In this document: piece after piece, positions 1-64,000 of the stretch | Position numbering within the stretch: the stretch's first letter is position 1 | How the letters are laid out: every line of letters begins with the position of its first letter | Origin: a virus | Strand: one strand, 5' to 3' | Length of the DNA stretch: 64,000 nucleotides | IMG/VR virus record: IMGVR_UViG_3300045988_171772 | Location: 64,001-128,000 of that record | The notes under the pieces: model-generated | The model's database searches: none | Seen by the model: the letters and a program-made list of their open reading frames with translations, nothing else | Told to the model about the DNA's origin: nothing | Made by a program: the position numbers and the translations under genes

Positions 1-181
1 CAATATCACCCAGCACCTGAATCATCGTCGTGATGGTTCTGGCTGCATAGGTATACTGTGTAAAGGGCTTCTGAAGCCAGATATCAGTATCTTCCCCGAG
101 AACCGGACAGACTTTCTGCTCAATCCTACGGGTGATCTCCTGCTGCTTCGGGTTGGTCGGATTCATTGGGACTTGTTTCAT
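1..181 (-). CDS. hypothetical protein, N-terminal 60 codons only (gene runs off window start)
   Basis: ATG at 181-179 (minus) lies 9 nt downstream of AAGGAGG (rc of 191-197). Frame is open to position 1: MKQVPMNPTNPKQQEITRRIEQK... Confidence 0.5.
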   Translation of the reverse strand, partial: MKQVPMNPTNPKQQEITRRIEQKVCPVLGEDTDIWLQKPFTQYTYAARTITTMIQVLGDI

Positions 182-229
182 AACGATTTGCCTCCTTAGC
201 TTTAATCCAAAGATATGATATATGCAGAT

Positions 230-2278
230 TTATAATTTACTGCAATAATCATAAGCATCTTCAATATCACTATAGAGAATGAGAGGGATTCCCATCTCTA
301 CAGCTCTCTTTGCTTTGCTCGTATTCAAATTGGATGCCACCACGAGGGCGGTATTCCGATTCATTGTCTCTGCGACTCGAATTCCAATCTTCTTGAATTT
401 CTCGACCCAGTTCTTGTCACGGAATCCAGAGAATACGATGGTGGCCTTATACTGAACCTCGCCGACGAGATTCATCATACGAGCCAGTGTTTGGATCTCG
501 ACTCGATGCTCTGCGACAAAGTTGATGATGGTCGTTGCACGACTTTCACCAATCCCAGAAATCATAAAGAGTCGATCTCTCATCTCATGTTTTTCGAATA
601 GATTCTTCGGTGTGATCATTCTGGACTCATTGATCAATTGATCAAAGGGAATCTCCTGGAAGATCAATTGGGATATCTTTTCAGACACACCAGGGCATCC
701 GATCGCTCCAAAGAATTCCGAAATATTGATCGGTCTTTCTCTAAGCTTCTTAATCTCATTCAGGATGTTACTTGCCTTGGTGGGTCCAATCCCTTCAATG
801 TCATCGAAGTCATCCATACGGAGTGCCAGAACATCCGGAAGTTCTCTGATAATCTTCTTGTCATAGAGAAGCTCAATGGTGGAGTCACTGACATCTTCCA
901 CTCCCAGCTTCTGCAGGAAGTTTGTAATTCTTCCTGTTTTGATTCGCACACATTGGGAGTTTGTGCAGTGTGCATTCTCCAAGGGTTGCCCACAATACGG
1001 ACAAATCTCAGGAATCTGCAGATAAGGAGATCCCATATTATACTTGGGTGGGTCACACTGCTTCATCTGAGGAATGACATCTCCAGCCGAATAGATGATG
1101 ACTTCTTCCCCTTCATGAAGACCCATCTGATAGAATTTACCAAAAGACCCAAGGGACACATCGGTCACCACAGTCTCATTCACATCACATGGTTCCACTT
1201 CAATCATGGGGACGGCATATCCGGTTCTGCCCATACTGACATATCCACGAATGATATGGGTATATGCCTTGGCAGTATTGACCTTGAATGCCATAGAGTT
1301 TTCCATGACATCATTGGTATTCATATCCGTAATCATCGGATAGAGGACTACACCATCGGCCCGGAATTCATAATCAGGAGATTTCACCTTCCTCAGCACA
1401 TCTTGTGCTATACTAATCAGTTCCTGAGCCGATGACGATTTGAGTCGTACAGAGTCCTGAGGATTATAGTCAATTCCATCCTCTCCATACCAGAGAAGAG
1501 GAACTGCCTCGATATGACAGGCATTCTGGATATTCTTGGGGCTATTGACAATCGCAGAAGTTGCAGATCTCCGATTGGCATACCCTTGCTCCTTCAGAGG
1601 AGGAAACTCTCTGCTGGGTACACAGAGTTCCACCTTCAGGAATCCTGTCTCATGACCTCTCCAATAGAGAATCTGATCCAGATTACAGCACCGCAATACC
1701 ACTTCGGTGATATCCTGACCCATTTCTCTATCTCCTCTGGTAATCGCCTGGATCAGCCTGTGATCTTTAATCTCCAGATTCGCAGAGATACCATCAAACT
1801 TCGGAGCCACCACCCATTCCACAATCGGATGCTTGGTGGTAGACCCATGCTGATAGTTGATGTTATTGATGAAGGCCTCCAACTCTTTCAGAGTATACAC
1901 CTTCTGGACAGTGCCAACCATCCAAGGTGCATTGTGATGGACCATCTTCCATTCAGATCCAAAGATATCTGCATAGACCAATGGCTTATGTCCATGGACT
2001 TGCCAGAGTCTATGGATCATATCATAATCATGGTCACTGATAAAGACAGATCCATCCTCACTATAGGTATACTGATCCAAGGTGATCATTATGAGCGCTT
2101 TCAAACCATCATCGGTGGGATCGTATTCACCATTCACGATGATGGTCGCATAGGTCTGGATATCATTGATCCATTTCTCTTTGATATCATCCAGTGTAAT
2201 CGAACGATTGAGAAGCTTCGAATATAATTGGATGACCCTCTGCTCGATATTGACATAATTCAAAAGTTTATCTTTCAT
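230..2278 (-). CDS. ligA: NAD+-dependent DNA ligase
   Basis: 682-aa ORF with K-x-D-G adenylation motif (APKFDGISANLE), Cys4 zinc finger (CPYCGQPLENAHCTNSQC), HhH (GIGPTKASNIL) and a BRCT-like C-terminus (IVFSGFRDK...ALVVA). AAGGAGG SD upstream. Confidence 0.9.
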   Translation of the reverse strand: MKDKLLNYVNIEQRVIQLYSKLLNRSITLDDIKEKWINDIQTYATIIVNGEYDPTDDGLKALIMITLDQYTYSEDGSVFISDHDYDMIHRLWQVHGHKPLVYADIFGSEWKMVHHNAPWMVGTVQKVYTLKELEAFINNINYQHGSTTKHPIVEWVVAPKFDGISANLEIKDHRLIQAITRGDREMGQDITEVVLRCCNLDQILYWRGHETGFLKVELCVPSREFPPLKEQGYANRRSATSAIVNSPKNIQNACHIEAVPLLWYGEDGIDYNPQDSVRLKSSSAQELISIAQDVLRKVKSPDYEFRADGVVLYPMITDMNTNDVMENSMAFKVNTAKAYTHIIRGYVSMGRTGYAVPMIEVEPCDVNETVVTDVSLGSFGKFYQMGLHEGEEVIIYSAGDVIPQMKQCDPPKYNMGSPYLQIPEICPYCGQPLENAHCTNSQCVRIKTGRITNFLQKLGVEDVSDSTIELLYDKKIIRELPDVLALRMDDFDDIEGIGPTKASNILNEIKKLRERPINISEFFGAIGCPGVSEKISQLIFQEIPFDQLINESRMITPKNLFEKHEMRDRLFMISGIGESRATTIINFVAEHRVEIQTLARMMNLVGEVQYKATIVFSGFRDKNWVEKFKKIGIRVAETMNRNTALVVASNLNTSKAKRAVEMGIPLILYSDIEDAYDYCSKL

Positions 2279-2396
2279 AGGAATTCCTCCTTATTTATTT
2301 TTCTTCATCATAATAATGATATACAGTAATTTTTACTTTTTATAAGTATAGCAAATATACCATGCATATCCCTATATATTATCTATATAGAAAGGA

Positions 2397-2708
2397 TTGG
2401 TGATTATAGTGAAAAATATCAATTATCATTTTAATCTCAGATTTCCTTCTGACTTTTATGATCAGGAAGTGAAATCTGAGATTATCGGTTTTATCAGAGG
2501 TTTCTATTATGGGAGATCCTCATGTGGCAAGGATGCGTGTAGCGAGGAGGAATTGATCTCTTATCTGAATGAGATTGTCCTTTTCGAAGTATATAACATC
2601 CAATTCGTGAAATTTAACCAGGAAAGAGAGGAAGGAGAAAAGGAGATTGAGCTGACTGTAAATATCGACATAGATGTGACGGATAAAAGCCCGTATCCTT
2701 CTATGTGA
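2397..2708 (+). CDS. hypothetical protein
   Basis: 103-aa ORF downstream of a CTATATATTAT motif. Start is ambiguous (TTG 2397, GTG 2400 or GTG 2409) relative to AAAGGA at 2391-2396. Confidence 0.45.
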   Translation: MVIIVKNINYHFNLRFPSDFYDQEVKSEIIGFIRGFYYGRSSCGKDACSEEELISYLNEIVLFEVYNIQFVKFNQEREEGEKEIELTVNIDIDVTDKSPYPSM

Positions 2709-2829
2709 AAAAATCGAAAAGTCATCCATAAAAAGGTATATATTATATTAGTAAGATAAAGGAAAGAAAGGATTCCTTTTATCTATTTTAGGAAGCAGAA
2801 ATTTTGTATGATCTGAAAGGAGATCAACT

Positions 2830-3183
2830 ATGAAAACTCTTATCTCTATCATCGAAGTCAATTACGACGAAGTCGTTGTCACCAAGCTCGGGAATCGTCA
2901 GTATCTCTGCGAAAGCATTGCAGAGGACCTCGAGAATCTCGGTATCCACAACAGCACTTTCTCCTACTGCAAGAGAGTCAAAGCTGATGGTTCTCAGGAC
3001 TTCGTATCCCGCAATCCTGTTTGCTCTACTAAGCGTGGGGTTTTGAGCGGTTTCAACGAAGGTGACCATTTCAAGCAGCATGGAACCTGCACCATCGAAA
3101 TCTACGAGAACTTCGGCATCACCCAGTCTCTGTTTGGCAAGTATTCCTTTAAGCTTGCCAGCATCAACATTCCCAAACAGTAA
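2830..3183 (+). CDS. hypothetical protein (GC-rich codon usage)
   Basis: 117-aa ORF. SD GAAAGGAGA lies 7 nt before the ATG. About 53% GC against about 42% background. Confidence 0.7.
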   Translation: MKTLISIIEVNYDEVVVTKLGNRQYLCESIAEDLENLGIHNSTFSYCKRVKADGSQDFVSRNPVCSTKRGVLSGFNEGDHFKQHGTCTIEIYENFGITQSLFGKYSFKLASINIPKQ

Positions 3184-3243
3184 TCCATCAGTCTATCCGT
3201 ATATCAACTTCATAAAATCTATTATTTAAAAGGAGATATCATC

Positions 3244-3576
3244 ATGAAAAACCTGAAAAACATCATCACTGAAAACAAACCTCTCATCGGTACCGTATAT
3301 GCTGTATCTTGCTGGTACGGATTCTGCTACCTGGCCGGCAAAGGAACCTCTGCTCTGATTAAAGAGCATTTCGACAAGCATCCCACTTCCAAGGGCAAGG
3401 TAGTCGTTGCATCCGCAGCGGCAACCGTGGGTGTCATGTGCCTTGCCAATTTCATTGGCGATCTGGTCGGTGAAAGCATCGGCCGGAATTTCTTCAAGGA
3501 ACCTAAGAAGCTCGAGGTCATCAAGAATGACCCCGAAGAGGATCTGGGTGATATGGACGACTCCGAAGTCGTCTAA
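3244..3576 (+). CDS. small membrane protein
   Basis: 110-aa ORF with SD AAAGGAGA. Two hydrophobic segments (IGTVYAVSCWYGFCYLAG; VVVASAAATVGVMCLANFIG) and an acidic tail. Confidence 0.7.
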   Translation: MKNLKNIITENKPLIGTVYAVSCWYGFCYLAGKGTSALIKEHFDKHPTSKGKVVVASAAATVGVMCLANFIGDLVGESIGRNFFKEPKKLEVIKNDPEEDLGDMDDSEVV

Positions 3577-3589
3577 AGACATCAAAAAA

Positions 3590-3627
3590 GAAAGGACTTA
3601 GCAGCCAGCTAGGTATCCTTTCTTTTT
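3590..3627. terminator. bidirectional intrinsic terminator
   Basis: GAAAGGA (3590-3596) pairs with TCCTTTC (3616-3622). A-run before and T-run after, between convergent genes. Confidence 0.6.
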
Positions 3628-3685
3628 GCAAATTTTATGGGTACCTAAGTGGATATACAAGATTCCTCTTAGGTACCCATATTTT

Positions 3686-4105
3686 TTATTCAAATCCAGC
3701 AAAGCCGGTATTCATGAGCTGATCTCTATCAGCCTTTCCTCTGGCCATAACCAAATACTTTCGTTTGGTCTTCTTCTGTGTCAATGTGCGAATAACCTCA
3801 AATCCGAGTCCTTTATAGAGACCGATAGCAGGAGCATTGATAGACATGACAGTCAGATACTGACCATAAGTCGGATGCTTCTTTTCACAGTCTTTCAAGA
3901 CTCTCTTCAGAAGCATCTTGGCATATCCTTGTCTCTGATACTTCGGCATGGTATCCACATCATCAAGTAAGATCCAATCGAAGTTTTTGATCTCTGGAAA
4001 GATATTGATCTGAGCATGAGAAGCTTTTTCTCCATTTGCATAGAGAATGTATTCTCCATCTTTCTCAGTAATCTTAACACTATTCATGGTTCCATCATTC
4101 CACAA
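3686..4105 (-). CDS. GNAT-family N-acetyltransferase
   Basis: 139 aa. Acetyl-CoA motif A (Q-x-x-G-x-A) in YQRQGYAKMLLKRVL, followed by AIGLYKGLGFE. Paralogous by eye to 20787-21224. Confidence 0.7.
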   Translation of the reverse strand: MWNDGTMNSVKITEKDGEYILYANGEKASHAQINIFPEIKNFDWILLDDVDTMPKYQRQGYAKMLLKRVLKDCEKKHPTYGQYLTVMSINAPAIGLYKGLGFEVIRTLTQKKTKRKYLVMARGKADRDQLMNTGFAGFE

Positions 4106-5069
4106 TCTTAGAGAATGCCTTCATCACGGTGGTGTAGTTTCTCGGATTCACCATGACATCTTCAAAGATTCTACGATTGAATCCGCGATTTGCATTATTC
4201 ACACTGATGTAGACATACATGAAGTAGGGGAAAGCTGCCAGAGCAAAGATGGAATTCATCCCATAGATTCTGGTAAAGACTTTCAGATAGGAAGCTGCAT
4301 TCAGATCTCCCATCGTTCTTCCAGATCCAATCCCGGAGATTTCCTGATTGAAGAGAGTATTGCAGAAGTCTTCAAAGCTCTTATAGGGATTCAGACCTCT
4401 GGTGACAATCGCTTCTTCCATCTGTCTCACATAGATGGACTTACCATCTTTAGACATCTCGGTGACAAAGATATCAGCTCTCTTCTCCTCGATATCCAGA
4501 AGATAGATCATGAAGAACTTCATGGCGAAATACATGAAGGCATTGTAACGATCCGGATTAGTATTCAGGCCAATCGCCTGATTCAGAACCTTGGTAAACA
4601 TTCTTGCCCAGGAAATGGCCATGGTCTGGATGATATCCGGAGGAATGATCGAGTTCTTCTTCAAATTCAGAAAGATGTAAGCTGCCACAATGATGGAATT
4701 CAGCTGGCGAATGTCCATACTGTACTGAGTTTCACCAGTCACCTTATTCTGACGAGCAGAGAAAGATGTCATAGAGAGATCACAGATTACAACTTCTTTT
4801 CCATTCTTGATCGTCTTGATAAACGGCATAAAGGGAGGAAGCATCTTAGCAGGATCTCCATAGACCAGGATGATATCTCCATTGGTAAGAGCTTTACATG
4901 CCTTGGTCGTCAGAATATCCCGATACGATCTTTCCATCGCCAAAATATCGGAGGCGAGTTCGGTCGTTACACGAACGCCAGCACCTCCGATCACAGATTT
5001 CAGATGCGCATTGATCTGATAGACAGATTCAAACCTCTGGAAGAGGTCTGTCGTAGCTACACTTTTCAT
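4095..5069 (-). CDS. hypothetical protein
   Basis: 324-aa ORF with GGAGG SD 11 nt upstream. Overlaps the downstream GNAT gene by 11 nt, so they form an operon. Confidence 0.7.
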   Translation of the reverse strand: MKSVATTDLFQRFESVYQINAHLKSVIGGAGVRVTTELASDILAMERSYRDILTTKACKALTNGDIILVYGDPAKMLPPFMPFIKTIKNGKEVVICDLSMTSFSARQNKVTGETQYSMDIRQLNSIIVAAYIFLNLKKNSIIPPDIIQTMAISWARMFTKVLNQAIGLNTNPDRYNAFMYFAMKFFMIYLLDIEEKRADIFVTEMSKDGKSIYVRQMEEAIVTRGLNPYKSFEDFCNTLFNQEISGIGSGRTMGDLNAASYLKVFTRIYGMNSIFALAAFPYFMYVYISVNNANRGFNRRIFEDVMVNPRNYTTVMKAFSKIVE

Positions 5070-5104
5070 GAGGGAATAAACCTCCTCTGTGAAATTCGTT
5101 TACA

Positions 5105-5803
5105 TTATCCCGTTGTTTTTCGGATATTGGGCTCCAGCTTTACATATAGTTTCCAGAATTGAAGTAATTGGGTGAAGATTTCCTCATACTCTAAGATCTC
5201 ATGGTGATTCTTGACTTCTATGGTAGGTTTTGTATCCTCATGGAAATCAACGATCATGTAGTATTTCGGAATATACCCATGAAGCTTGAGTAATTTGGAA
5301 TACCCACCCAATTGAAGAAAGTGCTTGTTATTGGGTTTCTTGGATGTCTTCCAATCTACGAGAGTATCTCGAAAGAGTCTAACTCCTTCATACCCTCTGG
5401 GAGAATCTTTGAGTTTGATATCTCCATAGTAGTCTGGACATCCTGCAAAACCTTCTTCTGGAGATAGAAATACTTTCTCCATAAAGATAGGTTGAAAAGA
5501 AGTCTTGTCATAGAATTCCCGTATGGTATTTTCATACCCAGTTACTTCTTTGAAGAGATTTGGTGTTAGATTATATCCGTTGATAGGATTCTTATCCGGA
5601 TTAATCAGATGCGCAATGATCTCATGACAGATAGTACCACGAAGTGCTACATCATCCATATACTGATTATAGCTGATATGACGAAATCCAAGACCATTTG
5701 CCCATCTCATAAGAATGGGACTTCCCAATACAGAGAGTATCTCTGTAACACTGGGGAGTATCGTCCCATCCTCTAACTTATATATCTCATGCGGCATATA
5801 CAA
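5105..5803 (-). CDS. PD-(D/E)XK (RecB/Cas4-like) nuclease
   Basis: 232 aa. Motifs GTICHEII, GCPDYYGDI, LVDWKTSKK (D/E-x-K) and QLGGYSKLL (Q..Y). The alternative start ATG 5797 is also possible. Confidence 0.55.
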   Translation of the reverse strand: MYMPHEIYKLEDGTILPSVTEILSVLGSPILMRWANGLGFRHISYNQYMDDVALRGTICHEIIAHLINPDKNPINGYNLTPNLFKEVTGYENTIREFYDKTSFQPIFMEKVFLSPEEGFAGCPDYYGDIKLKDSPRGYEGVRLFRDTLVDWKTSKKPNNKHFLQLGGYSKLLKLHGYIPKYYMIVDFHEDTKPTIEVKNHHEILEYEEIFTQLLQFWKLYVKLEPNIRKTTG

Positions 5804-5887
5804 ATATTCTCCTTTTGCATATATTAATTCTATGATGAAGTAATTATATATTAAGATTCAAATTTATACAGTGAGGTGCTTTGAATC

Positions 5888-7582
5888 ATGGAAAAGAAAT
5901 TAAAAACTTTCGTCTACGATGGTGTCATCTGGACGAAAGATAAAGAAGACAATAGTCATTTTAGATTCCGGGGTTATATTCCTAGTCATGGATACATTGG
6001 GAATCATGAATTCGTTAGTGATACTCTCAACTATGTCGACAAACTCACCAAGTCGGATGCTTTCAAAGCTTGGATGGGATGCACCGTACATGGATTTGTC
6101 CAGAATCTGACTCCTATCGTCATGATGGATCAATCTGAGAAAGATTCAGATGGAAATTACACTCTTCATTCTGTATCTTTCTTAGGTGCAGTGGCTCCTC
6201 ATGATGGAGACTATACTGTGGTCGATATTCCTACTAGAAAATTGGGAAATCAGATAGTATACTATTTCGATTTTCCCAAATCTTCTACTCCCATTGTGGA
6301 ATTGAAGGATATGCTTGGGAATTCCTGTGGCATTGATATCACAGGAGGCCATGCTAAAATTATAAAATCTGATAGAGTTCCTCTCTTCAATATCATTGAA
6401 GGGAATATCAAGATCACTTCTGCTTCTGTTGGTGTCTTCTATATCTCCCCTATGGATATCGTCATTAAGCATATTGGAAAGATCATCATCAAATTTCTTT
6501 CTAAGCAGATTGAAGGTCTGATTCCTCATCTGGACTATCCCTCTGGTAAGATGGAAGCTGATATGTGGAATAAGGAATTCTACTTTGAAGATGATCCTGT
6601 TCCTGATGTAACGGATGCGGATGATGCTCTCGAAGCCATCAGTAAGATGTTTTCCCTGTTTAACGAAAAGAAAGAGATCCAGATCAATTTTAGATTTGTG
6701 AGATCAATCACGATGGATGGATATTACATTCATCCTTATAAGGTCATTGGCAGTGATGGAAATCCCAATGTAGGATCTCTGAATGTAACCACCAGATCCA
6801 AGAATCGGTATTCTCTTTCTCCTCTGAATTGGGTGTATCCCCCCGAGGCAGATCTTGATCTTCGGGATATGTATTATTGGAATATCGCGTCTCGATTCAC
6901 CAACATGGATACCCGGGTATATGAGAATGAATTCAAGATTCCCTATGTCATTATCGAAAGAGAGAATTTCGATCCTCCTGCAGAAATGACATCTGCCACT
7001 ACCTTCACTCCGATTCACTTTGCTGAGGATACTCCTTCTATCATCTATTATACCGGATCCAAGCACAAGGCTACTAAATTGGATGCGAGACGAGATGATA
7101 AGATTGGAGACATCTATATTCCTATCAAGAAGAAATTCTTTGGTTGGTATAAGGAGCTTCTCCCTTATCAACTCAATGGCAATGTCTTCGAATTGAAGGA
7201 TCCCTTTACAAGAAAATGGCATGATCATTTCGATTCTATTGTGGATATCCATATTCCCAAGAGTCTCAATGATGAAGAACTCCGTTTCTATATCCAGAAT
7301 ATCGAGAATTACATGAATGAGAGACTTCAAGCAGATTCAAATCTGGACTATCTCATCGTCCAAGGTTATGATCTCCTTCGTCTCCCTCTGGATTCTTCTT
7401 ATGAAGATACCAAGAATCCCAAAATCGATTGCATGGTTGATATGGTTCGTTCCGGAGAACTCAGTCGCTATACAATTTTCTGGGGACACGTAAATACCTC
7501 TCCTGAGCAGCATATGGATAGAAAACAAAACCATAATCATCCTACACTGCTCAATGGAAGGTATGTGGTATGGATTTTCTAA
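5888..7582 (+). CDS. hypothetical protein
   Basis: 564-aa ORF with SD GAGGTG 9 nt upstream. No recognisable motif. Confidence 0.75.
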   Translation: MEKKLKTFVYDGVIWTKDKEDNSHFRFRGYIPSHGYIGNHEFVSDTLNYVDKLTKSDAFKAWMGCTVHGFVQNLTPIVMMDQSEKDSDGNYTLHSVSFLGAVAPHDGDYTVVDIPTRKLGNQIVYYFDFPKSSTPIVELKDMLGNSCGIDITGGHAKIIKSDRVPLFNIIEGNIKITSASVGVFYISPMDIVIKHIGKIIIKFLSKQIEGLIPHLDYPSGKMEADMWNKEFYFEDDPVPDVTDADDALEAISKMFSLFNEKKEIQINFRFVRSITMDGYYIHPYKVIGSDGNPNVGSLNVTTRSKNRYSLSPLNWVYPPEADLDLRDMYYWNIASRFTNMDTRVYENEFKIPYVIIERENFDPPAEMTSATTFTPIHFAEDTPSIIYYTGSKHKATKLDARRDDKIGDIYIPIKKKFFGWYKELLPYQLNGNVFELKDPFTRKWHDHFDSIVDIHIPKSLNDEELRFYIQNIENYMNERLQADSNLDYLIVQGYDLLRLPLDSSYEDTKNPKIDCMVDMVRSGELSRYTIFWGHVNTSPEQHMDRKQNHNHPTLLNGRYVVWIF

Positions 7583-7986
7583 GAGTCGGAAATTACAAAA
7601 TCGTCTTTCTTAACGATTCTTCGTTTCTGATTCTCATTATTGTGATGCTGATTCTCTTCTTGAGTATGACATTGACTATGTATTTTACCAATAGGAAATT
7701 CAGCATCCAAGAAATGATTTCCTATGTCTATGTGACACATTACGAAGTCCCTCGATTTCGTAAATGCGGAATTATCCACTGCGTCACCCAACATGGACAG
7801 AAGATCCGTTTGCTAGATCCTGAGTTTGCATTTCAATCATACGTCTCTAAGCTAACCCCTAGAGAATGCACCACCATTCGATTCAGAATTGAATTCAAAT
7901 GGAGATTCATTCTTCTGGTAGACATTGTCGTATCTGGAATGCAAACTCCTTCTTTAGGTCTTAAGAGAGTTAGACATGGAATCTGA
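7570..7986 (+). CDS. possible small membrane protein
   Basis: 138-aa ORF overlapping the previous stop by 13 nt. One hydrophobic stretch (FLILIIVMLILFLSMTL). No clear SD. Confidence 0.3.
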   Translation: MDFLRVGNYKIVFLNDSSFLILIIVMLILFLSMTLTMYFTNRKFSIQEMISYVYVTHYEVPRFRKCGIIHCVTQHGQKIRLLDPEFAFQSYVSKLTPRECTTIRFRIEFKWRFILLVDIVVSGMQTPSLGLKRVRHGI

Positions 7987-8063
7987 ATGGGAATCGCTGA
8001 TTTGATCTTTGCAATCCTATACAGGATTTGTAATTTGAAATCGGAAGGAGAGTCAATGACGAA

Positions 8064-8606
8064 ATGTATATCGATTTTAACACGATTATCACCACGATTG
8101 TCACAACGATTTGCACTGCTTTAGTCGCTTGGCTCATTGCTCAGTTGACATCCTATCTCAAGGCTAAGTCTGAGAAGGAAAAGGCAGAGAAAAAGCTGAA
8201 GATGATCGATCACTACACCAAAATTTCCAATGACACAATCACCCAGTTGGTTGACTATCTGAATAATACAGTGGTCAACGAACTCAAGACTGCTTCAGAG
8301 GATGGACAGCTCACTGAAGAGGAAGCCGTCCAAGTCAAGACTGCCTGTAAGTGTAAGCTCTATGGGGTTCTGAGTGATGATGCTCTCGAAGCCATGAAGA
8401 ATACCTATGGAGATCTCAATTCAATCTTTGATGTCTGGATTGAAAATGCGGTTGCTTCTGCTAAGACCAATGGTACTGGTATCGATAAGACTACCGCCAT
8501 GGGTATTGCGAAGCAGAATAGCATCACTCATGATCAACGTATAGAAATCAAGAATCGTCTCTCTGATCGTCTTGAACTGATTGCGGATAATACGTCAACA
8601 TCCTGA
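8064..8606 (+). CDS. N-terminally membrane-anchored protein, holin-like (LL-H/holin-6-like by recollection)
   Basis: 180 aa. One N-terminal TM (IITTIVTTICTALVAWLIAQL), then a helical region with DGQLTEEEA, as I remember for LL-H-type holins. SD GGAAGGAGAG. Confidence 0.45.
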   Translation: MYIDFNTIITTIVTTICTALVAWLIAQLTSYLKAKSEKEKAEKKLKMIDHYTKISNDTITQLVDYLNNTVVNELKTASEDGQLTEEEAVQVKTACKCKLYGVLSDDALEAMKNTYGDLNSIFDVWIENAVASAKTNGTGIDKTTAMGIAKQNSITHDQRIEIKNRLSDRLELIADNTSTS

Positions 8607-8617
8607 GGATGATTCTT

Positions 8618-8668
8618 AAGGGTATACGAAAAGGTTTTTCTAAACTGCTTCGTATACCCTTATTTTTG
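8618..8668 (+). terminator. intrinsic terminator
   Basis: 13-bp stem AAGGGTATACGAA (8618-8630) pairs with TTCGTATACCCTT (8649-8661), followed by ATTTTTGG. Confidence 0.8.
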
Positions 8669-8768
8669 GCTCGTTCTAGGAGGCCCAAATAAACAATTGA
8701 GATAAAGCTACGGAAAAATAGCTTGTGCACAGGTTATTTTTTATCCTATCGATAGGAGGTTAATTTCC

Positions 8769-10337
8769 ATGAACGATCATCGCGTTCATCGTGCAGGTGA
8801 TATCGAATTTGGTATCACCGAAGCGATTAGCCTTGCAACAGTGAAGAGCGGCATCTCCTTTGCTGGAGGGGCTGCTCGTTCAACCGCAAAGGTAATCAAA
8901 TCTCTGACTCCGAATAAAGGAAGCATTGCTAAAATGGCACGCGATTACGTGATGCAATTTCCCGTACTCGCGTCTTCTTCTATTCCGGAGGAAGATCTGG
9001 CCCCGATCGTGAAAAACTTTGAGATCCAGTATGCACAGTTCATCGCTATGGTGCTTCAGGGTAGAGCTGGTATCAATGTCAAGGACATCGATTCTACTGC
9101 CGACATTCTGAAGCAGCTGCATAGCAATGAAGATGCTCCCAATCTTCTGGATTATGCCATGGATATTACCGGTGGCAGAAATTCCAGCGTTAAGGGTGTT
9201 GGAGAATCCGTGCAGATTGGTATCCCCGAATCTGAGCTGCAGGCTCTCGCTTTTGGTACCGATGCTGAATTCACGATGGAGAATCTGAATTCTATGTATC
9301 AACCCAATAAATCCATGCTGGATAAGTATGAGAGAGTCACTGCCGCTATGGAATCTGGTAAACCCTCTCCTGATGCTGCGAAGACTGGTTCTACGCGGTA
9401 TGGAAATGGTTATACTCGTCCTACCGACACTCCCAGTCCTTCTCAGATGACGGATGATGATCTCTCTCGTTTCACTGATGAAGCTCGATATAAGAATATC
9501 AAGAATCAGAATCTGAAACTGGATGAGGATATCGAACGTCTGAAGTATGAGAATCGGAAAGAGAGTCGTGCTCGTCGTGAGAAAGCCGATGATCTGAAGA
9601 TTGCGAATACTGAGAAGCAGAATCGGAAATTGGATATGGATTATGCTTCCAGCAAGCAGACTTCTGTCAGTGCTTCTGATCTGAATAAGATCCAGAATAC
9701 TGGCGATGCTCCCACTGTGCTTACTGCTACTCTGTATCTGGAATCTGAAGCTGGTGTTCCTGAGCCTCGTACTGTCGTCTTTGGCGTCAAGTGCATGACT
9801 CGTGCGATTCCTTCTTCGGTCATGGTTCCGAATGTGACTGATTGTATTGCTTCGAATACCTGGGCATTCCGTTTTGTCAAATGGACCAAGGGAGAGATCA
9901 AATTCTTCCGTGATATCCTCTTTGATATTACCAATGCTCGGAATGAAGCGATCAATGACAAAGATCCTGCTGGTGCCTGGTTCAATTCTGTGAAGCGTCG
10001 TAAGCGTAACTCGAAGTGGTTTGGTTCCAAGACCAACATCTCTCCGGTTATGACTCTGATCATCACAGATGAAGAAGCCGAAGCTATCAAGGCTCAGACT
10101 GGTATCGATCTGACAGATGATCGGTCTGCTGCTAAGCTGATGAAAGATATGTATCTGCTTGGCTTTGCGATCTATCACACTGCCAATGGTAATATCGATA
10201 TCATGCTGGATAAGTATAGCAATAGTCAGTTCTACAATACGACCATGACCGGCATCCGTGCCTCCAACAAGGGCAATTCCAACACCGATCTGCGGGAGAT
10301 CAACAAGCTTCTGCAGAATGGCGGGTATATTCGCTAA
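8769..10337 (+). CDS. hypothetical protein with central charged coiled-coil region
   Basis: 522-aa ORF with SD TAGGAGG. Charged stretch KNQNLKLDEDIERLKYENRKESRARREKADDLK. Confidence 0.8.
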   Translation: MNDHRVHRAGDIEFGITEAISLATVKSGISFAGGAARSTAKVIKSLTPNKGSIAKMARDYVMQFPVLASSSIPEEDLAPIVKNFEIQYAQFIAMVLQGRAGINVKDIDSTADILKQLHSNEDAPNLLDYAMDITGGRNSSVKGVGESVQIGIPESELQALAFGTDAEFTMENLNSMYQPNKSMLDKYERVTAAMESGKPSPDAAKTGSTRYGNGYTRPTDTPSPSQMTDDDLSRFTDEARYKNIKNQNLKLDEDIERLKYENRKESRARREKADDLKIANTEKQNRKLDMDYASSKQTSVSASDLNKIQNTGDAPTVLTATLYLESEAGVPEPRTVVFGVKCMTRAIPSSVMVPNVTDCIASNTWAFRFVKWTKGEIKFFRDILFDITNARNEAINDKDPAGAWFNSVKRRKRNSKWFGSKTNISPVMTLIITDEEAEAIKAQTGIDLTDDRSAAKLMKDMYLLGFAIYHTANGNIDIMLDKYSNSQFYNTTMTGIRASNKGNSNTDLREINKLLQNGGYIR

Positions 10338-10352
10338 GGAGGTATAAACCAC

Positions 10353-11522
10353 ATGATTTATTCAGACAATCGTCTTCTGAATGAGGAGATTGCGCATTTT
10401 GTCTTTGAGACAATGAATGCAGTTCCTGCTCAGGAGCGTATGGGTTTCAAAGCCAAAGCCCAGAATGTGATGAGCCCCAAGGGAAATCCTGTGGAGCAAT
10501 CCAAATTGGCTAATACTCTGTATCGTTCCATCGTGAAGAGTGCGAAAGAGTATGAGGCTTCCAGCCAGACCGACATGTTCTCTTATGCGAAAGCGAGTAA
10601 GGGAGATGTCACCAAGATCAGAGATTGGCCTCGTGCTGAGATGTGCTTCAACCGTCTGGCTGGAGTTGCCGGCTCTAAGAAGATTAGTCCCAATGTCACT
10701 CTGGTTTCTACCATGATTGACTTCCGGAAGATGCTTCTGGATAGCAAAGCTGATTTCGAGTATGGATTCAAGTATCATATTGACATCATCGAGATTCTCT
10801 ATGCCTATATGGTGGAATCCTACTATGAGTTGATCGATGCTGCTATCGTCGCTCTCCAGGAAGATATGCAGGATTATGCTGGAGTCCGTCCTACCAAGTT
10901 CTCTGGTTACAATGGCATGATCGTGGTGACTTCTTGCCAGACTCTCGTCAATCTGTATAAGACTGGTGAGTGGAAGAAGTTCATGAAGTCTTTCCAGAAT
11001 GCCAAAGTTGCTGCCAATGAGTCCATTGTCTTTGATGGACTGGATGGTGAGTTTGGTATGGGTGTGATCGAGGATGATCCGTTTGCTGCTCTGGAAGGGA
11101 ATGTGATCATTGACAAAGCTCTGGGTATTATCAAGACTGCTGGTATCACCATTGGTGTGGTAGTCACCGTCTTCTTTGCCCTGCGTGGTCTGATTGCCTA
11201 TTTCTTCCATAGAGCTGCCAAGCATCGTGATCATGCTGAGAATCAAGCGAAACTGCTTGACAATATTCTCGCTACCGACACTTCTCTTACTCCTGAGGAG
11301 AGAGACAAGATCGAAAGAAAGAAGATCAAGCTGCAGGAGACTGCTGCCAACATTGACAGAAAGATCTTCAAGGCTGACAAAGCAGCGAAGGAAGACATGC
11401 GCAAAGAATCTGCCGCCATTGCAAAAGCGATGACAGATGATAGCGGATTCGTCGGTGTTACTCCCGGCACTGCTTCCAATGCTACTCCGTCTCCTGATTC
11501 TGACGACTTCGTCATTCTCTAA
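10353..11522 (+). CDS. hypothetical membrane-associated protein
   Basis: 389-aa ORF with SD TAAGGAGG. TM segment IIKTAGITIGVVVTVFFALRGLIAYFF followed by a charged tail. Confidence 0.8.
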   Translation: MIYSDNRLLNEEIAHFVFETMNAVPAQERMGFKAKAQNVMSPKGNPVEQSKLANTLYRSIVKSAKEYEASSQTDMFSYAKASKGDVTKIRDWPRAEMCFNRLAGVAGSKKISPNVTLVSTMIDFRKMLLDSKADFEYGFKYHIDIIEILYAYMVESYYELIDAAIVALQEDMQDYAGVRPTKFSGYNGMIVVTSCQTLVNLYKTGEWKKFMKSFQNAKVAANESIVFDGLDGEFGMGVIEDDPFAALEGNVIIDKALGIIKTAGITIGVVVTVFFALRGLIAYFFHRAAKHRDHAENQAKLLDNILATDTSLTPEERDKIERKKIKLQETAANIDRKIFKADKAAKEDMRKESAAIAKAMTDDSGFVGVTPGTASNATPSPDSDDFVIL

Positions 11523-11532
11523 CCAAGAATGA

Positions 11533-11588
11533 AATTCCCTAGTTACTAATCTAAGAAAAAGAATTAGTAACTAGGGAATTGATTTTAT
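11533..11588 (+). terminator. intrinsic terminator (18-bp perfect stem)
   Basis: AATTCCCTAGTTACTAAT (11533-11550) pairs with ATTAGTAACTAGGGAATT (11563-11580), then GATTTTAT. Confidence 0.75.
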
Positions 11589-11652
11589 ATAATATGAAGC
11601 GATTGACTTATTATGAGCTGGCATCTCAATAGTCACCTAGTTTATAAAAATA

Positions 11653-11703
11653 AAGATACGATACCAGTTTCTAGAATCAGATCTAGACTTGGTATCGTAT
11701 CTT
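11653..11703 (+). repeat. nested long hairpin H4
   Basis: 14-bp perfect arms AAGATACGATACCA (11653-11666) and TGGTATCGTATCTT (11690-11703). They enclose an apical TCTAGA/TCTAGA stem. No T-run follows. Confidence 0.8.
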
Positions 11704-12453
11704 ATAAAGTGATTTACCGCACAAGAATACAGAATGATTCATCATGATTCCAGTATCTCTTTCTCTATAAGAGAGCTCAATCCGGAACTAAAAAGAAGGA
11801 ATCTAACTAGCTTGCAGAATACATCTTGGGAGAACATAAAGAGCGGAGTTACCGTATAGATTCAAACCAACCCGTATGCTATACCTCCAGAGAGCTTAAC
11901 TTGATAATCTCATAGAGATAAGAGAGAGTGAAGAAGATGATCTCTCTTATATAGGAAGAGCAAGAGCAAATGCGTACTGATATTCGGAGGTTCAGTGAGC
12001 AAAAAGTATGTAAGAGAGACCTGAAAATAGAAGAAAGTAGGTATCATAATAGAGAGGTATATACTAGACAAAATCCATGGATGTATCACAAAAATGGAAT
12101 TGACTATCTATATCCCTAAGATAACATTTTGGTTTCTATTTCCAAAATATAGGAGTGATCGGTCACATGGTTCCTGTATTCCTATAAATCACTTTACTGA
12201 TGATGTAGGAATTTTTAACGAAAGTATCCACAATGCTTATAAAGCAGAAGAAATACCTTATTATCATCCTCCCTGATGTAAGATCACTTTCTATATCTGC
12301 TTAATTGGAATGATCGAGATCCGAAGAGACCCGTCTATAGTACCAGCACCTTCTGTTATAGGGTGAAACTCTTTGTTTGAACTCTCATTCCAGTGTCTGT
12401 GAAATCCTTCTCTTGAACGGTCATTTGAAGAGCTGGATTTCCCCTTTCCATTT

Positions 12454-12498
12454 CCCATATGGCAAGGATTGCAAGCACGCCATATGGGATTTAATTTG
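12454..12498 (+). terminator. intrinsic terminator closing the 11.6-12.45 kb ORF-free block
   Basis: CCCATATGGC (12454-12463) pairs with GCCATATGGG (12479-12488), then ATTTAATTTG. Confidence 0.6.
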
Positions 12499-12502
12499 TC
12501 AA

Positions 12503-12558
12503 ATATAATACGTCATTTCACCGATTCGAAAAGTCGATGGTGAAATGACGTATATTAT
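12503..12558. repeat. long hairpin H3 (its right arm carries a TATATTAT promoter-like core)
   Basis: 13-bp perfect core ACGTCATTTCACC (12510-12522) pairs with GGTGAAATGACGT (12539-12551), with imperfect AT-rich extensions. Confidence 0.7.
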
Positions 12559-12609
12559 CTTGGTAAGCGAATAGAGAAATGATTAGAATCTAATTCTGTA
12601 TTCTTAGGG

Positions 12610-12939
12610 ATGATACATGAATTAGAAATCGAAAAGGAATCATATAGCGGTATGACTCACTTCGATTATTTCTTCTCCACTGTGGAGGAAATTCGTAATT
12701 TCGTTCGTTCTTCTGAATCTAGTAAGACTCAGGAAGGCAGAAATCTAAGTAGATACTTCAATATCTTGGATAATAGCTCACACCTCAACCCAAGAGAACT
12801 GAGCTCAAAAGAATATCAACTTAGAGGAATCCTGAATGAGAAAGCCTTCTGGGAATTTCATTTACGATATCCCGAATTTAGGCAACTTACTTATGATTCC
12901 TTAGGAATCGATCGAACATTACTCATCATTCCACAGTAA
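12610..12939 (+). CDS. hypothetical protein
   Basis: 109-aa ORF with a weak SD (TAGGG). Preceded by CGTATATTATC at 12549-12559. Confidence 0.5.
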   Translation: MIHELEIEKESYSGMTHFDYFFSTVEEIRNFVRSSESSKTQEGRNLSRYFNILDNSSHLNPRELSSKEYQLRGILNEKAFWEFHLRYPEFRQLTYDSLGIDRTLLIIPQ

Positions 12940-12950
12940 CGCTTACTGAC

Positions 12951-12986
12951 AGAATGGGCATCCCAAAGACATCCATTCTTTTTTGT
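12951..12986 (+). terminator. intrinsic terminator
   Basis: AGAATGG (12951-12957) pairs with CCATTCT (12973-12979), followed by TTTTTTG. Confidence 0.5.
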
Positions 12987-13179
12987 TGAAATTCCTATAT
13001 CTGTCTTTTTCCTTCCTGTTGTGAAAATAACGGTCAATAGGGATTTTAACATGGACATTCTCTATTCGCTTTACGATCTTTGTATCTTTTCACATTTTAT
13101 TTTAGTTTCTCCTTCCAATTCTGTGACTATTTAGTAAGTGCCCTTTAACCCTTTGCACTAGGAAGGAGTGTAAATCGCA

Positions 13180-14076
13180 ATGGAAAATATTCTCTATGAT
13201 GCGATCGATGTCTCGAAGCATCAGGGTACTGTGAATTGGGATAATGTCAAGAATTCTGGCATTTCTCATGTCATGATTCGGGCTGGCTATGGTCGTTACT
13301 CTAGCCAGAAAGATCCTCAGTTTGAGAGGAACGTCAGAGAATGTGAAAAGAGAGGAATTCATTGGGGTGCCTATTGGTACAGCTATGCTACCAGCACTAC
13401 TCAAGCTCAGCAAGAGGCCAATGCCTTCCTGTCTGTCATGAGAGGGAAGAAACCCGATATGCCTCTGGCGTATGACATCGAGTATGAACCTGGTATTCTG
13501 GCTCTGTCTGATTCCACTCGTACTCAGATGGTCAAAGCTTTCCTCAATAAGGTAGAAGCTGCTGGATACTATGGAATTCTCTATGCTTCCAAGGATTTCA
13601 TTCAGAACTACCTGAATTACAATGAGCTGAAGTCCTATGATGCCTGGTGTGCTCAGTATGGTTCTTCTTGCACCTGTCCGCTTCCTTATGGAATTTGGCA
13701 GTATAGCTCCAAGAACGCTCTGAATATTCCTGGCTATGGCAAGTCTCTGGACTGCAACCATGTCTACAAAGACTATCCGACCATCATCAAGAATGCTGGT
13801 CTGAATGGTTGGGGGAAACCCAATGAAGATGATGGTGATAAGAATATTGCTACCAATATGCAGCTCATCGCCATTGGGCCCATCACTGGTGTAGATGTCA
13901 CCACCATCAAGAATCTCTGTGTTTCTCTGCAGTTGGTTTCTCAGGGTCTGTATAAGGAATCCAATGGAACTCTGACCATTGGGCCTGTTAGCTCTGGTGA
14001 TGCTTACCTGATCATGAAGAAATGCGAAGATCTTGATCTGGTCTCTCGTGGCTATTACAAGTCCAAGTATGTCTAA
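13180..14076 (+). CDS. GH25 muramidase endolysin with C-terminal repeat (wall-binding?) region
   Basis: 298 aa. N-terminus DVSKHQGTVNWDNVKNSGISHVMIRAGYG, the YDIEYE acid pair and GAYWYSYA are typical of GH25. SD GGAAGGAG. Confidence 0.9.
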   Translation: MENILYDAIDVSKHQGTVNWDNVKNSGISHVMIRAGYGRYSSQKDPQFERNVRECEKRGIHWGAYWYSYATSTTQAQQEANAFLSVMRGKKPDMPLAYDIEYEPGILALSDSTRTQMVKAFLNKVEAAGYYGILYASKDFIQNYLNYNELKSYDAWCAQYGSSCTCPLPYGIWQYSSKNALNIPGYGKSLDCNHVYKDYPTIIKNAGLNGWGKPNEDDGDKNIATNMQLIAIGPITGVDVTTIKNLCVSLQLVSQGLYKESNGTLTIGPVSSGDAYLIMKKCEDLDLVSRGYYKSKYV

Positions 14077-14101
14077 TCTCTTCACTATCATAAACTAATT
14101 T

Positions 14102-14158
14102 AAATCCCTATATGGAATCTTCGGTTATATCAAGACTCCATATAGGGATTTTTATTTC
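14102..14158 (+). terminator. intrinsic terminator
   Basis: 15-bp stem AAATCCCTATATGGA (14102-14116) pairs with TCCATATAGGGATTT (14137-14151), then a T-run. Confidence 0.8.
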
Positions 14159-14161
14159 TTT

Positions 14162-17100
14162 TTAGTTCTGAAGAGCTTTTGTCTTCATATACTCTAAGAA
14201 GTCACTGTCTACATCCATCAATTGATCTTCGAGAGATTTATCTTTCATATTGATGTTACCATAGACATCGACATCATGGCTTCTCTCATAGATGGTAAAA
14301 TGAGAGGTATTCTCATTGATGAATAGGAATTTGGTAGGAGATACGAATCTTGCCATATTATGGTCCAGTCTTACTCCATCCAAGAAGTATTCATAGGTAC
14401 TATCCACAGGTCTATCCAATTCAGACAGATCCACGAGAGTATCAGACGCAGTGGGATCCTGAGGATTATTCCGATTGATATCTTTGACCTTGGTATATCT
14501 CCAGGGAAGATATTCGACCAGATAATAGTCTCCATTATCCATATCAAAGTTACTGGTAATGATAAGAGAATCAATCACTCTAGGATTCGATTGAACCATA
14601 TAGGCACTTGGATCAATGAGTGTACCAAGACCAGTATCCTTATTGCAATGCCAGATTCGAATCCGATCCTTACTAGGCTCAAGATCAAATTCTGACCAGG
14701 TGAATTGGTTGCTATAGGTATGAGTATCTTCATCTCCCACTCTGGGGCTTACTCTCCGAATACGACCAGAGGTAGAATATGTCCTTGTCGTAGTATTATC
14801 ACTATACTGCTCAGGAGGTCTTCCTTCCGCATATGTATCCTCGACATAGACACTTTCATCATCCGGATCAATATTGGTAGTAATCGTACCAGTGGGTTCG
14901 ATAATCCAGTAAGCAGCATTGGCATCATCATTCTGAGTATCCCAAATAGCAGAATGGTATTCATCGATACTCTTGATAATGATATTCTTACCAACGGCTT
15001 CCTCATTGGTAACCTGAATACGAATCTGAGGAATTATCTCATAGCTGAGCTGACTCTTCAAGACTTCCTCGGTAGGAGCAATCATCAGATCTACGGTAAT
15101 ATCCGAAGTAGCACTGACAAGACTCTGAGGAATAAAGATATACTGGAGAGTCAACCCCTCTTCATTGATGACAGTATACCGGAATACCTGATCGGTATAA
15201 TCATCATCAATCTTCACTCTGATGGGATAGAGATATCCTGTATCCGGAGCCTCTACTGAGAAGTAGATCATAGGCTCTGCAAAGGTTCTTACCTGCTTCG
15301 GATCATTGACAATATCCTCATTGGTTGTAACGGCATTCTGATAGATGGTAGAATCTGTCATATTGAAATAGAATTCTGCCACTCGAGTGCCGATCTCTTT
15401 GTAAGTGAGACCACTAGAAAGAGAATTAGCAATGACATTGCCAGTGAGAATGAACTCATCCGCATTTGTCAATACATACTCTTTGGATTTTGTCTGAAGG
15501 AAAGCAGATTCCAAACCAAAATATGCCTTCAGTCTGAAATAAGAGTTGGGATATCTCACCATGGTATCTGCATCATAATAGAGCAGATTCCTATCAGAGA
15601 AATGCTTGAAGTTTGCAGGGAATGTAATCTCTTGATAGAGCTGAGTGAAGTTGATGGGATTCTTGATGGAGAATCTCGTCTCTGCATTTTGTGTCATGAT
15701 ACAGAAATGCAGAATACTATTGGCGTTCACAAGAGATTTCGGGATGTAAGCATAGACATCATGACCATACTTGAAGGTAGTCAATTTGCCAATGATCTTA
15801 CCATCCACAAAGATCTCCATAGGGAATTTCTCTTCACTCTTCTCATAGAAACGAAACCACATCATGGGTTCCTCGAAGGTCACTTTCAGAGTATCAATCG
15901 GAGAATGATTCTCTATGACCGTATTGTTATAGATATCGGGATACTCAGCAAGGCTGACATCAAAGTCGAATACATCATGGTTTGTATCCAAGACAATATC
16001 TTTGAAGAAACCAGTGTAACGATTGACATCATCTTTCAGAATATTCACCAATCTATCCAAAGAGTATCGATCAGGTACATTGGGTTCCCATCTAGCATCA
16101 CTACCCATTGCTTCTGCATACTGGAGATAATCCTTGATGCAGTAACGAATCTTTTCGGGCATGTAATCCTTGATAGGTTCCTCCAAAGTATCATTAATAC
16201 ACTGGAGAGCATAATCTGCTCCATCCTCTTCCAGATACTTCATGTAATTCTCAATGGGATTGATGAAGGTAGTAGACACCTCATTGGAATAATAGGCATC
16301 CACAACGAGATTGTCATCTCCAGCATTCTCAATAGAATATACATTGGGATAGTAGAGAGTGGTAATGATATCCGGTCTCGGAGACATAACCCCAGTATTT
16401 GCATTGTATGCATAATATCTGAGATTATCTACCGGGACAGGATTCTTTCCATTCTCCAAAGGAATCTGGAAGTATCTTGTCTGACCCAGAGATCCTCTGA
16501 AGTCCATATCTCGTGTACCGACGATATAGATATCAATGGCTCTAGAACCAGACACCAGAGAGGAGATATAAGGCTTCTCCAACTGGAAGTATTGACCTCC
16601 ATCTGTACCAGTGATCTTATGAGTCAGAGTCATCTTCATGAGATTTCTATTCACAGCTTCCGGATCACTGATGAATGCAAAATAGGCATTGTCATTCAAT
16701 GTCTTATTGCATCCATCCAGATCGGAACCTGTGAAGATACTCAGAGGAATACCACCCTCAGATACATTGAAGCAAGTGGAAGGTTTCGCTGCATTATGGA
16801 CATAAAAATTGCTGGGTTTCTGGACATAGATCTTCCAGTCCACATTATTCATGACCATCTCTTTGATCGTAGCTTCCGGAAGACCATTATCATTGGGGAA
16901 GATCACCAAGAAGGTATACTCCTTACAAGGAATGAGATACATCTTAGAGAAGAGCTGATCTCCAATAAAGAAAAGAAGACCAGCATGGTATCTCTCAGAA
17001 TCCTTAAAGGTTTCCGTAATGGGAGTCATTCGATTCACAAGAACCGGTTCCAGCAGCACAGGTCTCTCATAGAAGTAATTCAAGAAGGTATTCTGAATCG

Positions 17101-17347
17101 AAGTTGAATAGGTAGTAGCTGGAAAGCCACAGGTGCTATTCAGATCATGATCGATCTTGAAATCCTTCATAGATCCAGAGATGAATCCGAGTTTACACGC
17201 AATTCTCTGCGCTCTAAGGCATGAGAAGTAAAGCTGATGATAGTATTTATTTATATTCTTCCTTACGGTATTGACATCGTAAGTATTATTAAAGAAATAA
17301 GAAGGAATACCATCAATCGGCGACTTTGAATCCTTATAGATAGGCAT
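14162..17347 (-). CDS. large virion structural protein (function unassigned)
   Basis: 1061-aa ORF with SD TAAGGAGGG. An AACA-N6-TAA motif lies about 30 nt upstream. No enzymatic motif seen. Confidence 0.8.
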   Translation of the reverse strand: MPIYKDSKSPIDGIPSYFFNNTYDVNTVRKNINKYYHQLYFSCLRAQRIACKLGFISGSMKDFKIDHDLNSTCGFPATTYSTSIQNTFLNYFYERPVLLEPVLVNRMTPITETFKDSERYHAGLLFFIGDQLFSKMYLIPCKEYTFLVIFPNDNGLPEATIKEMVMNNVDWKIYVQKPSNFYVHNAAKPSTCFNVSEGGIPLSIFTGSDLDGCNKTLNDNAYFAFISDPEAVNRNLMKMTLTHKITGTDGGQYFQLEKPYISSLVSGSRAIDIYIVGTRDMDFRGSLGQTRYFQIPLENGKNPVPVDNLRYYAYNANTGVMSPRPDIITTLYYPNVYSIENAGDDNLVVDAYYSNEVSTTFINPIENYMKYLEEDGADYALQCINDTLEEPIKDYMPEKIRYCIKDYLQYAEAMGSDARWEPNVPDRYSLDRLVNILKDDVNRYTGFFKDIVLDTNHDVFDFDVSLAEYPDIYNNTVIENHSPIDTLKVTFEEPMMWFRFYEKSEEKFPMEIFVDGKIIGKLTTFKYGHDVYAYIPKSLVNANSILHFCIMTQNAETRFSIKNPINFTQLYQEITFPANFKHFSDRNLLYYDADTMVRYPNSYFRLKAYFGLESAFLQTKSKEYVLTNADEFILTGNVIANSLSSGLTYKEIGTRVAEFYFNMTDSTIYQNAVTTNEDIVNDPKQVRTFAEPMIYFSVEAPDTGYLYPIRVKIDDDYTDQVFRYTVINEEGLTLQYIFIPQSLVSATSDITVDLMIAPTEEVLKSQLSYEIIPQIRIQVTNEEAVGKNIIIKSIDEYHSAIWDTQNDDANAAYWIIEPTGTITTNIDPDDESVYVEDTYAEGRPPEQYSDNTTTRTYSTSGRIRRVSPRVGDEDTHTYSNQFTWSEFDLEPSKDRIRIWHCNKDTGLGTLIDPSAYMVQSNPRVIDSLIITSNFDMDNGDYYLVEYLPWRYTKVKDINRNNPQDPTASDTLVDLSELDRPVDSTYEYFLDGVRLDHNMARFVSPTKFLFINENTSHFTIYERSHDVDVYGNINMKDKSLEDQLMDVDSDFLEYMKTKALQN

Positions 17348-17377
17348 TGTCGTGTTCCCTCCTTATATAGCGTTACT

Positions 17378-17390
17378 TTAAGGGGCTGTT
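17378..17390 (-). promoter_or_regulatory. AACA-N6-TAA motif (candidate late-type promoter)
   Basis: Minus strand reads GAGAAAAACAGCCCCTTAAAG, upstream of 14162-17347. Confidence 0.55.
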
Positions 17391-17420
17391 TTTCTCAATC
17401 GAATATGCGGGATAAAATTT

Positions 17421-17431
17421 CTATATATTAT
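17421..17431 (+). promoter_or_regulatory. CTATATATTAT motif (candidate early-type promoter)
   Basis: CTATATATTATTTAGGTAGAAAGGAG, 23 nt before ATG 17455. Confidence 0.55.
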
Positions 17432-17454
17432 TTAGGTAGAAAGGAGTAAAAGAT

Positions 17455-17886
17455 ATGTCGTATGGAAGTTTGTTAAAGTCACATATCTCTAAATGTATTA
17501 CAGTAAGAGATTGCTGTGAAGCGTTGAGCCATGTGTTAAACGAATTCTCGAAATCTTCAGATGAAGAGATTATCGGGGATAAGTTCTTATCATCGAAATC
17601 ATCCAATTCCAACTATGCCTATTGCGTAGCTCTCTGGGTAAAAGATCTCAGAGAGGAACCAAGAGACATCACAGAGGAATTGACTGATATAGCACTTGAG
17701 AGGTTGACTCTCTTTCCGGATGACCCTATGAGTCTTCTGGATAAGAAAATGATCAATCTCATCAGTCTGTCAAAGATCCGTCTTCATCCGGATCAAGACA
17801 TACCCAGATATCGTGAGAGATTCTCTAAGATGTATCCCGGAGAATCTCTCACGAAGTCTTTTATCAAATACGGATTAAAGGAGTAA
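17455..17886 (+). CDS. hypothetical protein
   Basis: 143-aa ORF with SD GAAAGGAG. First gene of the operon that contains the beta-prime fragment. Confidence 0.7.
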   Translation: MSYGSLLKSHISKCITVRDCCEALSHVLNEFSKSSDEEIIGDKFLSSKSSNSNYAYCVALWVKDLREEPRDITEELTDIALERLTLFPDDPMSLLDKKMINLISLSKIRLHPDQDIPRYRERFSKMYPGESLTKSFIKYGLKE

Positions 17887-17893
17887 ATAAACT

Positions 17894-18127
17894 ATGATTA
17901 GTTATAATGGAGTCTGGCTCGATCTTAAAGATATCGAGAGAATCACTGCCGAAAACAGTGGGCTCTCTTACTTCGGAACAAAATTCGCGGTCATGGCCGT
18001 GATGAAAAACAATGATCACTTCCTGATGGATTATGCTAAATCCTACAGTGAAGCGATCGAAAAGGCAATTGACCTTCAGAAGCAGATTGACTATCTGAAG
18101 CAGAAAGAGCTCGAGGAAAACACCTAA
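17894..18127 (+). CDS. hypothetical protein
   Basis: 77-aa ORF with SD AAAGGAG. Confidence 0.65.
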   Translation: MISYNGVWLDLKDIERITAENSGLSYFGTKFAVMAVMKNNDHFLMDYAKSYSEAIEKAIDLQKQIDYLKQKELEENT

Positions 18128-18269
18128 GAAGAAAAAGATGGGACTTACTATTACCAAGTTAGTATCCCATTCTTTTTTGTATTTTTGTATGCTCTGAAGA
18201 GGGTATACCGAAAACACTTACCATAAAATTGATGATTCTTATCCATTCAGCAAAGGATGTGATATTCAA

Positions 18270-19493
18270 ATGCCTACAATGCTGTCGGAGGACCAAAAGA
18301 AGAAACTCCTATCTATGCAGCAGAAAGATATGAGTGTATCTTTCATTACCAAGACCTTTACAAAGTCTTCTGTGAGAAAGATCGTCAATGGTAAGATTAC
18401 CTTTGTGACCAAGAATCCAGAGTTTGATCTCAGAGCTCTCTTCACTCTGAAGAAGGGTGAGTATATCAATACAGAAGATATCCAGACTTCTGTCGGTAGA
18501 TTTCTTTTCAATAAGCTCATTATTGAAAATACCATCTCCGATATTATCCCTGGTGGATACTATAACAAAGTATTCACCAAGAAATCCTGGGATGAATTGG
18601 CTGGATATATCTCTGCTTCTATCATGGAAGGAAAACTCTCTACAGAGAATCTGGTTCAGTATCTGAAGAAGTTTGAATTCTATGGATTGAAACTGGTTAC
18701 CTGTCTGAGTCCTTCTTTTGACCAGGCCGTGTTGAAACCTAATCCCATCGTCCAGAAAGAGAAGCAAAAGCTCTTGGATGAATTGGATGAAAAAGAGAAT
18801 CCAACTTTGAAAGATTATACAGACATTGAGGATAAACTGATCAATACTGCAAAGAATGCGATCGGTAAAGATCCTTCTATGTCTCTGTATGACTCTGGAT
18901 CTCGTGGTAACTTTGACAATGACTACAAGATCAATACGGTCATCGTTGGTCCTGTCAAAAATTGTGCCACTGGTGGATACGACTTTATGAAGTCTGATAT
19001 GATCGAAGGACTTCGTAAAGAGGATATTCCCAAAGCTGGTAACATGGTCGTTGGTGCTTCCTATCCGAAAGCGGTTGGTACTGCTGTCGGTGGTTATATG
19101 ACCAAAGAATTCTATGCAGTGTATCAGTCCATCATTCTCTCTGATGTAGAAGACTGTGGATCTAAGTATACACTCAAGATTCATCTTACCAAAGACAATA
19201 TTAATTCCTTCATGTATCAGTATATGATGGAAGGAGAAAAGAAAGTTTGTCTGACTCCTGATAATGCTTCTAAGTATATTGGGAAGACAGTTCACTTTAG
19301 ATCTCCCATGGGGTGTATTGGTCAGCAACTTTGCAGAACCTGTGCTGGTACCAGATTCGACAAACTGGATATCAAGAATGTCGGCCTGACTGCTGGTAAG
19401 GTATCCAATAACCTCATGAATAAACAGATGAAGAAATTCCATGAGATTCGAGTCAAACTCGATACTGTGGATCCTTCTACTCTTCTTATGTGA
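18270..19493 (+). CDS. multisubunit RNA polymerase beta-prime-like middle fragment
   Basis: 407 aa. DSGSRGNFDN...IVGPV resembles SGARGS...GMRG. AVGTAVGGYMTKEF resembles the bridge helix DTALKTANSGYLTRR. VHFRSPMGC...CRTCAG resembles VxxRS..C....C..CYG. The ORF ends at KKFHE, which corresponds to the trigger-loop RTFH. Confidence 0.75.
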   Translation: MPTMLSEDQKKKLLSMQQKDMSVSFITKTFTKSSVRKIVNGKITFVTKNPEFDLRALFTLKKGEYINTEDIQTSVGRFLFNKLIIENTISDIIPGGYYNKVFTKKSWDELAGYISASIMEGKLSTENLVQYLKKFEFYGLKLVTCLSPSFDQAVLKPNPIVQKEKQKLLDELDEKENPTLKDYTDIEDKLINTAKNAIGKDPSMSLYDSGSRGNFDNDYKINTVIVGPVKNCATGGYDFMKSDMIEGLRKEDIPKAGNMVVGASYPKAVGTAVGGYMTKEFYAVYQSIILSDVEDCGSKYTLKIHLTKDNINSFMYQYMMEGEKKVCLTPDNASKYIGKTVHFRSPMGCIGQQLCRTCAGTRFDKLDIKNVGLTAGKVSNNLMNKQMKKFHEIRVKLDTVDPSTLLM

Positions 19494-19502
19494 TAAAACT
19501 TT

Positions 19503-19552
19503 ATAGCCTATATAGACAATCTTTGAGATGCGTCTATATAGGCTATTTTTAT
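19503..19552 (+). terminator. intrinsic terminator
   Basis: ATAGCCTATATAGAC (19503-19517) pairs with GTCTATATAGGCTAT (19532-19546), then TTTTTATT. Confidence 0.85.
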
Positions 19553-19578
19553 TCCATCGAAAAATGAAAATGGAAATT

Positions 19579-19589
19579 CTATATATTAT
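19579..19589 (+). promoter_or_regulatory. CTATATATTAT motif (candidate early-type promoter)
   Basis: CTATATATTATTCATATAGAAAGAG, 47 nt before ATG 19637. Confidence 0.55.
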
Positions 19590-19636
19590 TCATATAGAAA
19601 GAGAAGGAAACTCTAAAACCAGAAAGGAAATTCACT

Positions 19637-20209
19637 ATGAAGATCTATAACGATGCTGAATACCAAGCCGTTATCCATGAGCTTAAAAAAGGACGTGATG
19701 GAGATTACTCTGTAAGAATATACAATCTGATGTATTGGTGGAAACTTACTGAGGAGGATATTGACTTCATCGTTGTGATGGCACCTGGAGATGATTATGA
19801 TACACCCGATCCTGAAAGGGAGTATCTCATTGATCCCAATGAATTCTTCTCAGCCATAGAAAACGCCTTTGATTATCCGTATTTCTCCACACAATTCTCT
19901 ATCGTATTCAAGGATGGATCTCGGATTAATTCCGTCCCTGGGTTTGATGCTGATTTTGTGCAATTTGATTACATCCCTCCCATCAGAAAGCCTTCTAAGC
20001 AGGCTCATCTCAAAACCATGATTAATTGGAAGGGAAAGAAATATATCGAAGAAACACTGGAGGATATGGCAGCATATAAACTCGATGAGCTCGGCATCCA
20101 TTCTGATGATGATCGATTCGAGGAAACCAAAGACAAGATCATTTCTGAGATCATGGAAGAATGCGACATAGATGAAGAAGCCCTGGACTTTGAAGAGCGG
20201 GGCTTCTAA
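19637..20209 (+). CDS. hypothetical protein (paralog of 21254-21742)
   Basis: 190-aa ORF. Shares LTEEDIDFIVV, EFF..I....DY, FSIVFKDGS and HLKT blocks with the 21254 ORF. Confidence 0.7.
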   Translation: MKIYNDAEYQAVIHELKKGRDGDYSVRIYNLMYWWKLTEEDIDFIVVMAPGDDYDTPDPEREYLIDPNEFFSAIENAFDYPYFSTQFSIVFKDGSRINSVPGFDADFVQFDYIPPIRKPSKQAHLKTMINWKGKKYIEETLEDMAAYKLDELGIHSDDDRFEETKDKIISEIMEECDIDEEALDFEERGF

Positions 20210-20261
20210 TTCTGTTTTGGAAGAGAAAGAATTCGTAAATGACTATAGGAGGTAAACTAAA

Positions 20262-20765
20262 ATGCCTAACTTAGTTTCTGGAAAAGTCGGTCATCTTCAT
20301 CTTTTGAAAAACGATGTAATTCAAAGGATTTTTCATGAGATTGAAGTGGAGCTCGATTTGAAAATAAAAACCTGGAGGCCAATCGGATTCGTTGATTTTC
20401 ATCTAGAAAAAGAGGATAAAGATATCATAGTACCAATCTTTCTTTATCTAGATAAAGTCGTTGATTCCGAAAATGAATACATCAAAAGACTTACATTTGG
20501 CTTGTCGCCGAGAACTAAAGAAGCGCAAGACTTTCTATTGATGTATCACTTAAAGGGATGCGAATCATACATTATTCAAAATGATAATCCTGCCTCTCTT
20601 GTAAATGGAATTGATGACGATAATCCAGAAGGATATCATCCTTTGCAAGAAATTCGAATCGAAGAATCTTTTGATGATAATTCCATGAAGGTTCGTAAAA
20701 CTTGTCATTTGTATGGAATCGTGTATGGGAATTCCATGAATAAAATTCATTTTATTACTATCTAA
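20262..20765 (+). CDS. hypothetical protein (AT-rich island)
   Basis: 167-aa ORF with SD TAGGAGG. Local GC is about 30-33%. Confidence 0.65.
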   Translation: MPNLVSGKVGHLHLLKNDVIQRIFHEIEVELDLKIKTWRPIGFVDFHLEKEDKDIIVPIFLYLDKVVDSENEYIKRLTFGLSPRTKEAQDFLLMYHLKGCESYIIQNDNPASLVNGIDDDNPEGYHPLQEIRIEESFDDNSMKVRKTCHLYGIVYGNSMNKIHFITI

Positions 20766-20786
20766 AAATAATTAGGTGATATCAAT

Positions 20787-21224
20787 ATGATTGAAAGGCT
20801 AGTGCGATCCAAAATAACTGATCCAAATTACAATGGAATTTGTTATAGGCTCTATGACTATGATGATACGAATAAAGATAGATTATTTCTGTCAGGAGCA
20901 TCTTATATCATTTACAGGAAAAAGGACTTTGATTGGATACAGATTGTCGATGTGATAACGGAAGAGCAGTATAGAGGGAGAGGATATGCTCCAGCTATAC
21001 TGCGTATTATGCTTATGGATATTCGTAAAAGATTCCCGAAAGGTACAAATTTATTCTTACTGGTAGATAGAGAAAATTTCACAGCAATCAAAATATACTT
21101 GGATCTCAGGTTTGAAATAAGATTTGCTATTTATAATGAGGGAATAAGCTATTACGTTATGACCTTATCTACACAGAGATCCGTTAAGCAACTGAAATCT
21201 ATTAATTTGCTTACCTTGTATTAA
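20787..21224 (+). CDS. GNAT-family N-acetyltransferase
   Basis: 145 aa. YRGRGYAPAILRIM (motif A) and AIKIYLDLRFE. Aligns by eye with 3686-4105 from FDWI onward. Confidence 0.65.
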   Translation: MIERLVRSKITDPNYNGICYRLYDYDDTNKDRLFLSGASYIIYRKKDFDWIQIVDVITEEQYRGRGYAPAILRIMLMDIRKRFPKGTNLFLLVDRENFTAIKIYLDLRFEIRFAIYNEGISYYVMTLSTQRSVKQLKSINLLTLY

Positions 21225-21253
21225 GATGTGAATGTGATTATTATGTAAGGGGA

Positions 21254-21742
21254 ATGAAATTTATGGAAGATTACACGTATAAAAATACTAATTATGCGGG
21301 CGATTTACCGATCAATCTTTATGATAGATTAAAGCACTTGAAAAAAGAAGATATTGATTATATCATCGTATATACAGAGAGCCCTATAGAAATACCAATT
21401 GACGAATTCTTTGAATTGGTCAAGTCCGTTCATGATTATGCTGGAGCAAGTTATGATTTTATCATCATTTTAAAAAATGGAAATTCAATTCTATGGACAT
21501 CAGATGATGAAGGATGGAAGATGACATTGAAGATGCTTCCGAGTATTGGTCGAGTACCAGTGGGGCATTTAAAAACACTTTCTACATATTCGGGAATTTA
21601 TAATATGAAAGATGCTATTAATAATTATGCGATAGAATCTACAAAGAATCTCCCCGAGTCGATTCGGGAATCAGCAAAGTCCGCAATTATCGATGAGATC
21701 ATTAAAAAACATTCTCTTGAAGAATATTACGAAAGCGAATAA
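21254..21742 (+). CDS. hypothetical protein (paralog of 19637-20209)
   Basis: 162-aa ORF. ATG 21263 is better spaced from AAGGGGA than ATG 21254. Confidence 0.65.
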   Translation: MKFMEDYTYKNTNYAGDLPINLYDRLKHLKKEDIDYIIVYTESPIEIPIDEFFELVKSVHDYAGASYDFIIILKNGNSILWTSDDEGWKMTLKMLPSIGRVPVGHLKTLSTYSGIYNMKDAINNYAIESTKNLPESIRESAKSAIIDEIIKKHSLEEYYESE

Positions 21743-21747
21743 ATTAA

Positions 21748-21791
21748 ATAGGGTATACCCAAACCTAATTGGGTATACCCTATATTTTTTA
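21748..21791. terminator. bidirectional intrinsic terminator
   Basis: ATAGGGTATACCCAA (21748-21762) pairs with TTGGGTATACCCTAT (21769-21783), then ATTTTTT. Lies between convergent genes. Confidence 0.8.
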
Positions 21792-21797
21792 TTTGGA

Positions 21798-22646
21798 TTA
21801 GCCCTGCGCAGCGAAAGTGGTATCGCTCGCAGCAATCTGCTCCTGAGTGATGTTCGGGTCGAAGTCCAGATAGCTCCACTTCAGAGTATCGATCGCCAGA
21901 TAGTAGGCGGCGATATCATTGATGTAGCGGGACTCATACTTGGTGCAATGCAGCACGACCTCGATCTCAGTCGCATCATGGCTGTTCGTATCATAGTTGT
22001 ACTGGTCACGGTCAACCTTCTCAGGGAAGCAGTGAGCCAGCAGGCAAGCATACTCGATAAACTTGCCAGTCGGATCCGTCACAAAGTAAATGAATTCGGC
22101 AGTGTGGTTCTTTTCACCATACTGGATCTTCTCGGTGGCATCATCCATGGGACCCATGACATTGCCATGGTAATGGGCGATACCAGTACGAGGATCGCGC
22201 ACACCAGTAATCCAGGTAGTCAGGAACTCGGTGCAGGGGGAACCACTCATCTCGTACAGACCAATGGTCACTGTATCGGTCTGGTCAGTAGCGATCTGCA
22301 CAGTCTCGAACTTCTGTCCAGTGTAACCACCCTCAAACGTGGTGAAGTCAACCTGGATATCGCCGATACCGTTGACAGAACGGAAACCAGTCTCGATATA
22401 GGATTTGAACCGGTTGGTCAGATCAGGGAAAGCCTTCTCCATGAAGTAAGGCTTTTTGTACATGAAGAGACGCGCATAACCACGGATGAAAGGATTCATC
22501 TGATCCAGGTTCTGCGAAGTAACGTCAACGCCGGTAAGGAAGTAGCTGAACTTGGAGTAGTCTCCATCGTTCGTTACCATATACCGACTCATATCGCTGT
22601 CTACGCCACTCTGGATAGGATGGTTTGTATAACGTGCATCAGCCAT
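21798..22646 (-). CDS. tail tube protein (by position and size)
   Basis: 282-aa GC-rich ORF immediately downstream of the sheath gene. SD GGGAGGA. The assignment rests on sheath-tube synteny. Confidence 0.55.
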   Translation of the reverse strand: MADARYTNHPIQSGVDSDMSRYMVTNDGDYSKFSYFLTGVDVTSQNLDQMNPFIRGYARLFMYKKPYFMEKAFPDLTNRFKSYIETGFRSVNGIGDIQVDFTTFEGGYTGQKFETVQIATDQTDTVTIGLYEMSGSPCTEFLTTWITGVRDPRTGIAHYHGNVMGPMDDATEKIQYGEKNHTAEFIYFVTDPTGKFIEYACLLAHCFPEKVDRDQYNYDTNSHDATEIEVVLHCTKYESRYINDIAAYYLAIDTLKWSYLDFDPNITQEQIAASDTTFAAQG

Positions 22647-22666
22647 TGCTTATATCCTCCCTTCCA

Positions 22667-24724
22667 TTATTTATTGACGTAGATGTCCACGATAGCGGTC
22701 TTGATCAGACGCTTGTGACTCAGCTCAATCGTCAGATGCAGAATACCCTGCTCCTGTTCCGCATCAGTGCTGGAGAAAGTAGCGGTAATGCTACGAACCT
22801 GAGCCTGAGCGTACTTGGTCAGAAGCTGCTCAGCATCACGATTGAAACGAGACAGGTCGGTGGTCTCCAGGAAGTTGTAAGAGTAGTTTCCGCACAGAGT
22901 CTCACAATCACGCTTGATATCCATGAGGATAAACATGTTGTTGCACTCAGACAGAGCACTCAGAATATCCTGACGAGTCGACTGCATCGCACGGATCATG
23001 ACGCTCTTGGGATTGATCTGCGCATAGTTGACACGATAAGTGGCAAGCTGATCCATAATCGCCGAATCGATCGCCTCATCATGGATGGGGAAGATCGAGT
23101 TGGAAACCAGCTCATCCATCTCGATGGTACCATAGGAACCACCAGCCAGAGGAATGTGCTTGCCATTGTTCTGGTCGAAGTTGGTGGGATAAGCACCAGC
23201 CAGCCAGTAGGTAGAAGTAACAGAAACGATCTTGCGAGAGATGGGATCACGGATCTTCATCTCATAGCCATCGACGAAGCAGTTCCGGTTGGCAGTGGCC
23301 GCATCGATATAGGTCAGACGAGTGAGGATATCCTCAGAAGTCTGCATACCAGTGCAGAGGTCAAAACCAGCCAGGCAGTCTCCGCGACGAGTGCACAGAG
23401 AAGCGATGGCATTCTTGATCGTGTAGTCATAGTTGGCATCCAGGATCAGATCCAGAGGATGACGAGTCTTGGAGTAGATGGTCTTATCGACAGAAGCGAC
23501 AAAACCCTTACTCGTATACTCTTCCTTGGTCTCCAGAGGAATCTCATCAGGATCGAAAGCATACATGTAGGCATTGTTGATGGCCTGAGTCACATCGCTG
23601 GCATTGCTGCCATCCGCCTTAACCTCAAACATACCATCGGTGCCACCCTGCATGTCGACACCAGTCAGATCGGTCAGAGCAACCACGTTCTCGGCAGAAC
23701 CAGAAGGCTCAACCTGATAACGATAGATCGCAGAGCGATTCGCCACCGTCACCTTGGTCTGCAGATTCTTGTTGATGCCCAGGAAGTAGTCGAAATTCGA
23801 AGCATCCAGCTTCATGTAGCTCTTCAGCACATTCCACGGATCATCCGAATTATCCTTCAGATTGGACATGCCAATCGAAGCCGCATACTTTTCCAGTTCA
23901 GGATTCGTCAGCTTAGAAAACACGTTGGTGTTATAAGCATTGGCGATTTCCTCGAAACCTTCGGGATTGGTGACGATCTGAATGTTGTCAGAACCAGTAT
24001 CAGGATCATTCACAACGCTGTCGGCAAACAGAGTAGCGGTGTCTGTCAAAGCGTTGTCATAGAAGCTGACCGGGATCTCTTCGATCAGAGTATCACTCTC
24101 GTAGACCTGGATGTAATAGTTCTTGTAGTCGTTCTCTCTATCAGCCCGAGAGTTGTTAGAGATACGAATACCCAGATTGTTACCATAGGCACCACGTCCC
24201 TTGGACGCAATGGCCATCAGGTAAACCATGGTATATCCTTCCGGGGGTTCAGGACGAAGTTCCTCAGCCTTCTGACCAAGGGTTTTGATATCAATCATAC
24301 CCTTCTTGGTCACAATGCTGGGGTCTTCACCATCCAAAACCTTCAGCTCACTGGCGGTGTAAAAACGAACACTCAGAACCTGAGTGCCTTCCACATCCAC
24401 CATCTTGTAAGCTGCGTAAACATACATGTTTGCACGAGTCGCATCGGGAGCGGCAATGCGCAAGCAATTCGCAGTCACAACACCGGTAGACAGAGCCCGA
24501 CGGCAGTTCATGAGAGGCTGACCGTAGCTCTTGATATCACCCATGCCGAATTTGGACACCAATTCATCGACAGTCTTGACGGCAGTCAGCTTTCCATCCT
24601 CGCCTCGGGGAGACTGAAAGATGAAGAGCATCCTGGTACCATCTGAAACACTGGCGCGCTGAACGGTGATTTGACTCTGGTCATAGATGTTTACCTCGGT
24701 ATGAGGAAAAGCATAATATGCCAT
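22667..24724 (-). CDS. contractile tail sheath protein
   Basis: 685 aa from ATG 24724 (GGAGG lies 8 nt upstream). N-terminal pattern V.IYDQS...GRGAYGNNLGIRI and the C-terminal region resemble sheath proteins. Size matches phiKZ-type sheaths as I recall them. 55-60% GC. Confidence 0.65.
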   Translation of the reverse strand: MAYYAFPHTEVNIYDQSQITVQRASVSDGTRMLFIFQSPRGEDGKLTAVKTVDELVSKFGMGDIKSYGQPLMNCRRALSTGVVTANCLRIAAPDATRANMYVYAAYKMVDVEGTQVLSVRFYTASELKVLDGEDPSIVTKKGMIDIKTLGQKAEELRPEPPEGYTMVYLMAIASKGRGAYGNNLGIRISNNSRADRENDYKNYYIQVYESDTLIEEIPVSFYDNALTDTATLFADSVVNDPDTGSDNIQIVTNPEGFEEIANAYNTNVFSKLTNPELEKYAASIGMSNLKDNSDDPWNVLKSYMKLDASNFDYFLGINKNLQTKVTVANRSAIYRYQVEPSGSAENVVALTDLTGVDMQGGTDGMFEVKADGSNASDVTQAINNAYMYAFDPDEIPLETKEEYTSKGFVASVDKTIYSKTRHPLDLILDANYDYTIKNAIASLCTRRGDCLAGFDLCTGMQTSEDILTRLTYIDAATANRNCFVDGYEMKIRDPISRKIVSVTSTYWLAGAYPTNFDQNNGKHIPLAGGSYGTIEMDELVSNSIFPIHDEAIDSAIMDQLATYRVNYAQINPKSVMIRAMQSTRQDILSALSECNNMFILMDIKRDCETLCGNYSYNFLETTDLSRFNRDAEQLLTKYAQAQVRSITATFSSTDAEQEQGILHLTIELSHKRLIKTAIVDIYVNK

Positions 24725-24795
24725 AGTATTAACCTCCATTCTGGAAAGTCGGTACAATAGTAAACGCCTGATAAGGACGTTTGTGTTACCCGATA

Positions 24796-24808
24796 TTAAA
24801 AACTTGTT
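24796..24808 (-). promoter_or_regulatory. AACA-N6-TAA motif (candidate late-type promoter)
   Basis: Minus strand reads CGATAACAAGTTTTTAATATCG, 72 nt upstream of the sheath ATG. Confidence 0.45.
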
Positions 24809-24839
24809 ATCGGAAAGGGCCGGTGGAGGCTTCTACGGA

Positions 24840-25676
24840 TTACATAGAGAGGACCTTTTCCACAGGTGATTTGTTTTGTGTCGTGCCACTTCTTGTCATA
24901 TTGATAGAAGTGGTCAACATTTGGCTCATATCTTCAAAGGTCAATGCATTGAAGACGGATGTGTAAGATGCCACAGTTCGTACATTGGCAAAGACATAGT
25001 CATTTTCACCTGCTTTGCCAACTCCGATCTGTTTCCTAAAGGGGATCGTAGGATCATCTTTGCATCTGGCTTGCTCTGCAATGATAGCCTGAAGGATGAC
25101 CGAAGGAACACCGGGAGCGATTCCATTGATCTGAAAGTTCTTATTCCAAATTTCAAGGATATGGGAGTAGGGGATGGTATTTGGAATCTTCCCTCTCATC
25201 ATCATATTGAGGAATTTCTCACAGTTTCCGGAATCTTTGGGATTGTTGACTGGCATCATAATGGAACCACGGGTATATTGAAGCACGCTGTATTCCTGCT
25301 CTTCAATATCCCCTAAGGTTAATTTCATCTTTACAACATCATCCGGATAGGTCGTAATCGGAGATGGATAGTTAAAGGTCCGAATGGGTACCTTCTCTCT
25401 GATAGAGGGATCATCAGTGGGGAATAACCTCATATTGAAGATACCCACAGTTGTGACAGCACTGCCGTCCATAAAGGCAACTGCAGAATTCAATTGAGAT
25501 TCCTTCTCCACATTCTTGAATAACTCCACAGGGATATAGGCTTCCGCATAGGGAACATTCACCACAATGTTATCTCCGGATACAATAAACTCATTTGCCA
25601 AGTGTTTCTCACCTCGATTCTTACCAAAATGTTTCTGGGATAGATCTATAGCGGTATATCTTTTATTTTTACGCAT
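24840..25676 (-). CDS. hypothetical (virion?) protein
   Basis: 278-aa ORF. No SD before the ATG. Near-motif AACC-N6-TAA ends 15 nt upstream. Confidence 0.65.
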   Translation of the reverse strand: MRKNKRYTAIDLSQKHFGKNRGEKHLANEFIVSGDNIVVNVPYAEAYIPVELFKNVEKESQLNSAVAFMDGSAVTTVGIFNMRLFPTDDPSIREKVPIRTFNYPSPITTYPDDVVKMKLTLGDIEEQEYSVLQYTRGSIMMPVNNPKDSGNCEKFLNMMMRGKIPNTIPYSHILEIWNKNFQINGIAPGVPSVILQAIIAEQARCKDDPTIPFRKQIGVGKAGENDYVFANVRTVASYTSVFNALTFEDMSQMLTTSINMTRSGTTQNKSPVEKVLSM

Positions 25677-25691
25677 ATCACAATAATACTA

Positions 25692-25704
25692 TTAATGCAA
25701 GGTT
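25692..25704 (-). promoter_or_regulatory. AACC-N6-TAA near-match to the late-type motif
   Basis: Minus strand reads CCAAAAACCTTGCATTAATAG, very like CCAAAAACACGGGTATAATAT at 36194. Confidence 0.35.
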
Positions 25705-25917
25705 TTTGGCATTATTCTTGCAGGTGTCTGTGATTTGTGCAGTAACAAATCGAGATGTTTTCTCCTAAAGAGTGTAAAATTTTCTCCGGGAATTTTAACC
25801 AGATACGAGTTAGGCTTCATGCTCGTATCTGGTTAAAAGCCTCTTAAATTTTTACAAAAAATAATGGGTATATACGAGAGATCCTTTCGAGATTCTCGTA
25901 TATACCCATGTATTCCC

Positions 25918-26460
25918 TTAGCGGAACATATTCTTCCAGAAGTCCTCACTGAACGCGGAAGTGTTTACCTGCTCCGTCTCATCAGACCTGGAACGAAACC
26001 CACTCTCACGGTCCGACCTCCGGCGGTTCTTGACCTCATCGCTCTCAACACTGCGACGGTACATCGAGTCCTTACCAGGATTGTAATTGGGGGCAGGACC
26101 AGCACCAGGAATGAAGGCTTCTTTCGAGTCCTCATACTTGTCGATGCCAGAGCTGTTGGTACCATCCAGACTGAAGACCTGATCCCATGCATCAATGAGA
26201 GAGTTCTTGGTCTCGATATAGTCAAAGTAGACAGCGGTATAGACCTCACCTTTGGAGTTGGCCTTGATTCGGATCATCTTCACACGGCACAAAGCGACAG
26301 TGTGCTGATACTGACGGATCGGATAGACACCATTGATGGTATAGAGAACCATACCAGGCATCGTCACGATCTTACAACCAGTCTCAGGGTCTTCGTTAAG
26401 CTCGTTGAATTTCTGATTCGGAGAGACGGTAATCGATTTACCGATCTTGAATTCTTCCAT
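25918..26460 (-). CDS. hypothetical protein (GC-rich)
   Basis: 180-aa ORF with SD TAAGGAGG. C-terminal Arg/Ser-rich tail. Confidence 0.7.
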   Translation of the reverse strand: MEEFKIGKSITVSPNQKFNELNEDPETGCKIVTMPGMVLYTINGVYPIRQYQHTVALCRVKMIRIKANSKGEVYTAVYFDYIETKNSLIDAWDQVFSLDGTNSSGIDKYEDSKEAFIPGAGPAPNYNPGKDSMYRRSVESDEVKNRRRSDRESGFRSRSDETEQVNTSAFSEDFWKNMFR

Positions 26461-26516
26461 AATCGTACCTCCTTAGTGTATTCGAAGAATCTAAGCACTA
26501 TATCTCCTAATGCTTA

Positions 26517-26532
26517 CTAGAATAATATACAC
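26517..26532 (-). promoter_or_regulatory. TATATTATT core (early-type-like motif)
   Basis: Minus strand reads GTGTATATTATTCTAG, 56 nt upstream of ATG 26460. Confidence 0.4.
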
Positions 26533-27756
26533 TTATTTCTTCTTTTTAGAATCCTTCTGCATCTGGTACATGTACCGCTCATACATCTTCTTGGTAGTAG
26601 AAGAGATGGAGTCTTTATACAGACCCAGAATCTCAGTCAAGGTACGGATCATGGTCTCTTTATCTTTTCCTTCTTCGGTATAGTCATAGGTCTCACCCAT
26701 GATACCAAAGACCATATTCAGAAGTCTGGTGGAATACAGAATCGTATCCGGATTCTTACCAACTTTCACCATGGAAGCCATAAAGACCAAAGCAGTCAGT
26801 CTTCCAATAGCAACTCCATTCTGATCTTTCTCATCCACAGGGACAAGAGAGAAGAGATAGGAATAGAAAGACACAAAGCTTTCTTTGGTAACACCCAAAT
26901 TGATTCTATGAAGACCAACCAAGACATCAGCAAGAGATTTGAGGAAATCCTTACGGACATCCTTTTCGATTCTCTTGATGTGAGCAGTCAAGGTTGCTCT
27001 CTCTTTCCAGAACTTCATCTCGAATCGATCTTCCATAATAGCCAATTTCACATCGGTATTATGGATCTGATCTCGATAGGCCTGGATCTCTCTTCCGGTG
27101 ATGTTGGGTTTCCCCAGAGAATGAATTGCTTCCTTCTTGACTTTCTCAAGATATTCGATGGTCTGTTCATCCCAGAATCTCATCGTCTTCTTGACATTGC
27201 CATAGCGCTCTTCAATCTCATTCTCCACCAGAGAGATCACCAGATCAAACTTCTTCAGATTCTTCTGGAATTCTGCCTCATACTTTTCGGAGTCTTCCAG
27301 ATATTTCATCATATCTTCTTCCGAGTCTTTCATCTGCTCATCTGCTTCAATCGCATTCTTCAGAGCATCTTTCATTTCCTCAGCAGAAGAATAGATGGTC
27401 TTGATATGCTTGACAGCTTCCAGAGTATTCACCATATCGGTGCGATTCTTATTCAGATCCTTCTGAAGCTGTGTCAGCTCAACATAATTCATCTCATGGA
27501 GTTTGCTGACATCAATCAGAGGAGTATCATCATCCTCTTCCTCATCCGTAGAGTCAGTCGGAGTATCCTCCACTTTATCTACAGATTCTTCTTCTGTATC
27601 AACAGTCTCCTGAGAAACTTTTTCTTCCTTAGCATCAACCTTTACAGGAATGATAGGAATATCCTCCACTGTACCAATAGCAGAGTTTACGAGAAGATCT
27701 GCTACCGGAGTTCCTTCAGTGGGAACATTCATCGGAGTATTCGTAGTGTCTGTCAT
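26533..27756 (-). CDS. hypothetical protein, acidic N-terminus plus helical body
   Basis: 407-aa ORF with SD TGGAGGAAAA. Acidic stretch VDTEEESVDKVEDTPTDSTDEEEDDD. Confidence 0.75.
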   Translation of the reverse strand: MTDTTNTPMNVPTEGTPVADLLVNSAIGTVEDIPIIPVKVDAKEEKVSQETVDTEEESVDKVEDTPTDSTDEEEDDDTPLIDVSKLHEMNYVELTQLQKDLNKNRTDMVNTLEAVKHIKTIYSSAEEMKDALKNAIEADEQMKDSEEDMMKYLEDSEKYEAEFQKNLKKFDLVISLVENEIEERYGNVKKTMRFWDEQTIEYLEKVKKEAIHSLGKPNITGREIQAYRDQIHNTDVKLAIMEDRFEMKFWKERATLTAHIKRIEKDVRKDFLKSLADVLVGLHRINLGVTKESFVSFYSYLFSLVPVDEKDQNGVAIGRLTALVFMASMVKVGKNPDTILYSTRLLNMVFGIMGETYDYTEEGKDKETMIRTLTEILGLYKDSISSTTKKMYERYMYQMQKDSKKKK

Positions 27757-27786
27757 ATTGATTTTCCTCCATAGATAATAGAATCT

Positions 27787-28656
27787 TTAACCTTCGTCAT
27801 CCTCGCCAATAACAACAAAGTCAGACGGATTCTGAGTCGTCTCCATCAGATCTTTCTTGCCGTTATTCTCAGATCCAGGGACAGTAAATTCCTTCATCAG
27901 GCGATTTGACAAGTTAAAGCAAAGTACACCCTTCACGGATGTATCCTTCTTGAAAATCGTAGTAATTTGATCCACAAAGGTTACGGCTACCGGAGGTTCA
28001 CCCTCTTCGGAATCCATAAGATCTGCAGATTCATACATTGAATGGATCAGTGCCATATCCACTTCTTCCAGATCTGAATATTCAAACCATTTATCCACGG
28101 TCATATTATCCAGAATCCATGCGCAAATATCATAGATATCGGCGAGAATCACCGCATCTTCGATATTGAAGTTTTTCTTTTTGGAGATCGTAGAAGCATC
28201 TCTCTTATTGCGGTCATCTTCAAACACCTGGAAGATCTCCATCTTATTCTTGATGATGAATCGGAATAAGACATCCTCCATATGGGTAATAAAATTCAAT
28301 ACGAATGTATTGTAGAGGGCTTCTGTAATATCAGGAATATCATTCCGATGAGTCTCTTTCCACTCATCGGAAACTTTGATCGCAAATTTTGTTTCGATGG
28401 CATCCAGGAAGATACCACAGATGGAAAGAAAGCGATCCTGCACTTCGAGCAATACATCAGGATCCTCATTTTCTTCAATGATGCCCTCATATCTGGTTTT
28501 CAACGGAGAGAATTGGTCGACACTTGCGTCACCGACCATATCGAATCTCGGATCCAGGATCTGAGAATCTACAATCAGAGCAATTTCTTCAGTATCAAAG
28601 GTATCCAGAATTTCAGACAATTCCAGATTTTCATTATCAATCTGATATTCTGCCAT
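27787..28656 (-). CDS. hypothetical protein
   Basis: Start moved to ATG 28656 (MAEYQIDNEN), 9 nt after GGAGGA. 289 aa. Confidence 0.75.
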   Translation of the reverse strand: MAEYQIDNENLELSEILDTFDTEEIALIVDSQILDPRFDMVGDASVDQFSPLKTRYEGIIEENEDPDVLLEVQDRFLSICGIFLDAIETKFAIKVSDEWKETHRNDIPDITEALYNTFVLNFITHMEDVLFRFIIKNKMEIFQVFEDDRNKRDASTISKKKNFNIEDAVILADIYDICAWILDNMTVDKWFEYSDLEEVDMALIHSMYESADLMDSEEGEPPVAVTFVDQITTIFKKDTSVKGVLCFNLSNRLMKEFTVPGSENNGKKDLMETTQNPSDFVVIGEDDEG

Positions 28657-28781
28657 TTTGCGGCATCCTCCATTCACGTTGATTTAGGCACTTACCATTT
28701 TGTGTAAATGGAGCTTAAGAAATAATAATTCCATCGTAGAAACCTTAATGTAAGCAGACCCTTGCCTTATCACGATCAGAA

Positions 28782-28802
28782 TCTCTATATACTCTATAGA
28801 GA
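28782..28802. promoter_or_regulatory. palindrome in divergent promoter region
   Basis: TCTCTATA-TACTC-TATAGAGA, between divergent starts 28656 (minus) and 28877 (plus). Confidence 0.45.
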
Positions 28803-28876
28803 GAATGAGAATGGTAAGGTCTCCTCATTTATAAAATCACTATAAAGCTATATCCTACAGTAAAGGAGAGAACGAT

Positions 28877-29338
28877 ATGAGAATTCTCGACGTGAATGGT
28901 AACGAAGTCCAGAACCCTGATCTGGACCTTGGTTACCTTACCAACGATCGAATTTTCATTGCTCATCACGAAGCAGTTGAGGCTGTCAAGGAAGTCTACC
29001 ACTATGAGACTGAGCGTGAATACCCCAATGGTGGACGCGATGTCAAGAAGGTTGTGGATGTCCCTGCAGTCGAAGCCAAGGAAGCTTGGGATGAGTATGA
29101 GGACATTCAGCGCTACAAACTGTACACTCCCGAGGAGTATGCAGAGCGTCATAAGTATGACAACATTCCCACTACCGAGACTCGTATTGGCGTTCTGGAA
29201 TCCACCGTTTCGGAGCTGACCAACATGATCGCCATGATGATGGCTACCATGGTTCCTACGGAAAACCCGGTTGCTGGAACCGGTTCGGAAGAGGGTACTC
29301 CTCCGACTACCGAACCCGAAGCCGATGGTACTGTCTGA
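28877..29338 (+). CDS. hypothetical protein
   Basis: 153-aa ORF with SD TAAAGGAGAG. Confidence 0.7.
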   Translation: MRILDVNGNEVQNPDLDLGYLTNDRIFIAHHEAVEAVKEVYHYETEREYPNGGRDVKKVVDVPAVEAKEAWDEYEDIQRYKLYTPEEYAERHKYDNIPTTETRIGVLESTVSELTNMIAMMMATMVPTENPVAGTGSEEGTPPTTEPEADGTV

Positions 29339-29356
29339 GGAAAGGAGTGCTAAGCT

Positions 29357-29638
29357 ATGAATTGCCCTTCAGGAATCAAGAGCTTCTATGTGAACGCGAT
29401 TTACTATACGAAGTCTATGACCATCGCCTCTGTCCCCGCCATGTGGCGTGATGAAGTCCAGGCTGCAATTGATGAAATCGTTGCTGCGGAGAAAGCTGCT
29501 CTGCAGGAAAAGCTGGACAAGCTGGAAGAGGCTCATCAGAAGCTGGAAGAGGAAGCCAAGGATAAGGAAGAGTCTGAGGAATCTGACACTTCTTCTGCCG
29601 AGGAGACTCCTATTCAGCAGCCTTCTGACGCTGAATAA
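29357..29638 (+). CDS. hypothetical coiled-coil protein
   Basis: 93-aa ORF with SD AAAGGAG. Charged stretch EKLDKLEEAHQKLEEEAKDKEESEE. Confidence 0.6.
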   Translation: MNCPSGIKSFYVNAIYYTKSMTIASVPAMWRDEVQAAIDEIVAAEKAALQEKLDKLEEAHQKLEEEAKDKEESEESDTSSAEETPIQQPSDAE

Positions 29639-29646
29639 GTTACATT

Positions 29647-29690
29647 AAATCCCATATGGATTTCTTTATCTAAGAATCCATATGGGATTT
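29647..29690. terminator. bidirectional hairpin terminator
   Basis: 16-bp stem AAATCCCATATGGATT (29647-29662) pairs with AATCCATATGGGATTT (29675-29690). Lies between convergent genes. Confidence 0.75.
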
Positions 29691-29701
29691 ATATTGTCAT
29701 T

Positions 29702-30466
29702 TTAGATAGAGATGTCATCACCGATCTTGAAAGAAGTCGGAGATCCCTCAGGAAGTTCCTTAGGATTCTCAATAGCTTCTTCCAAAACTTTCTTTCTGAC
29801 TCCCCATTCTTCCGGTACACTCGGGAACTCAAATCCATCGACATTGAGATAGACAAACTCCGGAGTCAATACATTTGACTGGAATTGTCCACACTTCATA
29901 CTCATGTCTACCTTATACTGAATCAGCTCCTGGACTTTATCCGGAATGTAATCTTCATACTCTTCCACAAATCCGGTATAATCCTGATAGATCTGCTGAA
30001 GAGGAATAAAGATTCTTCCATCATGGACCAGTTTATGCTGAGTAGCACTCAGAGGAATCAGACCTACCTTACCAGCATAATGAAGTTCCATCACTTCATT
30101 GGCAAGCTCATAGGGATTCAGATCTTTCTCAAGAATCTGGTACTTGGCCAAGACTGTCTGGACGATCTGGAAGAGATTGAAAGGTTCGTGATGGATCTCA
30201 ATGGTATATTTCTTACCTTCACCATTCTTGAGTCCTCTCAGAATGGCACACTTATTGAAATCCATATTCTTCTTCAACCAGGAGATATAGTCTTTATACT
30301 CCTGAGAGTGTCTTACAATCATCTCAATCTTCTTGACAAACTTGACCATATCCTTCTCAGTCCGAAAGACATAAGTAGGTCTCTTGGGAAGTTCTTCGAT
30401 GGTGATATTAACAGTACGACGATCTCTATACTTTTTGGCAATATCAGAATCTTTAACCAAAATCAT
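29702..30466 (-). CDS. hypothetical protein with His-rich (His-Me-finger-like?) motif
   Basis: 254-aa ORF with SD AAGGAGAG. Motif IEIHHEPFN...LSATQHKLVHDG. Confidence 0.65.
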   Translation of the reverse strand: MILVKDSDIAKKYRDRRTVNITIEELPKRPTYVFRTEKDMVKFVKKIEMIVRHSQEYKDYISWLKKNMDFNKCAILRGLKNGEGKKYTIEIHHEPFNLFQIVQTVLAKYQILEKDLNPYELANEVMELHYAGKVGLIPLSATQHKLVHDGRIFIPLQQIYQDYTGFVEEYEDYIPDKVQELIQYKVDMSMKCGQFQSNVLTPEFVYLNVDGFEFPSVPEEWGVRKKVLEEAIENPKELPEGSPTSFKIGDDISI

Positions 30467-30486
30467 AGAAAAGAGATCTCTCCTTC

Positions 30487-31296
30487 TTATTGGAATCTCC
30501 GAATAATTGCATTTGGATACAAAGGTGCTGGATTGAAATTGGGATCTGTATTCTTAGCAGTCACATAGGTTGTCCATGTCGGGAAAGAACGAATCTGGAC
30601 ATACTTGGAATACTTAGGAAGCCAATAGTGATTCATAGTGAGATCACTAAAGGTCAGAGAGTGATCATAGAATCTAGTGCAATAGGGAAGAAGAACTTTT
30701 CTTCCATCTTTACACCAGACACTCAGTTTGTCATACGTGACCAATGCAGGAAGATAGACGATCTCCTTAGGCATCTTAATGACGATATCGTAATAGAGTT
30801 CTTCCTTAGGAATTTCACCTTTCTCATAGGCTTCTTTATCCACAGGATCACTGATACGATATTCTACAGAAAGATCACTATAGGACTGGGAAATCCAGTT
30901 AGACATCTTCTTGAATCGATTTCTGACGTAGTCATCCGGAATCTGATTCTTATTGAATCTCTCAGGATAATAGACATAGGTGTCAATATTTCGATCTGTC
31001 AGATCTCTCACCAGATTAAAAAGTGTGGATATCGTACGAATGTTGATCTGATTCGCAAAGATATTCACCCTCTGATAGTATGCAATGGTGGCATACTTCA
31101 TACACTCCCGATAGCAATCCGGAGTCTGAATGAAGAGACAGAGCTCATTCGGTTCCTGAGAGTCTGTAAGAGCAAACACAGGAGCTGCACCAGTGGAATC
31201 GGCATCATAGAAATTCTCCAGATATCCAGTCATACCATAGCATGGCATCCTGAAATGAATATTTGGGTTATCATAATGGGGCATGATATTCATCAC
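30487..31296 (-). CDS. hypothetical protein
   Basis: 269-aa ORF. An AACA-N6-TAA motif lies just upstream. Confidence 0.75.
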   Translation of the reverse strand: MMNIMPHYDNPNIHFRMPCYGMTGYLENFYDADSTGAAPVFALTDSQEPNELCLFIQTPDCYRECMKYATIAYYQRVNIFANQINIRTISTLFNLVRDLTDRNIDTYVYYPERFNKNQIPDDYVRNRFKKMSNWISQSYSDLSVEYRISDPVDKEAYEKGEIPKEELYYDIVIKMPKEIVYLPALVTYDKLSVWCKDGRKVLLPYCTRFYDHSLTFSDLTMNHYWLPKYSKYVQIRSFPTWTTYVTAKNTDPNFNPAPLYPNAIIRRFQ

Positions 31297-31302
31297 CTCT
31301 CG

Positions 31303-31315
31303 TTAAAGGCCTGTT
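31303..31315 (-). promoter_or_regulatory. AACA-N6-TAA motif (candidate late-type promoter)
   Basis: Minus strand reads CCCTCAAAAACAGGCCTTTAACG. Confidence 0.5.
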
Positions 31316-31377
31316 TTTGAGGGCAAATACCCTACCTAGAGCTATTTATTAGTCCTAGGTAGGGTATTATAAATCTT

Positions 31378-32469
31378 TTATTGATTCGAGAATTTGACGA
31401 AACCTTTATTCTTCTCGTAATTGGCTTCGACTTCTTGAATGGTAGGTACAGAATCTGACCAAGCTACTTTAGCCGGATACGTATCTTCCGAATCATAGCT
31501 ATCCACTTTCGGAGCCAGCATTACGATAGCTTCCGCATTATTCTCATAAACAGGATTCTTGACATACAGAAGGAGAGTACCATTGGGATACAATTCCAAC
31601 TTTGTAGGTGTGTGAATCCTCTGGAAATCTTCCGAAGTCTGAGGATACTTAAGATTCGCATCTTCATAGTAATCCTCATACTCACGAATCAGCTCTTTCA
31701 GCTTAGCGGTACAAGAAGGAGTCTTCATCCAACCCTTTACCACTTTTCTGAAGTTTGATCTTGCCTTGTCTGTAATGACAGCAAGTTTCTTCAGAAGCTC
31801 AGGGTCATGTTCCTTCTTATCCCGATTTCCATATTGGTATGAAAAATCGACCGGCATCATCTTCCCCATATAGGGAATTTCCATCTTCCCATGGATGGTA
31901 ACCACCCATGTGCCATGAGAGAAATAAGAATTTAGCGTCATCTGTCCAAGATCTTTATCCTCGAACGAATTATTGTTTTCCTTCTTACGAGATCCCCATT
32001 GGAAGATTCCTTCAGTTACCGCGTCATTTTCTTTTTTCGATTCGTTTTGCTTCTTGATCTTCTCCTGGGCATCAGTAATGTCCATCTTCTTCGGAACGAC
32101 ACGATTTGCTTTGTCTCTCCGAGTCGGAGGAACTACCTTGACATCAGGATAGAATTTATTGAAGGGATTGCCCGCAGTGATGGTGATGTCGATCTTAAAC
32201 TTCTTTGCAGCTTTGTAAAGATTGTCAGCACACTCTTTCCGATCTTCTTCAGGAACGAAACGGAAATACTTGATTCCGTTACGGACGCTCTCTTCATCAT
32301 TGATCGGGTACTTTCTCTTCTTAGGAAGTGCAAAGGCACTATCCGGAAGTTTATCCCGATCCGATTTCTTCATAGCCTCGGTGACGACCTTTTTTTCCAG
32401 AAGATCGTCATCCTCATGATACTCAGGATCCAAAAAATCCATAATGGATTCGAAAGCAGTCATACTCAT
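31378..32469 (-). CDS. hypothetical protein
   Basis: 363-aa ORF with SD GAAGGAGAG. Confidence 0.75.
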   Translation of the reverse strand: MSMTAFESIMDFLDPEYHEDDDLLEKKVVTEAMKKSDRDKLPDSAFALPKKRKYPINDEESVRNGIKYFRFVPEEDRKECADNLYKAAKKFKIDITITAGNPFNKFYPDVKVVPPTRRDKANRVVPKKMDITDAQEKIKKQNESKKENDAVTEGIFQWGSRKKENNNSFEDKDLGQMTLNSYFSHGTWVVTIHGKMEIPYMGKMMPVDFSYQYGNRDKKEHDPELLKKLAVITDKARSNFRKVVKGWMKTPSCTAKLKELIREYEDYYEDANLKYPQTSEDFQRIHTPTKLELYPNGTLLLYVKNPVYENNAEAIVMLAPKVDSYDSEDTYPAKVAWSDSVPTIQEVEANYEKNKGFVKFSNQ

Positions 32470-32486
32470 AGGGATTGCTCTCCTTC

Positions 32487-33038
32487 TTACTGAGAATCAG
32501 TCTCCTCATTGGTATGAGAAGCCGCCGCTGCAGCAGCACGAGCAGCAGCCTCAGCCTGACGAGCACGCTTCCGCTGATTCTTGCTCATACCAGCATAGGG
32601 ATCAGCAGTGGGCATAGCAGCAACTGTCGGATGATGAGCCTGCTTCACTTCTTCCTTTGGAGTCTCTTTGGTAGATTCCTCATTCTGAATCAGAGTGCGA
32701 ATCTCAGAAGTGACTTCCTTGGTTTCTTCAGAAGTAGTTTCCACGACAGGCTGCTCCACCTTCTTCTCGAAAGAAACCTGAGGAATTTCTTTACCCACAG
32801 GTTTCGGCTTCGGCTGCGGAACCACAGGAGGGAAATGATTCTCATCCAAATTTGTCCGAGTCAGACGAACCTTCTGGTGGACATCATTCTGATTGTGCAG
32901 ATTGACCTTCACGCCATTCATGACCAGCTTCTTAACCAGATCAAATGACATACGGGTCGGAACCAGAATAGGACCATCTCCACCAATGAGCGGAATACGC
33001 CCAACGGATTCGATAGTTACCAGAACTACCTTAGCCAT
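32487..33038 (-). CDS. hypothetical protein
   Basis: 183-aa ORF with SD TAAGGAGG. Ala-rich basic tail. Confidence 0.7.
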   Translation of the reverse strand: MAKVVLVTIESVGRIPLIGGDGPILVPTRMSFDLVKKLVMNGVKVNLHNQNDVHQKVRLTRTNLDENHFPPVVPQPKPKPVGKEIPQVSFEKKVEQPVVETTSEETKEVTSEIRTLIQNEESTKETPKEEVKQAHHPTVAAMPTADPYAGMSKNQRKRARQAEAAARAAAAAASHTNEETDSQ

Positions 33039-33053
33039 AGTAATCGATCCTCC

Positions 33054-34457
33054 TTAGCCTTCATATCCTTCAGGATAATTGATGAAAACTTTGTAATTGT
33101 CTTTGAAGCTTCTCTTATTGAGAACCTCAATACGAGCTTCATTGAGTCGATCGAGCATATTATTGACCACAGGACCCCATTTCCGCATGACACTCTGATC
33201 ATCCGAATAGAACTCCTCAAAAGCGTTAATACGATCGATCAGATCATAGATATTATTCAGTACCTGCTTCCGCTCATACTGATCACTCATGCGGTCCACA
33301 TCGACAAAGATCAGATCGATTTCTTTCTCAGAAGGAAGCATGGGACGAGAACGCAACAGACCCAGACGAGTCTTGAAGCTTTCCATCACTCTCATATCTC
33401 TTTCTGCACAGAGATCGAATGCAGATCTCATTTTCGGATTTCTGTCGACGGAGTAGGTAAACATTACTTTTTTATCAGTAAAAAGATCCTGATGATCCGC
33501 AATGGTACCTTCCACAACAGCGCCGGTATATCTCTCATGAAGCTGCATACCCATAGAATCCAGGAAGGAGAGATAGATCACTCTCAGATTCGGACTACAG
33601 GTTCTCATAGCAAACGCAATCGCCTCATCTTTCAGATAATTCTTGCGCTTGGTATAATCCCGATAGTACCGAGAAGCCCAGAGCATCCTTTCAGAAACCT
33701 TCTGGAATTTCTCAGAGGGAGTCTTCATGAGATCGGTATTGCCATTATTCTTGATCAGCTGAGCCAGACCACCTTCATAGGCATTGATATACTCAGGAGG
33801 AATCATGCTTTCAGCACCAGCAACACTCACTTTCAGAGAGCTGGCGATATTCACAGGATTCTTCATGATAATCCAATCCTTAATGAAGCAGGCAGTCAAA
33901 ATCGGAATCAGATACAGCTTAGACAGAGCACCCACATCGGTTCCGTCTCTCCGAATGTCAAACTCTGTATCGGTAATATAACTGTCGCAATACGCATCGT
34001 AGATGGTATTCACGACAGAATCAGATTTGACGACATTCAGAATATCCAGAATCATCATGGTAGTGAGCGCTTCTGGTGAAATGTTATAGTTGCCTTCATT
34101 TTGGTAAAGACTACGCTTCACACAACCCAGATTGATCTCAACACACCAGGTCTTGATATTGTGCCACCGACTTACCAATTCATCTCTGGAGTCATGGGAT
34201 GCCATTCGAGCACAGAATTTATAGATCGAACCACCATCATAAACCTGGGGATAGGTGCGAACCACAAAAGGTTCCCCTGATTGAGTAGGATCAACAAACA
34301 TGACATCGAAGGTCATCGTGATTTCCTGATCCTCAGGAGTAAACATCACAGACAAAGTGTCTGAGATATTATTCTCAGCATCTTCTGGCAAAACGGAGCC
34401 GTTATGGACATTATTAAAAGTGGACTTGATCAAGTCGACCATTTCAATAAATTCCAT
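33054..34457 (-). CDS. hypothetical (virion?) protein
   Basis: Start moved to ATG 34457 (MEFIEMVDL), 11 nt after AAAGGAG. 467 aa. Confidence 0.8.
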   Translation of the reverse strand: MEFIEMVDLIKSTFNNVHNGSVLPEDAENNISDTLSVMFTPEDQEITMTFDVMFVDPTQSGEPFVVRTYPQVYDGGSIYKFCARMASHDSRDELVSRWHNIKTWCVEINLGCVKRSLYQNEGNYNISPEALTTMMILDILNVVKSDSVVNTIYDAYCDSYITDTEFDIRRDGTDVGALSKLYLIPILTACFIKDWIIMKNPVNIASSLKVSVAGAESMIPPEYINAYEGGLAQLIKNNGNTDLMKTPSEKFQKVSERMLWASRYYRDYTKRKNYLKDEAIAFAMRTCSPNLRVIYLSFLDSMGMQLHERYTGAVVEGTIADHQDLFTDKKVMFTYSVDRNPKMRSAFDLCAERDMRVMESFKTRLGLLRSRPMLPSEKEIDLIFVDVDRMSDQYERKQVLNNIYDLIDRINAFEEFYSDDQSVMRKWGPVVNNMLDRLNEARIEVLNKRSFKDNYKVFINYPEGYEG

Positions 34458-34522
34458 AGATAGAATCACTCCTTTATGATACAAAGTGATTGTAAGATAC
34501 TTACATCTTTATATTACCGATG

Positions 34523-34535
34523 TTAAACAGGTGTT
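34523..34535 (-). promoter_or_regulatory. AACA-N6-TAA motif (candidate late-type promoter)
   Basis: Minus strand reads TCTCTCAAAACACCTGTTTAACATC. Confidence 0.5.
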
Positions 34536-34613
34536 TTGAGAGACCTCTGGATTGAACTCAAAAATAAAAGCTGTAACAGGCTTATTTTATTCATTCTAAG
34601 GAGGAAAATCATC

Positions 34614-35018
34614 ATGAATGATATTGCCGCTGTTGTATCCTTTCTTGTGATCGGTCTATTCCTGGTTACCTTCATCACCGATGTGATGACTCAGGTTATC
34701 AAGAAGGTCACCTATGACAAGATTCCGACCAATATCGTCTGCCTGATCATTGCTGTTATTCTGGCAGTGATTGGATGCTTCATTGGTGCTGCCATTGGTG
34801 TCTATGTGCTCGCATGGTATCACTTTGTCATCGCAGTAATTCTTGGTTTCTTTGCTACGTTTATTGGTATGAATGGATATGATAAACTGGTTCAGATCTT
34901 TAAGCAATATGAAGGGATTCTGGATCTGGCTAAAGAGAGAACTGCGAAAACTTCCGCTGAAGCCGAAGTATCTGGTGAGACTACCGAAGTCCCTGAAGAT
35001 ACCGATAAGTCTGAATAA
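34614..35018 (+). CDS. holin-like multi-TM membrane protein
   Basis: ATG 34614 follows TAAGGAGG. 134 aa with three hydrophobic helices and an acidic tail. The IKKVTYDKIPTN linker resembles Firmicute phage holins as I recall them. Confidence 0.55.
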   Translation: MNDIAAVVSFLVIGLFLVTFITDVMTQVIKKVTYDKIPTNIVCLIIAVILAVIGCFIGAAIGVYVLAWYHFVIAVILGFFATFIGMNGYDKLVQIFKQYEGILDLAKERTAKTSAEAEVSGETTEVPEDTDKSE

Positions 35019-35022
35019 AAAG

Positions 35023-35080
35023 AATGGGTTACCTTATACTCTCCAGAAAGGGAGATACTAAGGTAACCCATTTTTATTTT
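35023..35080. terminator. bidirectional intrinsic terminator
   Basis: AATGGGTTACCTTA (35023-35036) pairs with TAAGGTAACCCATT (35059-35072), then TTTTATTTT. Confidence 0.75.
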
Positions 35081-36144
35081 ATTCTCAGATATCCATCTTC
35101 TCCAGCGAAGAAATACTCATCTTGGATTCTATCTTTAGGGACTCCATAATCTTTCTCATCCTTGAAGGCATTCCTATGGAAATAGAGCTTCTTAATCCAA
35201 GGAATAACCTCCGGATGCTTGAGTAATACCTGAAATTCTTCCATATCAGTCTTATCATTGTCACAATAGATATGGACGTTTGCTTTATACATGAGACCAT
35301 TGTAGATGAGATATCTCAATATCGCTGCTGGTCCATATCCACAGATTGCAGCATAGATATTCCGATCATTATCCTCACCAAAGTTCTCATGAATACTGAT
35401 AATGTCAAAGGTCCCTTCTGCAATATAGACATTCAGAGGCTTCTCTGATACCATACTGATCGCACAGGGAATCATATAGAAAGATGCTGGATTATGATTC
35501 CTGGAATTCAATATGACCTTCATATATCTTCTTGCATTGGGATCCTTTCCTATATATCGGAATGTCAGGACATTATTCGACTGAGACAAGAATCCGACAT
35601 AGAAGAATTCAATATTGTGGATACTCCATTCTGACATCTGAAGATTCTGATACCAGATCTTATTTGCCGCACAGAATTTCAGAAGAGAAGGAACGATCTT
35701 GAGTCTCGGACAATCTTCCAGAGTTAGTTGCAATCCCAATCTCTGGTTGATATACTCCATTTTCTCTCTATTCTCTGGACAGTCATCTGGTACAGGAACG
35801 ATGAAATTCTCTATCTGGTCATTGGTGAAGAGATTTCTTCTTGCTGATCTTCTATTGAGAGATCGCAATTCTTTTACCATATCAGAATCTATATAGACAC
35901 CGACATCCTGAAGAAACTGATCATTGACCAGACCAGATACCTCACATTTGAAACACCGATAGACCATTGCAGAAGAATCATCATCTACATCGATCTTGAT
36001 ACTCAGATGACCATGTGTGGGATCATGAGAATCTCCACAATAAGGGCATCTTATAGTCCATTGTGTATGAGCGGAATTCGGTATACATACAGGGAGATCA
36101 TTCAATTTGGATAATACGATCTCTTTCAATTCTTTCGATACCAT
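35074..36144 (-). CDS. DNA primase (zinc-ribbon plus TOPRIM)
   Basis: 356 aa. Zinc ribbon CPYCGDSHDPTHGH...CFKCEVSG. TOPRIM motifs YIAEGTFDIISI and IYCDNDKTD. Confidence 0.8.
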   Translation of the reverse strand: MVSKELKEIVLSKLNDLPVCIPNSAHTQWTIRCPYCGDSHDPTHGHLSIKIDVDDDSSAMVYRCFKCEVSGLVNDQFLQDVGVYIDSDMVKELRSLNRRSARRNLFTNDQIENFIVPVPDDCPENREKMEYINQRLGLQLTLEDCPRLKIVPSLLKFCAANKIWYQNLQMSEWSIHNIEFFYVGFLSQSNNVLTFRYIGKDPNARRYMKVILNSRNHNPASFYMIPCAISMVSEKPLNVYIAEGTFDIISIHENFGEDNDRNIYAAICGYGPAAILRYLIYNGLMYKANVHIYCDNDKTDMEEFQVLLKHPEVIPWIKKLYFHRNAFKDEKDYGVPKDRIQDEYFFAGEDGYLRIK

Positions 36145-36199
36145 GTCTTTATCACCTTACTTTCAAAGTAATGATATATCGGATTATTTCCTTTCCAAA

Positions 36200-36212
36200 A
36201 ACACGGGTATAA
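36200..36212 (+). promoter_or_regulatory. AACA-N6-TAA motif (candidate late-type promoter)
   Basis: TCCAAAAACACGGGTATAATATT, 28 nt before ATG 36241. Confidence 0.5.
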
Positions 36213-36240
36213 TATTAAGCCTATAAGGAGGTTACACTCC

Positions 36241-37443
36241 ATGAATGATTTGAAATGGATGTCCAAAGCCGATTTTTTTGAAGCTTTAGATAGTCCCACC
36301 AATGAGAATGATTCTGTGGTCTTTAAGCAGATGAATCTCTTTGGTCCTTATTACATCCAGGATCTTTCTTTCAAGCAATGCTTGGAATATCCTAAAGATA
36401 TCAACCATGTCACATACAAAGATCGTCTTCCGATGTATCGTATGTGTGATCTGGCATATCCTATGGACAATCCTCTTAGAAAAGAGACCAAACCTCTGAG
36501 AAAGCTTTGTATTGAGAAATGCAAAGAACTCCAGAGATGTAAGAGTCATACAGCTCAGGCTATTGCCTATGAGATGTGTATGTTTATCAAGGACATCATT
36601 GACAATCGATTCTCTCCTACAGAAGAAGGAGTCATGCAGGCATATCATCCTATTGTCCCTTATCAGGGTACAGTGAGTCGATATGAAGCAGAGTCTTCTA
36701 TCTCCAATAAGCCGGATGAGAAAGATAAGAAAAAGATCAAGAAGATCACAGAAGAATCTACGGATTCCATTATGAGTCGAATTGGTCCTCGAATTGTCAA
36801 TCCCGATCTGTCTGATACTCTTGATATGGACTATGGCTTTGGTACTCTCGGAGATAAGTACAATCAAAGTGCTACTGAGAGTCTGGAGAAAGCCTGTGCT
36901 CAATTCCATCTGATTGCCTATGGAAGATATGCCAATGACAATGATAAGGTGATGGAAGGATTCTCCTACTTCGATAATCCTGATTGGGTCAATGATGAAT
37001 GGGATAATGTATTAGAAGCGATCACAGATGCTACCACCAACGTCCCTCCTTCTGTACCTACTGTCAATCAATCTCTTTCTATGAAGAAATCTGACGATGA
37101 TGATAAGGTCTTCTCAGATATGAATAGAGAGAAGAAAGATACTTCGGAATATCAGGCACAATCAGAAGAATTCAACATCGATAAATTCCGTCAATTCATG
37201 GCAGTTAATCAGAGATACACTGTGTCTCCCTCTGCTTTTACAGACTTCATGAATTATGCCAAGTATGATCATATCGTCGGGTATATCAATGATGGTCCTG
37301 TCTTGCAGATGAATGAGACCAATCTCTATGTCATGCCTATCATTGATGTCGTAGAAGGGAATGAGAAGAAGCTCCTCGTTTATGATATCAACAAAGGCAA
37401 TATCAATGTGGAGTCCTTCCCCTCTGAGCATAATATCACTTAA
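36241..37443 (+). CDS. hypothetical protein
   Basis: 400-aa ORF with SD TAAGGAGG. Confidence 0.75.
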   Translation: MNDLKWMSKADFFEALDSPTNENDSVVFKQMNLFGPYYIQDLSFKQCLEYPKDINHVTYKDRLPMYRMCDLAYPMDNPLRKETKPLRKLCIEKCKELQRCKSHTAQAIAYEMCMFIKDIIDNRFSPTEEGVMQAYHPIVPYQGTVSRYEAESSISNKPDEKDKKKIKKITEESTDSIMSRIGPRIVNPDLSDTLDMDYGFGTLGDKYNQSATESLEKACAQFHLIAYGRYANDNDKVMEGFSYFDNPDWVNDEWDNVLEAITDATTNVPPSVPTVNQSLSMKKSDDDDKVFSDMNREKKDTSEYQAQSEEFNIDKFRQFMAVNQRYTVSPSAFTDFMNYAKYDHIVGYINDGPVLQMNETNLYVMPIIDVVEGNEKKLLVYDINKGNINVESFPSEHNIT

Positions 37444-37640
37444 ATTTCCATATATGATACATCTGTATAGAGATATTCGAAGCAGATGTATCATATTCTT
37501 TTCTTCTGTAAAAATATGGAGAAAAGGCATTTGCTTTGTATATCATTTATCTGAGTAGGAGTAGAATCTTAGTGATGTCTAGACTACTTAGATAAGGATT
37601 ACCCATCCCTTAATTATAATTGAAAAGGAGGATATTAGAA

Positions 37641-38357
37641 ATGGGTAATGGAAACAATTTTGATCAGGATCGTAATCTGATCACAAAGAACGTATCGACA
37701 CTGTGGCCGGTTCCGCCGGTGGCCTTCAATCTTCTGGGCTATGTCCCGAATAAGGTCATCTATAATGTGTCGAAAGAGAAACTGGAGGCTGACATTCTGA
37801 AAGTCATCCAGAATTTCTCTCCGGACTTCAAGCTGGTTCGTTTTGAGGTGGATTCCCGTACCCACCAGATGAGTCTCTGGGCTTGGATCACCAAGAACTC
37901 CAAAGACATCGTCGACAACCGGTATCAGAACCGTTCGGATCTCATCATTCAGAACCCGATGATCAATCCGAGCAAGAATATGCGGATTCTGCAGTCCATC
38001 TTCGGCATTCGTCCCAAGGGCGATAAGAATAAGGGTGACAATCCGAGCTCTGATGAGGCCATCCAGCGTAAGTTTAACTTCGTCAAGCCCAGCAACGGTG
38101 ACAATCGTTTCGTCGGTACCGAGATGGATCTGGTTGTCGTCTTCCGTGAGATGTTTGACTGGGATGATCGGTATTATGTCAACTTCTATAACCGGATCTC
38201 GGACAAGAACCGTGCTGTCCAGCACAACTATGATCTGAATATTGCTCCGGTCATCGACAACCATGGACGCTGCAAGGCTTTCATCGTCTCCAAGACGACG
38301 ATGAATCCGAATGGCGTCGAGAATCTGCATCCGAAGCAGGCTCGTCGTCTGGACTAA
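37641..38357 (+). CDS. hypothetical protein (GC-rich, probably abundant)
   Basis: ATG 37641 follows AAAGGAGGA. 238 aa at about 55% GC. Confidence 0.75.
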   Translation: MGNGNNFDQDRNLITKNVSTLWPVPPVAFNLLGYVPNKVIYNVSKEKLEADILKVIQNFSPDFKLVRFEVDSRTHQMSLWAWITKNSKDIVDNRYQNRSDLIIQNPMINPSKNMRILQSIFGIRPKGDKNKGDNPSSDEAIQRKFNFVKPSNGDNRFVGTEMDLVVVFREMFDWDDRYYVNFYNRISDKNRAVQHNYDLNIAPVIDNHGRCKAFIVSKTTMNPNGVENLHPKQARRLD

Positions 38358-38372
38358 TCACTAAGAACTGAC

Positions 38373-38418
38373 ATGCAGGGACTTGAAAGAAAAAATCAAG
38401 TCCCTGCATTTTTATTTT
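38373..38418 (+). terminator. intrinsic terminator
   Basis: ATGCAGGGACTTGA (38373-38386) pairs with TCAAGTCCCTGCAT (38396-38409), then TTTTTATTTT. Confidence 0.85.
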
Positions 38419-38449
38419 GATTTCTCTAAAGGAAAGGAATGAATTTCCT

Positions 38450-38998
38450 ATGGAATTAAAATGCGTAAAAATGAATCCAGAAGCACAGGATTTATATCGG
38501 TCTACTTCTGGATCTGCTGGATATGATGTCTCTATCTGTGATAATAGAGAACTTGATATGATTCGCAAATGGGCCAGAGAGAATCCCAAGCAATTGATCA
38601 AGTATCCTAAGATGACTACCATTGGTGGAGCTGTTGGTGGTCAATATTATCCCACCTATCAATTCTCTATTGAACCTGGAAAAAGTGCTACCATTCATAC
38701 TGGATTGGCAGTAGAGATACCCGAAGGATATGTAGGTCTGCTGGTAGCTCGCTCTGGTATCTCCAATCACTATGGGATTACTCCCAAGGATTGTATTGGA
38801 ATCATTGATTCTGATTATAGAGGAGAATTGATGGTCCATCTGGTCAATGACTCGGATCAGGAGTATTTCCTCTCTAAGAATGAGAGAGTATGTCAATTGG
38901 TAATCACTCCGTATATTGCTCCGGATATTGTCTATGTTGACAAACTCTCGGAGACGGAACGAGGAACGGGAGGATTTGGATCTTCTGGATCCAATTAA
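38450..38998 (+). CDS. dut: dUTP diphosphatase with an insertion between motifs I and II
   Basis: Motifs GSAGYDV, VARSGIS, GIIDSDYRGEL, ERVCQLVI and RGTGGFGSSG. About 35 extra residues lie after motif I. Confidence 0.85.
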   Translation: MELKCVKMNPEAQDLYRSTSGSAGYDVSICDNRELDMIRKWARENPKQLIKYPKMTTIGGAVGGQYYPTYQFSIEPGKSATIHTGLAVEIPEGYVGLLVARSGISNHYGITPKDCIGIIDSDYRGELMVHLVNDSDQEYFLSKNERVCQLVITPYIAPDIVYVDKLSETERGTGGFGSSGSN

Positions 38999-39005
38999 AG
39001 AATCT

Positions 39006-40169
39006 ATGGATGCATATTTCAACTATCACAAAGTAAAATTTGAAGTTTTGCATAGACTCATGAATCCCATAGCGAGAAGACACCAAATTCACAATGTCAA
39101 TGTCTTTATTAACCTGGATGATCTTCTTCATCGGTTACACAGGCCTGTGATCAATGATGAATTGACCATCTCGACATCAAATACCATTGTGAGACTGGTA
39201 TCTTCCATCATCAATATGGCAGCTCACTATAGAGAGTATATGATGAGAGAAGGATGGACTCCCAAGGTCTATCTATGTTACTCTTCTTCTTTTCACGGTC
39301 CTTTTCGGAATATGGTTTATATCGAAAATTATCGAGATCATTTCAAGACCATCAGCAGTGAATTGAATCAGGAGTATGCATATCTCAATCGAGTCATTCC
39401 TCCAGCTCTTAATCTTGTGAAATCCATCTGTCAGTATATTGACGGAGTCTATCTGGTAGATTCTACCTATGTGGAACCTTCTGTATTACCTCTAATTCTC
39501 TCTGAGATAAAACATGCCGATTATAATTTCCTTGTGACAAGAGATGAATATGACTATCAATATACCTCTTATCAGAATTGGGCTATCATCTATGCAAACT
39601 CGGATGAGGAGAAATCTGAATTGATTACCTCTTCCAATCTATGGAAGTTTGTCGCAGAAAAGAATAAGGTCAATACAGAGGATCTTAGTCTTGATTATCA
39701 GGCTTCTCTCTATTCCTTCGTCTTATCTGTGATAGGAAATCGATACAGAGGAATTCCTCGAATCAAGAAGTGCGGTTGGTCTCGGATTCTCTCTATTGTG
39801 GATGAGATATCCAAAGAGCCTACTTCCATCACTGCATCTACTCTAAGAGAGAAAGTCATTGATCGTCTAAAGGGTAAGACGTATCTCACCTTAGATCAGA
39901 TCAGTGCCAATCTCGCCTGTACGGATATCCAGACTCAATATCGTCGTCTCAATATGCAGACGAATTCTGTGTTGAGTATGGACCTTACGACACAAATGGT
40001 AGATGTCCCAGATTATGAAAATCTTCTCACTGTGGATCGCATCTACTTCAAAGACTATCATCTCAATATTCCCTTCTTAACCAAGCAGATGCCTGATTCT
40101 CCCATGGTGAATCGGAAATTTCGATTGGATAAGAAAGGTCCTAAGAAGAAGGAGGGAGATCCTGTATGA
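39006..40169 (+). CDS. possible 5'-3' exonuclease / flap-endonuclease-like protein
   Basis: Long ORF (track start 38916 overlaps dut; ATG 39006 preferred). Weak FEN-like layout: NLDD, YRDHFK, VEPSVL..LVTRDEYDYQ, GNRYRGIPRIKKCGW. Confidence 0.4.
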   Translation: MDAYFNYHKVKFEVLHRLMNPIARRHQIHNVNVFINLDDLLHRLHRPVINDELTISTSNTIVRLVSSIINMAAHYREYMMREGWTPKVYLCYSSSFHGPFRNMVYIENYRDHFKTISSELNQEYAYLNRVIPPALNLVKSICQYIDGVYLVDSTYVEPSVLPLILSEIKHADYNFLVTRDEYDYQYTSYQNWAIIYANSDEEKSELITSSNLWKFVAEKNKVNTEDLSLDYQASLYSFVLSVIGNRYRGIPRIKKCGWSRILSIVDEISKEPTSITASTLREKVIDRLKGKTYLTLDQISANLACTDIQTQYRRLNMQTNSVLSMDLTTQMVDVPDYENLLTVDRIYFKDYHLNIPFLTKQMPDSPMVNRKFRLDKKGPKKKEGDPV

Positions 40170-40684
40170 AACCTTGGTTGATCATTCTCAGCGTCATGAT
40201 TCTTGCCGGAATTCTTTTCAGACATTTCATCGCACCTTTGATTGTGGATATCGTCAATAAGAATGTCGATCCCTCTGTCAGAGCGCATAGACAGAGAATG
40301 AATTCTCATCTGACCAATCTGGTGATCATCGATAGGAAAGATTTGGATATGAAGAAATTCTATAAGATCGAGACTGAAGTAGAGGTCTATCTTATGTATA
40401 TTCAGCATACCCTATCTGAAGACAAGATCTATCCCTCTACAAAAGATGTATTGGAGAATACATTTTTCATTATAAGAGAGAATCGAACCTACTTCTTCTT
40501 TGACAATGACAACTTCCCAGAGATTCCTGTGAATAAGTGTCTTTACATGGACCTACTCAATCCACGTCTAACAAGATCTCTTATCATGGAATATATGGGA
40601 TTCCAAGACAGTGATAGTCAGATTGCCGAGATTCCTTTAACTAATTTCATGACCTTAGGAGGAAGAAGGAATAAACGAAACTAA
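40166..40684 (+). CDS. hypothetical protein with N-terminal TM
   Basis: 172-aa ORF. ATGA start/stop overlap with the upstream gene. SD GGAGGGAG. Confidence 0.65.
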   Translation: MKPWLIILSVMILAGILFRHFIAPLIVDIVNKNVDPSVRAHRQRMNSHLTNLVIIDRKDLDMKKFYKIETEVEVYLMYIQHTLSEDKIYPSTKDVLENTFFIIRENRTYFFFDNDNFPEIPVNKCLYMDLLNPRLTRSLIMEYMGFQDSDSQIAEIPLTNFMTLGGRRNKRN

Positions 40685-40812
40685 AAGGTAATGAGTAATG
40701 GAATTACTTCCATTACCAAGAGCCAATTGTTTCTCTCCTTATTCTAATACTCACAAATAGATCGGATGTATCCAGGATTATAATATCCCGTGATACATCC
40801 GATCTATATTTT

Positions 40813-41442
40813 TTAGTTTTCTTCAATGCTAAAATAGCTCTGATAGATTTTTGAATGCATGACTCTCTTCTCTAAGAATCTGGATTCAAATCCCTCTTGC
40901 CATCGTATTGTAATCTCCACTCTAGGTTTGATTGAGTAGTATTTACGAGTTACTCCATCACTGATAATATTGTCATTGGTAATGAGAATACCCTGAATCA
41001 TATCTGAGTATGTCTTACCAATATTATCCCAGTCTGGATCTGATATAGGGCGAATATATCCTTTCTCAGCCAAGAGAGTATCTACTTTAGAGAATTTTGG
41101 TGTAGGAAGATAGGCATCTACATAGAATTCCGTCCTTGTATAGATGATCTTCTCTGCGAAGATATGCTTCTCAAGCATCTTCTTATTATGAGCAGCATTC
41201 TTGACATAGAAGGTTCCTGTCTTACTGCTATACCTGGGTCTAGGTGTAGACTTTGGTACCAGATAGAGAATGAACCTCATTTCATGCCAAGGAATGTTCT
41301 CAATCATTTCGATCTTCTTCTGCATATCTTCATAGTCTTTGGGTCTCAGTTGAGACTCTAAAAGACGAAGAATTTCTTCTTTGTCAGATGGAATGTGACC
41401 ATACTTTTTGTCATATTCCATCTCTTCTTTCATCATAGGCAT
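40813..41442 (-). CDS. rusA: RusA-family Holliday junction resolvase
   Basis: PKSTPRPRYS...ISDPDWDNIGKTYSDMIQG...TNDNIISD...K matches the RusA P-R-P-R and PD.DN..K..D pattern. Start set at ATG 41442 to avoid overlap with the upstream gene. Confidence 0.7.
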   Translation of the reverse strand: MPMMKEEMEYDKKYGHIPSDKEEILRLLESQLRPKDYEDMQKKIEMIENIPWHEMRFILYLVPKSTPRPRYSSKTGTFYVKNAAHNKKMLEKHIFAEKIIYTRTEFYVDAYLPTPKFSKVDTLLAEKGYIRPISDPDWDNIGKTYSDMIQGILITNDNIISDGVTRKYYSIKPRVEITIRWQEGFESRFLEKRVMHSKIYQSYFSIEEN

Positions 41443-41449
41443 AGTTTTA

Positions 41450-42883
41450 TCATGGAAGCTTTCTAATGTTATTGATGATATTTCCCAATCCATCTCTCCA
41501 GATAGACTGAATAATAGAAGAAGGAATATCCTTCACGGTATCAATGGCAAGAGTTGAGAAGAGATTGATCTTTGTAGAGATAGAGTCAGCTGTCATATCA
41601 GCTCCACAGATCGTACAAAGATACTCAATCAACCCATCATTGTACATAAAGTTGGTAGGATTCGATGTTGTGGATAGGAAAAGCGATGAATACAGAGGAG
41701 TGATATCAAAGGTTACCTCAATTTCCGTAGGAAGACCATCAGCAGTCCAGCTCATATTGTCAGGACCACCTCGATTGATTCTCAGAGAAGTAACGACACC
41801 CATATCTGTATTGAAGAAACCTTTCGAGAATCCTCTTACCAGAAGAGGAGCTTTGAATGTATTTCTCGATTCCTGTCTAGGTAAAGAGAAAGCCATTACA
41901 TGAGCCAAAGGAATAAAGCAGTATTCCATAATCGATTCAGGATCTCCATAGGGAGATACAAATCTGCAGTTTACAGTGATATCCTTACCATATTGGAAAT
42001 CATCAATAAACTGAGGGAATGCCATCTTAGCACCACTAAGATAGCCAATACCTTTGGTAAGCATATCGGCCCATCCAGATCCAGCATCAAGACCTTCTGC
42101 AGTGAATGCTTCTTCAATCGAAGACTTGACATCACTGGTAATAGAACTACCAAGATCACCTGCCAAGAATGCGATGTCTTTCATTTCATCTGTAAAGAGT
42201 CCTTCCAGCTTAGACTGGATAGTAGATTCACGAGTGGATGTACTGATACTATCGCTAGAGTCAGTAGAGACACCTGCATAGAAATGGACATAGCTATTCT
42301 GATCAATGAAGATCTTATCTCCCTGATTTTCTAACCATCCAAAGATTCTATCGGTGACGGTTCCACCACCAGTTCGAACATTGCTCCCGATATGCTGCCA
42401 GTTGTTATAATTGTAATATTTGTATGGAGTCGTGGTCCCCATGACATTCTTATCACCAATGCCAATCAGAATTGCCATCACTCGACAAAGAAGGTTGACC
42501 ATATTTCCATACTCATGCCAAGCAGATGCAAAATCATAGAAATATTTTGCACCTCTCATATTATTGTAAATGCCCTCGACAGCGCCTTCATTCACGCCAC
42601 CTTTGGCAGTATCAATAAGAGAACTGATCCCATAGTTACTCGAGATAAAAGAAGACAATCCTTTTACATGAACCTTACCAGGAGTAATGCTCACGATGGT
42701 AGGATGTGCCATAACGGTCTCGCTCATGGTTCTACCAATGGTGACTTCTCCCTTTTGAGCAGAGACTTTGATTCTGGGATCTACTTGGTGAGTATATTGA
42801 GGTGGTCCTCCAAAAAGTCTAGGGGACATATACATCGTATCAATATTTTTTGATACGTTATACAAACTTCGAAAGTCAGGCAT
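41450..42883 (-). CDS. baseplate / tail-tube-initiator-like structural protein
   Basis: 477-aa ORF directly after the giant tape-measure-like gene. C-terminal GVVTSLRINRGG...WTADGLPTEIEVTFDITPL resembles the tube/gp48-54 fold signature as I recall it. Confidence 0.5.
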   Translation of the reverse strand: MPDFRSLYNVSKNIDTMYMSPRLFGGPPQYTHQVDPRIKVSAQKGEVTIGRTMSETVMAHPTIVSITPGKVHVKGLSSFISSNYGISSLIDTAKGGVNEGAVEGIYNNMRGAKYFYDFASAWHEYGNMVNLLCRVMAILIGIGDKNVMGTTTPYKYYNYNNWQHIGSNVRTGGGTVTDRIFGWLENQGDKIFIDQNSYVHFYAGVSTDSSDSISTSTRESTIQSKLEGLFTDEMKDIAFLAGDLGSSITSDVKSSIEEAFTAEGLDAGSGWADMLTKGIGYLSGAKMAFPQFIDDFQYGKDITVNCRFVSPYGDPESIMEYCFIPLAHVMAFSLPRQESRNTFKAPLLVRGFSKGFFNTDMGVVTSLRINRGGPDNMSWTADGLPTEIEVTFDITPLYSSLFLSTTSNPTNFMYNDGLIEYLCTICGADMTADSISTKINLFSTLAIDTVKDIPSSIIQSIWRDGLGNIINNIRKLP

Positions 42884-42909
42884 ATCCCGTTATTCCCACC
42901 TTTCATAGA

Positions 42910-42922
42910 TTACGAAGGTGTT
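42910..42922 (-). promoter_or_regulatory. AACA-N6-TAA motif (candidate late-type promoter)
   Basis: Minus strand reads AGCCTCAAAAACACCTTCGTAATC, 26 nt upstream of ATG 42883. Confidence 0.55.
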
Positions 42923-42935
42923 TTTGAGGCTAATA

Positions 42936-42975
42936 ATACCCACGTATATGAATTAGTTATCATATACGTGGGTAT
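42936..42975 (-). terminator. hairpin terminator after the giant gene
   Basis: 15-bp stem ATACCCACGTATATG (42936-42950) pairs with CATATACGTGGGTAT (42961-42975). Confidence 0.65.
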
Positions 42976-42993
42976 TTAGAAGCATTTTATAGA

Positions 42994-45900
42994 TTAATAG
43001 GAAGCGATCTTAGCATAAGTAGACCGGAGATTTCCTCTACCGAGACTATCACTATTCAGACCATTATTCAGAGTGGACAGCTTTTGTTTAGCAGAATCTT
43101 TTGCACTCTGCTTTCTCTGGGTGTCACTCTTCTTACCTTCCTTAGAGGCATTCGTATTCTTACCGGTTTCCATCTTCTTGGTAGTACCACCAAGAGCACC
43201 ACCAGAGACCATGTTACCAGTATTGTCACGAATGTCAGTGAGCAGCAGAATCATCTGATCCAGCTTATCACCACTATCAGAAATAGTAGTTTCAGCATCC
43301 TCAGGTCCGCGACCCAGAAGCGGATAATCCTTATAGGCTCCACCCTTAGGCAGCTTCTCCTGAGCTTTCTTTCTTGCAACCTGCTGCTGATAGTAGGCCA
43401 ATTTCTTTTCTTCCATCGTATTGCCAGGCATAGAAGCAAGAATCTTGGGATCAGGTTCTTTATCCATACCCATACCATATCCGACAGAAGTATCGGTGGC
43501 AGTACCATTTGCAGCAGCATTCTCCTCTGCAGCTTCTTCATCAGCCTTGACCTGGTCATAACTCTTACCAGAGATGACAGAATTCATGACACGAGTGCCA
43601 ACCTTATTGAAGATATTACCCACAGAGTTGAAGATTGCATTGAAGAGGTTGGTAGCAGAAGGAGATTCGGATTCACCTTCAGCACCAGTAGTTCCAGTTG
43701 TGGCTCCTGCCGTAGCAGTACCATCTGTAGCACCCGTAGTAGCGCCGGAAGCTCCAGAAGCAGATACCGACATGCCACTAGAGACATTGGGATCCAACTG
43801 TCCAGAAGCACCCTTGCCATCCGGAGTTTCTATAACCTGAGCCCAGTGCATCGGGTTAATAGAACTCGCTGTGGGAGCCCAAGCAGTCTGTGCCGTAGAT
43901 CCTTGTCCATAGGGAGGATTCGGAGCATACGGGTCATTGATAATGATATTGCCATTGGCATCCAGTCCAGTAGCAAGCACGCAGTGAGAACCACCCATTC
44001 CGTACTTGTACATGTTGCTATTATTGCCAACACCGTACATCATAACCATCTTTCTCTGCTTCAGAGCAGAAATAATGGTATCGAGATACTGCGTACCGTC
44101 AACAGTACCAGCGGACTGAGAGCCATTCGCAGGATAACGAGTTACCTTAACGCCAGCCTTCTGCAGGTTGGAGATGGTAGCAGCGTTACCATATTGATTC
44201 AGGAATGTACCAGGGTCAATGGCATTACCAGTAATGGTAGAAGCAGCCATTGTACCAGAGGTATGAACGCATCCAATAGAACCAATAGTTCCTTTATAAG
44301 GAGGCAGGTTCATATTGGAGTACGAGTTACCATTCTGTGAGAAGTAGTAAGCTCCATGCTGAATGGTGGTACCATTATCCTTCACCACATTGGCAGGAGT
44401 CGTACCAGAAGCAGATACTGTGGAGCCTTCGCTTGCCATAGTACCCATTGCATGAGCACCACCCAGTCTCTCCATAGAGTAAGCATGAGTAGCTCCATTC
44501 TGAAGCATACCAGGTGATACCACAGAGGATCCTTCACCATCATCCACGGTATACATACCATCAGGTGTACGACCTGTGACAGTAACGATGTGACCCGCTT
44601 TGGTATAAAGAGAATCACAAGAATTACATCCAGATCCATAACCCATGGATTTACCAGAGACAATGACAGGATTTCCATTATCCAGAGATGCATCCAAAGA
44701 ATCCATCCCGGAGATTTCAGTTCCGGACATACCATATTTACGAGCACCTTCTGTGAAGAGCTTCGCATTGGCACCTCCATCTGTCAACATACCATTTCTT
44801 CTGGCATATCTGCCCACTTCACCAGGATTGGCATTACCGCCAGCTGCATTCACAGCATTCGCCAGTGCAGTAGGTCCACAACCAGAATTGGCCATATTGG
44901 CAGGAGATCCATCCGGAAGAGTACCGAGACTCAAAGAAGCATAAGAAGGATCATCTTGCTTCAGACCACCAGGTCCATAGCCAAGAGCTCCTCCACCATT
45001 TCCAAGAGATGCTCTAGAAGACTGCTTGTTAGCTTCTTTTGCAACGCTCAGAGATGCAGTCATATTGTCTTTCTTGTTTTGCTGATATCTCTTGCTAGAA
45101 GTATCTGTTCCTGATCCATATCCTTCAGTATTAGCAGCAGTGGCGGTTTCTTCGTCCTGCTTCTTATTACCTCCAAATATACCAGAGAACCAGTTACTTA
45201 CAGCCTTACCAGCTCTCTTAGCAGCACCGATTACTCCATTAACGGCTTTACTGCCGATAGTCTGATTCACAATATCATTATATTCGGTAAGAGACAAATC
45301 TTCTTCTGTAAGATTATTATCTTTCAAATATTGCTGATATTCTGCCTCATACTCACTCTGCTTTTGGTCAATGGTCTTAACACCTTTCTTTTCAAGACCA
45401 AAGACTTTGTAGATGAGCTCGTAAATGACTTCGGCGAGTTCTCTCTTGAAATTGGGCAAACCAATAAGCTCACAGATACTAGAAACCAGATCGAATGCAG
45501 GACCGACAAAGGGAAGGTACTCGACAAGAAGGCTGATAATAGCAGATACAGTTCTCATTCCAATATCAACATCGTCTTCGGATATCATGAAAAGATTCGC
45601 AGCATCCAAAGCACCAGAAGCTACTGTAAAGACGCCTGTAATAACTGCACCAGCAGTCTTCAGAGCCTGCCCAGCAGTGCTTGCATTGAATTTTGTGATC
45701 AATTCACTGATCTGTGTAGCAAACTTTGTATTCTTTATTGCGGTCTTCAGATTATTGAAGATTCCAGAAATGAAATCCTTAATCTTCTTAACCAATTCAG
45801 AAGGTTTTACATCTTTCAGAAGTTGTTTAAGAGGACCACAATTTGCAAATTTATCAAGAGCTTCCGTCAGCATATCCAGGAGATTTGTCAGAGACTCCCA

Positions 45901-48900
45901 GACCTTGCTTCCGTTGGTACTTGCCCACTTTGCTGTAGTGAAATCTGCCGCCTTCTTTGTTTTTGTAGCCAAGAATCCTGCGCCTTTTTGAGCCAGGCCA
46001 GTCAGGCCTCTTCCTACAGTGGCAGTACCCTTACCAACAGCTGCAGTTGCTTTACCGAATTTTTTGATAGATTTGACAATCGGAATATGATCGGTTACAA
46101 AATCGACACCTTTTCCTACCCAGGAAAGCGCTTTACCGGCTTTACTACCCTTGACAGCAGCTTTCGCAGCTCCATAAGCGTTCGATGCCTTAACACCGAC
46201 ATCGTGAACGACATCAGCAGCTGTCAAAACTGCCCCACCGGCTTTATTCACAAGAGTACCACCGGCTTTGAAACCAGCTCTTGCTAGATCTCCATCTGTA
46301 CCAGTAACTGCAGTTTGAGCTGCCTTCCTTCTGACAAAATTCGGAATCATCATGCCTCTTTCAGTATTGACGGTAGCAGTAACGACTTCGTTACCATTTT
46401 CGTCAACTCTGGTACCTGCACCGACATAGTCAGGATTCAACTCTTCCATTTCTTCCTTGGTGAATTCTTTAGTGTCTCCACCAAGGACGAATTGACCGAG
46501 GAAATCACCAACCTTATCTCCGATACCTTCAATACCATCCATGATGGCACCACCGATACCTTTTGCAAGAGCACCACCGAGAGAGATAACCGCTTTACCA
46601 AGTACCTCTCCCAAAGTACCGATCAGTTTTCTACCAGTCTCAGAGTTCAGAAGAGCAGCCACAGTGGTAATACCACCAATAGCAAGACCAGCTTTCTTGA
46701 GGATATCCCCAATTCCGCCTTCTTCCTCTTCTTCCTGAGCAACCGCGTCACCTTCAACAGGTTCTGCCTTACCAGGTTCTTCATCTTCTTCACCGGTAGA
46801 ATCCTTCACTTTATCTTTACCCTGAGCCTGAATAGAAGCAGTTTCTTCTGCTTCTCTCGCTCTTCTCTGAGCATCCGCAGCATCTGCTTTGTCCTCATTA
46901 GCCGCAGCAGTCTTTCTTCTATGCTCAGTTTCGGCGATCTCAGCTTTATTTTCTTCTTCTTGCTGCTTAGCTTCTTCAGCCTGATCCTGCATCTTTTGCT
47001 TTTTCTTCTCAATAGCAGCATTGACAGCATTGATGATAGCAGAAGCTTTATCAGAAGCAGTATCAATCAGAGATTCATCCAGAGGAATACCAAGAGTAGC
47101 AGAGATTTGACCCAAAGCAAGAGCAATCTGATTCTTACGAGTCGCTTGTGCTTCTGCTTTTTCTTTCTCTTCTTCTACCTTCTCTGCAGCAATACGGTCA
47201 CGTTCTTGGAGCTCTTTCTTGAAGGCCTCCTGGTTCTTCATCCACTTATCAAAATCTTCTTTATTCTCGATTCTGTTATAAGTTTCATCGATGATGTTAC
47301 CTTCGGCATCCCGTTCAAGATACTGCTCAACGTCTTTCCGTCTCTTTGCATACTCTTTATCAGTCAGATCCTTAGCAGCGTAAGCATCCTTCCGATTATA
47401 TTTACTGAGCACACTATCGAGACGATTTTGTCTCTTACTATTCTGCTTTTCTGCACGATATTTGGCAAATCCAGTCAGGCCAGCAAGAGCTTGCTCTTTA
47501 TTATTAATGAATTTCTGGTAATTCTTTCCGATATACTCATTGAGAGCATTGGGGTCGATCTGACCATTCTCATCTCTCGGAAGAGCATTCCAGGCTTTAT
47601 CCTTGACATTACCGTTTCGATCCTTAGGAAGCAATTCTTCCATAGCAGCTTGTCTTTCCATAGGATCGACACTCTGCATTCTAGACTGAATATCATCCAA
47701 TCTATCTTTCTCATCTTGATACTGAGCTCCATAATAGGATTCAGCACCCTGAGCCATAGAAGATTTAAATGCTCCGATTCTAGCACGAATTCCACCCTTC
47801 TGAGTGACAGCGGATTTCGCACTATCCTTCAGATTTCCTAAGAGACCATGTCTAACATAACCAGCTCTAGCTCCCCAACGAGCATTCCTTCTCGCTCGTC
47901 TCTGACCTCTGAGGTTCTTTAAGAACTCAAGAGGATTCTCTGCATTTCTACTATTCCAGAGATCAGCGATGAGTTGAGTCGGTTTCGCTGCAATCCATGT
48001 AGCAGCTTTAGCAGCAGTCTTCAGTGCGAACGCTCCACCTTTGACAGTGGCACCCAACATAGCACCGGTAATCTTGACAATCCCATTATTGAGAGCCTGC
48101 ATAGGATGGGTAATAATGGAAATCACATTCTTACCAACATTCTGGATGGTTTCAACCATGGACTTTGTCACAGGATTTTTCAGTCCCATGTCTCTGAAGG
48201 CGGCTACAATAGGAGCAAACTGAGCTTTCGCATAGCTTGCAACTTCATTCTTGACAGAGTCAAAAGAAGACTTCAGAAGATTCTTTCCTTCTGTCTGAAG
48301 CATGTTTGTCCACTGACCGACCATACCAGTCTTCTCAACATGGACAACTCCATTTTCATCTACTGTCTTTGATCCAAAGAAGAGTCTCTTGAAATCAAAT
48401 CCAGTAGTAGCGATACCCACAGTAGCACCAAGAATGGCACCACCAATAGGACCACCGGGAAGGAAGAGAGAACCTAAGACTCCACCAATACCTGCGCTCA
48501 TAGCAGTTCTCTTGGTAAAACCTACCTTAGCTTTGATCTTCTGCCACAGATTTGCTGCGATTTCCTTACCATCTGTAAAGACATCTTCCACCGCTTCCGC
48601 AGATTTATTCAGCTCATCAATAGCGATATTGATCGAGGCCTTGGTATCTTTCTCTCTATTCTTATCCTCGGATCTTCTTCTAGAAGCTTCGTTGGTATTG
48701 GATCCAGGTCTTCTTGCATTCTGGTTATTGGCTCTACGAGCAGGAGCACCACCGAGTCTCTCACCATTACCAAGAGCTCCATTATCATTATTGGTATTAT
48801 CAGAAGGAGCATTCGGATCCTTACCAGTCATTACCTGAGTGGATTTATCTCTCACCTTCTGCTTGAAGGTACGAGTATCCTTAGGCTTCTTCTTGATTTC

Positions 48901-51318
48901 ACCTTGACTATTCAGAATAGACTGATCATTCTGCCACTGGGTATTTCCATCTCTGGGGATTCCTTGTTTATCCATGGGATAAATATCAGATCCACCAGGA
49001 GGTTGCAGATTGGCATCTCGATCGGTACCTTTAACGACTCTATCATCATGATCAATCGGCTTGATGATATATTTCTTACCATCCAGGACGATATTTCTTC
49101 TCTTTACGACACGAAGGCATCCAGGTTTACCATATCGATACTTCAATACAGCCAAACCGAATAATCCATCTTTGTCACCAGATTTATCAGCGGTGATAAA
49201 ATCGTATTGATCCGGATTGTAGGCATTATTCCGCATGATGTTCATCACATCAGCGACAGTCAGATGATCATATTCATACTTACTGACATTCTTCTTGAAG
49301 GAGCTTGCAACTCCCAAGACACCACCAGTAGTATCAACTGTATCATATCCTGAAATAAGACCGATCAATCCCAGACCAGCAGCTTCCACTTTAGAAGCAG
49401 CTTTGTTTCTCGTGTAAGTGGTACCGACACCTTCACTAGCAGCATATTTGATATTTTCGATATATCGATTCTTCTGCTTATTAGAGGCAAAGACAGTACC
49501 CTTTGCACGATCCATCAGCCTCTTGGTTTCTTCTGCAGCTTCCTCAGCTTTCTTCTTGTCTCTCTCCTGTTTTCTAGAGAGATCAGTAGCAGTATAAGAA
49601 GTACCAAGATCTTCCGGGCTAAATCCACCTTTGATAAAACCAAACTGGTTGGTTTCTCTCCGGTTAAATAGCTCGGATTCAGATTCTGTGAGTTCCATCT
49701 GCATCATATACTGACGCAGTTTTGTCACAGTTCCTTTGAAATAAATGACCAACTGAGAAATCTCAAATGGATTAAATCCCAGTTTCTCGAGTTCTTTACC
49801 ATAGGCTCTAGCAGCTTGGGTAAGATTCTTCTCTCCTTCGAGAGTTTTCTCACCATAGATCATAGGTTGCAAATGCTTCCACATGATCTTCTTTGCTTCA
49901 TCCTGTAAAGCCTCGTCATCCTGGAATTTACTTTCAAAGAAAATATTCGATTCAGCAGAAGCTCCACGGAATGCATCTGATGTGCGAGCTCTCAATCCTT
50001 CTCGAATCTGTTTCTTGTCCTTGAATGTCCCGGCGTCATAATCATAGAAGACGGGTTCCTTAGATCCTTTCCTCTTGGGAATATTCGAAGTATTCGCTTC
50101 GATCATTGCCAAGTAATGAGGAATGACTACCTCAAGAGCTCTCTTGGATTTACCATCCCAAGGAACTGCTCCCTTATAGTATTTCCCTAACTGGAAAGAA
50201 TCTTGCTTTCTTGCTCCAGCTCCTAACAGCTGACCAAGCATTCCTTTGATTCCGGATTCATTCCGCATGTCAGAAAGAGTCGATAATCCGCCCATCAAAG
50301 CCTGAGGAAGCAGATCATCGACTTTTGTGATAGCCTTCTGAATCTTCTTCGGAATCAATTTCTTCATTGCAGCATTCATGAGCATCTGAGTAGGCCGAAT
50401 CATAGATTTCGGTCCACCCATACCGCCCATCATATTTCCCATCATGGAACCCATACCCAGCATCATCTGCAGTTCAGACAGAGACGAGCTATTCTGGAAA
50501 TTCTCTTTGACGACGGAAATGTAGGAGGGAAGATCGAAAGAACCACCTGCCAGGAATGCATCCATAGCAGGAGTCTTACCCTTCTTCTTGGAGGGCTTAT
50601 ACATCTCCATCTGGACTTTCATGAAGGCATGAGCTGACTTCAAATAATCCAGATGTGCCTGGTTTACCTTACTCTGGTTATCATTCATGAATTTCACGAT
50701 ATTAACCAGGTTGGTATTGATCTGATCCAGGCGTTTATTTGTCTCTGTCAGAGAAGCACCCAGTTTATTGACTGCAATCATTCCGATGTTATTCGTCGTA
50801 TTCATGATTGCTTTGGCAGTATTTACCTGGGCCATCATCTGAGCCTTAGAGGATCTCTCTAATGTCTCAGCGATTCGATTGCTTCCTTCCAGGCTAACTT
50901 TTGCAGTTGCTTTCGCATCTGTGCTAAGATTTAATTTACGAACTTCCACACCACTCTCATTTTGATCTTCTGAGGTGGTGTAGTCACTTGAATCGAAATC
51001 AAAATCGTCACTACCAAAAAGATCACCAAAGTCATCCTTGGGAGTGGCGAAGTTACCGGTTTTGATATCATTGATCGTACCTTCAATGATATCATTGGCC
51101 TGCTTTTGAAGTTCTGTATAGTTGAGAGCACGATCGACTTGCTTACCTTTGGCACGATAGTCGCTCATGAAATCTCTCAGCTTATAGATTTCATCCGCAG
51201 CATCTTCTGTAATCTTGGTAGTATTGGGTGCTACCTCGGTCAGTACGTCCTTGGCAGAGTAACCAATCGACTTACCAAAATTAGCAAGCCAAGATGCCAC
51301 GCTATTTAAACGAGCCAA
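42994..51318 (-). CDS. giant tape-measure-like virion protein with two C-terminal papain-like cysteine peptidase domains
   Basis: 2774-aa ORF with a TTG start after GGTGAAG. Contains long charged coiled coils and Gly-zipper hydrophobic segments. Cys/His pairs: NSGCGPTALA...AGHIVTVTG (about 44540-44920) and GSIGCVHTSG...GGSHCVLATG (about 43930-44300). Confidence 0.8.
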   Translation of the reverse strand: MARLNSVASWLANFGKSIGYSAKDVLTEVAPNTTKITEDAADEIYKLRDFMSDYRAKGKQVDRALNYTELQKQANDIIEGTINDIKTGNFATPKDDFGDLFGSDDFDFDSSDYTTSEDQNESGVEVRKLNLSTDAKATAKVSLEGSNRIAETLERSSKAQMMAQVNTAKAIMNTTNNIGMIAVNKLGASLTETNKRLDQINTNLVNIVKFMNDNQSKVNQAHLDYLKSAHAFMKVQMEMYKPSKKKGKTPAMDAFLAGGSFDLPSYISVVKENFQNSSSLSELQMMLGMGSMMGNMMGGMGGPKSMIRPTQMLMNAAMKKLIPKKIQKAITKVDDLLPQALMGGLSTLSDMRNESGIKGMLGQLLGAGARKQDSFQLGKYYKGAVPWDGKSKRALEVVIPHYLAMIEANTSNIPKRKGSKEPVFYDYDAGTFKDKKQIREGLRARTSDAFRGASAESNIFFESKFQDDEALQDEAKKIMWKHLQPMIYGEKTLEGEKNLTQAARAYGKELEKLGFNPFEISQLVIYFKGTVTKLRQYMMQMELTESESELFNRRETNQFGFIKGGFSPEDLGTSYTATDLSRKQERDKKKAEEAAEETKRLMDRAKGTVFASNKQKNRYIENIKYAASEGVGTTYTRNKAASKVEAAGLGLIGLISGYDTVDTTGGVLGVASSFKKNVSKYEYDHLTVADVMNIMRNNAYNPDQYDFITADKSGDKDGLFGLAVLKYRYGKPGCLRVVKRRNIVLDGKKYIIKPIDHDDRVVKGTDRDANLQPPGGSDIYPMDKQGIPRDGNTQWQNDQSILNSQGEIKKKPKDTRTFKQKVRDKSTQVMTGKDPNAPSDNTNNDNGALGNGERLGGAPARRANNQNARRPGSNTNEASRRRSEDKNREKDTKASINIAIDELNKSAEAVEDVFTDGKEIAANLWQKIKAKVGFTKRTAMSAGIGGVLGSLFLPGGPIGGAILGATVGIATTGFDFKRLFFGSKTVDENGVVHVEKTGMVGQWTNMLQTEGKNLLKSSFDSVKNEVASYAKAQFAPIVAAFRDMGLKNPVTKSMVETIQNVGKNVISIITHPMQALNNGIVKITGAMLGATVKGGAFALKTAAKAATWIAAKPTQLIADLWNSRNAENPLEFLKNLRGQRRARRNARWGARAGYVRHGLLGNLKDSAKSAVTQKGGIRARIGAFKSSMAQGAESYYGAQYQDEKDRLDDIQSRMQSVDPMERQAAMEELLPKDRNGNVKDKAWNALPRDENGQIDPNALNEYIGKNYQKFINNKEQALAGLTGFAKYRAEKQNSKRQNRLDSVLSKYNRKDAYAAKDLTDKEYAKRRKDVEQYLERDAEGNIIDETYNRIENKEDFDKWMKNQEAFKKELQERDRIAAEKVEEEKEKAEAQATRKNQIALALGQISATLGIPLDESLIDTASDKASAIINAVNAAIEKKKQKMQDQAEEAKQQEEENKAEIAETEHRRKTAAANEDKADAADAQRRAREAEETASIQAQGKDKVKDSTGEEDEEPGKAEPVEGDAVAQEEEEEGGIGDILKKAGLAIGGITTVAALLNSETGRKLIGTLGEVLGKAVISLGGALAKGIGGAIMDGIEGIGDKVGDFLGQFVLGGDTKEFTKEEMEELNPDYVGAGTRVDENGNEVVTATVNTERGMMIPNFVRRKAAQTAVTGTDGDLARAGFKAGGTLVNKAGGAVLTAADVVHDVGVKASNAYGAAKAAVKGSKAGKALSWVGKGVDFVTDHIPIVKSIKKFGKATAAVGKGTATVGRGLTGLAQKGAGFLATKTKKAADFTTAKWASTNGSKVWESLTNLLDMLTEALDKFANCGPLKQLLKDVKPSELVKKIKDFISGIFNNLKTAIKNTKFATQISELITKFNASTAGQALKTAGAVITGVFTVASGALDAANLFMISEDDVDIGMRTVSAIISLLVEYLPFVGPAFDLVSSICELIGLPNFKRELAEVIYELIYKVFGLEKKGVKTIDQKQSEYEAEYQQYLKDNNLTEEDLSLTEYNDIVNQTIGSKAVNGVIGAAKRAGKAVSNWFSGIFGGNKKQDEETATAANTEGYGSGTDTSSKRYQQNKKDNMTASLSVAKEANKQSSRASLGNGGGALGYGPGGLKQDDPSYASLSLGTLPDGSPANMANSGCGPTALANAVNAAGGNANPGEVGRYARRNGMLTDGGANAKLFTEGARKYGMSGTEISGMDSLDASLDNGNPVIVSGKSMGYGSGCNSCDSLYTKAGHIVTVTGRTPDGMYTVDDGEGSSVVSPGMLQNGATHAYSMERLGGAHAMGTMASEGSTVSASGTTPANVVKDNGTTIQHGAYYFSQNGNSYSNMNLPPYKGTIGSIGCVHTSGTMAASTITGNAIDPGTFLNQYGNAATISNLQKAGVKVTRYPANGSQSAGTVDGTQYLDTIISALKQRKMVMMYGVGNNSNMYKYGMGGSHCVLATGLDANGNIIINDPYAPNPPYGQGSTAQTAWAPTASSINPMHWAQVIETPDGKGASGQLDPNVSSGMSVSASGASGATTGATDGTATAGATTGTTGAEGESESPSATNLFNAIFNSVGNIFNKVGTRVMNSVISGKSYDQVKADEEAAEENAAANGTATDTSVGYGMGMDKEPDPKILASMPGNTMEEKKLAYYQQQVARKKAQEKLPKGGAYKDYPLLGRGPEDAETTISDSGDKLDQMILLLTDIRDNTGNMVSGGALGGTTKKMETGKNTNASKEGKKSDTQRKQSAKDSAKQKLSTLNNGLNSDSLGRGNLRSTYAKIASY

Positions 51319-51352
51319 TTATGCTTCACCACGCTTTCTTTGGCTTTAAGCA

Positions 51353-51365
51353 TTAAAAAGCTGTT
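51353..51365 (-). promoter_or_regulatory. AACA-N6-TAA motif (candidate late-type promoter)
   Basis: Minus strand reads ATTTTAACAGCTTTTTAATGC, 34 nt upstream of the TTG at 51318. Confidence 0.45.
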
Positions 51366-51401
51366 AAAATAGCGCATTTTGAGGGCCTAGGAGCTTATTA
51401 T

Positions 51402-51469
51402 GAGAAATTTAAATGAGGATACCCAGATATGTCAGTGTATGACATCGGATATCCTCATTTAAATTTCTC
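51402..51469. repeat. nested long hairpin H1
   Basis: 20-bp perfect arms GAGAAATTTAAATGAGGATA (51402-51421) and TATCCTCATTTAAATTTCTC (51450-51469), with an apical ATGTCA/TGACAT stem. No T-run follows. Confidence 0.85.
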
Positions 51470-52885
51470 ACAATCAAATCCATCAAGAGAACCTACTCCT
51501 ACAATCATCCCGCCTATCTATATCAATGGGAAGATCTTCTTCCTTCTCCTATCTACTATCTAGATGATCAGGATACTCAAAGAGATTCTCTTCTGTATGA
51601 TAATCCTATAGAATTACTATCTTCTCCTCTATATAGAAGATCTGTCTTCTGGTACCATGAATTTCTATAGTATCTATTTCATTCTCGTTGACTTCCTATA
51701 GAAAAATACAGGGTCTATTTCCAAAATCCTTACTAGAGATACATCCTTACTCATGAAGGAGTATCCTCCATCTCTATAAAGAGTCTCTTCCTTTCCTCTG
51801 ATATCCATCTATAAGAAATATACAAACTTTCTATCCAGAGATTCTATTTCTATATCAATCCTTCCAGATTCTAGATCCAGGTAAGGGTGTCAGTGCTCAT
51901 GAAATATGTCTCTTTATCAATAGTCTGATATCGATCTCTATCTATAAATATTCCACTTTCGAATATCTCTATTAGATATCATCCTTCATACGCATTCTAT
52001 CTATATCCTAGAATTCGAGTGCCACAACAAACGATTCCTATTCTATAAGAAGAATTTGTATCTGGATGAATCTATCTATCGATATTCTAATCATAGGATC
52101 TCTATAAGATAAAAAATCAGTATTCTCGTTCTATTCATATCGATCCATATCTCATTTCTTAATCACACTATCTATCACTAGAATCCTTCTTGATTCATAA
52201 GAGACAGAATATCCTTCTAGAAGAATTTCTATATCCTCATAGAAGATAAGAGATTCCATTCTGATTCTCTCTATAAAGAAGATTCCACTCTTTCATTTTG
52301 GAATCTATCTCTATTGGAGATTTCTTCATAGTCTCTATACTTCTCTATCCTCAGTCTAAGAGAATGCCTTTGATTCTATAGAAATCTGATAGTAGATTCC
52401 TTCTCTATCTATAAGAATTGATTCAAGCAATCTATCGATATCAAATTCCAAGTCTCTCTTCTCATCCTTCTTCTAGTATAATAGAAAAGAATTCAGGTTC
52501 TCTTCTGCTATCCATAGAATCAGATTCAGAAAGTAGGATTTGTATTCTATTAGCATTTCTTCAATTGTGAGAATCTAAGAAATATTTTGTATATAAAAAA
52601 GACCAGGTATAATACTTAGTCTACATCTGAGAGGAATTGATCTAAGAAATCTATCAATTTGTATTCTATCCAACCAGATAGAGTACCACTCTATGATCAG
52701 ATAGAATAGTACCTCTCAGAAGGAAGGTGTAGATTCTTCATCTATCTTATTAGACTTCTCCTACTGATCGATCCACCTTCTGGAATTATCTCAGATAATC
52801 TCTTATATAGAGCTGAGACAATCGACACCATGAGTACCACTCATATGTCAATCGATTATGATTATGTCTCTCTTTAAGGAAAAAT
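51470..52885. other. 1.4-kb ORF-free, G-poor (plus strand), CTAT-rich tract
   Basis: No ORF of 60 aa or more in any frame. Hand counts give about 5-12% G against about 25% C on the plus strand. Dozens of CTATA/CTATC/TCTATAAG words with no regular period. Confidence 0.8.
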
Positions 52886-52930
52886 AAAGGATACCAGAAA
52901 TACAGAGATTCCCAGTATCCTTTATTTTTC
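52886..52930. terminator. bidirectional intrinsic terminator
   Basis: AAAGGATAC (52886-52894) pairs with GTATCCTTT (52915-52923), flanked by an A-run and a T-run. Confidence 0.65.
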
Positions 52931-52942
52931 CTTATTTAGACT

Positions 52943-53137
52943 TCATCGATCTTTACGTACCACATATTTCAGAGGATTCATACGGATAAAAGGATTGTCC
53001 GTATAAATCACATAATGGGTACTATGTAACCCTCTTTGTGCCTTCATTACATAAGGGCGATTTTTATAATCCGGAAAGTTTTGAATCAGATCTTCAGGCA
53101 TCTCGTTCATGAAATGAACTTCCAAAGTCATATTCAT
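52943..53137 (-). CDS. hypothetical small protein
   Basis: 64-aa ORF with SD TAGGAGGG. Confidence 0.5.
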   Translation of the reverse strand: MNMTLEVHFMNEMPEDLIQNFPDYKNRPYVMKAQRGLHSTHYVIYTDNPFIRMNPLKYVVRKDR

Positions 53138-53152
53138 TGGACCCTCCTAGGA

Positions 53153-53197
53153 ATATAAAAAAGAGAGTACCCATGCTGGATACATAGGTACTCTCTA
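53153..53197 (-). terminator. intrinsic terminator
   Basis: AGAGAGTAC (53162-53170) pairs with GTACTCTCT (53189-53197), with a T-run on the minus strand (rc of 53153-53161). Confidence 0.7.
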
Positions 53198-53236
53198 ATT
53201 GGGTTACATGATTGTCAGAAGGATGTCGGAAGAATT

Positions 53237-53803
53237 TTACTTCTTCTTGATGTCCTTCATCCAGGCCCGGGTGGTGTTCTTCGCCTTGACGATGCGGTGT
53301 TCCTTGGTGGTGACCACATTGCCAGTCGGGACAGATTCATAGGTACCGTCATCCTTCTGGACGATCTTGGTGGTTTCCTCAACCTTCTCAGGAACGGTCT
53401 CCAGACGGACAGACACGCGGGAGATGTCATCACCGATCTGAGGCTTGACCTTGGCACGACCAGTGCTCAGGTAGGCAGCCTCAGCCGCATCCGCAGCATT
53501 GTTGAAAGCCTCGCCATAGGACTTGGTGAAATCCAGCTTGCCAGCCAGAGCCGCAGTCTCGGCACGATCCAGGCCCATAGCCTTGCCGACGACAGAAGCG
53601 GTCGCATCACGGAAATCCGCAATGGGCGTAGTGGTGGTGGTCTCGACGGAGCCATTACCATCTTCCTTGTAGGCCGGCATCTGGAAATCGGGCGTATTCA
53701 GAATGTTGGCGGTGACTTCCGCCGCAACGCCAGAAGAATGACCACGGGTAGTGGTGGACTCTTTCAGACTATCCAGATATTTCTGGAATTCGATTGAATT
53801 CAT
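53237..53803 (-). CDS. hypothetical protein (very GC-rich, probably abundant)
   Basis: 188-aa ORF with SD ACAGGAGGAA. About 60% GC. Ala/Thr-rich. Confidence 0.7.
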   Translation of the reverse strand: MNSIEFQKYLDSLKESTTTRGHSSGVAAEVTANILNTPDFQMPAYKEDGNGSVETTTTTPIADFRDATASVVGKAMGLDRAETAALAGKLDFTKSYGEAFNNAADAAEAAYLSTGRAKVKPQIGDDISRVSVRLETVPEKVEETTKIVQKDDGTYESVPTGNVVTTKEHRIVKAKNTTRAWMKDIKKK

Positions 53804-53915
53804 AAGATATTCCTCCTGTTAGAGTTGAATTACGGTCTTCATACCTGAAAACCTTTAATATGATATACTCAGGGATATTTGAATTTACCTATCCAAACAC
53901 CCCTGAGTATTCCTC

Positions 53916-55211
53916 TCATTGTGTAACAGGACCGGGCGATTCTCCAGACTGAGTTTCTTCACTCTGGAGCCTCTGATAATCCGTCGGAGCCCGATTCACT
54001 TCCTCACGGTTGTAGGCATTGATCGGAGTTCCCGGATTGGTAGGATACGGAGTCTCTTCCTTGGGAGTCTGCTCATGGGCAGCTTCCTGCTCACGAGTCC
54101 TCTGAAGAATCTCTGCAGTGGTCGGCACTCCTGCGATCTTAGGATCATTCGGAGTATACGGAACCCCATTCATCATGTCCGCAATGTCACCGAACTGGGG
54201 GCCATTATAGGGTTCCTGAGGATCCTGACCATAATAAGGACGACCAGGACGAAGATTCGGAGTCTGATCCTCATATTCATCCTCGCCATCGAAATCGTCG
54301 ATGCGATCTTCCAGATCTCCAACCTTACGGCCAAGAGCCTGAATCATCTGAAGGATCTTTTCCTCTCCGGGACTAACCTGGATCTTCTGGGCTGCCTGAG
54401 GAGGATTTGCATACATGGGATTGGACTGGGGATTCTGACGATTCTGATTCATGATCATCTGAGCCAGAGTGTTGATGCTCTTCTCGATGTTCTCGAACCG
54501 TTCGTCATACTCATTCCCAGAGTCATCCTCACCGAAGTCGAGATTGTCCATATCATAGTCGTCCATATCGAAGGGACGCTGACGACGAGGACGGAATTCT
54601 TCAAAGTCGAAGTTATACGGATCCTCTTCCATATCCCAGGAGACATTCCCGATCGTACCACGATCAGCAAAGTTCTTGAGAGCAGCAAAGCGATCCTTAT
54701 AATCATCGACATCCGAACTCCGGATATTCAGATTATCCTGAAGACCTTCGATGGCATCCCGATACCGCTTATTCAGCCACTTCATCTCATCCTGAGACTT
54801 GTTGATCCGCTTATTGTGCTTAGACTTCTGATCGACACGAAGAGTACCACCAGTGGAAGCCAGCTTCTTCTGAGCTTTCTTGATGACCTTCTTCAGCTGA
54901 TCCTTTCTCTCCTGGACATCGACCAGAAGAGTCATGACCTCATAATAGGTATCATCACTCAGGAGAAGCCAAAGCTCTTTGATGCCGATCTCGTTAAAGA
55001 CCTGGACCACCTGGGACATCGTCTTGCAAGAGGCAGACCTTCTCGCAAAAGATTTGATCCCATACAGATCACGGAATACTCGATCCACATATTGAATTCG
55101 AGTGCAGGCCCCAGTCCGATCACAGCAAAGTTTCCGGATCCGATTCAGCATCGTCCGAATCAACCTTGCTGCTTTGGATCTTGGGGTCGTCGTTTTCCTA
55201 GAATCACTCAA
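53916..55211 (-). CDS. hypothetical protein with Pro/Gln-rich C-terminus
   Basis: 431-aa ORF with a TTG start 8 nt after AAGGAGGG. Confidence 0.7.
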   Translation of the reverse strand: MSDSRKTTTPRSKAARLIRTMLNRIRKLCCDRTGACTRIQYVDRVFRDLYGIKSFARRSASCKTMSQVVQVFNEIGIKELWLLLSDDTYYEVMTLLVDVQERKDQLKKVIKKAQKKLASTGGTLRVDQKSKHNKRINKSQDEMKWLNKRYRDAIEGLQDNLNIRSSDVDDYKDRFAALKNFADRGTIGNVSWDMEEDPYNFDFEEFRPRRQRPFDMDDYDMDNLDFGEDDSGNEYDERFENIEKSINTLAQMIMNQNRQNPQSNPMYANPPQAAQKIQVSPGEEKILQMIQALGRKVGDLEDRIDDFDGEDEYEDQTPNLRPGRPYYGQDPQEPYNGPQFGDIADMMNGVPYTPNDPKIAGVPTTAEILQRTREQEAAHEQTPKEETPYPTNPGTPINAYNREEVNRAPTDYQRLQSEETQSGESPGPVTQ

Positions 55212-55232
55212 TGGAGTTTCCCTCCTTTCTTC

Positions 55233-55835
55233 TTAGTATTCATCATCACCGATATCGATGAAGTCATCGGGGATCTCGATATCATCCATATCGTCTCCGA
55301 TCATCTCATCCAACTCATCGGGATGACGTTTCTTCTCTTTCTTTGGTTTGTTATCACCCAGAACGGTATTGGCCGGCGTTGCAATCTCCTTAAAGGGATC
55401 ACCAATGCCATGCTTGTCCAGGAATGTATCGCCGATCCGACTAATGTCCCTGGGAGAAAGCTCCCCAACATCTTTCAGCTGCTCAGCAACGAAATCCCAG
55501 ACATTCTTCGCAATGACGGAATCTTTGGTCTTGCCAATATCCTTCATCACGATTCCAATCGCAGCCCCTCTCATCGAATTCAGACGGCGGACAGACTGCG
55601 GATAGTCCTTGCATTTCTCGACCACTTCATCGATCTGGTCATTGATCGCCTTCTTATCATAGAAGGTAATCGGATCCCAACCAATAGCAGTCTCGAAAGC
55701 TTCACTCATTTCAACGGGATCATCCTTCGGGGTGGTAATGGCATAGAGAGCATCGAAGTTTTCCTTGAAGCTCTCCTCATCGTGCACTGCCTGGACAGCA
55801 GTGATTTGATCAAGAAATTCAGATAAGCTTTTCAT
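55233..55835 (-). CDS. hypothetical acidic protein
   Basis: ATG 55835 (MKSLSEF) lies 8 nt after GGAGG. 200 aa. Confidence 0.7.
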   Translation of the reverse strand: MKSLSEFLDQITAVQAVHDEESFKENFDALYAITTPKDDPVEMSEAFETAIGWDPITFYDKKAINDQIDEVVEKCKDYPQSVRRLNSMRGAAIGIVMKDIGKTKDSVIAKNVWDFVAEQLKDVGELSPRDISRIGDTFLDKHGIGDPFKEIATPANTVLGDNKPKKEKKRHPDELDEMIGDDMDDIEIPDDFIDIGDDEY

Positions 55836-55971
55836 AAAAGGCACCTCCGTGATTGCAGTAGAAGAATGTAGTTATTCTTCATCACTTGTGTGTTATACCC
55901 TTTATGACATTTAAAGTATTTCTGATGCTGGTCCGTCGATCTATCCAACACCAGTTTCTCATGAATCCAAT

Positions 55972-55985
55972 ATAATTATATATAG
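55972..55985 (-). promoter_or_regulatory. CTATATATAATTAT variant of the early-type motif
   Basis: Minus strand reads AAATTTCTATATATAATTATATTGG, upstream of gene 55233-55835. Confidence 0.35.
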
Positions 55986-56049
55986 AAATTTTCTCATTCT
56001 CCGAGTTGAGATTTATTGACTTCTGGAGAATGAGAAAAAGACAAAAGAA

Positions 56050-56088
56050 ATCCCTCCATAATGAGTTTTGATCTCACTATGGAGGGAT
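56050..56088 (-). terminator. intrinsic terminator for a minus-strand transcript from 56.1-57.0 kb
   Basis: 11-bp stem ATCCCTCCATA (56050-56060) pairs with TATGGAGGGAT (56078-56088), followed on the minus strand by TTCTTTTGTCTTTTTCTC. Confidence 0.7.
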
Positions 56089-56140
56089 TACCAACCGGCT
56101 CGTGCTTCACCTTTGTTCCAATCGTACATAGCTTGGCCTC

Positions 56141-56587
56141 CTAACCTTGATGTATTTTAACATCTGGCGTATGACATAACGTACAAACACGCATGGGATA
56201 GTATCGCAAGAACGCGTTCAAATCATGGCTAGCAATGGACTTGTACGAAACAGCCAAACATAGGAAGTCCCAGATGAATAAATCGATCCAGTATAAGATC
56301 CATTGCTGGCCATATTCACCAATGCGCAATCGTCTTGACATAGCATCAAGACGCCGTTGTAACGGGTCATATGAAAAGACGTAACGTGTCCTTTGTTTTG
56401 AGTATACCTCACAATGACTTATGGAAATGAAGAGATGAAATAGAATGAAGCCAGTTTCCATGAATGGACCTATCGCGATCTCATCGCGAGATGATTCCTC
56501 ATATACTGTCATGAAAATTAGGAGTTGCGCATAAACAGGATAGCGGCATATAATAATGCGGCGATTATGCGATGTAAATGATACCAA
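56141..56587 (-). CDS. doubtful ORF (hydrophobic, CpG-rich, no SD)
   Basis: 148 codons from a TTG with no SD. Codon usage (CGC, GCG, CCG) is unlike neighbouring genes. Its TAG overlaps the SD of a 13-codon ORF. Confidence 0.2.
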   Translation of the reverse strand: MVSFTSHNRRIIICRYPVYAQLLIFMTVYEESSRDEIAIGPFMETGFILFHLFISISHCEVYSKQRTRYVFSYDPLQRRLDAMSRRLRIGEYGQQWILYWIDLFIWDFLCLAVSYKSIASHDLNAFLRYYPMRVCTLCHTPDVKIHQG

Positions 56588-57055
56588 TTGGATCCAATAT
56601 CAATATCTCGGCTTTCTGCATATGCCTCCATGTACCAAACCAAAGATCTATGAATTACTACAGCTATCGGACAAGCCGGAACATGTCAACGGCTCTAGTC
56701 GGCAGGACATGGTGATCAACCGCCAGACGTTACAAAGCGATCCTGTAATTGCAATCACAGATACTATTCAAGGTTATCCTCATTCTCGTTTTCTAAGAAT
56801 AAGTGCAGCATGTCCCTAGGAGTAAAGAATGATAGAAGCACGAAAACCTAAGATAGACTTTTGGATATAACTATCACATGAGGTTGTGACTACCTAGTGT
56901 GATAGCTAGATATCATACATACATTCCCATTCTGTATAGGAAGAATTACGGTCCATCATAATGACCAAGTAAGTCTTTTTGAGACTTCTCAATCATTACC
57001 TTTTATGTTACACGTCGTTACCATTTTTAATCATGCTTACAGACGAGGCTAGAAA

Positions 57056-57068
57056 AACACCCTGATAA
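57056..57068 (+). promoter_or_regulatory. AACA-N6-TAA motif (candidate late-type promoter)
   Basis: GCTAGAAAAACACCCTGATAAAG, 37 nt before ATG 57106. Confidence 0.5.
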
Positions 57069-57105
57069 AGTTTAGCCTATACACACTAGATATGAGGTGA
57101 CGCAA

Positions 57106-60100
57106 ATGCTTTTTACTGCAGTTGCCAAGAATCGAGTGTATAAGAATCAAGGGATCATTCCTTTTCCCAAAGGTGCTCCTGTAGGTAGAGGAAATCTCTT
57201 ATTTTTGTGCGCTCCAGATGAAAATTCCTCATTCTCTTTGATCAAAAATCCCACTATGGGTTTGAGTGATGCCCGCTATATTCGATATACCGCCGATACA
57301 CGGTATGTCGGTAAAGTAGGAAATCGCAATATCAAAGAAAATCGTCTGAAGGTATTGAAAGATACTTTCACAGAGGAATTTTCTAATTCTGAAATGAATC
57401 TCATTCTCCCCGCTAAGCTGGAGACTGTGATCAAAACCAATTACAATCTCATCTATGACTTTAGTCATTGGAATCGAATCTTCTTCACCTATCGGAGAAC
57501 TGGTAAGGTAGAATTCCTTTGTCAGAAATACATCGAATTTCTGATGAAGGCTTTCAATCGTTCTGAGTTCTCCTCTTATAAGAAGACACTTGTCCTTCCT
57601 ATCAAGGATTGGATGAGTGCTTCTTCTACCCATGAGATTGGTATCACGAAAGCGTATATGGATACCCCGATTTCTATTCTATGTGCCTGTGCCTATCGTT
57701 TTTCTAATCTCATCAAGATGGTGGAGAATGTCGAAATCTATCTGGTAGATCCTACCAATGGAGAATTTCTTCTCTTAGATTCCTCTTTCTTCAATAAGAA
57801 GATGTATCCGAAACTGAAGAATCTCCTGGGTAGAATGACTGCTGTGAAATTCTCTAAAGCCGAAGAGGAAGTATCTGACTCCGAAGGTAATATCAAGGAT
57901 ACCGATATTGCCAAATTGGATAATCAGGTCAAGAATGAGGTTAAGGAGATTCGCCATAAAGAGAAGGTCAAAGAGATTACCAATGTAATCACCGTTGACC
58001 CCTCGAATGAGAATCCCAAACCCGTTCAGTCTTCTTCTCCTGCACCTGCTCCTGTATCTGCAGAGAAGCCTACCTTTGTCAAACCCGAAAAGAAGACGAA
58101 GAAGGAATCTGCAGAGGATGATCTCATTGACTTCTTACTCAGTGAGGATGAAAAGGTAGATCAGACAGTAGCAGACTCTGCAGAAGATACAGAGCCTGAG
58201 ACCAATCCCACGGATGAAGATTCTGAAGAGGATAATATCGATAATGATATTGAATCTGAGGTTGACTCAGTCGTCTATGATTCTGATGAGGATGCTTCCG
58301 AAGAAGATATCATTGATACAGCTGAAAAGAGAGTGAAAGAGAAGGTACTGATCACCAAATTCAAACCTGACTTTGATGAAAAGACCACGGCTCGTATTCG
58401 CTCTCTTATGGATACACAGGATTCTATCATGAATCAGACTGTGCAAGAAATGAAGAAGAAAATCGTTCCTCCTGCAAATCTTGCACCGTATATCAATACG
58501 ATGAATCCTACCATCCAGAAGCCTAAGGCTAAGAATTTCTATAAGCAATACAATGAAACCACTTTTGAGACGGATATCGATAAAGCGGTTGCTAGTCTTG
58601 CTAAGGCAGATTATCCTCTCTTTATCCAAAAGAAAGAAGTAGAAGATACGTCCGATCTCATGAATATGAAGAAGACGTACACTTACACCATGGCGGATAA
58701 AGATGGGCATACCCATATCATTGCCTTTGATGTACCTATCTTCTTGGAGGATCGATATATCTTCCTTGGTGGTAATAAGAAGGTCATTGAGAATCAGATG
58801 CTGATTCTTCCTATTCTCAAATCTGGTCCTGATGAAGTGCAGCTCGTTACTTGGTATAATAAGATTATCATGAAGCGTAGCAGCATGAAGATCGATCAGA
58901 AATCTGAGATCATCAAGAAGTATATTCTGAATCCTCAGAATACTTCTAGATTCAAGGTAAGAATCGGTAGCTGCCAGATGAAAAATAAAGGTACCGATAC
59001 TTCTCTGGACTATGATAACCTGGCTAAGAATATTACCGAATGCACCATCTATGGGAATCGGTTTATCTTCGATACTGCCTATCTTCTGGAGGAGTATAAC
59101 AAGGTACTATCTAAAAATGGTAAGAAACCTATTTCTTCTACCTATGATGCGAATGATGGACTCCTGGTTGGATATAATACCCAGTCTGGCGATCCTATCT
59201 ATGCAAAAGAGGAGAATGGAAAGGGCGTCAATGATATCATTTATAATCTCTTCAAACCCCAGGATATTGCAATTCTTAAAAAGTATACCGTGACTCCTAG
59301 AAGTCTGATGTATGCTCGAGGGAAGATGTACAACCACATGATTCCTATGGTTGGATTCATGTGCTTCTGTGTTGGTTTGACAGAGGTTATGAATAGAGCC
59401 AATATCAAGTATCAGGTTATTGAACCCAATACTAGGTATGATGTCTTGAATCAGAGTGTCATCAAATTCAAAGACAAATGGCTCCTTTGGGATCATTATC
59501 CCTTACATGCATCTTTGATCATGAATGGTCTGTATCAGTATGACTTCAGTAACTATACCCTTGCGGAAGCAGATGGTAAGGAACTGTGGAATGATATCAT
59601 GGCCAATACCTACAAATCTACTCAGGCACTTTTCGTATTGGAGCAATTCAAAGACTTCTTCATTGATCCTATCAGTGCAGAAGTATTGCGGGATATGAAT
59701 ATGCCTACTGATATCGTAGGTCTGATCATTGCTGCTTGTATTCTTCTGAATAACTCTTCTTCGGAGGATATTACAGATCCGAAGAACTTCCGTATTAGAT
59801 CCAATGAGATCTTTGTCCAGTTTATCTATACGGCAGTCGTCAGAGGATATCTGGAATATCGGAAGTCTATCTATAAGAAGAGACCTGTGAAGGTTACTGT
59901 CGATAGAAGCGTGGTATCGAAATCGATCTATGGATCTACAGACAAGACTGGGCATAAACTTCCTTCTTGTGCCATGATCGAAGATTCTTCTATTCTGAAT
60001 CCTGTATTGGAGATGGAAAAGAAAGGATCAGTCTCCTTCAAGGGTCCTTCTGGTATCGGATTGGAGCAGGCTCTTACATTGCCTAAGAGATCTTTCAATC

Positions 60101-61293
60101 CTGGTATGACTGGTACCATTGCGATCTCTACTTCTCCTGATAGAAATGTCGGTGTTTCTAGACAGCTTACACTGGATCCGAACATCGTCTCTGTCAGAGG
60201 ATACATTGGAGATCATGATGAGGATGCGATCCGGGATATGAAGGGAGCCAATCTCTTCTCTCCTGCTGAATTGCTTTCTCCTCCTGGTGCTATGCATGAT
60301 GATAGTCAGCGTACGGCTATGGCCTATAAGCAGACAAAGTACATGGTCTTGACGGAGGGATCTTCTCCTGTCTTGATGGGTAATAAGGTAGAAGCTGCAT
60401 TGCCCTACTACCTGTCTAGAGACTACACAGTCGTAGCACAAGAAGATGGTAAAGTGGCTGCCATTGAGAATGATCAGGTCATCATTCAGTACAAGAATGG
60501 TCGATATGATTCCTTCTCTCTGGTACCGAAACAGCAAAAGAACTCTGCGGGTGGTTTCTACATCGAAGCGTCTTTCCAGACAGATCTCAAAGTTGGAGAT
60601 AAAGTCAAGAAAGGTGAAGTCGTTGCCTATAACCCCAGAGCCTTTACCAAGAATAAAGATGATCTGAGTGCTTCTATGAATATCGGTGTCCTTTGTAAGA
60701 TGGCAATCTGTCCTACATTTGACGAATATGAAGACTCTGCTCCTATCACGACTGAGCTGTCTAAGAGACTTGCTACTGTCATGGTACATGAGCAGAGAGT
60801 AGTATTGTCTAAGGACGCCGTAGTCTATATGATGTCTAAGATTGGTCAGCATGTCGAAGTTGGTGATTCTCTCATTGAGTATGATAACTCCAATGAAGAT
60901 CCCACTATGGCAGAATTGTGGGCCAATATGGCAGAGACATATGGAGAAGCTCTTACAGATGTCGCCATTACCAAATTCAAGTCTGAATTCTCTGGTGAGA
61001 TTACCAATATCAAGATCTACTCTGCTGTGGATGGAGAAGAACTCTCTGACAAGTCTCTGAGAAAGATCGTCCAAGATTATTGGAATACCATCAAGAAGAG
61101 AAATAAGACTCTGGAAAAATACCGGAATCCCGATGATCCTAAGTTCATGCCTTGTGGACAGCAGATCACAGAAATTCCTGGTAAGGTAGAAGCAAAGTTT
61201 GGGAAAATCCTCGGCGAAAATGTCGGGGATGGTGTCCTCTTCTGCTTCTATATCAAACACAAAGATATCGTCAAGAAAGGCGATAAAGTCACT
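57106..61293 (+). CDS. multisubunit RNA polymerase beta-like subunit, exon 1
   Basis: ATG 57106 follows GAGGTGA. SFKGPSGIGLEQA...TGTIAISTSPDRNVGV resembles GPGGLTRERA...CPIETPEGPNIGL. Ends in ...KKGDKVT at 61293, the first half of the GDK..G.KG motif. Confidence 0.85.
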
Positions 61294-61633
61294 GAGAGAA
61301 AATGGCCGTTTAATTGGTGACTCTAAACCCATTTAACTGCTGGAATATCTCGCTAGGTCTTTACTACTCTAAGGAGTGATAATGTAAAGAATAGAGACAA
61401 TCAGCATCCAAGATCTTTCTTATATAAGAAGGATAAGGTTCATCGACTATCGAAAGCATAGTCTATAGAGAAATCTATAGACGAAGAAGCGAGTAGAGTA
61501 CCGAGTATCTTCCTACACATTGATTCTCTCCAAGAAGATACTTCTGGGAAAAGGTGGGCAATTCTATATCTGGTAACTAGGATATAGAATTGAAGATATA
61601 GTCAGGCCTCATAGAGATATGAGTGGAGAAAAG
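61294..61633 (+). ncRNA. group I self-splicing intron (ORF-less, 340 nt)
   Basis: P1: exon AGUCACU (61287-61293) pairs with GGUGACU (61316-61322), with a U.G pair at the splice site. P10: UAAUU (61311-61315) pairs with exon-2 AAUUA (61634-61638). R-like GUUCAUCGACUAU (61438-61450) and S-like AAGAUAUAGUC (61593-61603). Terminal G at 61633. Confidence 0.85.
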
Positions 61634-61846
61634 AATTATACGGCCTTGAAGGGTATCGTATCCAATGTCATTGATCCTGGATATGAACCTAGATCTGAAT
61701 ATAGACCCGATGAAGAGATCTCTATTCTGATGGCACCCGGAGCTGTTCTTGCTCGTAAGACTCCTTCGGTCATTCTCTCAATGTTTACCAATAAGGTGAT
61801 CATTGAATTGAAGAGACATCTAAAAGAAGACTATCTCGGGGAATAA
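61634..61846 (+). CDS. RNA polymerase beta-like subunit, exon 2
   Basis: NYTALKGIVSNV...ISILMAPGAVLARK continues GDKVT and so completes GDKxxxxxGxKG...(D)IVLNP.G.PSR. Stop at 61844-61846. Confidence 0.85.
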   Translation, partial: NYTALKGIVSNVIDPGYEPRSEYRPDEEISILMAPGAVLARKTPSVILSMFTNKVIIELKRHLKEDYLGE

Positions 61847-61853
61847 ATAAAAA

Positions 61854-61900
61854 GATAATAAGGAATGTATGCACAGACGCATACATTCCTTATTATATTA
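61854..61900 (+). terminator. hairpin terminator (18-bp perfect stem)
   Basis: ATAATAAGGAATGTATGC (61854-61871) pairs with GCATACATTCCTTATTAT (61878-61895). Confidence 0.7.
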
Positions 61901-62002
61901 ATAACCGACAATCATCCCACCGATGTATAATGTACCATTACCAGCATTATATGTTACATTCACATCATATTTATAGGTACCAGATTGTCTCTTTAAAGTA
62001 TT

Positions 62003-62024
62003 CTATAACTATAAATAGTTATAG
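62003..62024. promoter_or_regulatory. 22-bp palindrome CTATAACTAT-AA-ATAGTTATAG
   Basis: Perfect 10-bp inverted repeat with a 2-nt spacer. Same CTATA...TATAG frame as the palindrome at 62981-63002. Confidence 0.5.
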
Positions 62025-62117
62025 TGCCCTAGTTTATAAAGATAGAATTAGGGAGTAATTCCATAGTAAAGTAATGAGTAAATAGGAAAATGACAAAGTT
62101 TGAAAATCCTATATCTC

Positions 62118-62167
62118 GTTTTACATTTTGTCTGGTATGTTTTACAGAATGTCACATATATTTGACA
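62118..62167 (+). repeat. three 21-nt-phased GTTTTACA / ATTTGACA repeats
   Basis: GTTTTACA at 62118 and 62139, ATTTGACA at 62160. Spacing is exactly 21 nt. Confidence 0.6.
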
Positions 62168-62224
62168 TTTTAGAAATGGTAAAATGAGTAATTCTAAGAA
62201 GAATCTTGAAGTAATTCGAGTATA

Positions 62225-62288
62225 AATAGAATACCGAGTAATGATTCTAGATCTATTTCTGTCTAGTTTCATTACTCGGTATTCTATT
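62225..62288. repeat. nested long hairpin H2
   Basis: 20-bp perfect arms AATAGAATACCGAGTAATGA (62225-62244) and TCATTACTCGGTATTCTATT (62269-62288). The 24-nt loop contains a CTAGA/TCTAG stem. Confidence 0.85.
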
Positions 62289-62378
62289 ATCCATGTGATT
62301 ATTAACCTCCAATTTAGAAAATTAAAGATTGGAGAGTGATACCAATAAGATATCTCTCGAAAACACTTTAACTTCCTT

Positions 62379-62430
62379 AAAGAAGGTGTACCTGGAGGAT
62401 TGAATCTCCAAATGGTGCACCTTCTTTTTA
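62379..62430 (+). terminator. intrinsic terminator T1 (homologous to T2 at 62911)
   Basis: AAAGAAGGTGTACC (62379-62392) pairs with GGTGCACCTTCTTT (62414-62427), then a T-run. Confidence 0.75.
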
Positions 62431-62457
62431 TCGATTTGAAAAGTCAGAGATATTTCT

Positions 62458-62468
62458 CTATATATTAT
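62458..62468 (+). promoter_or_regulatory. CTATATATTAT motif (candidate early-type promoter)
   Basis: TTTCTCTATATATTATTCC, 79 nt before ATG 62548. Confidence 0.5.
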
Positions 62469-62547
62469 TCCTATGATTATGATGAGTCAAATTAGCCATG
62501 GATTAACCTCGCTTTTGTAATTTAATGAACATTTGGAGGAAATACCT

Positions 62548-62835
62548 ATGACAAATGACATCTGTAGATTTTCAACTAAATATGATATCACCAATATCAT
62601 ATATTCTATAGATCCTGATTATGAGAAGACGCATAATCGGGAGATATACCTTATATGGTATTATGGTCGGGAGATTCTCCCAGGTCATGTAAACTTTGAG
62701 TATACCAAAGGAACGAATCAGCTGTACCTGATTCCAACCTATTATAGAAATCCTGAATTTAGAAAATTGTGTCACCAATTTCCTGGGTTTATGGATCTTT
62801 ATAATGATACTCTTAGAAGATATAACTTAAGTTGA
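62548..62835 (+). CDS. hypothetical protein
   Basis: ATG 62548 follows TTGGAGGAAA. 95 aa. Confidence 0.6.
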   Translation: MTNDICRFSTKYDITNIIYSIDPDYEKTHNREIYLIWYYGREILPGHVNFEYTKGTNQLYLIPTYYRNPEFRKLCHQFPGFMDLYNDTLRRYNLS

Positions 62836-62910
62836 TGCACAATCTATCTGTCAAGTATTCTTCAAAAATGCCATTAACGTTAAAAAGCGATTGAGCAACT
62901 CATCATAATT

Positions 62911-62962
62911 AAAGAAGGTGTACCAGATGGATTACTATCCCAATGGTATGCCTTCTTTTTTA
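62911..62962 (+). terminator. intrinsic terminator T2 (homologous to T1)
   Basis: AAAGAAGGTGTACC (62911-62924) pairs with GGTATGCCTTCTTT (62945-62958), then TTTTTT. Confidence 0.75.
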
Positions 62963-62980
62963 TTTTATAAACCTAGTGGA

Positions 62981-63002
62981 CTATAGTAATTTATTACTAT
63001 AG
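62981..63002. promoter_or_regulatory. 22-bp palindrome CTATAGTAAT-TT-ATTACTATAG
   Basis: Perfect 10-bp inverted repeat with a 2-nt spacer, about 100 nt upstream of gene 63106. Overlaps direct repeat DR1. Confidence 0.5.
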
Positions 63003-63105
63003 ATATAGAAGAGGGAGATTACTATAATCACTATGGGGATCGTTATTATAGTAATCCCTCTCTTCTCATTGATTTGTATATTCCTAACTAGATTGTGAGG
63101 GATCT

Positions 63106-63609
63106 TTGAAGTTGGCTACTTATGTAAGAAAACTCAAGGATCGTAGTGGGAATTATATAGTACCTGCAACTCGATCTACGGGAGTGTATCTGAATGACAA
63201 TCAGACATTACAGGGTTGGATAGACAATATGGAAGATAAGAAGTTTGATCTTCTTACTGTCTATCCTGTAGGCGCTATCTTTCAATCTACTTCTGATGGA
63301 GTTGTCCAAACCGGTGGTGAGGCATCTCATACATTAACAACTTGGGAAATGCCTACTCATAATCACGGATTTGTCAATAACTCATACACACTTGGTAATG
63401 GCGGGACTGGATGGGAAGGAGATTTGAATCTGGTTATTGGTGGTCATGAAGACTATATCGTATGCTTCAAGACTGGACCTCTTGGAAGACCTAATGCGGC
63501 ATTCGCATCTTCATCTCAGCATAATCATACCATTGATGGTGGTAATGGAGGAGCTCATAATAACCTACCTCCCTATTATGCAGTGAATAACTGGAGAAGG
63601 ACTGCATAA
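63106..63609 (+). CDS. tail-collar-domain (tail fibre / MdpB-like) protein
   Basis: 167 aa. SHTLTTWEMPTHNH and GGAHNNLPPYYAVNNWRRT are the hallmark tail-collar motifs. TTG start is uncertain (63106 or 63112). Confidence 0.75.
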   Translation: MKLATYVRKLKDRSGNYIVPATRSTGVYLNDNQTLQGWIDNMEDKKFDLLTVYPVGAIFQSTSDGVVQTGGEASHTLTTWEMPTHNHGFVNNSYTLGNGGTGWEGDLNLVIGGHEDYIVCFKTGPLGRPNAAFASSSQHNHTIDGGNGGAHNNLPPYYAVNNWRRTA

Positions 63610-63645
63610 TAGACTTCAATTCTTCTATATAATATAAGAGAGATC

Positions 63646-63705
63646 ATACCCACAAAGATACTAGAGATATATTTACTATCCTAGGTCTTTGTGGGTATAA
63701 TTCAT
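63646..63705 (+). terminator. hairpin terminator
   Basis: ATACCCACAAAGA (63646-63658) pairs with TCTTTGTGGGTAT (63686-63698). Confidence 0.6.
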
Positions 63706-63746
63706 TTGAGGTGAAATCTGATTCGATGCAAACTCAAGGGAAAACT

Positions 63747-63822
63747 TGGAGCTAGTGACAGGAATCGAACCTGCAACCTGCTGATTACAAATCAGCTGCA
63801 CTGCCAATTGTGCTACACTAGC
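63747..63822 (-). tRNA. tRNA-Thr (anticodon UGU), CCA encoded
   Basis: Minus strand reads GCTAGTG-TA-GCAC-AATTGGCA-GTGC-A-GCTGA-TTTGTAA-TCAGC-AGGTT-GCAGG-TTCGATT-CCTGT-CACTAGC-T-CCA. Full cloverleaf, 76 nt. Confidence 0.9.
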
Positions 63823-63844
63823 ATCTCTCTATCTATCCAATCAG

Positions 63845-63857
63845 ATTAATTATATAG
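63845..63857 (-). promoter_or_regulatory. CTATATAATTAAT variant motif upstream of the tRNA
   Basis: Minus strand reads GATATACTATATAATTAATCTG and ends 22 nt before the tRNA 5' end. Confidence 0.35.
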
Positions 63858-63930
63858 TATATCATTTCTTTGAGGTTTATTATACTAAACTTAGTGGACT
63901 ATAGACGAACTGCGTAATGGCATTATAAAA

Positions 63931-63985
63931 AAGAATGGATACCTGGTAAGTATCCTATACCAAGTACCCATTCTTTTTATTTTTA
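63931..63985. terminator. intrinsic terminator
   Basis: AAGAATGGATAC (63931-63942) pairs with GTACCCATTCTT (63964-63975), one mismatch. A-run before, TTTTTATTTTT after. Confidence 0.65.
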
Positions 63986-64000
63986 TGAGGATCTATACAG

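What the first reader, a model, noticed from the sequence alone, without database searches (positions are those of the whole stretch)
17378..57068. Recurrent AACA-N6-TAA motif upstream of structural genes (candidate late promoter)
Eight exact copies lie in the correct orientation 22-72 nt upstream of start codons:
- 17378-17390(-): GAGAAAAACAGCCCCTTAA
- 24796-24808(-): sheath gene
- 31303-31315(-): CTCAAAAACAGGCCTTTAA
- 34523-34535(-): CTCAAAACACCTGTTTAA
- 42910-42922(-): CTCAAAAACACCTTCGTAA
- 51353-51365(-): giant gene
- 36200-36212(+): CCAAAAACACGGGTATAA
- 57056-57068(+): AGAAAAACACCCTGATAA
Near matches lie at 25692-25704(-) (AACC) and 28692-28704(-) (CACA). Six of the eight share an upstream A-tract (CTCAAAAACA). 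From memory, late promoters of the Bacillus jumbo phage AR9 non-virion RNAP have the consensus AACA-N6-TW. If that is right, this phage uses the same recognition logic. AR9 recognition reportedly needs uracil in the DNA, yet this phage encodes a dUTPase. That makes the comparison worth testing.
Basis: partly seen in the sequence, partly recalled or inferred. Interest (0 to 1): 0.75.

Follow-up and report, generated by a model that had tools for sequence, protein, structure and literature searches.

The report
AR9-type late promoters in gut jumbo phage
A short DNA signal, (A-rich)AACA-N6-TAA, sits just upstream of the virion genes of an uncultivated 255-kb gut phage and its relatives, and almost nowhere else. 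It matches the late promoter of Bacillus phage AR9, but this phage probably does not have the uracil DNA that AR9's polymerase needs.

Summary
The window holds 11 exact AACA-N6-TAA copies, not 8. All 11 point toward a gene start 31-84 nt downstream, and a 12th lies in the 7 kb right of the window. In the sense-upstream space, 8 copies are seen against 0.5 expected (0 of 2000 shuffles). Outside the sites the motif is purged: AACA-N6-TA occurs 2 times against about 13 at other spacings. Only the N6 spacing sits upstream of genes in six relatives (81% down to about 29% protein identity). Orthologous sites keep AACA and TAA while the spacer varies.

The core equals the mapped AR9 late promoter, AACA-(6N)-TA/G. 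The phage's RNA polymerase beta subunit is closest to AR9/PBS1-like phages. An AR9-like early motif (TATATATTAT) precedes other, mostly small or unannotated genes. [quoted passage not shown]

Two things are not shown. There is no transcript data. No gp226-like specificity subunit was found in the 81 kb I could reach.

The dUTPase is canonical, and a relative that uses the same motif encodes ThyX. Uracil DNA is therefore unlikely, so AR9-type recognition may work here on thymine DNA.

Verdict: a new member of a known kind, and possibly a new variant.

The parts
5105..5117 (-). Exact site gaaaAACAACGGGATAA, 48 nt (AACA to ATG) upstream of gene 4095-5069(-). Its TAA is the stop codon of the preceding gene 5105-5797.
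7524..7536 (+). Exact site agaaAACAAAACCATAA, 46 nt upstream of gene 7570-7986(+), inside the 3' end of gene 5888-7582.
8692..8705 (+). Spacing variant AACA-N7-TAA with an A-rich upstream (aaataAACAattgagaTAA), 77 nt upstream of virion structural protein gene 8769-10337. Candidate weaker promoter.
   Evidence: PHROG virion protein
17378..17390 (-). Exact site gagaaaAACAGCCCCTTAA, 43 nt upstream of the 1061-aa gene 14162-17347(-). It shares a divergent intergenic region with an early-type TATATATTAT box (17422-17431, +).
18213..18226 (+). Spacing variant AACA-N7-TAA (ccgaaAACActtaccaTAA), 57 nt upstream of gene 18270-19493(+).
24796..24808 (-). Exact site without an A-tract (ccgatAACAAGTTTTTAA), 84 nt upstream of the tail sheath gene 22667-24724(-). 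The L003 sheath ortholog has the same variant (ccgctAACAACTTCTTAA).
25621..25633 (-). Exact site cagaAACATTTTGGTAA upstream of virion protein gene 24840-25601(-). The true start is probably the TTG at 25601, not the annotated ATG at 25676. The leader 'TAAgaatcgaggtga' is conserved in L003.
31303..31315 (-). Exact site ctcaaaAACAGGCCTTTAA, directly after a strong terminator hairpin (dG -26.3, z -6.4). The start codon of gene 30487-31284/31296(-) lies about 20-30 nt downstream.
34523..34535 (-). Exact site ctctcaaAACACCTGTTTAA, 78 nt upstream of gene 33054-34457(-). The orthologous site in L002 is at 18286(+).
36200..36212 (+). Exact site ccaaaAACACGGGTATAA, 41 nt upstream of gene 36241-37443(+). 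The orthologous site in L002 at 16676(-) has an identical AACACGGGTATAA.
42910..42922 (-). Exact site ctcaaaAACACCTTCGTAA, after a terminator hairpin (dG -28.8, z -10.2) and 39 nt upstream of virion protein gene 41450-42883(-). In orthologs from L002 and L003, AAAAACAC and GTAA are invariant and the spacer varies.
51353..51365 (-). Exact site with a T-tract in place of the A-tract (gctattttAACAGCTTTTTAA), 47-65 nt upstream of the 2768-aa giant gene 42994-51300(-). ATTTTAACA and TTAA are invariant in L002 and L003.
57056..57068 (+). Exact site agaaaAACACCCTGATAA, 50 nt upstream of the RNA polymerase beta gene.
57106..61320 (+). Multisubunit RNA polymerase beta-like subunit, 1404 aa, probably the virion polymerase. 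Its best hits are AR9/PBS1-like, Staphylococcus jumbo and phiR1-37 phages, and several are annotated as virion or viral RNAP beta. It has no phmmer hit to any phage RNA polymerase chain in the PDB, only weak hits to Thermus beta.
38417..38998 (+). Canonical trimeric dUTPase with all five motifs: AGYD, RSG, GIIDSDYRGE, RVCQL and RGTGGFGSSG. This bears on whether the DNA can contain uracil.
   Evidence: syntenic dUTPase in L002
17422..17431 (+). One of seven AR9-like early-promoter boxes, (c)TATATATTAT-N5-TA(A)G. The others are at 2373, 2737, 12551, 19580 and 62459 on (+) and 26522-26531 on (-). They precede small or unannotated genes.
   Evidence: AR9 early consensus AAATATATATTAT-(6N)-G

Best explanation
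The sites are late-class promoters of the phage's own non-virion multisubunit RNA polymerase, of the type mapped in Bacillus phage AR9.

The element is a -11..-8 AACA box, usually preceded by an A-rich -14..-12. Six variable bases follow, C/G-rich at -7/-6. Then comes T(-1)A(+1)A(+2), with transcription predicted to start at the first A of TAA. Leaders would be about 20-73 nt, ending at a GGAGG-type ribosome-binding site.

By analogy with AR9, a sigma-like fifth subunit together with the beta-N subunit would read the complement of AACA on the template strand.

Early genes would use a separate AT-rich TATATATTAT promoter read by the injected virion polymerase, whose beta subunit is itself expressed from an AACA site.

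Shown here: the motif, its placement, its orientation, its spacing specificity, its conservation, its genome-wide avoidance, and the kinship of the polymerase. Inferred: that it is a promoter, where transcription starts, which enzyme reads it, and template-strand reading.
For: 1. The core is identical to the experimentally mapped AR9 late consensus AACA-(6N)-TA/G, with +1 at the last base (PMC5312081; PMC7598289).
2. In 81 kb of this genome, 12 of 12 exact AACA-N6-TAA copies lie 31-84 nt upstream of a gene start in the sense orientation. Eight are seen in the upstream space against 0.53 expected, 0 of 2000 shuffles. An unbiased gapped-motif ranking puts it 2nd of about 147,000.
3. The spacing is specific. 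AACA-Nk-TAA counts for k=0..13 are 4,2,2,1,3,0,11,3,0,3,6,5,3,5. In six relatives only k=6, and sometimes k=7, sits 25-120 nt upstream of genes: L002 4/5, L003 6/6, L004 2/2, L022 2/2, L023 6/9, L024 4/6.
4. The motif is purged elsewhere. AACA-N6-TA occurs 2 times outside the sites against 28.6+-5.0 in shuffles. The AACA tetramer occurs 221 times against 442 and ranks 8th of 256 for depletion.
5. In orthologous promoters the box and TAA are invariant while the spacer and flanks vary.
6. Downstream genes are the sheath, virion proteins, the giant protein and the virion-type RNAP beta.
7. Strong terminator hairpins sit immediately upstream of two sites, so transcription must restart there.
8. 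An AR9-like early motif is present upstream of other genes and in relatives.
9. Sigma-70-like sites are not enriched: 52 against 48.7.
Against: There are no transcript 5' ends for this uncultivated phage.

No gp226-family protein and no non-virion polymerase subunit was found in the window, its 17 kb of flanks or the relatives' loci. This used an HMM of 174 family members plus hhalign. About 175 kb of the genome could not be reached.

AR9's enzyme strictly needs deoxyuridine at -11/-10 of the template strand. This phage encodes a canonical dUTPase, so the recognition chemistry cannot be simply identical.

Two sites, the sheath and the giant gene, lack the A-tract.

Some apparent late operons have no exact site, for example 27787-28656(-) and 53237-55835(-).
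Confidence: 0.8

Rival explanations
1. The motif is a promoter, but a different enzyme reads it. Candidates are the host RNA polymerase redirected by a phage-encoded sigma or activator (as with T4 gp55 and TATAAATA), or the virion polymerase.
For: No non-virion polymerase or gp226-like gene was seen in the accessible 81 kb. One site (36200) contains TATAAT. The TAA-containing end resembles an AT-rich -10-like element.
Against: The core is identical to the AR9 non-virion polymerase motif. The polymerase is AR9-clade. In that clade both gene classes are transcribed by phage enzymes. A separate AR9-like early motif is already present for the virion enzyme. Sigma-70-like sites are not enriched. 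There is no conserved -35 element.
Confidence: 0.1
2. The element acts at the RNA level, as a processing site, a leader structure or a translational operator in the 5' untranslated region. It would not be a transcription start signal.
For: It is strand-specific and lies at a fairly fixed distance (about 30-85 nt) ahead of start codons. That would also fit a leader element.
Against: Two sites, and the L003 ortholog, follow strong terminator hairpins directly. Three lie in divergent intergenic regions where a promoter is required. The conserved parts are two short boxes separated by a variable spacer, with no conserved pairing. Avoidance of the motif on both strands across the genome fits a DNA signal better than an RNA one.
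Confidence: 0.05
3. It is a chance or compositional pattern of AT-rich intergenic DNA.
For: The whole-window count, 11, is within the shuffle range of 7.7+-2.7. Intergenic DNA is AT-rich.
Against: Zero of 2000 composition-matched shuffles of the upstream regions reach 8. All copies are co-oriented with the downstream gene. Only the N6 spacing behaves this way. The motif is conserved at orthologous positions in relatives down to about 30% protein identity.
Confidence: 0.01

Closest known systems
Late promoters of Bacillus phage AR9 (PBS1 group), read by the non-virion RNA polymerase with the gp226 specificity subunit
   Same: The AACA box at -11..-8 is the same, as are the six-base spacer and the T(-1) followed by a purine start. 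So are the position upstream of virion genes, the occasional N7 variants, and the coexistence with a TATATATTAT-type early promoter. The phage polymerase is of the same clade.
   Different: The consensus here is longer: an A-rich -14..-12, C/G at -7/-6, and A at both +1 and +2. TG and TAT ends are not used.

The motif is almost absent outside promoters, and AACA itself is halved. In 50 kb of AR9 there are 91 AACA-N6-T[AG] copies. Only 30 lie near gene starts, and AACA is not depleted (587 against 657).

This phage encodes a canonical dUTPase, and a relative encodes ThyX. Known uracil-DNA phages lack both (PMC7824862).
phiKZ late promoters (TATG, G = +1), read by the phiKZ non-virion polymerase with gp68 on thymine DNA
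   Same: It is also a very short element overlapping the start site, read by a phage multisubunit polymerase with a divergent sigma-like fifth subunit. The DNA contains thymine.
   Different: The sequence is different, and phiKZ has no -10-region box. phiKZ late promoters could not be predicted from sequence, whereas this motif can.
AR9 / MarsHill early promoters (AAATATATATTAT-(6N)-G; TATATTAT), read by the virion polymerase
   Same: The second motif in this window, (c)TATATATTAT-N5-TA(A)G, matches their core and lies upstream of small or unannotated genes.
   Different: It is a separate element from the finding. It serves as the early-class counterpart and as an internal control.

Membership tests
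AR9-type non-virion-RNAP late promoter | Consensus AACA-(6N)-T-A/G on the non-template strand | tested here: met
   The window has 11 exact AACA-N6-TAA copies and the right flank has 1. Only the N6 spacing is enriched. The consensus was verified in PMC5312081.
AR9-type non-virion-RNAP late promoter | Transcription starts at the purine after the T, 11 nt downstream of the first A of AACA | not testable with these tools
   No RNA data exist for this uncultivated phage. The position is predicted only by analogy.
AR9-type non-virion-RNAP late promoter | Located upstream of late (virion and morphogenesis) genes, and absent from early gene blocks | tested here: met
   Downstream genes are the sheath, three PHROG virion proteins, the giant protein and the virion-type RNAP beta. 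The 10-kb DNA-metabolism block left of the window has no copy.
AR9-type non-virion-RNAP late promoter | The phage encodes multisubunit RNA polymerases of the AR9/phiKZ kind (virion and non-virion sets) | tested here: inconclusive
   One beta-like subunit is present, probably from the virion set. No non-virion subunit was recognised in the 81 kb available. The rest of the 255.5-kb genome could not be fetched.
AR9-type non-virion-RNAP late promoter | A gp226-family sigma-like specificity subunit | tested here: inconclusive
   An HMM of 174 family members and hhalign found no homolog in the window, flanks L020/L021 or relatives L001-L004 and L022-L024. The synteny candidate 36241-37443 was rejected. 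The family itself is large, with 681 clusters in metagenomes, so a copy elsewhere in the genome is plausible.
AR9-type non-virion-RNAP late promoter | Recognition depends on deoxyuridine at -11/-10 of the template strand (uracil DNA genome) | not testable with these tools
   Base content cannot be read from the sequence. Indirect evidence points the other way. The dUTPase here and in L002 is canonical. ThyX is present in relative L023, which uses the same motif. Uracil-DNA phages lack both.
AR9-type two-promoter transcription scheme | A separate AT-rich early promoter (TATATATTAT core) upstream of early genes | tested here: met
   Five exact TATATATTAT copies are all intergenic and all point at a downstream gene. 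Variants occur at 12551 and 26529(-). The motif is also present in L004 and in front of the L023 ThyX operon.

The most novel reading that the evidence does not exclude
This lineage of uncultivated, largely gut-derived jumbo phages uses AR9-type AACA-N6-TA promoters on DNA that contains thymine or another non-uracil pyrimidine. If so, its sigma-like subunit is a natural counterpart of the engineered AR9 gp226 V206G mutant, which tolerates T at -10. Promoter specificity would then come from a longer consensus and genome-wide purging of the motif, not from the uracil requirement. AR9's uracil dependence would be a derived speciality of one branch, not a property of this promoter class.
Probability: 0.4. 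Interest if true: 0.75.

Novelty: new member of a known kind. Interest (0 to 1): 0.6.

Why it matters
Late promoters of polymerase-encoding jumbo phages are held to be unpredictable from sequence (PMC7598289; the MarsHill preprint). So far they are mapped in only a few phages. Here the AR9-type late signal can be read directly from sequence and carries over to a whole uncultivated clade.

That gives transcription-unit maps for metagenomic jumbo phages. It gives a criterion for correcting gene starts; two were corrected here. It gives a marker for late genes of unknown function.

It also sets up a sharp test of the AR9 mechanism. The phage and its relatives encode a dUTPase or ThyX. Either they make uracil DNA despite these enzymes, or template-strand AACA recognition works on thymine. 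The residue matching gp226 V206 in their specificity subunit should say which.

Tried and rejected
1. Whole-window enrichment. The count of 11 against 7.7 expected is not significant. I replaced it with placement, spacing and depletion tests.
2. Near-identical phage records. Megablast of 10 kb against 50,697 phage records found nothing.
3. Relatives in IMG/VR. The sheath protein and an alignment of the virion protein found none.
4. The gp226 specificity subunit.
   - tblastn of AR9 gp226 against the window found nothing.
   - Family HMMs of 10 and of 174 members found nothing.
   - hhalign of all 54 ORFs of 250-900 aa found nothing.
   - The synteny-based candidate next to the primase (36241-37443) was rejected (hhalign probability 0.1%).
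No lengths matched.
5. The near match at 25692 (AACC). I dropped it in favour of the exact site at 25633 once the gene start was revised.
6. A PWM scan for further strong sites. Nothing lies between the 11 training sites (12.5 bits or more) and the background (10.7 or less). This test is circular, so I used it only to list candidates.
7. Host sigma-70 promoters. They are not enriched.
8. Rfam families in the ORF-free gaps. Only hairpin noise turned up.

Full report
**What the window is**

The 64-kb window has no near-identical record among 50,697 phage genomes. Over the overlap I could check, it is 100% identical to a 255,520-bp metagenomic contig, ENA ERZ28621018 NIEL14-1_SAMEA2042913 scaffold_8.

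Its annotated genes include:
- a tail sheath, several virion proteins and a 2768-aa giant protein;
- an NAD-dependent ligase, a primase and RusA;
- a GH25 lysozyme and a dUTPase;
- a 1404-aa multisubunit RNA polymerase beta-like protein.

The best relatives of that polymerase, at about 29% identity, are the Staphylococcus jumbo phages, Listeria LPJP1, Yersinia phiR1-37 and Bacillus PBS1/AR9. Several of these hits are annotated as the virion enzyme. The window is therefore from a distant, uncultivated member of the AR9-like branch of polymerase-encoding jumbo phages.

**Checking the observation**

All eight reported sites exist as described. The window holds 11 exact AACA-N6-TAA copies. That total is not unusual in itself: 7.7+-2.7 are expected. 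The placement is unusual.

- Eight copies lie in the 4,550 nt of non-coding, sense-oriented upstream DNA. Dinucleotide shuffles of those same regions give 0.53, and 0 of 2000 shuffles reach 8.
- I enumerated all gapped 4-mer-N(2-10)-3-mer motifs without prior choice. AACA-N6-TAA ranked second of about 147,000 (p = 1.3e-10). It is the only top-ranked motif that is not purely AT.
Site 5117(-) sits 48 nt before gene 4095-5069, and its TAA doubles as the stop codon of the preceding gene. Site 7524(+) sits 46 nt before gene 7570-7986.
- Site 25633(-) lies 32 nt before a TTG at 25601 that has a GAGGTG ribosome-binding site. The L003 ortholog starts 34 nt after its own AACA and shares the leader 'TAAgaatcgaggtga'. 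The annotated ATG at 25676 is therefore probably an over-extension.
- A twelfth copie lies 43 nt before a 587-aa gene in the 7 kb right of the window. The 10-kb DNA-metabolism block to the left has none.

**Internal controls**

- Spacing. Counts of AACA-Nk-TAA for k=0..13 are 4,2,2,1,3,0,11,3,0,3,6,5,3,5. Only N6 stands out.
- Depletion. Outside the 11 sites, AACA-N6-TAA occurs 0 times against 7.3 expected. AACA-N6-TA occurs 2 times, against 28.6+-5.0 in shuffles and about 13 at other spacings. The AACA tetramer occurs 221 times against 442.
- AACA/TGTT ranks 8th of 256 tetramers for depletion, on both strands of coding DNA.
- In 50 kb of AR9 the picture differs. There are 91 AACA-N6-T[AG] copies, only 30 near gene starts, and AACA is not depleted.

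**Anatomy of the sites**

Aligning the 11 sites gives this pattern:
- A-rich at -14..-12 in 9 of 11 sites;
- invariant AACA at -11..-8;
- C or G preferred at -7/-6;
- T-rich at -5..-2;
- invariant T(-1), A(+1) and A(+2).

The sheath site and the giant-gene site lack the A-tract. Their variants (ccgNTAACAA... and ATTTTAACA...) recur in the orthologs of L003 and L002.

Two N7 variants with A-rich upstream sequence precede a virion protein gene (8692) and gene 18270. This mirrors the spacing variants reported for AR9.

Strong terminator hairpins end a few bases before the sites at 31315 and 42922 (dG -26 and -29, z -6.4 and -10.2). The L003 ortholog has the same arrangement. Transcription must restart at these points.

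**Related sequences**

Homologs of the virion protein 41450-42883 form a graded series in metagenomes. I fetched about 21-24 kb around six of them.

Number of AACA-N6-TAA copies lying 25-120 nt upstream of a called gene, in the sense orientation:

| Locus | Protein identity to window | Copies upstream / total |
|---|---|---|
| L002 | 81% | 4 of 5 |
| L003 | 50% | 6 of 6 |
| L004 | 37% (Hadza gut) | 2 of 2 |
| L022 | 33% | 2 of 2 |
| L023 | 32% | 6 of 9 |
| L024 | 29% | 4 of 6 |

- The fifth L002 copy precedes the giant gene, whose start is mis-called.
- All six upstream copies in L023 lie 38-43 nt from the ATG.
- Every other spacing gives essentially none.
- In orthologous promoters the boxes are invariant while the spacer and flanks change.

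**A second motif**

(c)TATATATTAT-N5-TA(A)G occurs five times exactly. All five are intergenic and point at a downstream gene. Variants lie at 12551 and 26529(-). The core equals the AR9 early consensus AAATATATATTAT-(6N)-G and the MarsHill TATATTAT motif. It recurs in L004 and in front of the L023 ThyX operon.

In the divergent region 17348-17454, one promoter of each class points each way. Sigma-70-like sites are not enriched.

**Interpretation**

The most economical reading is the AR9 scheme. An injected virion polymerase reads the AT-rich early promoters. A non-virion polymerase made during infection reads AACA-N6-TA promoters in front of virion genes, and these include the virion polymerase's own beta subunit. 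I put this at 0.8.

The promoter function, the start site at the first A of TAA, the identity of the enzyme, and template-strand reading are all inferences.

The main gap is the specificity subunit. An HMM built from 174 gp226-family proteins, and hhalign, found no homolog in the 81 kb of this genome I could reach or in the relatives' loci. The neighbour of the primase, which synteny with AR9 suggested, is not gp226. About 175 kb of the genome was out of reach with the tools available.

**The uracil question**

AR9's enzyme needs deoxyuridine at -11/-10 of the template strand. Val206 of gp226 excludes thymine at -10, and the V206G mutant accepts it (PMC9209446).

- The window's dUTPase has all five catalytic motifs, and its best matches are solved dUTPases. 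L002 has it at the same position.
- L023 uses the same promoter motif and encodes ThyX (Pfam Thy1, E = 2e-38).
- A comparative study states that uracil DNA requires the absence of both dUTPase and thymidylate synthase (PMC7824862).
- This phage assembles into contigs longer than 200 kb in many samples. That weakly argues against a DNA that standard library polymerases stall on.

So the DNA is probably not uracil DNA, although this is indirect.

If that is right, this clade reads an AR9-type promoter on thymine. The longer consensus and the purging of the motif elsewhere may supply the discrimination that AR9 gets from uracil. That last point is my inference.

As a side observation, the gp226 family is very large, with 681 clusters. 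Position 206 is Val in only 79 of the 174 sampled members, and Gly or Ala in 17.

**Novelty**

The promoter type is known from AR9. I found no paper in the held library that extends it to other phages. The literature says late promoters of these phages cannot be predicted from sequence.

I rate this a new member of a known kind. There is a substantial chance (about 0.4) that it is a thymine-compatible variant, which would interest people working on jumbo phage transcription.

Noticed in passing
window 2373-2382, 2737-2746, 12551-12558, 17422-17431, 19580-19589, 62459-62468 (+); 26522-26531 (-): There is an AR9-like early-promoter motif, (c)TATATATTAT-N5-TA(A)G. All copies are intergenic and point at small or unannotated genes. 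The core TATATTAT also appears in intergenic DNA of L004 and upstream of the ThyX operon of L023.
   Followed up: partly
window 61280-61624 (+), exon 2 at 61619-61846: A group I intron (Rfam RF00028, 75 bits) interrupts the RNA polymerase beta gene inside the conserved GDK...KG segment. A 75-aa second exon follows.
   Followed up: partly
window 51301-52942: A 1.6-kb stretch has no ORF over 50 aa. It lies just upstream of the giant-gene promoter and is packed with degenerate TCTATAGAA / CTATCTAT direct and inverted repeats, plus a 35-nt-arm hairpin at 51390-51481. It has no Rfam family. Syntenic ORF-free gaps exist in L002 (630-1545) and L003 (215-1508). It may be an origin or a non-coding RNA locus.
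   Followed up: partly
window 11523-13179, 55836-57105, 61847-62547: These are further ORF-poor stretches of 0.7-1.7 kb with several perfect short hairpins, for example 11533-11580 and 55989-56038. Their function is unknown.
   Followed up: no
proteins P0045-P0226 (gp226 family, not in the window): The AR9 sigma-like subunit gp226 has 681 clusters at 50% identity in public metagenomes. The TxYSDxxxW helix is conserved. The uracil-selecting Val206 is Val in only 79 of the 174 sampled members, with T 20, I 12, P 12, K 12, G 11, A 6 and S 4.
   Followed up: partly
L023 8451-9647 (-): A relative at 32% identity in the virion protein encodes a 398-aa ThyX (Pfam Thy1, E = 2e-38). The gene sits behind a TATATTAT early-type box, and an AACA-N6-TAA site lies immediately downstream of it.
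   Followed up: yes
window 24840-25676 (-); L002 10001-11512 (+): Two gene starts appear over-extended by automatic calling. The promoter motif lies inside the annotated 5' end, and a start codon with a ribosome-binding site follows it: TTG 25601 in the window, and about 10079 in L002.
   Followed up: yes
whole window: The palindromic tetramers ACGT, TTAA, CTAG, CGCG and GCGC are among the most depleted, at 0.18-0.34 of the mononucleotide expectation. This suggests restriction avoidance.
   Followed up: no
window 63747-63822 (-): A tRNA-Thr (TGT) gene is present. The L004 relative appears to have a tRNA-like sequence on the minus strand just upstream of its virion protein gene. I read that by eye from the sequence and did not check it with the tRNA tool.
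   Followed up: no

Follow-up and report, generated by a model that had tools for sequence, protein, structure and literature searches.

In the Bacillus jumbo phages AR9 and PBS1, the tail tape measure gene (g204 in AR9) is preceded by a small virion-side gene and an intergenic gap and is followed by genes for a virion protein and RusA, an order that was also found at the locus described here. At the end of the AR9 gap there is likewise a terminator hairpin, and an AACA-N6-TA late promoter comes after it (PMC5312081). However, it lacks the long spacer and the structured RNA module reported below (best model score 9 bits), and the AR9 proteins are only about 26-30% identical to those of this phage. 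The sequence-only reading of the DNA had called a non-coding block of this size unusual for a phage, which is borne out by the AR9 gap, of only 240 nt at the same position. Among structured RNAs, GOLLD, ROOL and similar Rfam RNAs are likewise phage-borne, multi-helix and found by covariation; compared with GOLLD and ROOL, the module is smaller (about 200 nt), is not located beside tRNA genes, has a long unconstrained tail and is without an Rfam match. The put RNA of phage HK022 is a cis-acting, two-hairpin processive antitermination element that makes RNA polymerase resist downstream terminators. The module resembles it in placing two hairpins upstream of a terminator in what would be a nascent phage transcript, but is larger and has an additional helix (P1), a probable pseudoknot and extra hairpins; moreover, the giant gene that follows has its own conserved promoter and antitermination is therefore not needed for its expression. 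Tail-assembly chaperones (G/GT) are produced by a programmed -1 frameshift between the tube and tape-measure genes, and a probably pseudoknotted RNA after a small gene and immediately upstream of a tape-measure gene recalls this arrangement. A frameshift extension from the small gene was considered and rejected, as the alternative frames close between -26 and +85 nt from the stop codon in eight of nine lineages, and no conserved alternative-frame extension was detected across the nine.

The DNA analyzed is a 64-kb stretch of one IMG/VR record (the window), and the source phage is an uncultured AR9-like jumbo phage. Its multisubunit RNA polymerase (RNAP) beta gene is about 29% identical to those of jumbo phages with dU-containing DNA, and no DNA similarity to deposited phages, near or distant, was found. 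The phage is common in human and pig gut metagenomes among the contigs listed, with the product of the 64-aa gene that borders the tract matched exactly in 315 blocks of a public assembly collection; IMG/VR protein-pattern searches and an exact DNA string search gave no matches. The host is probably a Firmicute, as judged from the strong GGAGG-type ribosome-binding sites in the window. An Rfam 15 scan of the whole window at gathering score returned only a group I intron and a tRNA-Thr, both outside the tract. Besides the group I intron carried by this genome, relatives carry an HNH ORF nearby.

The tract lies between a late operon, composed of genes for 203-aa, 431-aa, 188-aa and 64-aa proteins, and a tape-measure-like giant gene (Table 1). 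With 1,624 nt between the gene ends, the gene-free interval exceeds every other intergenic region of the window (the next largest is 558 nt). It is not an assembly artefact, since the tract recurs in nine further independent assemblies of the window's own lineage (W; L001-L008 and L108). An ORF-free gap of 0.84-1.6 kb is kept at the same place in all nine lineages compared, even though the neighboring 431-aa protein is only 42-48% identical across them. Orthologs of the small upstream gene were likewise found in all nine lineages (69-83 aa outside the window, sharing 40-57% identity with the 64-aa protein of the window). Searches of Pfam and PHROG gave no family for the small protein, which rules it out as a recognizable RNA binder. 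The 431-aa and 188-aa neighbors were considered as sheath and tube, a suggestion dropped when no PDB, phage, Pfam or PHROG matches were obtained; the consensus of the 431-aa protein resembles a coiled coil with a disordered tail. The giant gene is linked to AR9 g204 ('tail tape measure protein') by a weak tblastn match together with the common gene order, in which it is followed by a virion protein and then RusA.

Table 1. Features of the ORF-free tract and its borders (window coordinates; the minus strand is the sense strand)
Feature	Coordinates	Strand	Details
Small protein gene	52943..53137	-	64 aa; last gene of the late operon, directly 5′ of the tract
T1 hairpin	52886..52930	-	Terminator-like; A-run and U-run arms; confined to the W lineage
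Structured RNA module	52646..52865	-	About 200-220 nt; covariance model and covariation; sense-5′ end of the tract
P1, 5′ strand (AAUCGAU)	52851..52857	-	Pairs with 52767-52773 (GAUCGAU)
Hairpin 1 apex (AGUGGUACU)	52833..52841	-	GGU loop at 52836-52838
Pseudoknot strand (GAAGGUG), probable	52774..52780	-	Pairs with CACCUUC at 52723-52729, crossing P1
Hairpin 2 apex (AGUGGUACU)	52682..52690	-	GGU loop at 52685-52687
Body	51482..52645	-	About 1.16 kb; ORF-free, AT-rich spacer; sense strand C-poor; carries the ATAGA/CTAT excess
H1 hairpin	51399..51481	-	Long; 3-nt bulge within about 28 predicted pairs; 6-bp apical stem
AR9-type late promoter (TTAACA-GCTTTT-TA)	51354..51367	-	Predicted start A at 51354
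Leader and ribosome-binding site of the giant gene (AGAAAGCGUGGUGAA)	51319..51353	-	Nearly invariant across lineages; identity 0.96 in group A
Giant gene	42994..51318	-	2,774 aa; tape-measure-like, with a Peptidase_C39_2 domain (Pfam, 7e-15)

The tract had first drawn attention for its lack of ORFs, its G-depletion and its saturation with CTAT words. No ORF of at least 60 aa was found between 51470 and 52885, as had been stated; the longest were 50 aa (52418-52570, plus strand) and 44 aa. Many long overlapping ORFs on opposite strands had raised the possibility of stop-codon recoding (TAG to an amino acid). TAA, TAG and TGA were all detected in the six frames, at least six of each per frame over 51300-53000, and therefore no single stop-codon reassignment opens a frame; the diversity of the body also equals that of third-codon positions. 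The plus strand of 51471-52885 is composed of A.315, C.207, G.123 and T.355, compared with about.29/.215/.20/.29 (A/C/G/T) in the rest of the window. The direction of the skew was thus as noted from the sequence, while the figures given for it (5-12% G and about 25% C per 60-nt line) were slightly too extreme, the measured ranges being 3-22% G (mean 12%) and 10-32% C (mean 21%). Similarly, equal G and C in the flanking DNA, as claimed, was confirmed for the 53-54 kb side only; the giant gene also has more C than G on the plus strand, at a GC skew of -0.1 to -0.27. The word saturation was readily reproduced (CTAT 45, TCTAT 36, TCTATA 15 and TCTATC 13 occurrences in the tract), with TCTAT enriched 11-fold over the rest of the window when both strands were counted. 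Word spacing was irregular, typically 23-42 nt, and there was neither a tandem repeat nor any regularly spaced identical repeat of the kind that makes a CRISPR-like repeat-spacer array. Overall, the tract is a composite, with a conserved RNA module at its upstream end and a remainder that is mostly drifting spacer.

The module was delineated by a covariance model (R1), which was built from four genomes other than the window and matched the window at 79 bits (E-value 1e-22) and gave full-length, sense-strand matches in every lineage. Its parts are P1, hairpin 1, hairpin A, hairpin B, a long hairpin 2 and a probable pseudoknot, and it starts 20-95 nt past the stop codon of the small gene across the lineages. 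In an alignment fitted to the model, and including a few spurious partial rows, 92% of the cells were paired, compared with 69% in shuffled and about 35% in slid controls. Both sides were changed in 56 of the 67 module pairs, although many of these compensatory changes fall along the division between lineage groups, such that the independent events are fewer than the cells. The alignment across all lineages was model-guided, as a MAFFT version put hairpin 1 out of register. Within the helices, G·U appositions outnumbered A·C by 50 to 1 (P = 5e-14); this tolerance of G·U and not of A·C fits an RNA of one strand (minus) rather than duplex DNA or cruciforms. Within the lineage, diversity (pi) was 0.017 in the module vs 0.041 in the body, and identity of the module in group A was 0.91.

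Individual helices were found to be conserved in pairing while differing in sequence. The stem of hairpin 1 covaries among ATGAGT/ACTCAT, TATAAGT/ACTTATA, CTGGT/ACCAG and TCTGGGA/TCCCAGA, and hairpin 2 forms an extended stem of 15-20 bp in every lineage, differing in sequence and, in L011 and L016, including G·U pairs. P1 has three doubly changed pairs (AUCGAU/AUCGAU, AUCAGUA/UACUGAU and UCAGUG/CGCUGA). The two hairpin apices are identical, and AGTGGTACT occurs only twice in the 64 kb, both times as these apices, with 0.16 occurrences expected. The helix that crosses P1 was 100% paired in the nine lineages, with a change of G-C to A-U in four of the nine rows (groups B and C); pairing of the pseudoknot was 97.6% compared with 36-53% in slid controls, which points to a probable pseudoknot. 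Part of this helix is a Shine-Dalgarno-like string, AGAAGGUGGAUC, which was considered as a ribosome-binding stabilizer. In groups B and C the string reads GAAGAU and its pairing partner is altered to match; therefore, it is the helix that is conserved and not complementarity to 16S rRNA.

No match to the module was found among the 4,227 models of Rfam 15 at gathering score over the whole window, and permissive Rfam scans of the tract, L009 and L018 gave only generic hairpin matches far below threshold. Likewise, no comparable structured RNA was found in the literature for AR9-like jumbo phages with multisubunit RNAP. When JGI metagenomes, IMG/VR and GTDB genomes were scanned for the two-loop DNA pattern, nearly all matches were due to chance, as Ser-Gly-Thr repeats can also be encoded by AGTGGTACT; screening of these matches by covariance model or nhmmer left only L108, another contig of the W lineage. 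Thus, comparison with related phages, which had been proposed as a check, revealed a module that is conserved and strongly covarying in every lineage of the clade, where it is, by these comparative signals, a previously undescribed element selected as a minus-strand RNA. Of the purine-rich minus-strand non-coding RNA that was one of the original suggestions, the sense-5′ 220 nt form a conserved structure, for which the covariation and the surplus of G·U make sense on the minus strand alone, whereas the purine-rich, word-rich body shows no constraint.

The body was found to evolve much as unselected sequence would. Its pi of 0.041 compares with 0.043-0.063 at codon position 3, its identity of 0.69 in group A (16% gaps) with 0.68-0.72 at codon position 3, and it could not be aligned between lineage groups. 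Folding was ordinary on both strands (MFE z about 0), and comparison of six-frame body translations between lineages revealed neither similarity nor a residual ORF. A gene hidden in the tract is likewise not supported. The mutation spectrum of the phage is AT-biased and predicts A.30, C.13, G.15 and T.43, a composition near that of the bodies in the other lineages; the low GC content and C-poor sense strand follow from this spectrum. ATAGA occurs 32 times on the sense strand of the body compared with 11.9 expected from dinucleotide-preserving shuffles (z 5.6), with an orientation bias (32 sense, 7 antisense) and a weak extended consensus (T at -5, A at +6). This excess over the dinucleotide expectation was essentially limited to the W lineage, with a mild echo in L018, and the counts varied from 27 to 32 among near-identical genomes. 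ATAGA sites were not significantly more conserved than other body sites (pi 0.032 vs 0.042). A 33-nt Fourier peak was not significant after multiple testing, autocorrelation was detected at lags 2, 4 and 6 and at no long lag, and the indels were located in homopolymers; neither a degenerate tandem array of about 30 nt nor TAGA slippage was supported as the origin of the words by these spacing, indel and autocorrelation analyses. The saturation with ATAGA/CTAT thus appears to be a short-period, low-complexity peculiarity of one lineage and not a functional array, and the body appears to be a spacer free to drift in sequence. Nonetheless, all nine lineages keep at least 0.5 kb of it (0.5-1.2 kb of spacer after the module), while a truly functionless body would be expected to have been deleted in some lineage. 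This retention could point to some constraint, whether on length, composition or transcription, that is invisible to tests of sequence conservation.

Hairpins bound the tract on both sides. T1 has a 22-bp stem whose 3′ arm ends in UUUAUUUUU, and this stem with its U-run makes it a predicted terminator. The sense RNA folds more stably (-23.4 kcal/mol, z -7.2) than the antisense (-14.6 kcal/mol), and diversity within the lineage is low (pi 0.009). T1 is absent from L009-L020, where the module follows the stop codon of the small gene with no terminator-like hairpin between. At the other end, H1 is also more stable as sense RNA (-45.5 kcal/mol, z -9.7, vs -36.3 for antisense) and in the W lineage is followed by AUAAUAAG, without a U-run; at its position the aligned lineages L009, L011, L013 and L015 carry a stem and sense-strand U-run terminator, such that the position is conserved and the sequence is not. 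Alignment of T1 and H1 as related repeats was unconvincing. Beyond H1 lies the late promoter of the giant gene, which conforms to the AR9 late consensus AACA-(6N)-TA/G, the last base being the start site (PMC5312081). It is positioned 36 nt upstream of the start codon, has a pi of 0.005 and, with the gaps as delimited here, is present in eight of nine and missing from that of L016. The same motif precedes six other genes in the window by 28-40 nt, and all seven of these clear late promoters have AACA.

Considering these results together, it is fairly probable that the tract is a non-coding interval between the late operon and the giant gene, made of a selected, pseudoknotted RNA of about 220 nt and a drifting spacer of about 1.16 kb, with the module transcribed by read-through. 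RNA polymerase leaving the upstream late operon would read into the tract, unimpeded in the other lineages, which have no terminator before the module, and in the W lineage only if T1 were to leak. The nascent RNA would then fold into the module and act as an RNA element, most likely as a platform for a dimeric or duplicated partner or as a 3′-end stability or processing element of the operon mRNA, and transcription would end at H1 or the terminator at its position, just before the giant gene's own late promoter. Both the read-through and this role of the module are inferred, transcription of the tract being suggested by RNA-level covariation; in the W lineage T1 stands between the operon and the module, with no consensus promoter between T1 and the module, which counts against this scheme. 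We also entertain, more tentatively, that the module heads a transcript representing a new class of phage long non-coding RNA in a widespread clade of human and pig gut jumbo phages of about 255 kb, in which the two identical GGU hairpins of a pseudoknotted 5′ domain of about 200 nt would bind a dimeric or duplicated partner and the length or transcription of the tail, and not its sequence, would matter. Candidates for this partner include the phage RNA polymerase, a host factor and a phage protein of tail assembly or regulation. The RNA occupies the very site at which tape-measure chaperones are encoded in other tailed phages, and it could help to control or assemble the 2,774-aa tape-measure protein.

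Phage genomes are densely coding, and it is rare for deeply diverged lineages all to keep a gap of 0.8-1.6 kb. The analysis separates eye-catching, apparently neutral words and skew from a selected RNA of about 220 nt that has no Rfam counterpart, and the locus offers a clean test case for why neutral-looking spacer stays. If the RNA is functional, the AR9-like jumbo phages with multisubunit RNAP would gain a structured RNA element. The two identical hairpin loops and probable pseudoknot of the module provide a defined target for pull-down and mutational work.

Other explanations were weighed against read-through of an operon-borne module followed by spacer. The tract might instead be an independent long non-coding RNA gene of about 0.85-1.5 kb, starting at the first P1 base from its own weak, variant late promoter (nACA-N6-TA) and ending at H1 or the terminator at that position, an arrangement that we regard as rather unlikely. 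A motif directly upstream of P1, ATACATCTATyTAATC (in W, GACATAATCATAATC), is common to all lineages and is one mismatch from AACA-N6-TA with its TA at the P1 start, and in the W lineage T1 would insulate such a unit from the upstream operon while H1 closed it. AR9 late promoters with one or two non-consensus bases are reported in vivo (PMC5312081); however, substitutions at -11 abolish transcription in vitro (PMC5449584), and the variant differs from all seven clear late promoters of the window in lacking AACA. In L009 and L018 it would also need a 7-nt spacing, and as the motif occurs nowhere else, a promoter class is not demonstrable and the motif may be part of the RNA. Homing endonuclease genes and introns are common in these phages, and the body could be a decayed inserted gene or mobile element (e.g., a free-standing homing endonuclease gene), kept since deletions are rare. 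The neutral rate of evolution and many indels of the body, the intron and nearby HNH ORF mentioned above and the ability of AR9 to manage with a 240-nt gap all agree with decay. Counter to this, six-frame translation revealed no similarity, in what was an inter-lineage comparison only, and no residual ORF, and retention of at least 0.5 kb in nine deeply diverged lineages is hard to square with pure decay; we therefore consider this origin unlikely.

Functions assigned to the words or to the DNA itself fared less well. The CTAT/ATAGA words might form an array of DNA or RNA sites bound by a phage or host protein or the phage RNAP (as a sponge, decoy or nucleoprotein platform). A protein- or RNAP-binding array had been suggested with reference to their likeness to early promoters, and TATAGA does occur at the start region of these promoters. 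The excess of ATAGA, its orientation bias and weak extended consensus, and the 23-42 nt spacing would suit an array, but seven of the eight other lineages have no such excess (L018 has the mild echo), the sites are not more conserved in a body that drifts at the synonymous-site rate, and periodicity is not significant. The AT-rich early-promoter core, ATATATTAT, was absent from 51319-52942 at one mismatch or fewer, and at up to two mismatches gave only scattered, non-conserved matches in the tract. We therefore judge an array of this kind to be very unlikely. A replication origin, partition site or packaging/terminal-repeat junction, also among the initial suggestions, would be in keeping with an AT-rich tract that is the largest non-coding block in the window and has hairpins at both ends. 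Such a DNA-level element is nevertheless highly improbable: the 50 to 1 preponderance of G·U over A·C fits a one-strand RNA, the body is unconstrained and evolves neutrally, neither iterons nor tandem repeats were found (the only recurring unit is a 5-nt word, and the repeat families are short and 70-88% alike), no DnaA-like boxes were detected between 46.3 and 56.7 kb, and cumulative GC skew has no inflection at the tract. Packaging termini are further disfavored by the internal position of the locus, at quite different offsets, in five contigs of 226-266 kb, and none of the contigs listed ends there. Finally, exposure of UGGU at both hairpin apices recalls the T-box discriminator, in which the bases UGGN pair with NCCA (PMC7778990), such that two U-GGU-A loops might pair with the ACCA-3′ ends of uncharged tRNAs in what is probably a Firmicute host. 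We give this tRNA-binding role almost no credence, since every other defining feature failed: no Rfam T-box match was obtained at E-values up to 10 in the window and up to 1 in L009 and L018, GGU lies in an apical triloop and not in a 7-nt bulge, hairpin 1 of L018 has A-GGU-U, and Stem I, a specifier and a directly downstream regulated gene are all missing, the element being followed by 0.5-1.2 kb of spacer.

Early-type promoters were found elsewhere in the window, at about seven good sites (e.g., 2374, 17423, 19581 and 62460), each defined by the ATATATTAT core with a start site about 6 nt downstream. In AR9, the non-virion RNA polymerase requires template-strand deoxyuridines at late promoters (PMC5449584). 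The presence of both early and late motifs of the AR9 type hints that this phage has an AR9-like transcription system and, possibly, uracil-containing DNA.

The ORF-free tract upstream of the giant tape-measure-like gene was found to be a real feature. Its value lies in a new structured RNA motif (the module), located in a conserved non-coding slot ahead of that gene in a widespread, uncultured gut jumbo phage; the conspicuous properties of the tract, its words and its skew, are largely neutral. The absence of ORFs claimed in the sequence-only reading was borne out: the longest inside the tract are 50 and 44 aa, and TAA, TAG and TGA are each present in all six frames, so that no gene is rescued by stop-codon reassignment. 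At 1624 nt, the full gap between gene ends is the window's largest intergenic region (next, 558 nt). Plus-strand composition was A.315, C.207, G.123, T.355 in the tract and about.29/.215/.20/.29 (A/C/G/T) in the rest of the window; G made up 3 to 22% of individual 60-nt lines, and the G depletion thus held in direction, although the G and C values first put on it were slightly too extreme. Saturation with CTAT words was confirmed (CTAT 45 times; TCTAT 36 times, an 11-fold enrichment relative to the remainder of the window with both strands counted), and the bounding hairpins T1 and H1 are real.

Features of the gap, its surroundings and the promoter-like sites
Feature	Position	Strand	Remark
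Full gap	51319-52942		between gene ends
ORF-free tract	51471-52885	-	between late operon and giant gene
T1, terminator-like hairpin	52930-52886	-	only in window's lineage
Conserved module	52865-52646	-	structured RNA
Body	52645-51482	-	spacer, drifting as judged by divergence
H1, hairpin	51481-51399	-	stem-plus-U-run terminator at same position elsewhere
Late promoter of giant gene, TTTTAACAGCTTnTTAATGC	36 nt before start codon	-	exact AACA-N6-TA fit
Early-type sites tTCTATATATTAT-N6-A/G, about seven	2374, 2738, 12550, 17423, 19581, 62460 (+); 26530 (-)	+/-	motif match
Late-type sites aAAACAnnnnnnTAa (aAAACA-N6-TA), seven	upstream of 17347, 24757, 34484, 36241, 42883, 51318, 57097		motif match
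Giant gene	42994-51318	-	2774 aa
U-run terminator-like hairpin	53162-53196	-	between 188-aa and 64-aa genes
431-aa protein	53916-55211	-	
RNAP beta ORF	57097-61320		PHROG 3148, E 2e-133
Group I intron	61280-61624	+	Rfam, 75 bits
Second poorly coding stretch	11523-12609		~1.1 kb; ORFs 59-60 aa at most; GC 0.34-0.38

No deposited phage matched the window at the DNA level. One ORF encodes a phage multisubunit RNA polymerase (RNAP) beta subunit, with its nearest relatives (~29% identical) in Staphylococcus, Listeria, Bacillus (AR9/PBS1) and Yersinia phiR1-37 jumbo phages. The giant protein carries a Peptidase_C39_2 domain and weakly matches the AR9 'tail tape measure protein' g204, and the order g204 (tape measure), virion protein, RusA is common to AR9 and the window. 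AR9 early promoters read AAATATATATTAT-(6N)-G and late promoters AACA-(6N)-TA/G (PMC5312081); the seven late-type sites of the window sit 28-40 nt 5′ of gene starts, including those of the giant gene and the RNAP gene. In its transcription signals the window is that of an AR9-like jumbo phage, and these motifs hint at virion and non-virion RNA polymerases of the AR9 type, and perhaps at uracil-containing DNA.

The gene immediately preceding the tract encodes a 64-aa protein that has an exact copy in 315 assembly-collection blocks; among the matches listed, the contigs derive from gut samples of humans and pigs, with sizes including 226-266 kb. Further assemblies of the window's own (W) lineage, L001-L008 and the JGI contig L108, are 94-99% identical to it across the region, and all carry the tract. 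Eight further lineages were reached through homologs of the neighbouring 431-aa protein (42-48% identical), and are treated as groups A (L009, L011, L013, L020), B (L015, L016, L019) and C (L018). All eight have the order 183-aa, 44X-aa, 188-aa and 69-83-aa genes, ORF-free gap (839-969 nt) and giant gene, whereas AR9 has only 240 nt at the equivalent position, which accommodate a terminator plus a late promoter. All nine lineages keep 0.5 kb or more of spacer under no sequence constraint. Gap and module are kept in all lineages, but nothing in the body aligns between lineage groups. A packaging or terminal-repeat junction is not supported: in five of the largest contigs the locus is internal and lies at widely differing positions, evidence against a fixed end of the genome at this place.

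Both bounding hairpins were predicted to fold more stably on the sense (minus) strand than on the antisense strand (T1, -23.4 vs -14.6 kcal/mol; H1, -45.5 vs -36.3 kcal/mol). Outside the W lineage the small gene leads to the module without an intervening terminator, and in L009, L011, L013 and L015, which were aligned, the terminator at the H1 position differs in sequence. The nearly invariant TTTTAACAGCTTnTTAATGC lies downstream of H1, and a conserved leader with the ribosome-binding site comes next; the tract is thus not the leader of the giant gene, which is served by a late promoter of its own. With the additional hairpin ahead of it, the small gene is flanked on both sides by terminator-like hairpins in the W lineage, implying leaky terminators or attenuation in the late operon.

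Within the module, two AGTGGTACT boxes, the only such sites in 64 kb, were recognized by eye as hairpin tips whose stems differ among lineages (ATGAGT/ACTCAT, TATAAGT/ACTTATA, CTGGT/ACCAG, and TCTGGGA/TCCCAGA). A covariance model built on group A alone gave a full-length sense-strand match in every lineage (window, 79 bits, E 1e-22; L018, 40 bits; group B, 19-25 bits), and the module is single copy in the window. In the model-guided alignment, where the fit was to the model itself and a few partial rows are spurious, standard pairs occupied 92.1% of cells vs 69.4% shuffled and 34-41% with slid partners, 56/67 pairs had both-sided changes, and the covariation score was 0.386 vs 0.126 shuffled and ~0.06 slid; several compensatory changes coincide with the lineage-group split, so independent events are fewer than cells. 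The helices of nine clean rows held 476 Watson-Crick, 50 G·U and 1 A·C pairs (binomial p 5e-14); since G·U is tolerated and A·C nearly absent, the structure acts as sense-strand RNA and not as duplex DNA or a cruciform. The long-range helix P1 (AUCGAU/AUCGAU, AUCAGUA/UACUGAU, or UCAGUG/CGCUGA) and a helix crossing it (GAAGGU/ACCUUC; GAAGAU/AUCUUC in groups B and C) were assessed on an ungapped, motif-anchored alignment and were jointly 97.6% paired vs 36-53% slid, the crossing implying a pseudoknot. No Rfam 15 family matched the module from three lineages at permissive thresholds, and no copies were found in AR9, GTDB genome representatives or IMG/VR. These comparisons show, at the sequence level, a sense-strand RNA structure under selection. 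The suggestion of a purine-rich minus-strand non-coding RNA accordingly survives for the module, on covariation and G·U excess, but not for the drifting body.

We propose that polymerase from the upstream late operon would run on into the gap, that the module may fold in the nascent RNA as a protein-binding or RNA-stability/processing element, its two identical loops suggesting a dimeric partner, and that transcription would end ahead of the giant gene's promoter. Transcription could alternatively start at an nACA-N6-TA just upstream of P1, which is conserved; however, this motif was found nowhere else, and -11 substitutions abolish the activity of AR9 late promoters in vitro (PMC5449584). Other roles for the module were also considered: neither a frameshift signal nor a T-box-like tRNA binder fitted when tested, and an SD-like stabiliser was rejected, as the helix is conserved and the SD complementarity is not.

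Among nine W-lineage genomes, pi was 0.041 in the body, 0.043-0.063 at third-codon positions of four flanking genes, 0.017 in the module, 0.009 in T1 and 0.005 in the late promoter plus leader. In group A, which is more diverged, mean pairwise identity was 0.688 in the body (gaps 15.7%), 0.675-0.716 at third-codon positions, 0.913 in the module and 0.959 in the promoter plus leader. Six-frame translations of the bodies shared no similarity, and body folding energies were ordinary on both strands (z about 0). On this divergence, the body appears to be drifting. Polarised body polymorphisms per base were C>T 0.116 and G>A 0.112 vs T>C 0.036 and A>G 0.056; the implied equilibrium (A.30, C.13, G.15, T.43) is close to the non-W bodies (about A.34, C.12, G.16, T.37), and therefore low GC and sense-strand C<G are the expected yield of neutral drift. 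By analogy with AR9, dU in the DNA may be a cause of this bias, as deaminated cytosine would pass as a normal base.

ATAGA was found 32 times in the W-lineage body vs 11.9 expected from dinucleotide composition (z 5.6), with a mild echo in L018 (6 vs 1.4) and no excess in the other seven lineages. Its count ranges from 27 to 32 among near-identical genomes, and the extended consensus around it is weak. A binding array echoing the early promoters is not supported: the early-promoter core ATATATTAT is absent from the tract, and conservation at ATAGA sites does not clearly exceed that in the rest of the body (pi 0.032 vs 0.042). The words are irregular, as described earlier; Tandem Repeats Finder reported nothing in the tract, and a 33-nt Fourier peak was not significant after multiple testing. 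Autocorrelation was significant at lags 2, 4 and 6 only, and length polymorphisms lie in homopolymer runs, not TAGA units. Lineage-specific, short-period cryptic simplicity is the description that suits the words best.

Several other features of the window were observed. DnaA-box-like 9-mers (TTATCCACA, <=1 mismatch) number 40 vs 20.6 in shuffles and are spread through coding DNA, with none in 46.3-56.7 kb; this twofold excess is probably a codon or composition effect. In the 431-aa protein the N-terminal half is conserved, basic and coiled-coil-like, and the long tail is variable and rich in Pro/Asp/Glu/Gln; no match was found in PDB, Pfam, PHROGs or deposited phages. Shadow ORFs of up to 635 aa, spanning two genes, lie opposite real genes (53919-55826 (+), 22625-24646 +/22667-24757 -, and many others); gene calls in related contigs take the minus-strand genes at 53916-55844, and the shadow ORFs probably reflect codon and purine bias rather than true gene overlap. 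The group I intron coincides with the end of the called RNAP beta ORF, and at ~61250-61700 L004 and L005 fall to 0-55% identity in genomes otherwise 97-99% identical; an HNH_3 ORF adjoins the RNAP gene in L004, and the RNAP ORF of L005 is 1466 aa vs 1404, suggesting an intron/homing-endonuclease presence/absence polymorphism. The giant gene is mosaic, with blocks at 46000-50500 and 43100-44400 of 35-80% identity (97-99% elsewhere) and genome groupings that change from block to block, a pattern suggestive of recombinational exchange or diversifying selection acting on the central and C-terminal regions of the gene.

Follow-up and report, generated by a model that had tools for sequence, protein, structure and literature searches.

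A probable N-terminal beta subunit of a phiKZ/AR9-type virion RNA polymerase, encoded by a gene with a predicted group I intron

The gene at positions 57106 to 61846 of the window (the whole stretch of viral DNA analyzed here, 64,000 nucleotides long) very probably encodes the N-terminal beta piece (N-beta) of a multisubunit virion RNA polymerase (vRNAP) of the phiKZ/AR9 type. It is an ortholog of phiKZ gp178, AR9 g189, phiR1-37 g099, and SPN3US gp241, which represent N-beta of the five-piece vRNAP. It is a full-length N-beta gene, neither damaged nor unusually truncated, and it ends where the whole family ends.

Gene structure and the group I intron

The open reading frame 57097-61320 (1407 aa) is real, and its probable start codon is ATG 57106; the MLF or MLY start observed in all homologs fits this codon and not GTG 57097. 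The gene, its intron, and the adjacent signals are arranged as follows.

57094-57099, plus strand: Shine-Dalgarno-like GAGGTG, read directly from the sequence, 6 nt upstream of ATG 57106
57106-61293, plus strand: exon 1, residues 1-1396 (4188 nt, exactly 1396 codons), ending in ...KKGDKVT
61294-61633, plus strand: group I self-splicing intron (predicted splicing), 340 nt, without an ORF, between two conserved lysines of the double-psi barrel
61634-61846, plus strand: exon 2, residues 1397-1466 (NYTALKGIVS...LKEDYLGE) and the stop codon
61855-61896, strand not assigned: 19-bp terminator-like hairpin that could act in both directions, directly 3' of the stop codon (61844-61846)

The two exons thus form one gene, whose spliced product of 1466 aa reads GDKVT/NYTALKGIVS at the junction and has the length estimated in the first-pass annotation. 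With GDK at residues 1392-1394 (nt 61279-61287) and K1402 within LKG (nt 61649-61651), the chain ends 64 residues past K1402, in agreement with the initial estimate of about 60 residues past the GxKG motif.

The structural signatures of a group I intron are present, and splicing is predicted from them. The Rfam model RF00028 (group I intron) matches positions 61280-61624 over its full length (1-253) with 75.2 bits, the gathering score being 50. Helix P1 is formed by AGUCACU (61287-61293) and GGUGACU (61316-61322), the splice site being marked by a U.G wobble, in P10 AAUUA (61634-61638) is paired with UAAUU (61311-61315), the omega-G is G61633, and excision of the 340 nt restores the reading frame. 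Since P1, P10, the omega-G, the frame, and the intronless relatives all agree, the boundaries are placed at 61293/61294 and 61633/61634. In a blastn comparison with one intronless relative (L141), the break falls exactly at window positions 61293/61634, corresponding to 10170/10171 of L141, and GDKVTNYTALKGIVS spans the junction in five intronless homologs. Four other relatives (P0001, P0004, P0005, and P0011) all end just after GDKVT, and therefore the intron site is occupied in relatives too. Overall, relatives at 99%, 82%, and 47% identity have the site occupied, and others at 81-82% have it empty. No ORF of at least 40 aa was found inside 61294-61633; lacking a homing endonuclease ORF, the intron is currently not mobile on its own. 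A homing endonuclease may be encoded in those related loci that have inserts of 1.3-1.7 kb.

Relationship to the RNA polymerase beta subunit

The assignment of the gene to the split beta subunits of phiKZ/AR9-type virion polymerases, already proposed at first reading, is supported by several lines of evidence. The protein matches PHROG 3148 (RNA polymerase beta subunit) with E=4.9e-144, residues 271-1464 being aligned with positions 297-1421 of the 1424-position profile. A tblastn search retrieved 300 jumbo-phage records, the best being Staphylococcus phage SA1 (30% identity) and phiR1-37 g099 (28%); phiKZ gp178 is 22% identical, with an alignment reaching query residue 1465. These orthologs are annotated as "structural head protein" (phiKZ gp178), "virion RNAP subunit, N-terminus" (AR9 g189), and "phage structural protein" (phiR1-37 g099). 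The window has a G+C content of about 40%, and megablast of its sequence against GenBank phages gave no match.

58318-61293, plus strand: conserved N-beta core of exon 1, residues 405-1396, defined by invariant columns in the alignment of homologs (A1), beta profile matches, and Foldseek matches to beta chains

The core carries the motifs NPVLE..GPSG (965-983), HDD (1064-1066, nt 60295-60303), KNSAGGF (1145-1151), and GDK (1392-1394). The profile built from alignment A1 matches bacterial beta with E=6e-19 in three colinear stretches, 899-1019 to residues 386-506 of the beta chain, 1028-1319 to 573-875, and 1370-1437 to 867-934; the last covers APGAVLARKTP of exon 2, the counterpart of bacterial NPLGVPSRMN. 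Along the whole length of the alignment, the homologs display purifying conservation. In single-sequence searches the Pfam RpoB domains remained below threshold, and PDB sequence searches retrieved no structure of any gp178 homolog.

Structure prediction for the spliced product, proposed along with the initial assignment, also leads to RNAP beta chains. A Foldseek search with the AlphaFold2 model of residues 396-1466 gave 148 PDB matches at E<=1e-3, and among the matches listed all 50 are RNAP beta chains, with chain 7S00_C of the AR9 non-virion polymerase (nvRNAP) and bacterial beta at the top. The model is poor (mean pLDDT 54.9, pTM 0.34), and because of this the TM-scores are low (0.16-0.33), only the probabilities and E-values being convincing.

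The N-terminal domain and the acidic linker

57106-57885, plus strand: N-terminal globular alpha/beta domain, residues 1 to about 260, conserved in the clade (AlphaFold2, BFVD)
57886-58317, plus strand: low-complexity linker, residues of about 261-404, with a composition profile changing from K/E-rich through P/S/A-rich to strongly acidic

The first-pass annotation described a non-homologous N-terminal region of several hundred residues. Such a region is indeed present, but it is not an idiosyncratic insert, as its domain fold is common to the AR9/PBS1/phiR1-37 clade. The AlphaFold2 model of this domain has a pLDDT of 88.5 and a pTM of 0.86, and it matches the N-termini of the PBS1 and phiR1-37 (G4KK38) N-beta proteins in BFVD at probability 1.0. 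Its PDB matches are weak (SRP54/FtsY/ParA-like folds, E about 0.02), and the PDB structure search gave no significant match that points to function. The domain aligns with the stretch of 275 residues that 201phi2-1 removes as a propeptide. In that phage the prohead protease cuts off the N-terminal 275 residues, whereas in SPN3US and probably in phiKZ the subunit is not processed, so that N-terminal processing differs between phages (PMC5694885).

The acidic stretch reported at about 58,100-58,330 is borne out: residues of about 336-404 (nt 58111-58317) contain 42-50% Asp/Glu per 40-residue window, and the peptide quoted at the time corresponds to residues 370-404 (nt 58213-58317). The linker is poorly conserved, varying among homologs in both length and sequence; its acidic character is kept, including in phiKZ gp178.

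The N-terminal domain and the acidic linker most likely serve incorporation into the head, which is the weakest step of our explanation. It is unlikely that they constitute an autoinhibitory, DNA-mimicking, head-targeting module lodged in the nucleic-acid channel of the newly made vRNAP. A vRNAP made late must be held inactive before packaging (PMC5312081); if true, such a module would silence it late in infection until packaging or removal by the prohead protease, and would bear on how the late-made enzyme avoids mistimed transcription of early genes. It is very unlikely that the two segments form a functional add-on of their own, such as a DNA mimic acting in autoinhibition or a propeptide for head targeting, which would make the polymerase core alone an insufficient description of the protein. 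The conserved and confidently folding domain, the run of about 70 residues with 42-50% D/E, the removal of the equivalent segment in 201phi2-1, and the need for inactivity before packaging would all suit such a role. However, the absence of processing in SPN3US and probably phiKZ, the poorly conserved linker sequence, and the lack of a significant structural match suggesting function argue against it. At that, an add-on would supplement the identification as N-beta rather than replace it.

Promoter motif and expression

57056-57068, plus strand: AACA-N6-TAA motif (AACACCCTGATAA), candidate late promoter of the AR9 type; transcription is predicted to begin at its last A (57068), 38 nt upstream of the ATG

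The presence of this motif upstream of the gene, pointed out at first reading, was confirmed, and its placement in the window was found to be strongly position-specific: nine of the 11 copies precede, by 27-39 nt, the start of a same-strand ORF with a length of 100 aa or more. In AR9, late promoters have the consensus AACA-(6N)-TA/G, and transcription begins at the last base (PMC5312081). Judged by its sequence and placement, the motif is genuine and belongs, as a position-specific element, to the late-promoter type of AR9, and the N-beta gene is probably transcribed late from it by the nvRNAP. Position-specific use of AACA-N6-TA at about 40% G+C suggests that promoter recognition by AR9-type nvRNAPs extends beyond Bacillus phages. 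Late timing and virion packaging of the product are predicted from the motif and from orthology. Virion presence of orthologs is reported in the phiKZ and phiR1-37 annotations, and in SPN3US the vRNAP subunit was detected in the virion by proteomics (PMC5694885).

The C-terminal end and the split site

In alignment A1, the C-termini of all 12 sequences coincide in one column, and GDK, K1402, and R1437 do not vary. Of 50 IMG/VR relatives, 49 have the stop of this frame between -1 and +11 codons from that of the window. The break point is therefore one already described, shared with gp178 and nearly all of these metagenomic relatives. Thus neither the suggestion that it may differ from known ones nor the description of the gene as truncated can be maintained, the end being common to the family. 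The claim that the C-terminal fifth of beta is lacking was correct: the A1 profile match to beta stops at about residue 934 of the 1178-residue chain. The conserved C-terminal region corresponding to E. coli beta 1222-1309 is not in the same polypeptide, which is accordingly not a full-length RpoB.

In this family the missing fifth is a separate protein (C-beta) of about 224-255 aa, represented by phiKZ gp149 (224 aa, with homologs in 299 phage records) and also by SPN3US gp218; the C-beta profile aligns with residues 1222-1309 of E. coli beta at E=2e-6. No C-beta gene was found within the 64-kb window by tblastn or, in the six-frame translation, by an HMM built from 123 sequences. On five related IMG/VR contigs N-beta and C-beta occur together, with more than 70 kb between them, and by comparison with these relatives the C-beta gene probably lies elsewhere in the same genome.

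A beta-like subunit of the nvRNAP, made early and not packaged, would be a most improbable identity for this gene. Split beta-like and beta-prime-like pieces make up the one polymerase as well as the other, and the top Foldseek match is a chain of the AR9 nvRNAP, though apparently no vRNAP structure is there to compare. However, beta of the five-piece vRNAP and beta of the nvRNAP are not divided at the same place (PMC7598289). In the phiKZ nvRNAP the two barrel lysines are K386 and K394 of gp71-73 (PMC8287921), whereas here a single chain covers all of beta as far as residue 1402 and lacks just the final fifth. Moreover, the reciprocal best phage matches (gp178, g189, and g099) are annotated virion proteins, neither the protein nor the family profile retrieved any nvRNAP chain in PDB sequence searches, and the gene has a late-type motif. 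The nvRNAP-type split (phiKZ gp123 plus gp71-73; AR9 gp105 plus gp089), in which beta is divided at a point upstream of the barrel to give two mid-sized pieces, was considered and rejected, as one chain carries both the pre-barrel regions and the barrel.

Finally, it is hardly conceivable that the gene is an rpoB-like one that is truncated or in decay, or that errors of assembly or sequencing hide a full-length beta frame: although the frame is interrupted once (stop at 61318-61320) and AR9-like relatives have up to 5-7 introns in the N-beta gene, one intron with exact boundaries explains the sole interruption, the hairpin directly follows the stop codon, the stop position is conserved in the 12 aligned homologs and at 49 of 50 loci, the homologs are under purifying conservation over the whole length, and neither a further Rfam intron downstream nor beta C-terminal homology in the six frames of the window was found.

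Proposed assembly and role

18270-19493, plus strand: companion vRNAP subunit, middle piece of beta-prime, phiKZ gp80 homolog (PHROG 2962, E=1.7e-60)

The product of this gene is 30% identical to SA1 QPI17141, and its best phiKZ match lies inside gp80 (E=5.5e-13, versus 3e-4 for gp74). In the proposed scheme, the N-beta pre-mRNA would lose the ORF-less intron between the catalytic-barrel lysines (GDKVT/NYTALKG). The resulting product would have three parts, a clade-specific alpha/beta domain of about 260 aa, a largely acidic low-complexity linker of about 145 aa, and a beta-like part of about 1060 aa. The latter would proceed from the N-terminal part of beta through the fork loop, HDD, and flap to the double-psi beta-barrel, and end shortly past the counterpart of NPLGVPSRMN, near residue 1135 of E. 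coli beta. What remains of beta (the region of E. coli 1222-1309, closing the clamp against beta-prime) would be supplied in trans by C-beta. In SPN3US, the vRNAP subunits must assemble before any of them enters the prohead (PMC5694885). If SPN3US and phiKZ are taken as models, N-beta would assemble before prohead entry with C-beta and three pieces of beta-prime, one of them encoded at 18270-19493, and the complex would be ejected with the DNA and then transcribe the early genes. The prohead protease may or may not remove the N-terminal region, which is cut in 201phi2-1 and kept in SPN3US.

The gene places the window in an AR9/phiR1-37-like jumbo phage, which would bring its own multisubunit RNA polymerase into the cell, and its divergent N-beta sequence shares no more than 30% identity with that of any GenBank phage. 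The ORF-less group I intron, located exactly between the catalytic-barrel lysines and variable among close relatives, may be useful to specialists, as may the position-specific use of the AR9-type promoter. Neither the intron nor the promoter result alters current understanding.

Comparison with known systems

Bacterial RpoB is colinear with the protein in the fork loop (NPL..GPGGL), HDD, the flap, the barrel (GDK..GNKG), and NPLGVPSRMN, with a Foldseek probability of 1.0. In contrast to RpoB, the last fifth, including E. coli beta 1222-1309, is absent here, and about 400 extra residues are present at the N-terminus. The phage polymerase, unlike bacterial RNAP, has no alpha or omega partners (PMC7598289).

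In phiKZ gp178, SPN3US gp241, and 201phi2-1 gp273-274, as here, the beta core is preceded by a long N-terminal extension that includes an acidic stretch. The N-beta of phiKZ-like vRNAPs likewise ends about 60-70 aa past the GDK...K barrel motif, with C-beta encoded apart. The phiKZ protein has 1451 aa versus 1466 aa here, at only about 22% identity, and phiKZ late promoters are of the TATG type, unlike AACA-N6-TA (PMC5312081). PhiPA3 and 201phi2-1 have a mobile intron right after HDD, encoding an HNH endonuclease in PhiPA3, whereas the intron described here lies 330 residues further on. The introns of PhiPA3 gp210 and the AR9 vRNAP are also of group I, located in a highly conserved catalytic motif of the same gene, and vary in presence among relatives; the one in the window differs in its insertion site, between K1394 and K1402, and in having no homing endonuclease ORF.

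The closest annotated relatives, at 28-30% identity, are AR9/PBS1 g189, phiR1-37 g099, and QPI17140 of Staphylococcus phage SA1. The AR9 N-beta gene has five introns, none of them at GDK/KG, and its last exon is unbroken over query residues 1152-1463. Group I introns are frequent in the N-beta genes of the AR9-like clade, whose products have the N-terminal domain fold and the C-terminus in common with the gene described here, and the late-promoter consensus of AR9 is the same.

The N-beta Gene and Its Group I Intron

The N-terminal beta subunit (N-beta) of the split virion RNA polymerase (vRNAP) is encoded by two open reading frames in different frames, with a group I intron between them:

57097-61320 (+), ORF of 1407 aa
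61280-61624, match to the Rfam group I intron RF00028 (full model, 75.2 bits versus a gathering score of 50)
61294-61633, the 340-nt intron, with boundaries read from P1, P10 and omega-G in the sequence
61619-61846 (+), ORF of 75 aa in a different frame

P1 is formed by the exon segment AGUCACU (61287-61293) and GGUGACU (61316-61322), and the canonical U.G wobble marks the 5' splice site; P10 pairs UAAUU (61311-61315) with AAUUA (61634-61638), and omega-G is G61633. Removal of the 340 nt restores the reading frame. The junction 61293/61634 was confirmed by two independent checks: GDKVTNYTALKGIVS spans it in five intronless homologs, and the blastn alignment with an intronless relative, L141 (77-86% nucleotide identity), breaks exactly at this point, between positions 10170 and 10171 of L141.

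The start of N-beta is most likely ATG 57106, because GAGGTG is found 6 nt upstream in the sequence and all homologs begin with MLF or MLY. The spliced product has 1466 aa, the length proposed in the first-pass annotation. GDK occupies residues 1392-1394 of this product and the second conserved lysine residue 1402, leaving 64 further residues to the protein end, where a stop about 60 residues past GxKG had been noted; a 19-bp hairpin lies directly 3' of the stop codon. As a description of the gene, the earlier observation was accurate in every detail.

The two double-psi-barrel lysines, which are universally conserved, flank the intron site. In relatives at 99%, 82%, and 47% identity the same site, just after GDKVT, is also occupied (the metagenomic proteins P0001, P0004, P0005, and P0011 end there), and in other relatives at 81-82% identity it is empty, which means that gain or loss of the intron was recent. 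Because it lacks an ORF, the intron is at present incapable of homing on its own. N-beta genes very often carry group I introns: five in AR9, and six and three in the IMG/VR loci L056 and L052, respectively. The intron of PhiPA3 and 201phi2-1 occupies a different site, directly behind HDD, which ends at residue 1066 in this protein, and its PhiPA3 copy holds the HNH endonuclease gp210 (bioRxiv 10.1101/2023.09.30.560319). The five AR9 introns are likewise all at other sites, the last AR9 exon being unbroken over query residues 1152-1463. In another IMG/VR locus, L030, roughly 1.3 kb of extra sequence is inserted somewhere between query residues 1382 and 1400.

A Conserved C-Terminal End

The first-pass annotation regarded the gene as truncated, with a break point that might differ from those described. 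Pfam produced only sub-threshold, irrelevant matches for exons 1 and 2, and megablast of 57000-62000 against GenBank phages found no match. Residues 271-1464 align with positions 297-1421 of the 1424-position profile PHROG 3148 ('RNA polymerase beta subunit', E=4.9e-144), and thus the protein ends where the family profile ends. In a tblastn search of 50,697 phage records, matches were found in 300 jumbo phages, the best being Staphylococcus phage SA1 (30% identity), Yersinia phage phiR1-37 g099 (28%), and Fusobacterium phage JD-Fnp1 (26%); phiKZ gp178 aligns at 22% identity up to query residue 1465, and AR9 g189 matches in several pieces. In the records, gp178 (1451 aa) is annotated as 'structural head protein', g099 (1393 aa) as 'phage structural protein', and g189 as 'virion RNAP subunit, beta N-terminus, joined from 6 pieces'.

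All 12 aligned sequences, including gp178, g099, and SA1, end in the same C-terminal column, and GDK, K1402, and R1437 are invariant among them. In 49 of 50 IMG/VR relatives, which are 26-44% identical, the stop codon is offset by -1 to +11 codons relative to the one in the window. The sole exception, L021 (IMGVR_UViG_3300009430_000004, 7099-7473), continues for 125 more codons; this extension was rejected as a fused C-beta, the separately encoded remainder of beta, as it is a zinc-ribbon-like CxxC...CxxC tail. The shared end column and the 49 coinciding stops therefore identify the apparent truncation as the normal, conserved end of N-beta, and exclude a novel break point, the position being the same as in the described phages. 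The main interpretation, a split virion-RNAP beta of the phiKZ/AR9 type, is correct by the PHROG match, the tblastn orthologs, and the alignment. The gene is a divergent new member of the well-described vRNAP N-beta family, with protein identity of at most 30% to any GenBank phage and closer relatives in metagenomes only.

The single sequence already matches Thermus beta residues 532-710 (E=8e-8), and with the 12-sequence profile three colinear segments of bacterial beta are recovered (E=6e-19):

profile 899-1019, chain 386-506: fork-loop region, NPL..GPGGL
profile 1028-1319, chain 573-875: HDD through the flap
profile 1370-1437, chain 867-934: GDK..GNKG to NPLGVPSRMN

Since 23 profile positions remain past 1437, the chain ends near residue 957 of an 1178-residue beta, in agreement with the claimed lack of the C-terminal fifth. 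The AlphaFold2 model of residues 396-1466 was poor overall (pLDDT 54.9, pTM 0.34), and because of this low confidence only its Foldseek probabilities were used, domain geometry being left aside. Foldseek found 148 PDB matches at E<=1e-3; the 50 matches listed are all RNAP beta chains with probability 1.0, first the non-virion RNAP (nvRNAP) of AR9 (7S00_C), then beta from Thermus, E. coli, and Mycobacterium. Together with the profile matches, this extends the similarity to RpoB beyond the motifs recognized initially.

N-Terminal Domain and Acidic Linker

The long acidic N-terminal region had been described as non-homologous. Its acidic character was borne out, but the domain that precedes the acidic stretch is conserved in the clade:

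residues 1 to about 260: domain with 26 invariant positions over 13 clade sequences (30-67% identity)
residues about 336-404: acidic stretch, 42-50% Asp/Glu
residues 370-404 (58213-58317): the acidic peptide quoted in the first-pass annotation, inside this stretch

The domain was modelled by AlphaFold2 with high confidence (pLDDT 88.5, pTM 0.86), and in BFVD it is matched best, with probability 1.0, by the N-terminal parts of N-beta from PBS1, phiR1-37 (G4KK38), and uncultured myoviruses. An NTPase assignment was rejected: the PDB matches resembling the P-loop NTPases SRP54, FtsY, and ParA are insignificant (E>=0.016), and residues 23-29, a G-x-P-x-G-[KRY]-G loop, do not form a Walker A motif. 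The next 145 or so residues form a linker that differs among homologs in both length and sequence, yet its acidity is retained, in phiKZ gp178 as well.

In 201phi2-1, the prohead protease cuts at TFE-275, releasing an N-terminal propeptide, whereas N-beta of SPN3US is unprocessed and that of phiKZ probably likewise (PMC5694885). Our alignment with gp273/274 of 201phi2-1 places the cleavage site of that phage where the globular domain ends, ahead of the acidic region. Given cleavage in one phage and its absence in another, the N-terminal region may plausibly act in head incorporation. Candidate S/A/G-x-E protease sites at residues 252, 318, 335, 358, and 405 (and TFE at 486) are uninformative, being too frequent in the acidic linker.

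C-beta and the Companion Subunit

C-beta of phiKZ is gp149, which is 224 aa long and recorded as a structural head protein; that of SPN3US is the 25-kDa gp218. Genetic data from SPN3US show that the five vRNAP subunits must assemble before any enters the prohead (PMC5694885). Homologs of gp149 occur in 299 phage records, essentially the set holding N-beta. In SA1 and AR9-like phages, C-beta forms the C-terminus of a longer chain, whose extra part is an HD domain in Bacillus phages (PMC7598289). A profile of 20 C-beta sequences aligns with residues 1222-1309 of E. coli beta (E=2e-6).

C-beta was not found in the 64-kb window by tblastn with phiKZ gp149, SA1 QPI16945, and Goe21_00920, by an HMM of 123 sequences in all six frames, or in PHROG scans of 40 window ORFs. 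For IMG/VR the 20-sequence alignment was used, a three-sequence one having yielded only 3 loci. On five contigs with the closest IMG/VR N-beta relatives (3300004463_000226, 3300033802_000317, 3300031466_000001, 3300029305_003110, and 3300042922_001182), C-beta is separate and more than 70 kb from N-beta. We infer that in this phage, too, its gene lies outside the window. One companion subunit is present:

18270-19493 (+), beta-prime middle vRNAP subunit, 407 aa (PHROG 2962, E=1.7e-60)

Its best phiKZ match lies inside gp80, and it is also homologous to SA1 QPI17141. An AACA-N7-TAA sequence, a variant of the late motif, is found about 45 nt upstream of this gene.

Neighbouring Genes

Several features surround the N-beta gene:

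42994-51318 (-), 2774-aa ORF with the late motif ahead
53916-55211 (-), 431-aa acidic, low-complexity protein
55233-55844 (-), 203-aa acidic, low-complexity protein
55845-57055, ORF-poor region of about 1.2 kb
63106-63609 (+), 167-aa ORF
63747-63822 (-), tRNA-Thr (TGT)

The 2774-aa ORF, probably a giant virion protein, has no PHROG match, and the 2845-aa homolog of a relative gave only a weak Peptidase_C39_2 match. The 431-aa and 203-aa genes, which lie on the strand opposite N-beta and immediately upstream of it, have no PHROG matches; L141 has 444-aa and 183-aa genes in syntenic positions. The products of the two window genes could be internal head or ejection proteins. The ORF-poor region, which separates the divergent 203-aa gene from the N-beta promoter, matched no Rfam family or tRNA; L141 also has a gap here, with no sequence conservation (window 55994-56993 is unaligned). 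The 167-aa ORF matches C-terminal parts of tail-fiber and tail-protein PHROGs.

Candidate Late Promoters and Comparison with AR9

The AACA-N6-TAA motif occurs in 11 copies in the window versus 7.7 expected, a count that is insignificant alone. Its placement is significant: nine of the 11 copies (starts at 5117, 7524, 17390, 24808, 34535, 36200, 42922, 51365, and 57056) precede the start of a same-strand ORF of at least 100 aa by 27-39 nt, a placement for which the chance at a random site, estimated from ORF density, is about 2-3%. N-beta and the 2774-aa ORF are among the ORFs so preceded, as are the tail sheath and two virion structural proteins. The other two copies, 25633 and 31315 (both -), coincide with an annotated start or lie slightly inside it, an indication that these starts were called too far upstream.

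The motif is identical to the AR9 late-promoter consensus, AACA-(6N)-TA/G, whose last base is the transcription start (PMC5312081). From this identity we infer, on good grounds, that N-beta would be expressed late by an AR9-type non-virion polymerase; late expression had been suggested from the motif in the first-pass annotation. The pattern as a whole implies such a polymerase and, possibly, DNA with deoxyuridine, which is needed for late-promoter recognition of the AR9 type. The window also encodes a dUTPase-family protein:

38417-38998 (+), PHROG 135 (E=1e-51), with a weak dCTP-deaminase match

This protein could bear on deoxyuridine-containing DNA here, as in AR9/PBS1 and phiR1-37.

Follow-up and report, generated by a model that had tools for sequence, protein, structure and literature searches.

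In phage AR9, an intron of the late gene g189 houses the gene g190 together with its promoter (PMC5312081). The annotation of g189, 'virion RNAP beta subunit', joins six pieces and contains g190, an HNH gene; RF00028 matches five times in g189 and four times in PBS1. In PhiPA3, the gp210 intron interrupts the virion RNA polymerase (vRNAP) β gene after a conserved DD, in the region of E. coli D675 (Birkholz et al. 2024, PMC11620839). The part of the report on the Jug phages considered here describes gut huge phages whose essential genes are split by many group I introns and HNH genes, some of the splicing having been confirmed with metatranscriptomes (PMC12880540). The β gene is thus already known as an intron target; the insertion site described below, between its codons 1399 and 1400, appears to be new.

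The locus lies in a 64 kb stretch of phage DNA that was analysed as a whole (hereafter the window). An open reading frame on the plus strand, 57097–61320, reads ...KKGDKVT ERKWPFNW* at its 3′ end, the stop being the ninth codon past T. The frame resumes 340 nt downstream, where an ORF in another frame holds NYTALKGIVSNV...ISILMAPGAVLARK... and stops at 61846. Joining T61293 to A61634 takes out 340 nt and is in frame (4,197 + 213 nt), just as the initial annotation of this DNA had read it; the spliced product is 1,469 aa from GTG 57097, which opens the ORF, and 1,466 aa from ATG 57106, which public gene calls use. The parts of the locus are:

57097–61293, plus strand: exon 1, virion-type RNAP β-like; opens at GTG 57097, ends ...KKGDKVT
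61294–61633, plus strand: group I intron, 340 nt, without an ORF; RF00028 match, P7.1/P7.2 present, no P2
61318–61320, plus strand: in-frame TGA within the guide sequence; the exon-1 frame stops here if the intron is retained
61634–61846, plus strand: exon 2, NYTALKGIVSNV...KEDYLGE*, 70 aa and stop, in another frame than exon 1
61855–61896, no strand assigned: long inverted repeat directly past the stop codon, from a consensus scan; terminator-like on the minus strand only

A Pfam-A scan of both exon products returned no family, and the identity of the protein was established with PHROGs and PDB sequences. The profile phrog_3148, 'RNA polymerase beta subunit', aligns with residues 274–1467 of the spliced protein at E 4.9e-144, the alignment reaching profile position 1421 of 1424. 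Thermus β matches the region around HDD (residues 1067–1069; E 4.4e-9 against PDB sequences), and the same output aligns KKGDKVTNYTALKGIV of the spliced protein with Thermus QVGDKLANRHGNKGVV without a gap, a match not significant alone. Two features of RNAP β, HDD and the GDK-x8-KG motif, are both present in the spliced protein, and the insertion falls between codons T1399 and N1400, within the latter, active-centre motif. Megablast of 57000–62000 against GenBank phages gave no match at the nucleotide level; the best phage matches of the protein are annotated as virion RNAP β (AR9 g189). The interrupted gene is the virion-type, presumably late, RNAP β of an uncultured jumbo phage of ~200–276 kb, a distant relative of AR9 and PBS1.

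Several features of the gene and its surroundings were noted in passing. The N-terminal part of the protein is long (residues 1–480; DNA 57097–58500), has an acidic low-complexity stretch at ~330–420, and lies outside the region alignable with cellular β while being partly covered by the phage profile. The ~1.25 kb directly 5′ of the gene (55845–57096) hold no ORF above 148 aa on either strand. On the 3′ side, the inverted repeat at 61855–61896 probably marks the end of the transcription unit. Beyond it, the DNA directly 3′ of the β gene is non-homologous among strains of the same phage (window 61847–62530 against L158–L170): the strains carry different ORFs there (161 aa; 225 aa on the minus strand; a Phage_gp49_66 protein), and the window stretch has no long ORF. 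The stretch 3′ of the intron-bearing gene looks like a variable cassette. Further along, a tRNA-Thr with anticodon TGT lies at 63747–63822 on the minus strand, on which Rfam and ARAGORN agree, and its neighbour, ORF 63106–63609, matches tail and tail-fibre PHROGs.

Homologues encode the junction uninterrupted. This holds for 80 of 86 metagenomic homologue proteins, the closest over the junction being P0028 with KKGDKIT-NYTALKGIISHVIDEGYEP (GDKIT-NYTALKGII), and it bears out the GDKVT|NYTALKG alignment of the initial annotation; five of the 86 end at or just past GDKxx. By tblastn against GenBank phages, 23 of 23 records run through the junction in one piece at 26–35% identity: AR9/PBS1-type Bacillus phages, Staphylococcus jumbo phages, phiR1-37, a Listeria phage and two Fusobacterium phages. 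The metagenomic protein search missed the window's own 1,404-aa product, which is on record in the collection, so that a missing near-identical intron-less allele among the matches is not informative. The ligated message is predicted to contain the 30-mer GGCGATAAAGTCACTAATTATACGGCCTTG, whereas unspliced RNA would contain GTCACTGAGAGA and GAAAAGAATTAT. Exact scans of IMG/VR gave zero for a degenerate version of the ligated junction and zero for the unspliced one, and so yield no frequency of intron-less alleles of this phage. A single-protein query of IMG/VR for related loci found no match, an alignment query being needed, and extending the comparison to 150 loci, drawn from metagenomes and from IMG/VR, yielded ten further interruptions at the GDK motif.

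The intervening sequence itself is recognized as a group I intron. The covariance-model check suggested for it came out positive: RF00028 scores 75.2 bits (gathering score 50; E 2.9e-17) over 61280–61624 on the plus strand, covering model positions 1–253 of 253. In the 64 kb window this is the sole group I match by Rfam, the other Rfam match being the tRNA. Its minimum free energy (MFE) z-score against shuffles is −3.49, and unconstrained MFE folding recovers P3, P4, P5, P5a, P5b, P6a, P7.1, P8 and P9. The ORF list shows no ORF of at least 40 aa within 61294–61633, and with it no homing endonuclease, in line with the initial annotation. The fold, on the plus strand throughout, comprises:

61287–61293, plus strand: P1 5′ strand, AGUCACU, the last 7 nt of exon 1; 5′ splice site after U61293
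61311–61315, plus strand: P10 guide, UAAUU, 5 bp with exon 2 AAUUA at 61634–61638
61316–61322, plus strand: internal guide sequence and P1 3′ strand, GGUGACU; G61316 in a U.G wobble
61328–33 / 61553–58, plus strand: P3, CCCAUU/GGUGGG
61338–61406, plus strand: P4–P5 domain, with P4 at 61338–43/61401–06
61348–51 / 61394–97, plus strand: P5
61358–64 / 61384–90, plus strand: P5a
61366–69 / 61374–77, plus strand: P5b
61408–09 / 61437–38, plus strand: P6; the P6–P6a domain is 61408–61438
61413–21 / 61426–34, plus strand: P6a, with a 4-nt loop
61445–50 / 61598–603, plus strand: P7, GACUAU within GUUCAUCGACUAU and AUAGUC within AAGAUAUAGUC
61461–68 / 61475–82, plus strand: P7.1, perfect 8 bp
61504–12 / 61534–42, plus strand: P7.2, perfect 9 bp; P7.1 and P7.2 together span 61461–61542
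61560–70 / 61581–91, plus strand: P8, 11 bp
61608–13 / 61618–23, plus strand: P9, 6 bp, GAGA tetraloop; its 3′ strand holds ATG 61619 of a 75-aa ORF

The R- and S-like elements that give P7, the two perfect hairpins, the 5-bp P10 and the G at the last intron nucleotide had all been picked out beforehand and recur here at these positions; 61633 is the terminal (omega) G, with the 3′ splice site directly after it. P2 is absent from the fold. IA-type group I introns are typical of phages, and from the P7.1/P7.2 architecture we would place the window intron in subgroup IA, phage type. Two other kinds of element were considered and rejected: an intein, the insert having no reading frame that runs through it, and a group II intron, on size and core motifs.

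The boundaries rest on P1, P10 and the frame. P1 pairs 61287–93 with 61316–22 at 7/7 bp, with U61293.G61316 at the splice site, the arrangement first proposed for it. The same phosphodiester bond (GDKxx|) is occupied by introns in five metagenomic relatives (L157, L003, L005, L006 and L140, the contigs of L140, L005 and L006 stopping inside the intron), and P1 is 7/7 bp in all of them despite differing exon codons. Compared with AGUCACU/GGUGACU in the window, it reads AGUGACU/GGUCACU in L006, ACUGGCU/GGUCAGU in L003, L005 and L140, and GAUCGCU/GGUGAUC in L157, so that all five show compensatory changes. P10 differs in length: L157 has 7 bp, the window 5 bp and L003 3 bp. That the intron is real with its ends a few bases off 61293|61294 and 61633|61634 might be read from Rfam's alignment, which draws P1 in another register, with mismatches. 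The proposed sites, however, are the only ones that combine U at −1 with a terminal G, keep the join in frame and preserve the GDK-x5-ALKG spacing of the homologues, and the covariation of P1 and P10 in other introns fits precisely this register; we regard displaced boundaries as extremely improbable. By these comparisons, the covariation-supported P1 is the 7-bp helix (61287–93/61316–22) and not Rfam's version.

Covariation extends to the rest of the core. Searching other phages' loci with the window intron (nhmmer) gave 17 distinct related introns at 61–67% identity, most of them at another site of the β gene, near TAM codons at about residue 1075; that of L018 maps 3′ of the β gene, and the same-site intron of L157 is only a weak match. 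A MAFFT alignment of the window intron with these 17 and eight strain variants (26 sequences) has 89.7% paired cells, uncorrected, against 36–48% with the 3′ partners slid, and both-side changes in 33 pairs; its covariation score of 0.233 compares with 0.103 ± 0.006 for shuffles and was reached by 0 of 500. MAFFT shifts the 3′ strand of P3 in the relatives by one column, and the helices were recounted from fixed anchors, giving 88–100% standard pairs compared with 0–70% for shifted strands. Several pair types occur per position in P3, P5a, P6, P6a, P7.1, P8 and P9. In the relatives P3 is CCUCUU/GGGAGG or CCUCGU/GCGAGG; P7.1 has 98% standard pairs over 10 variants; and in P5a six of seven pairs show both-side changes in the family alignment, two of which also change among the window phage's own strains. 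P4 and P7 are invariant across the 26 aligned sequences, with P4 covarying once L157 and L003 are considered (UGCGGG/UCCGCA). On this comparative evidence, the group I helices are supported by covariation.

The intron is also conserved in the population of the window phage. Nine distinct strain haplotypes on contigs of 202–276 kb keep it (9/9, 96–98% identity), in a look-up by the 75-aa ORF starting in the intron that can find intron-containing alleles only. The intron varies at 29 of its 340 nt, exon 1 at 36 of the 375 nt compared and exon 2 at 21 of 213 nt, and none of the variable intron sites falls in P1/guide, P10, P3, P4, P5, P7, J8/7 or P9. The strain changes in P5a are A-U to G-C (61363/61385, with G.U intermediates) and C-G to G-C (61364/61384). 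Variation distributed in this way is what a ribozyme under selection shows, unlike a relic.

These observations bear on the reading in which the gene is truly split and never spliced, a dead intron relic separating two proteins of 1,407 aa (1,404 from ATG 57106) and 75 aa (from ATG 61619) that assemble non-covalently. Split β and β′ genes are normal in jumbo phages (PMC7598289), and gene callers report the 75-aa ORF, whose start codon belongs to the intron, in 290 blocks of the public collection. Its ATG 61619, though, is buried in the P9 stem with no evident ribosome-binding site, the cut would fall through the GDK-x8-KG motif itself, and the homologues are contiguous at the junction; an invariant ribozyme core with compensatory changes in P5a is likewise unlike a relic. 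A permanently split gene is, in our judgement, very unlikely. We put the probability that 61294–61633 is a functional group I intron with the boundaries given at about 90%, and infer the splicing itself from the sequence comparisons.

For such an intron, the steps would be as follows. In the folded pre-mRNA the last seven bases of exon 1 would pair with the guide GGUGACU (P1), and a free guanosine held in P7 would attack after U61293. With exon 2 aligned by P10 (UAAUU with AAUUA), the 3′-OH of exon 1 would then attack after G61633, and the ligated message would encode GDKVT-NYTALKGIV within the full-length β-like subunit (1,466 or 1,469 aa). Translation of unspliced RNA would end eight intron-encoded residues past T1399, at the TGA 61318–61320, and this product would lack the last 70 residues and with them the second half of the motif.

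In vivo, many group I introns depend on proteins for splicing. The fold could accordingly be genuine but inefficient alone, relying on a protein such as an RNA chaperone or maturase, encoded by host or phage, or splicing only partially, in which case intron removal would limit or time production of the virion polymerase. The absence of P2 points this way, as do changes that some strains tolerate, namely a C.A mismatch in P8 (61565; six of nine other strain contigs) and differences in J4/5 (61346/61347; two strains); the AR9 orthologue is, moreover, a late gene (PMC5312081). Against it, the core is complete and invariant across strains, the covariance-model score is well above threshold and no cofactor is indicated by the sequence. 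We give dependence on a protein, or partial splicing, a small chance.

The window intron has relatives, with and without endonuclease genes, at and next to its site. At the same site, L157 and L003 give the complete insertions:

L157:3629–4019: same-site intron, 391 nt, no ORF
L003:2222–3343: same-site intron, 1,122 nt; its P6 loop carries an HNH_3/NUMOD4 ORF of 255 aa

In relatives that have an HNH endonuclease gene, it is housed at P6/P6a. A sister lineage is inserted 4 nt downstream of the window site (GDKxxY-U|UY), with P1 GCGUACU/GGUACGU and P10 of up to 7 bp. It has no ORF in L004 and L142–145, and a 280-aa HNH ORF (HNH_3/NUMOD4) in the P6 loop in L030 and L141; two ORF-less examples are:

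L004:1091–1497: intron, no ORF
L142:3630–4083: intron, no ORF

Both lineages thus occur with and without the gene, and their endonucleases are homologous (35% identity, E 4e-44). The HNH ORFs run into the ribozyme core (L003:3170–3206; L030:4700–4750), their last conserved residues, (C/R)STT, being encoded by UCAACGACU of the P7 5′ strand, so that HNH gene and catalytic core overlap. RF00028 misses the introns of L003 and L004 even at E ≤ 1, and those of L157, L140, L142 and L030 at the gathering threshold. Since the missed introns of L003, L004, L157 and L142 have P1, R/S elements, the terminal G and a restored frame, Rfam-only intron counts in such phages are underestimates.

Other insertions in the gene were left out of these lineage classes. 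L074 has a 300-nt insertion (2274–2575) at GDKVS/FYTALK, the same position, with no Rfam match and no recognisable R/S core elements, and this may be a different kind of intervening sequence. The β gene of L023 (2177–4260) has three insertions, two of them RF00028 introns (2177–2436 and 2649–2908) and the third a group I-like stretch of ~340 nt that adjoins KG|DK, a few bases upstream of the window site; in L007, too, an insertion lies a few bases upstream, the contig stopping within the intron. In L023 and L074, the frame is not restored by any pair of insertion ends with U at −1 and a terminal G. In many relatives (L020–L027, L049, L126–L138), gene calls begin at the residue aligned to window M1083, with an intron just upstream. 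This site, at residues ~1075–1083 (DNA ~60320–60345), seems to be the gene's most often occupied intron site; it is empty in the window and is also one of AR9's sites.

Lacking an endonuclease gene, the window intron would need the enzyme in trans for mobility. No sign of a free-standing downstream endonuclease, as in AR9 g188, was seen: the ORFs 3′ of the β gene in L158 and L161 have no obvious endonuclease-like sequence, and window ORF 62533–62835 has no PHROG match. We infer that the copy cannot move by itself and is now vertically inherited. Most simply, it would descend from an endonuclease-carrying intron such as that of L003 by loss of the gene, a history suggested by relatives whose ribozyme cores are not the closest to the window's. 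The closest cores are those of introns at the other site of the β gene, near codon 1075, which suggests that the core was re-targeted to the new site, by reverse splicing or guide-sequence replacement, and not inherited there. In gut jumbo phages, several intron lineages may share a hot spot in the ~20 nt encoding GDK-x8-KG. Tentatively, and with the odds against it, these points might be combined: a hot spot, a re-targeted core, and an ORF-less copy kept for its destruction of an endonuclease site. If this is true, the copy would destroy the recognition site of the endonucleases of co-infecting relatives, a passive immunity in phage–phage competition.

The intron matters for annotation. In hundreds of public assemblies, gene callers divide β, an essential polymerase subunit, into a truncated product of 1,404 aa and an orphan of 75 aa, and recognition of the intron restores the real 1,466-aa product. 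Among uncultured relatives from gut and rumen, introns have repeatedly entered the catalytic GDK...KG motif, some with an HNH endonuclease gene and some without. Related ribozymes with differing guides and insertion points offer material for the study of intron target change, and the same set could be used to study protection by occupancy against competitors' endonucleases, as for PhiPA3 versus PhiKZ. The window intron leaves the known working of group I introns unchanged, and elements of its kind are well known in phages.

Among the described systems, T4 td/nrdB/sunY, SPO1 and Twort-type Staphylococcus introns share with it the R/S elements (GUUCA-CGACUA / AAGAUAUAGUC) and P7.1/P7.2, and part of the window intron core is 74% identical to Staphylococcus Twort/K-like phage introns. 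These IA introns also insert at active-site codons, with an in-frame stop soon past the 5′ splice site. The window intron differs in having neither P2 nor an ORF and in targeting an RNA polymerase, not a DNA-metabolism gene. The Jug phages have genomes of 360–402 kb with a mean of 18.5 introns each, whereas the 64 kb window has a single Rfam group I match; the interrupted genes named in the part of the report considered are terL, nrdD and DNA polymerase, and RNAP β is not mentioned there (PMC12880540).

The orthologue in AR9 is g189, with 33% aa identity across the C-terminal part, and its introns belong to the same ribozyme family, with a core 77–78% identical over ~130 nt and both ORF-less and HNH-containing (g190) versions. 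Its interruptions, however, map to window residues ~990, 1021, 1083 and 1154, with none at 1399/1400, and neither AR9 nor PBS1 has an interruption across GDK...KG. The two phages also differ in host and lineage, the window phage being uncultured with close relatives in gut and rumen metagenomes. The initial annotation had pointed to an intron in an RNAP gene of AR9-type phages and, on that condition, to a recurring target site: it was right as to the gene, but AR9 has its introns at other sites, and the recurrence of the site comes instead from the metagenomic relatives. The PhiPA3 gp210 intron is likewise a group I intron in an invariant catalytic motif of a jumbo-phage virion RNAP β, and its enzyme is of the same class, an HNH nicking-type endonuclease, as that of the same-site relative L003; its site lies ~330 codons upstream of the window's, and its endonuclease is active, whereas the window intron has none (PMC11620839). 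To the introns listed for jumbo-phage virion RNAP β, five in AR9 and one in PhiPA3, the window adds a new site.
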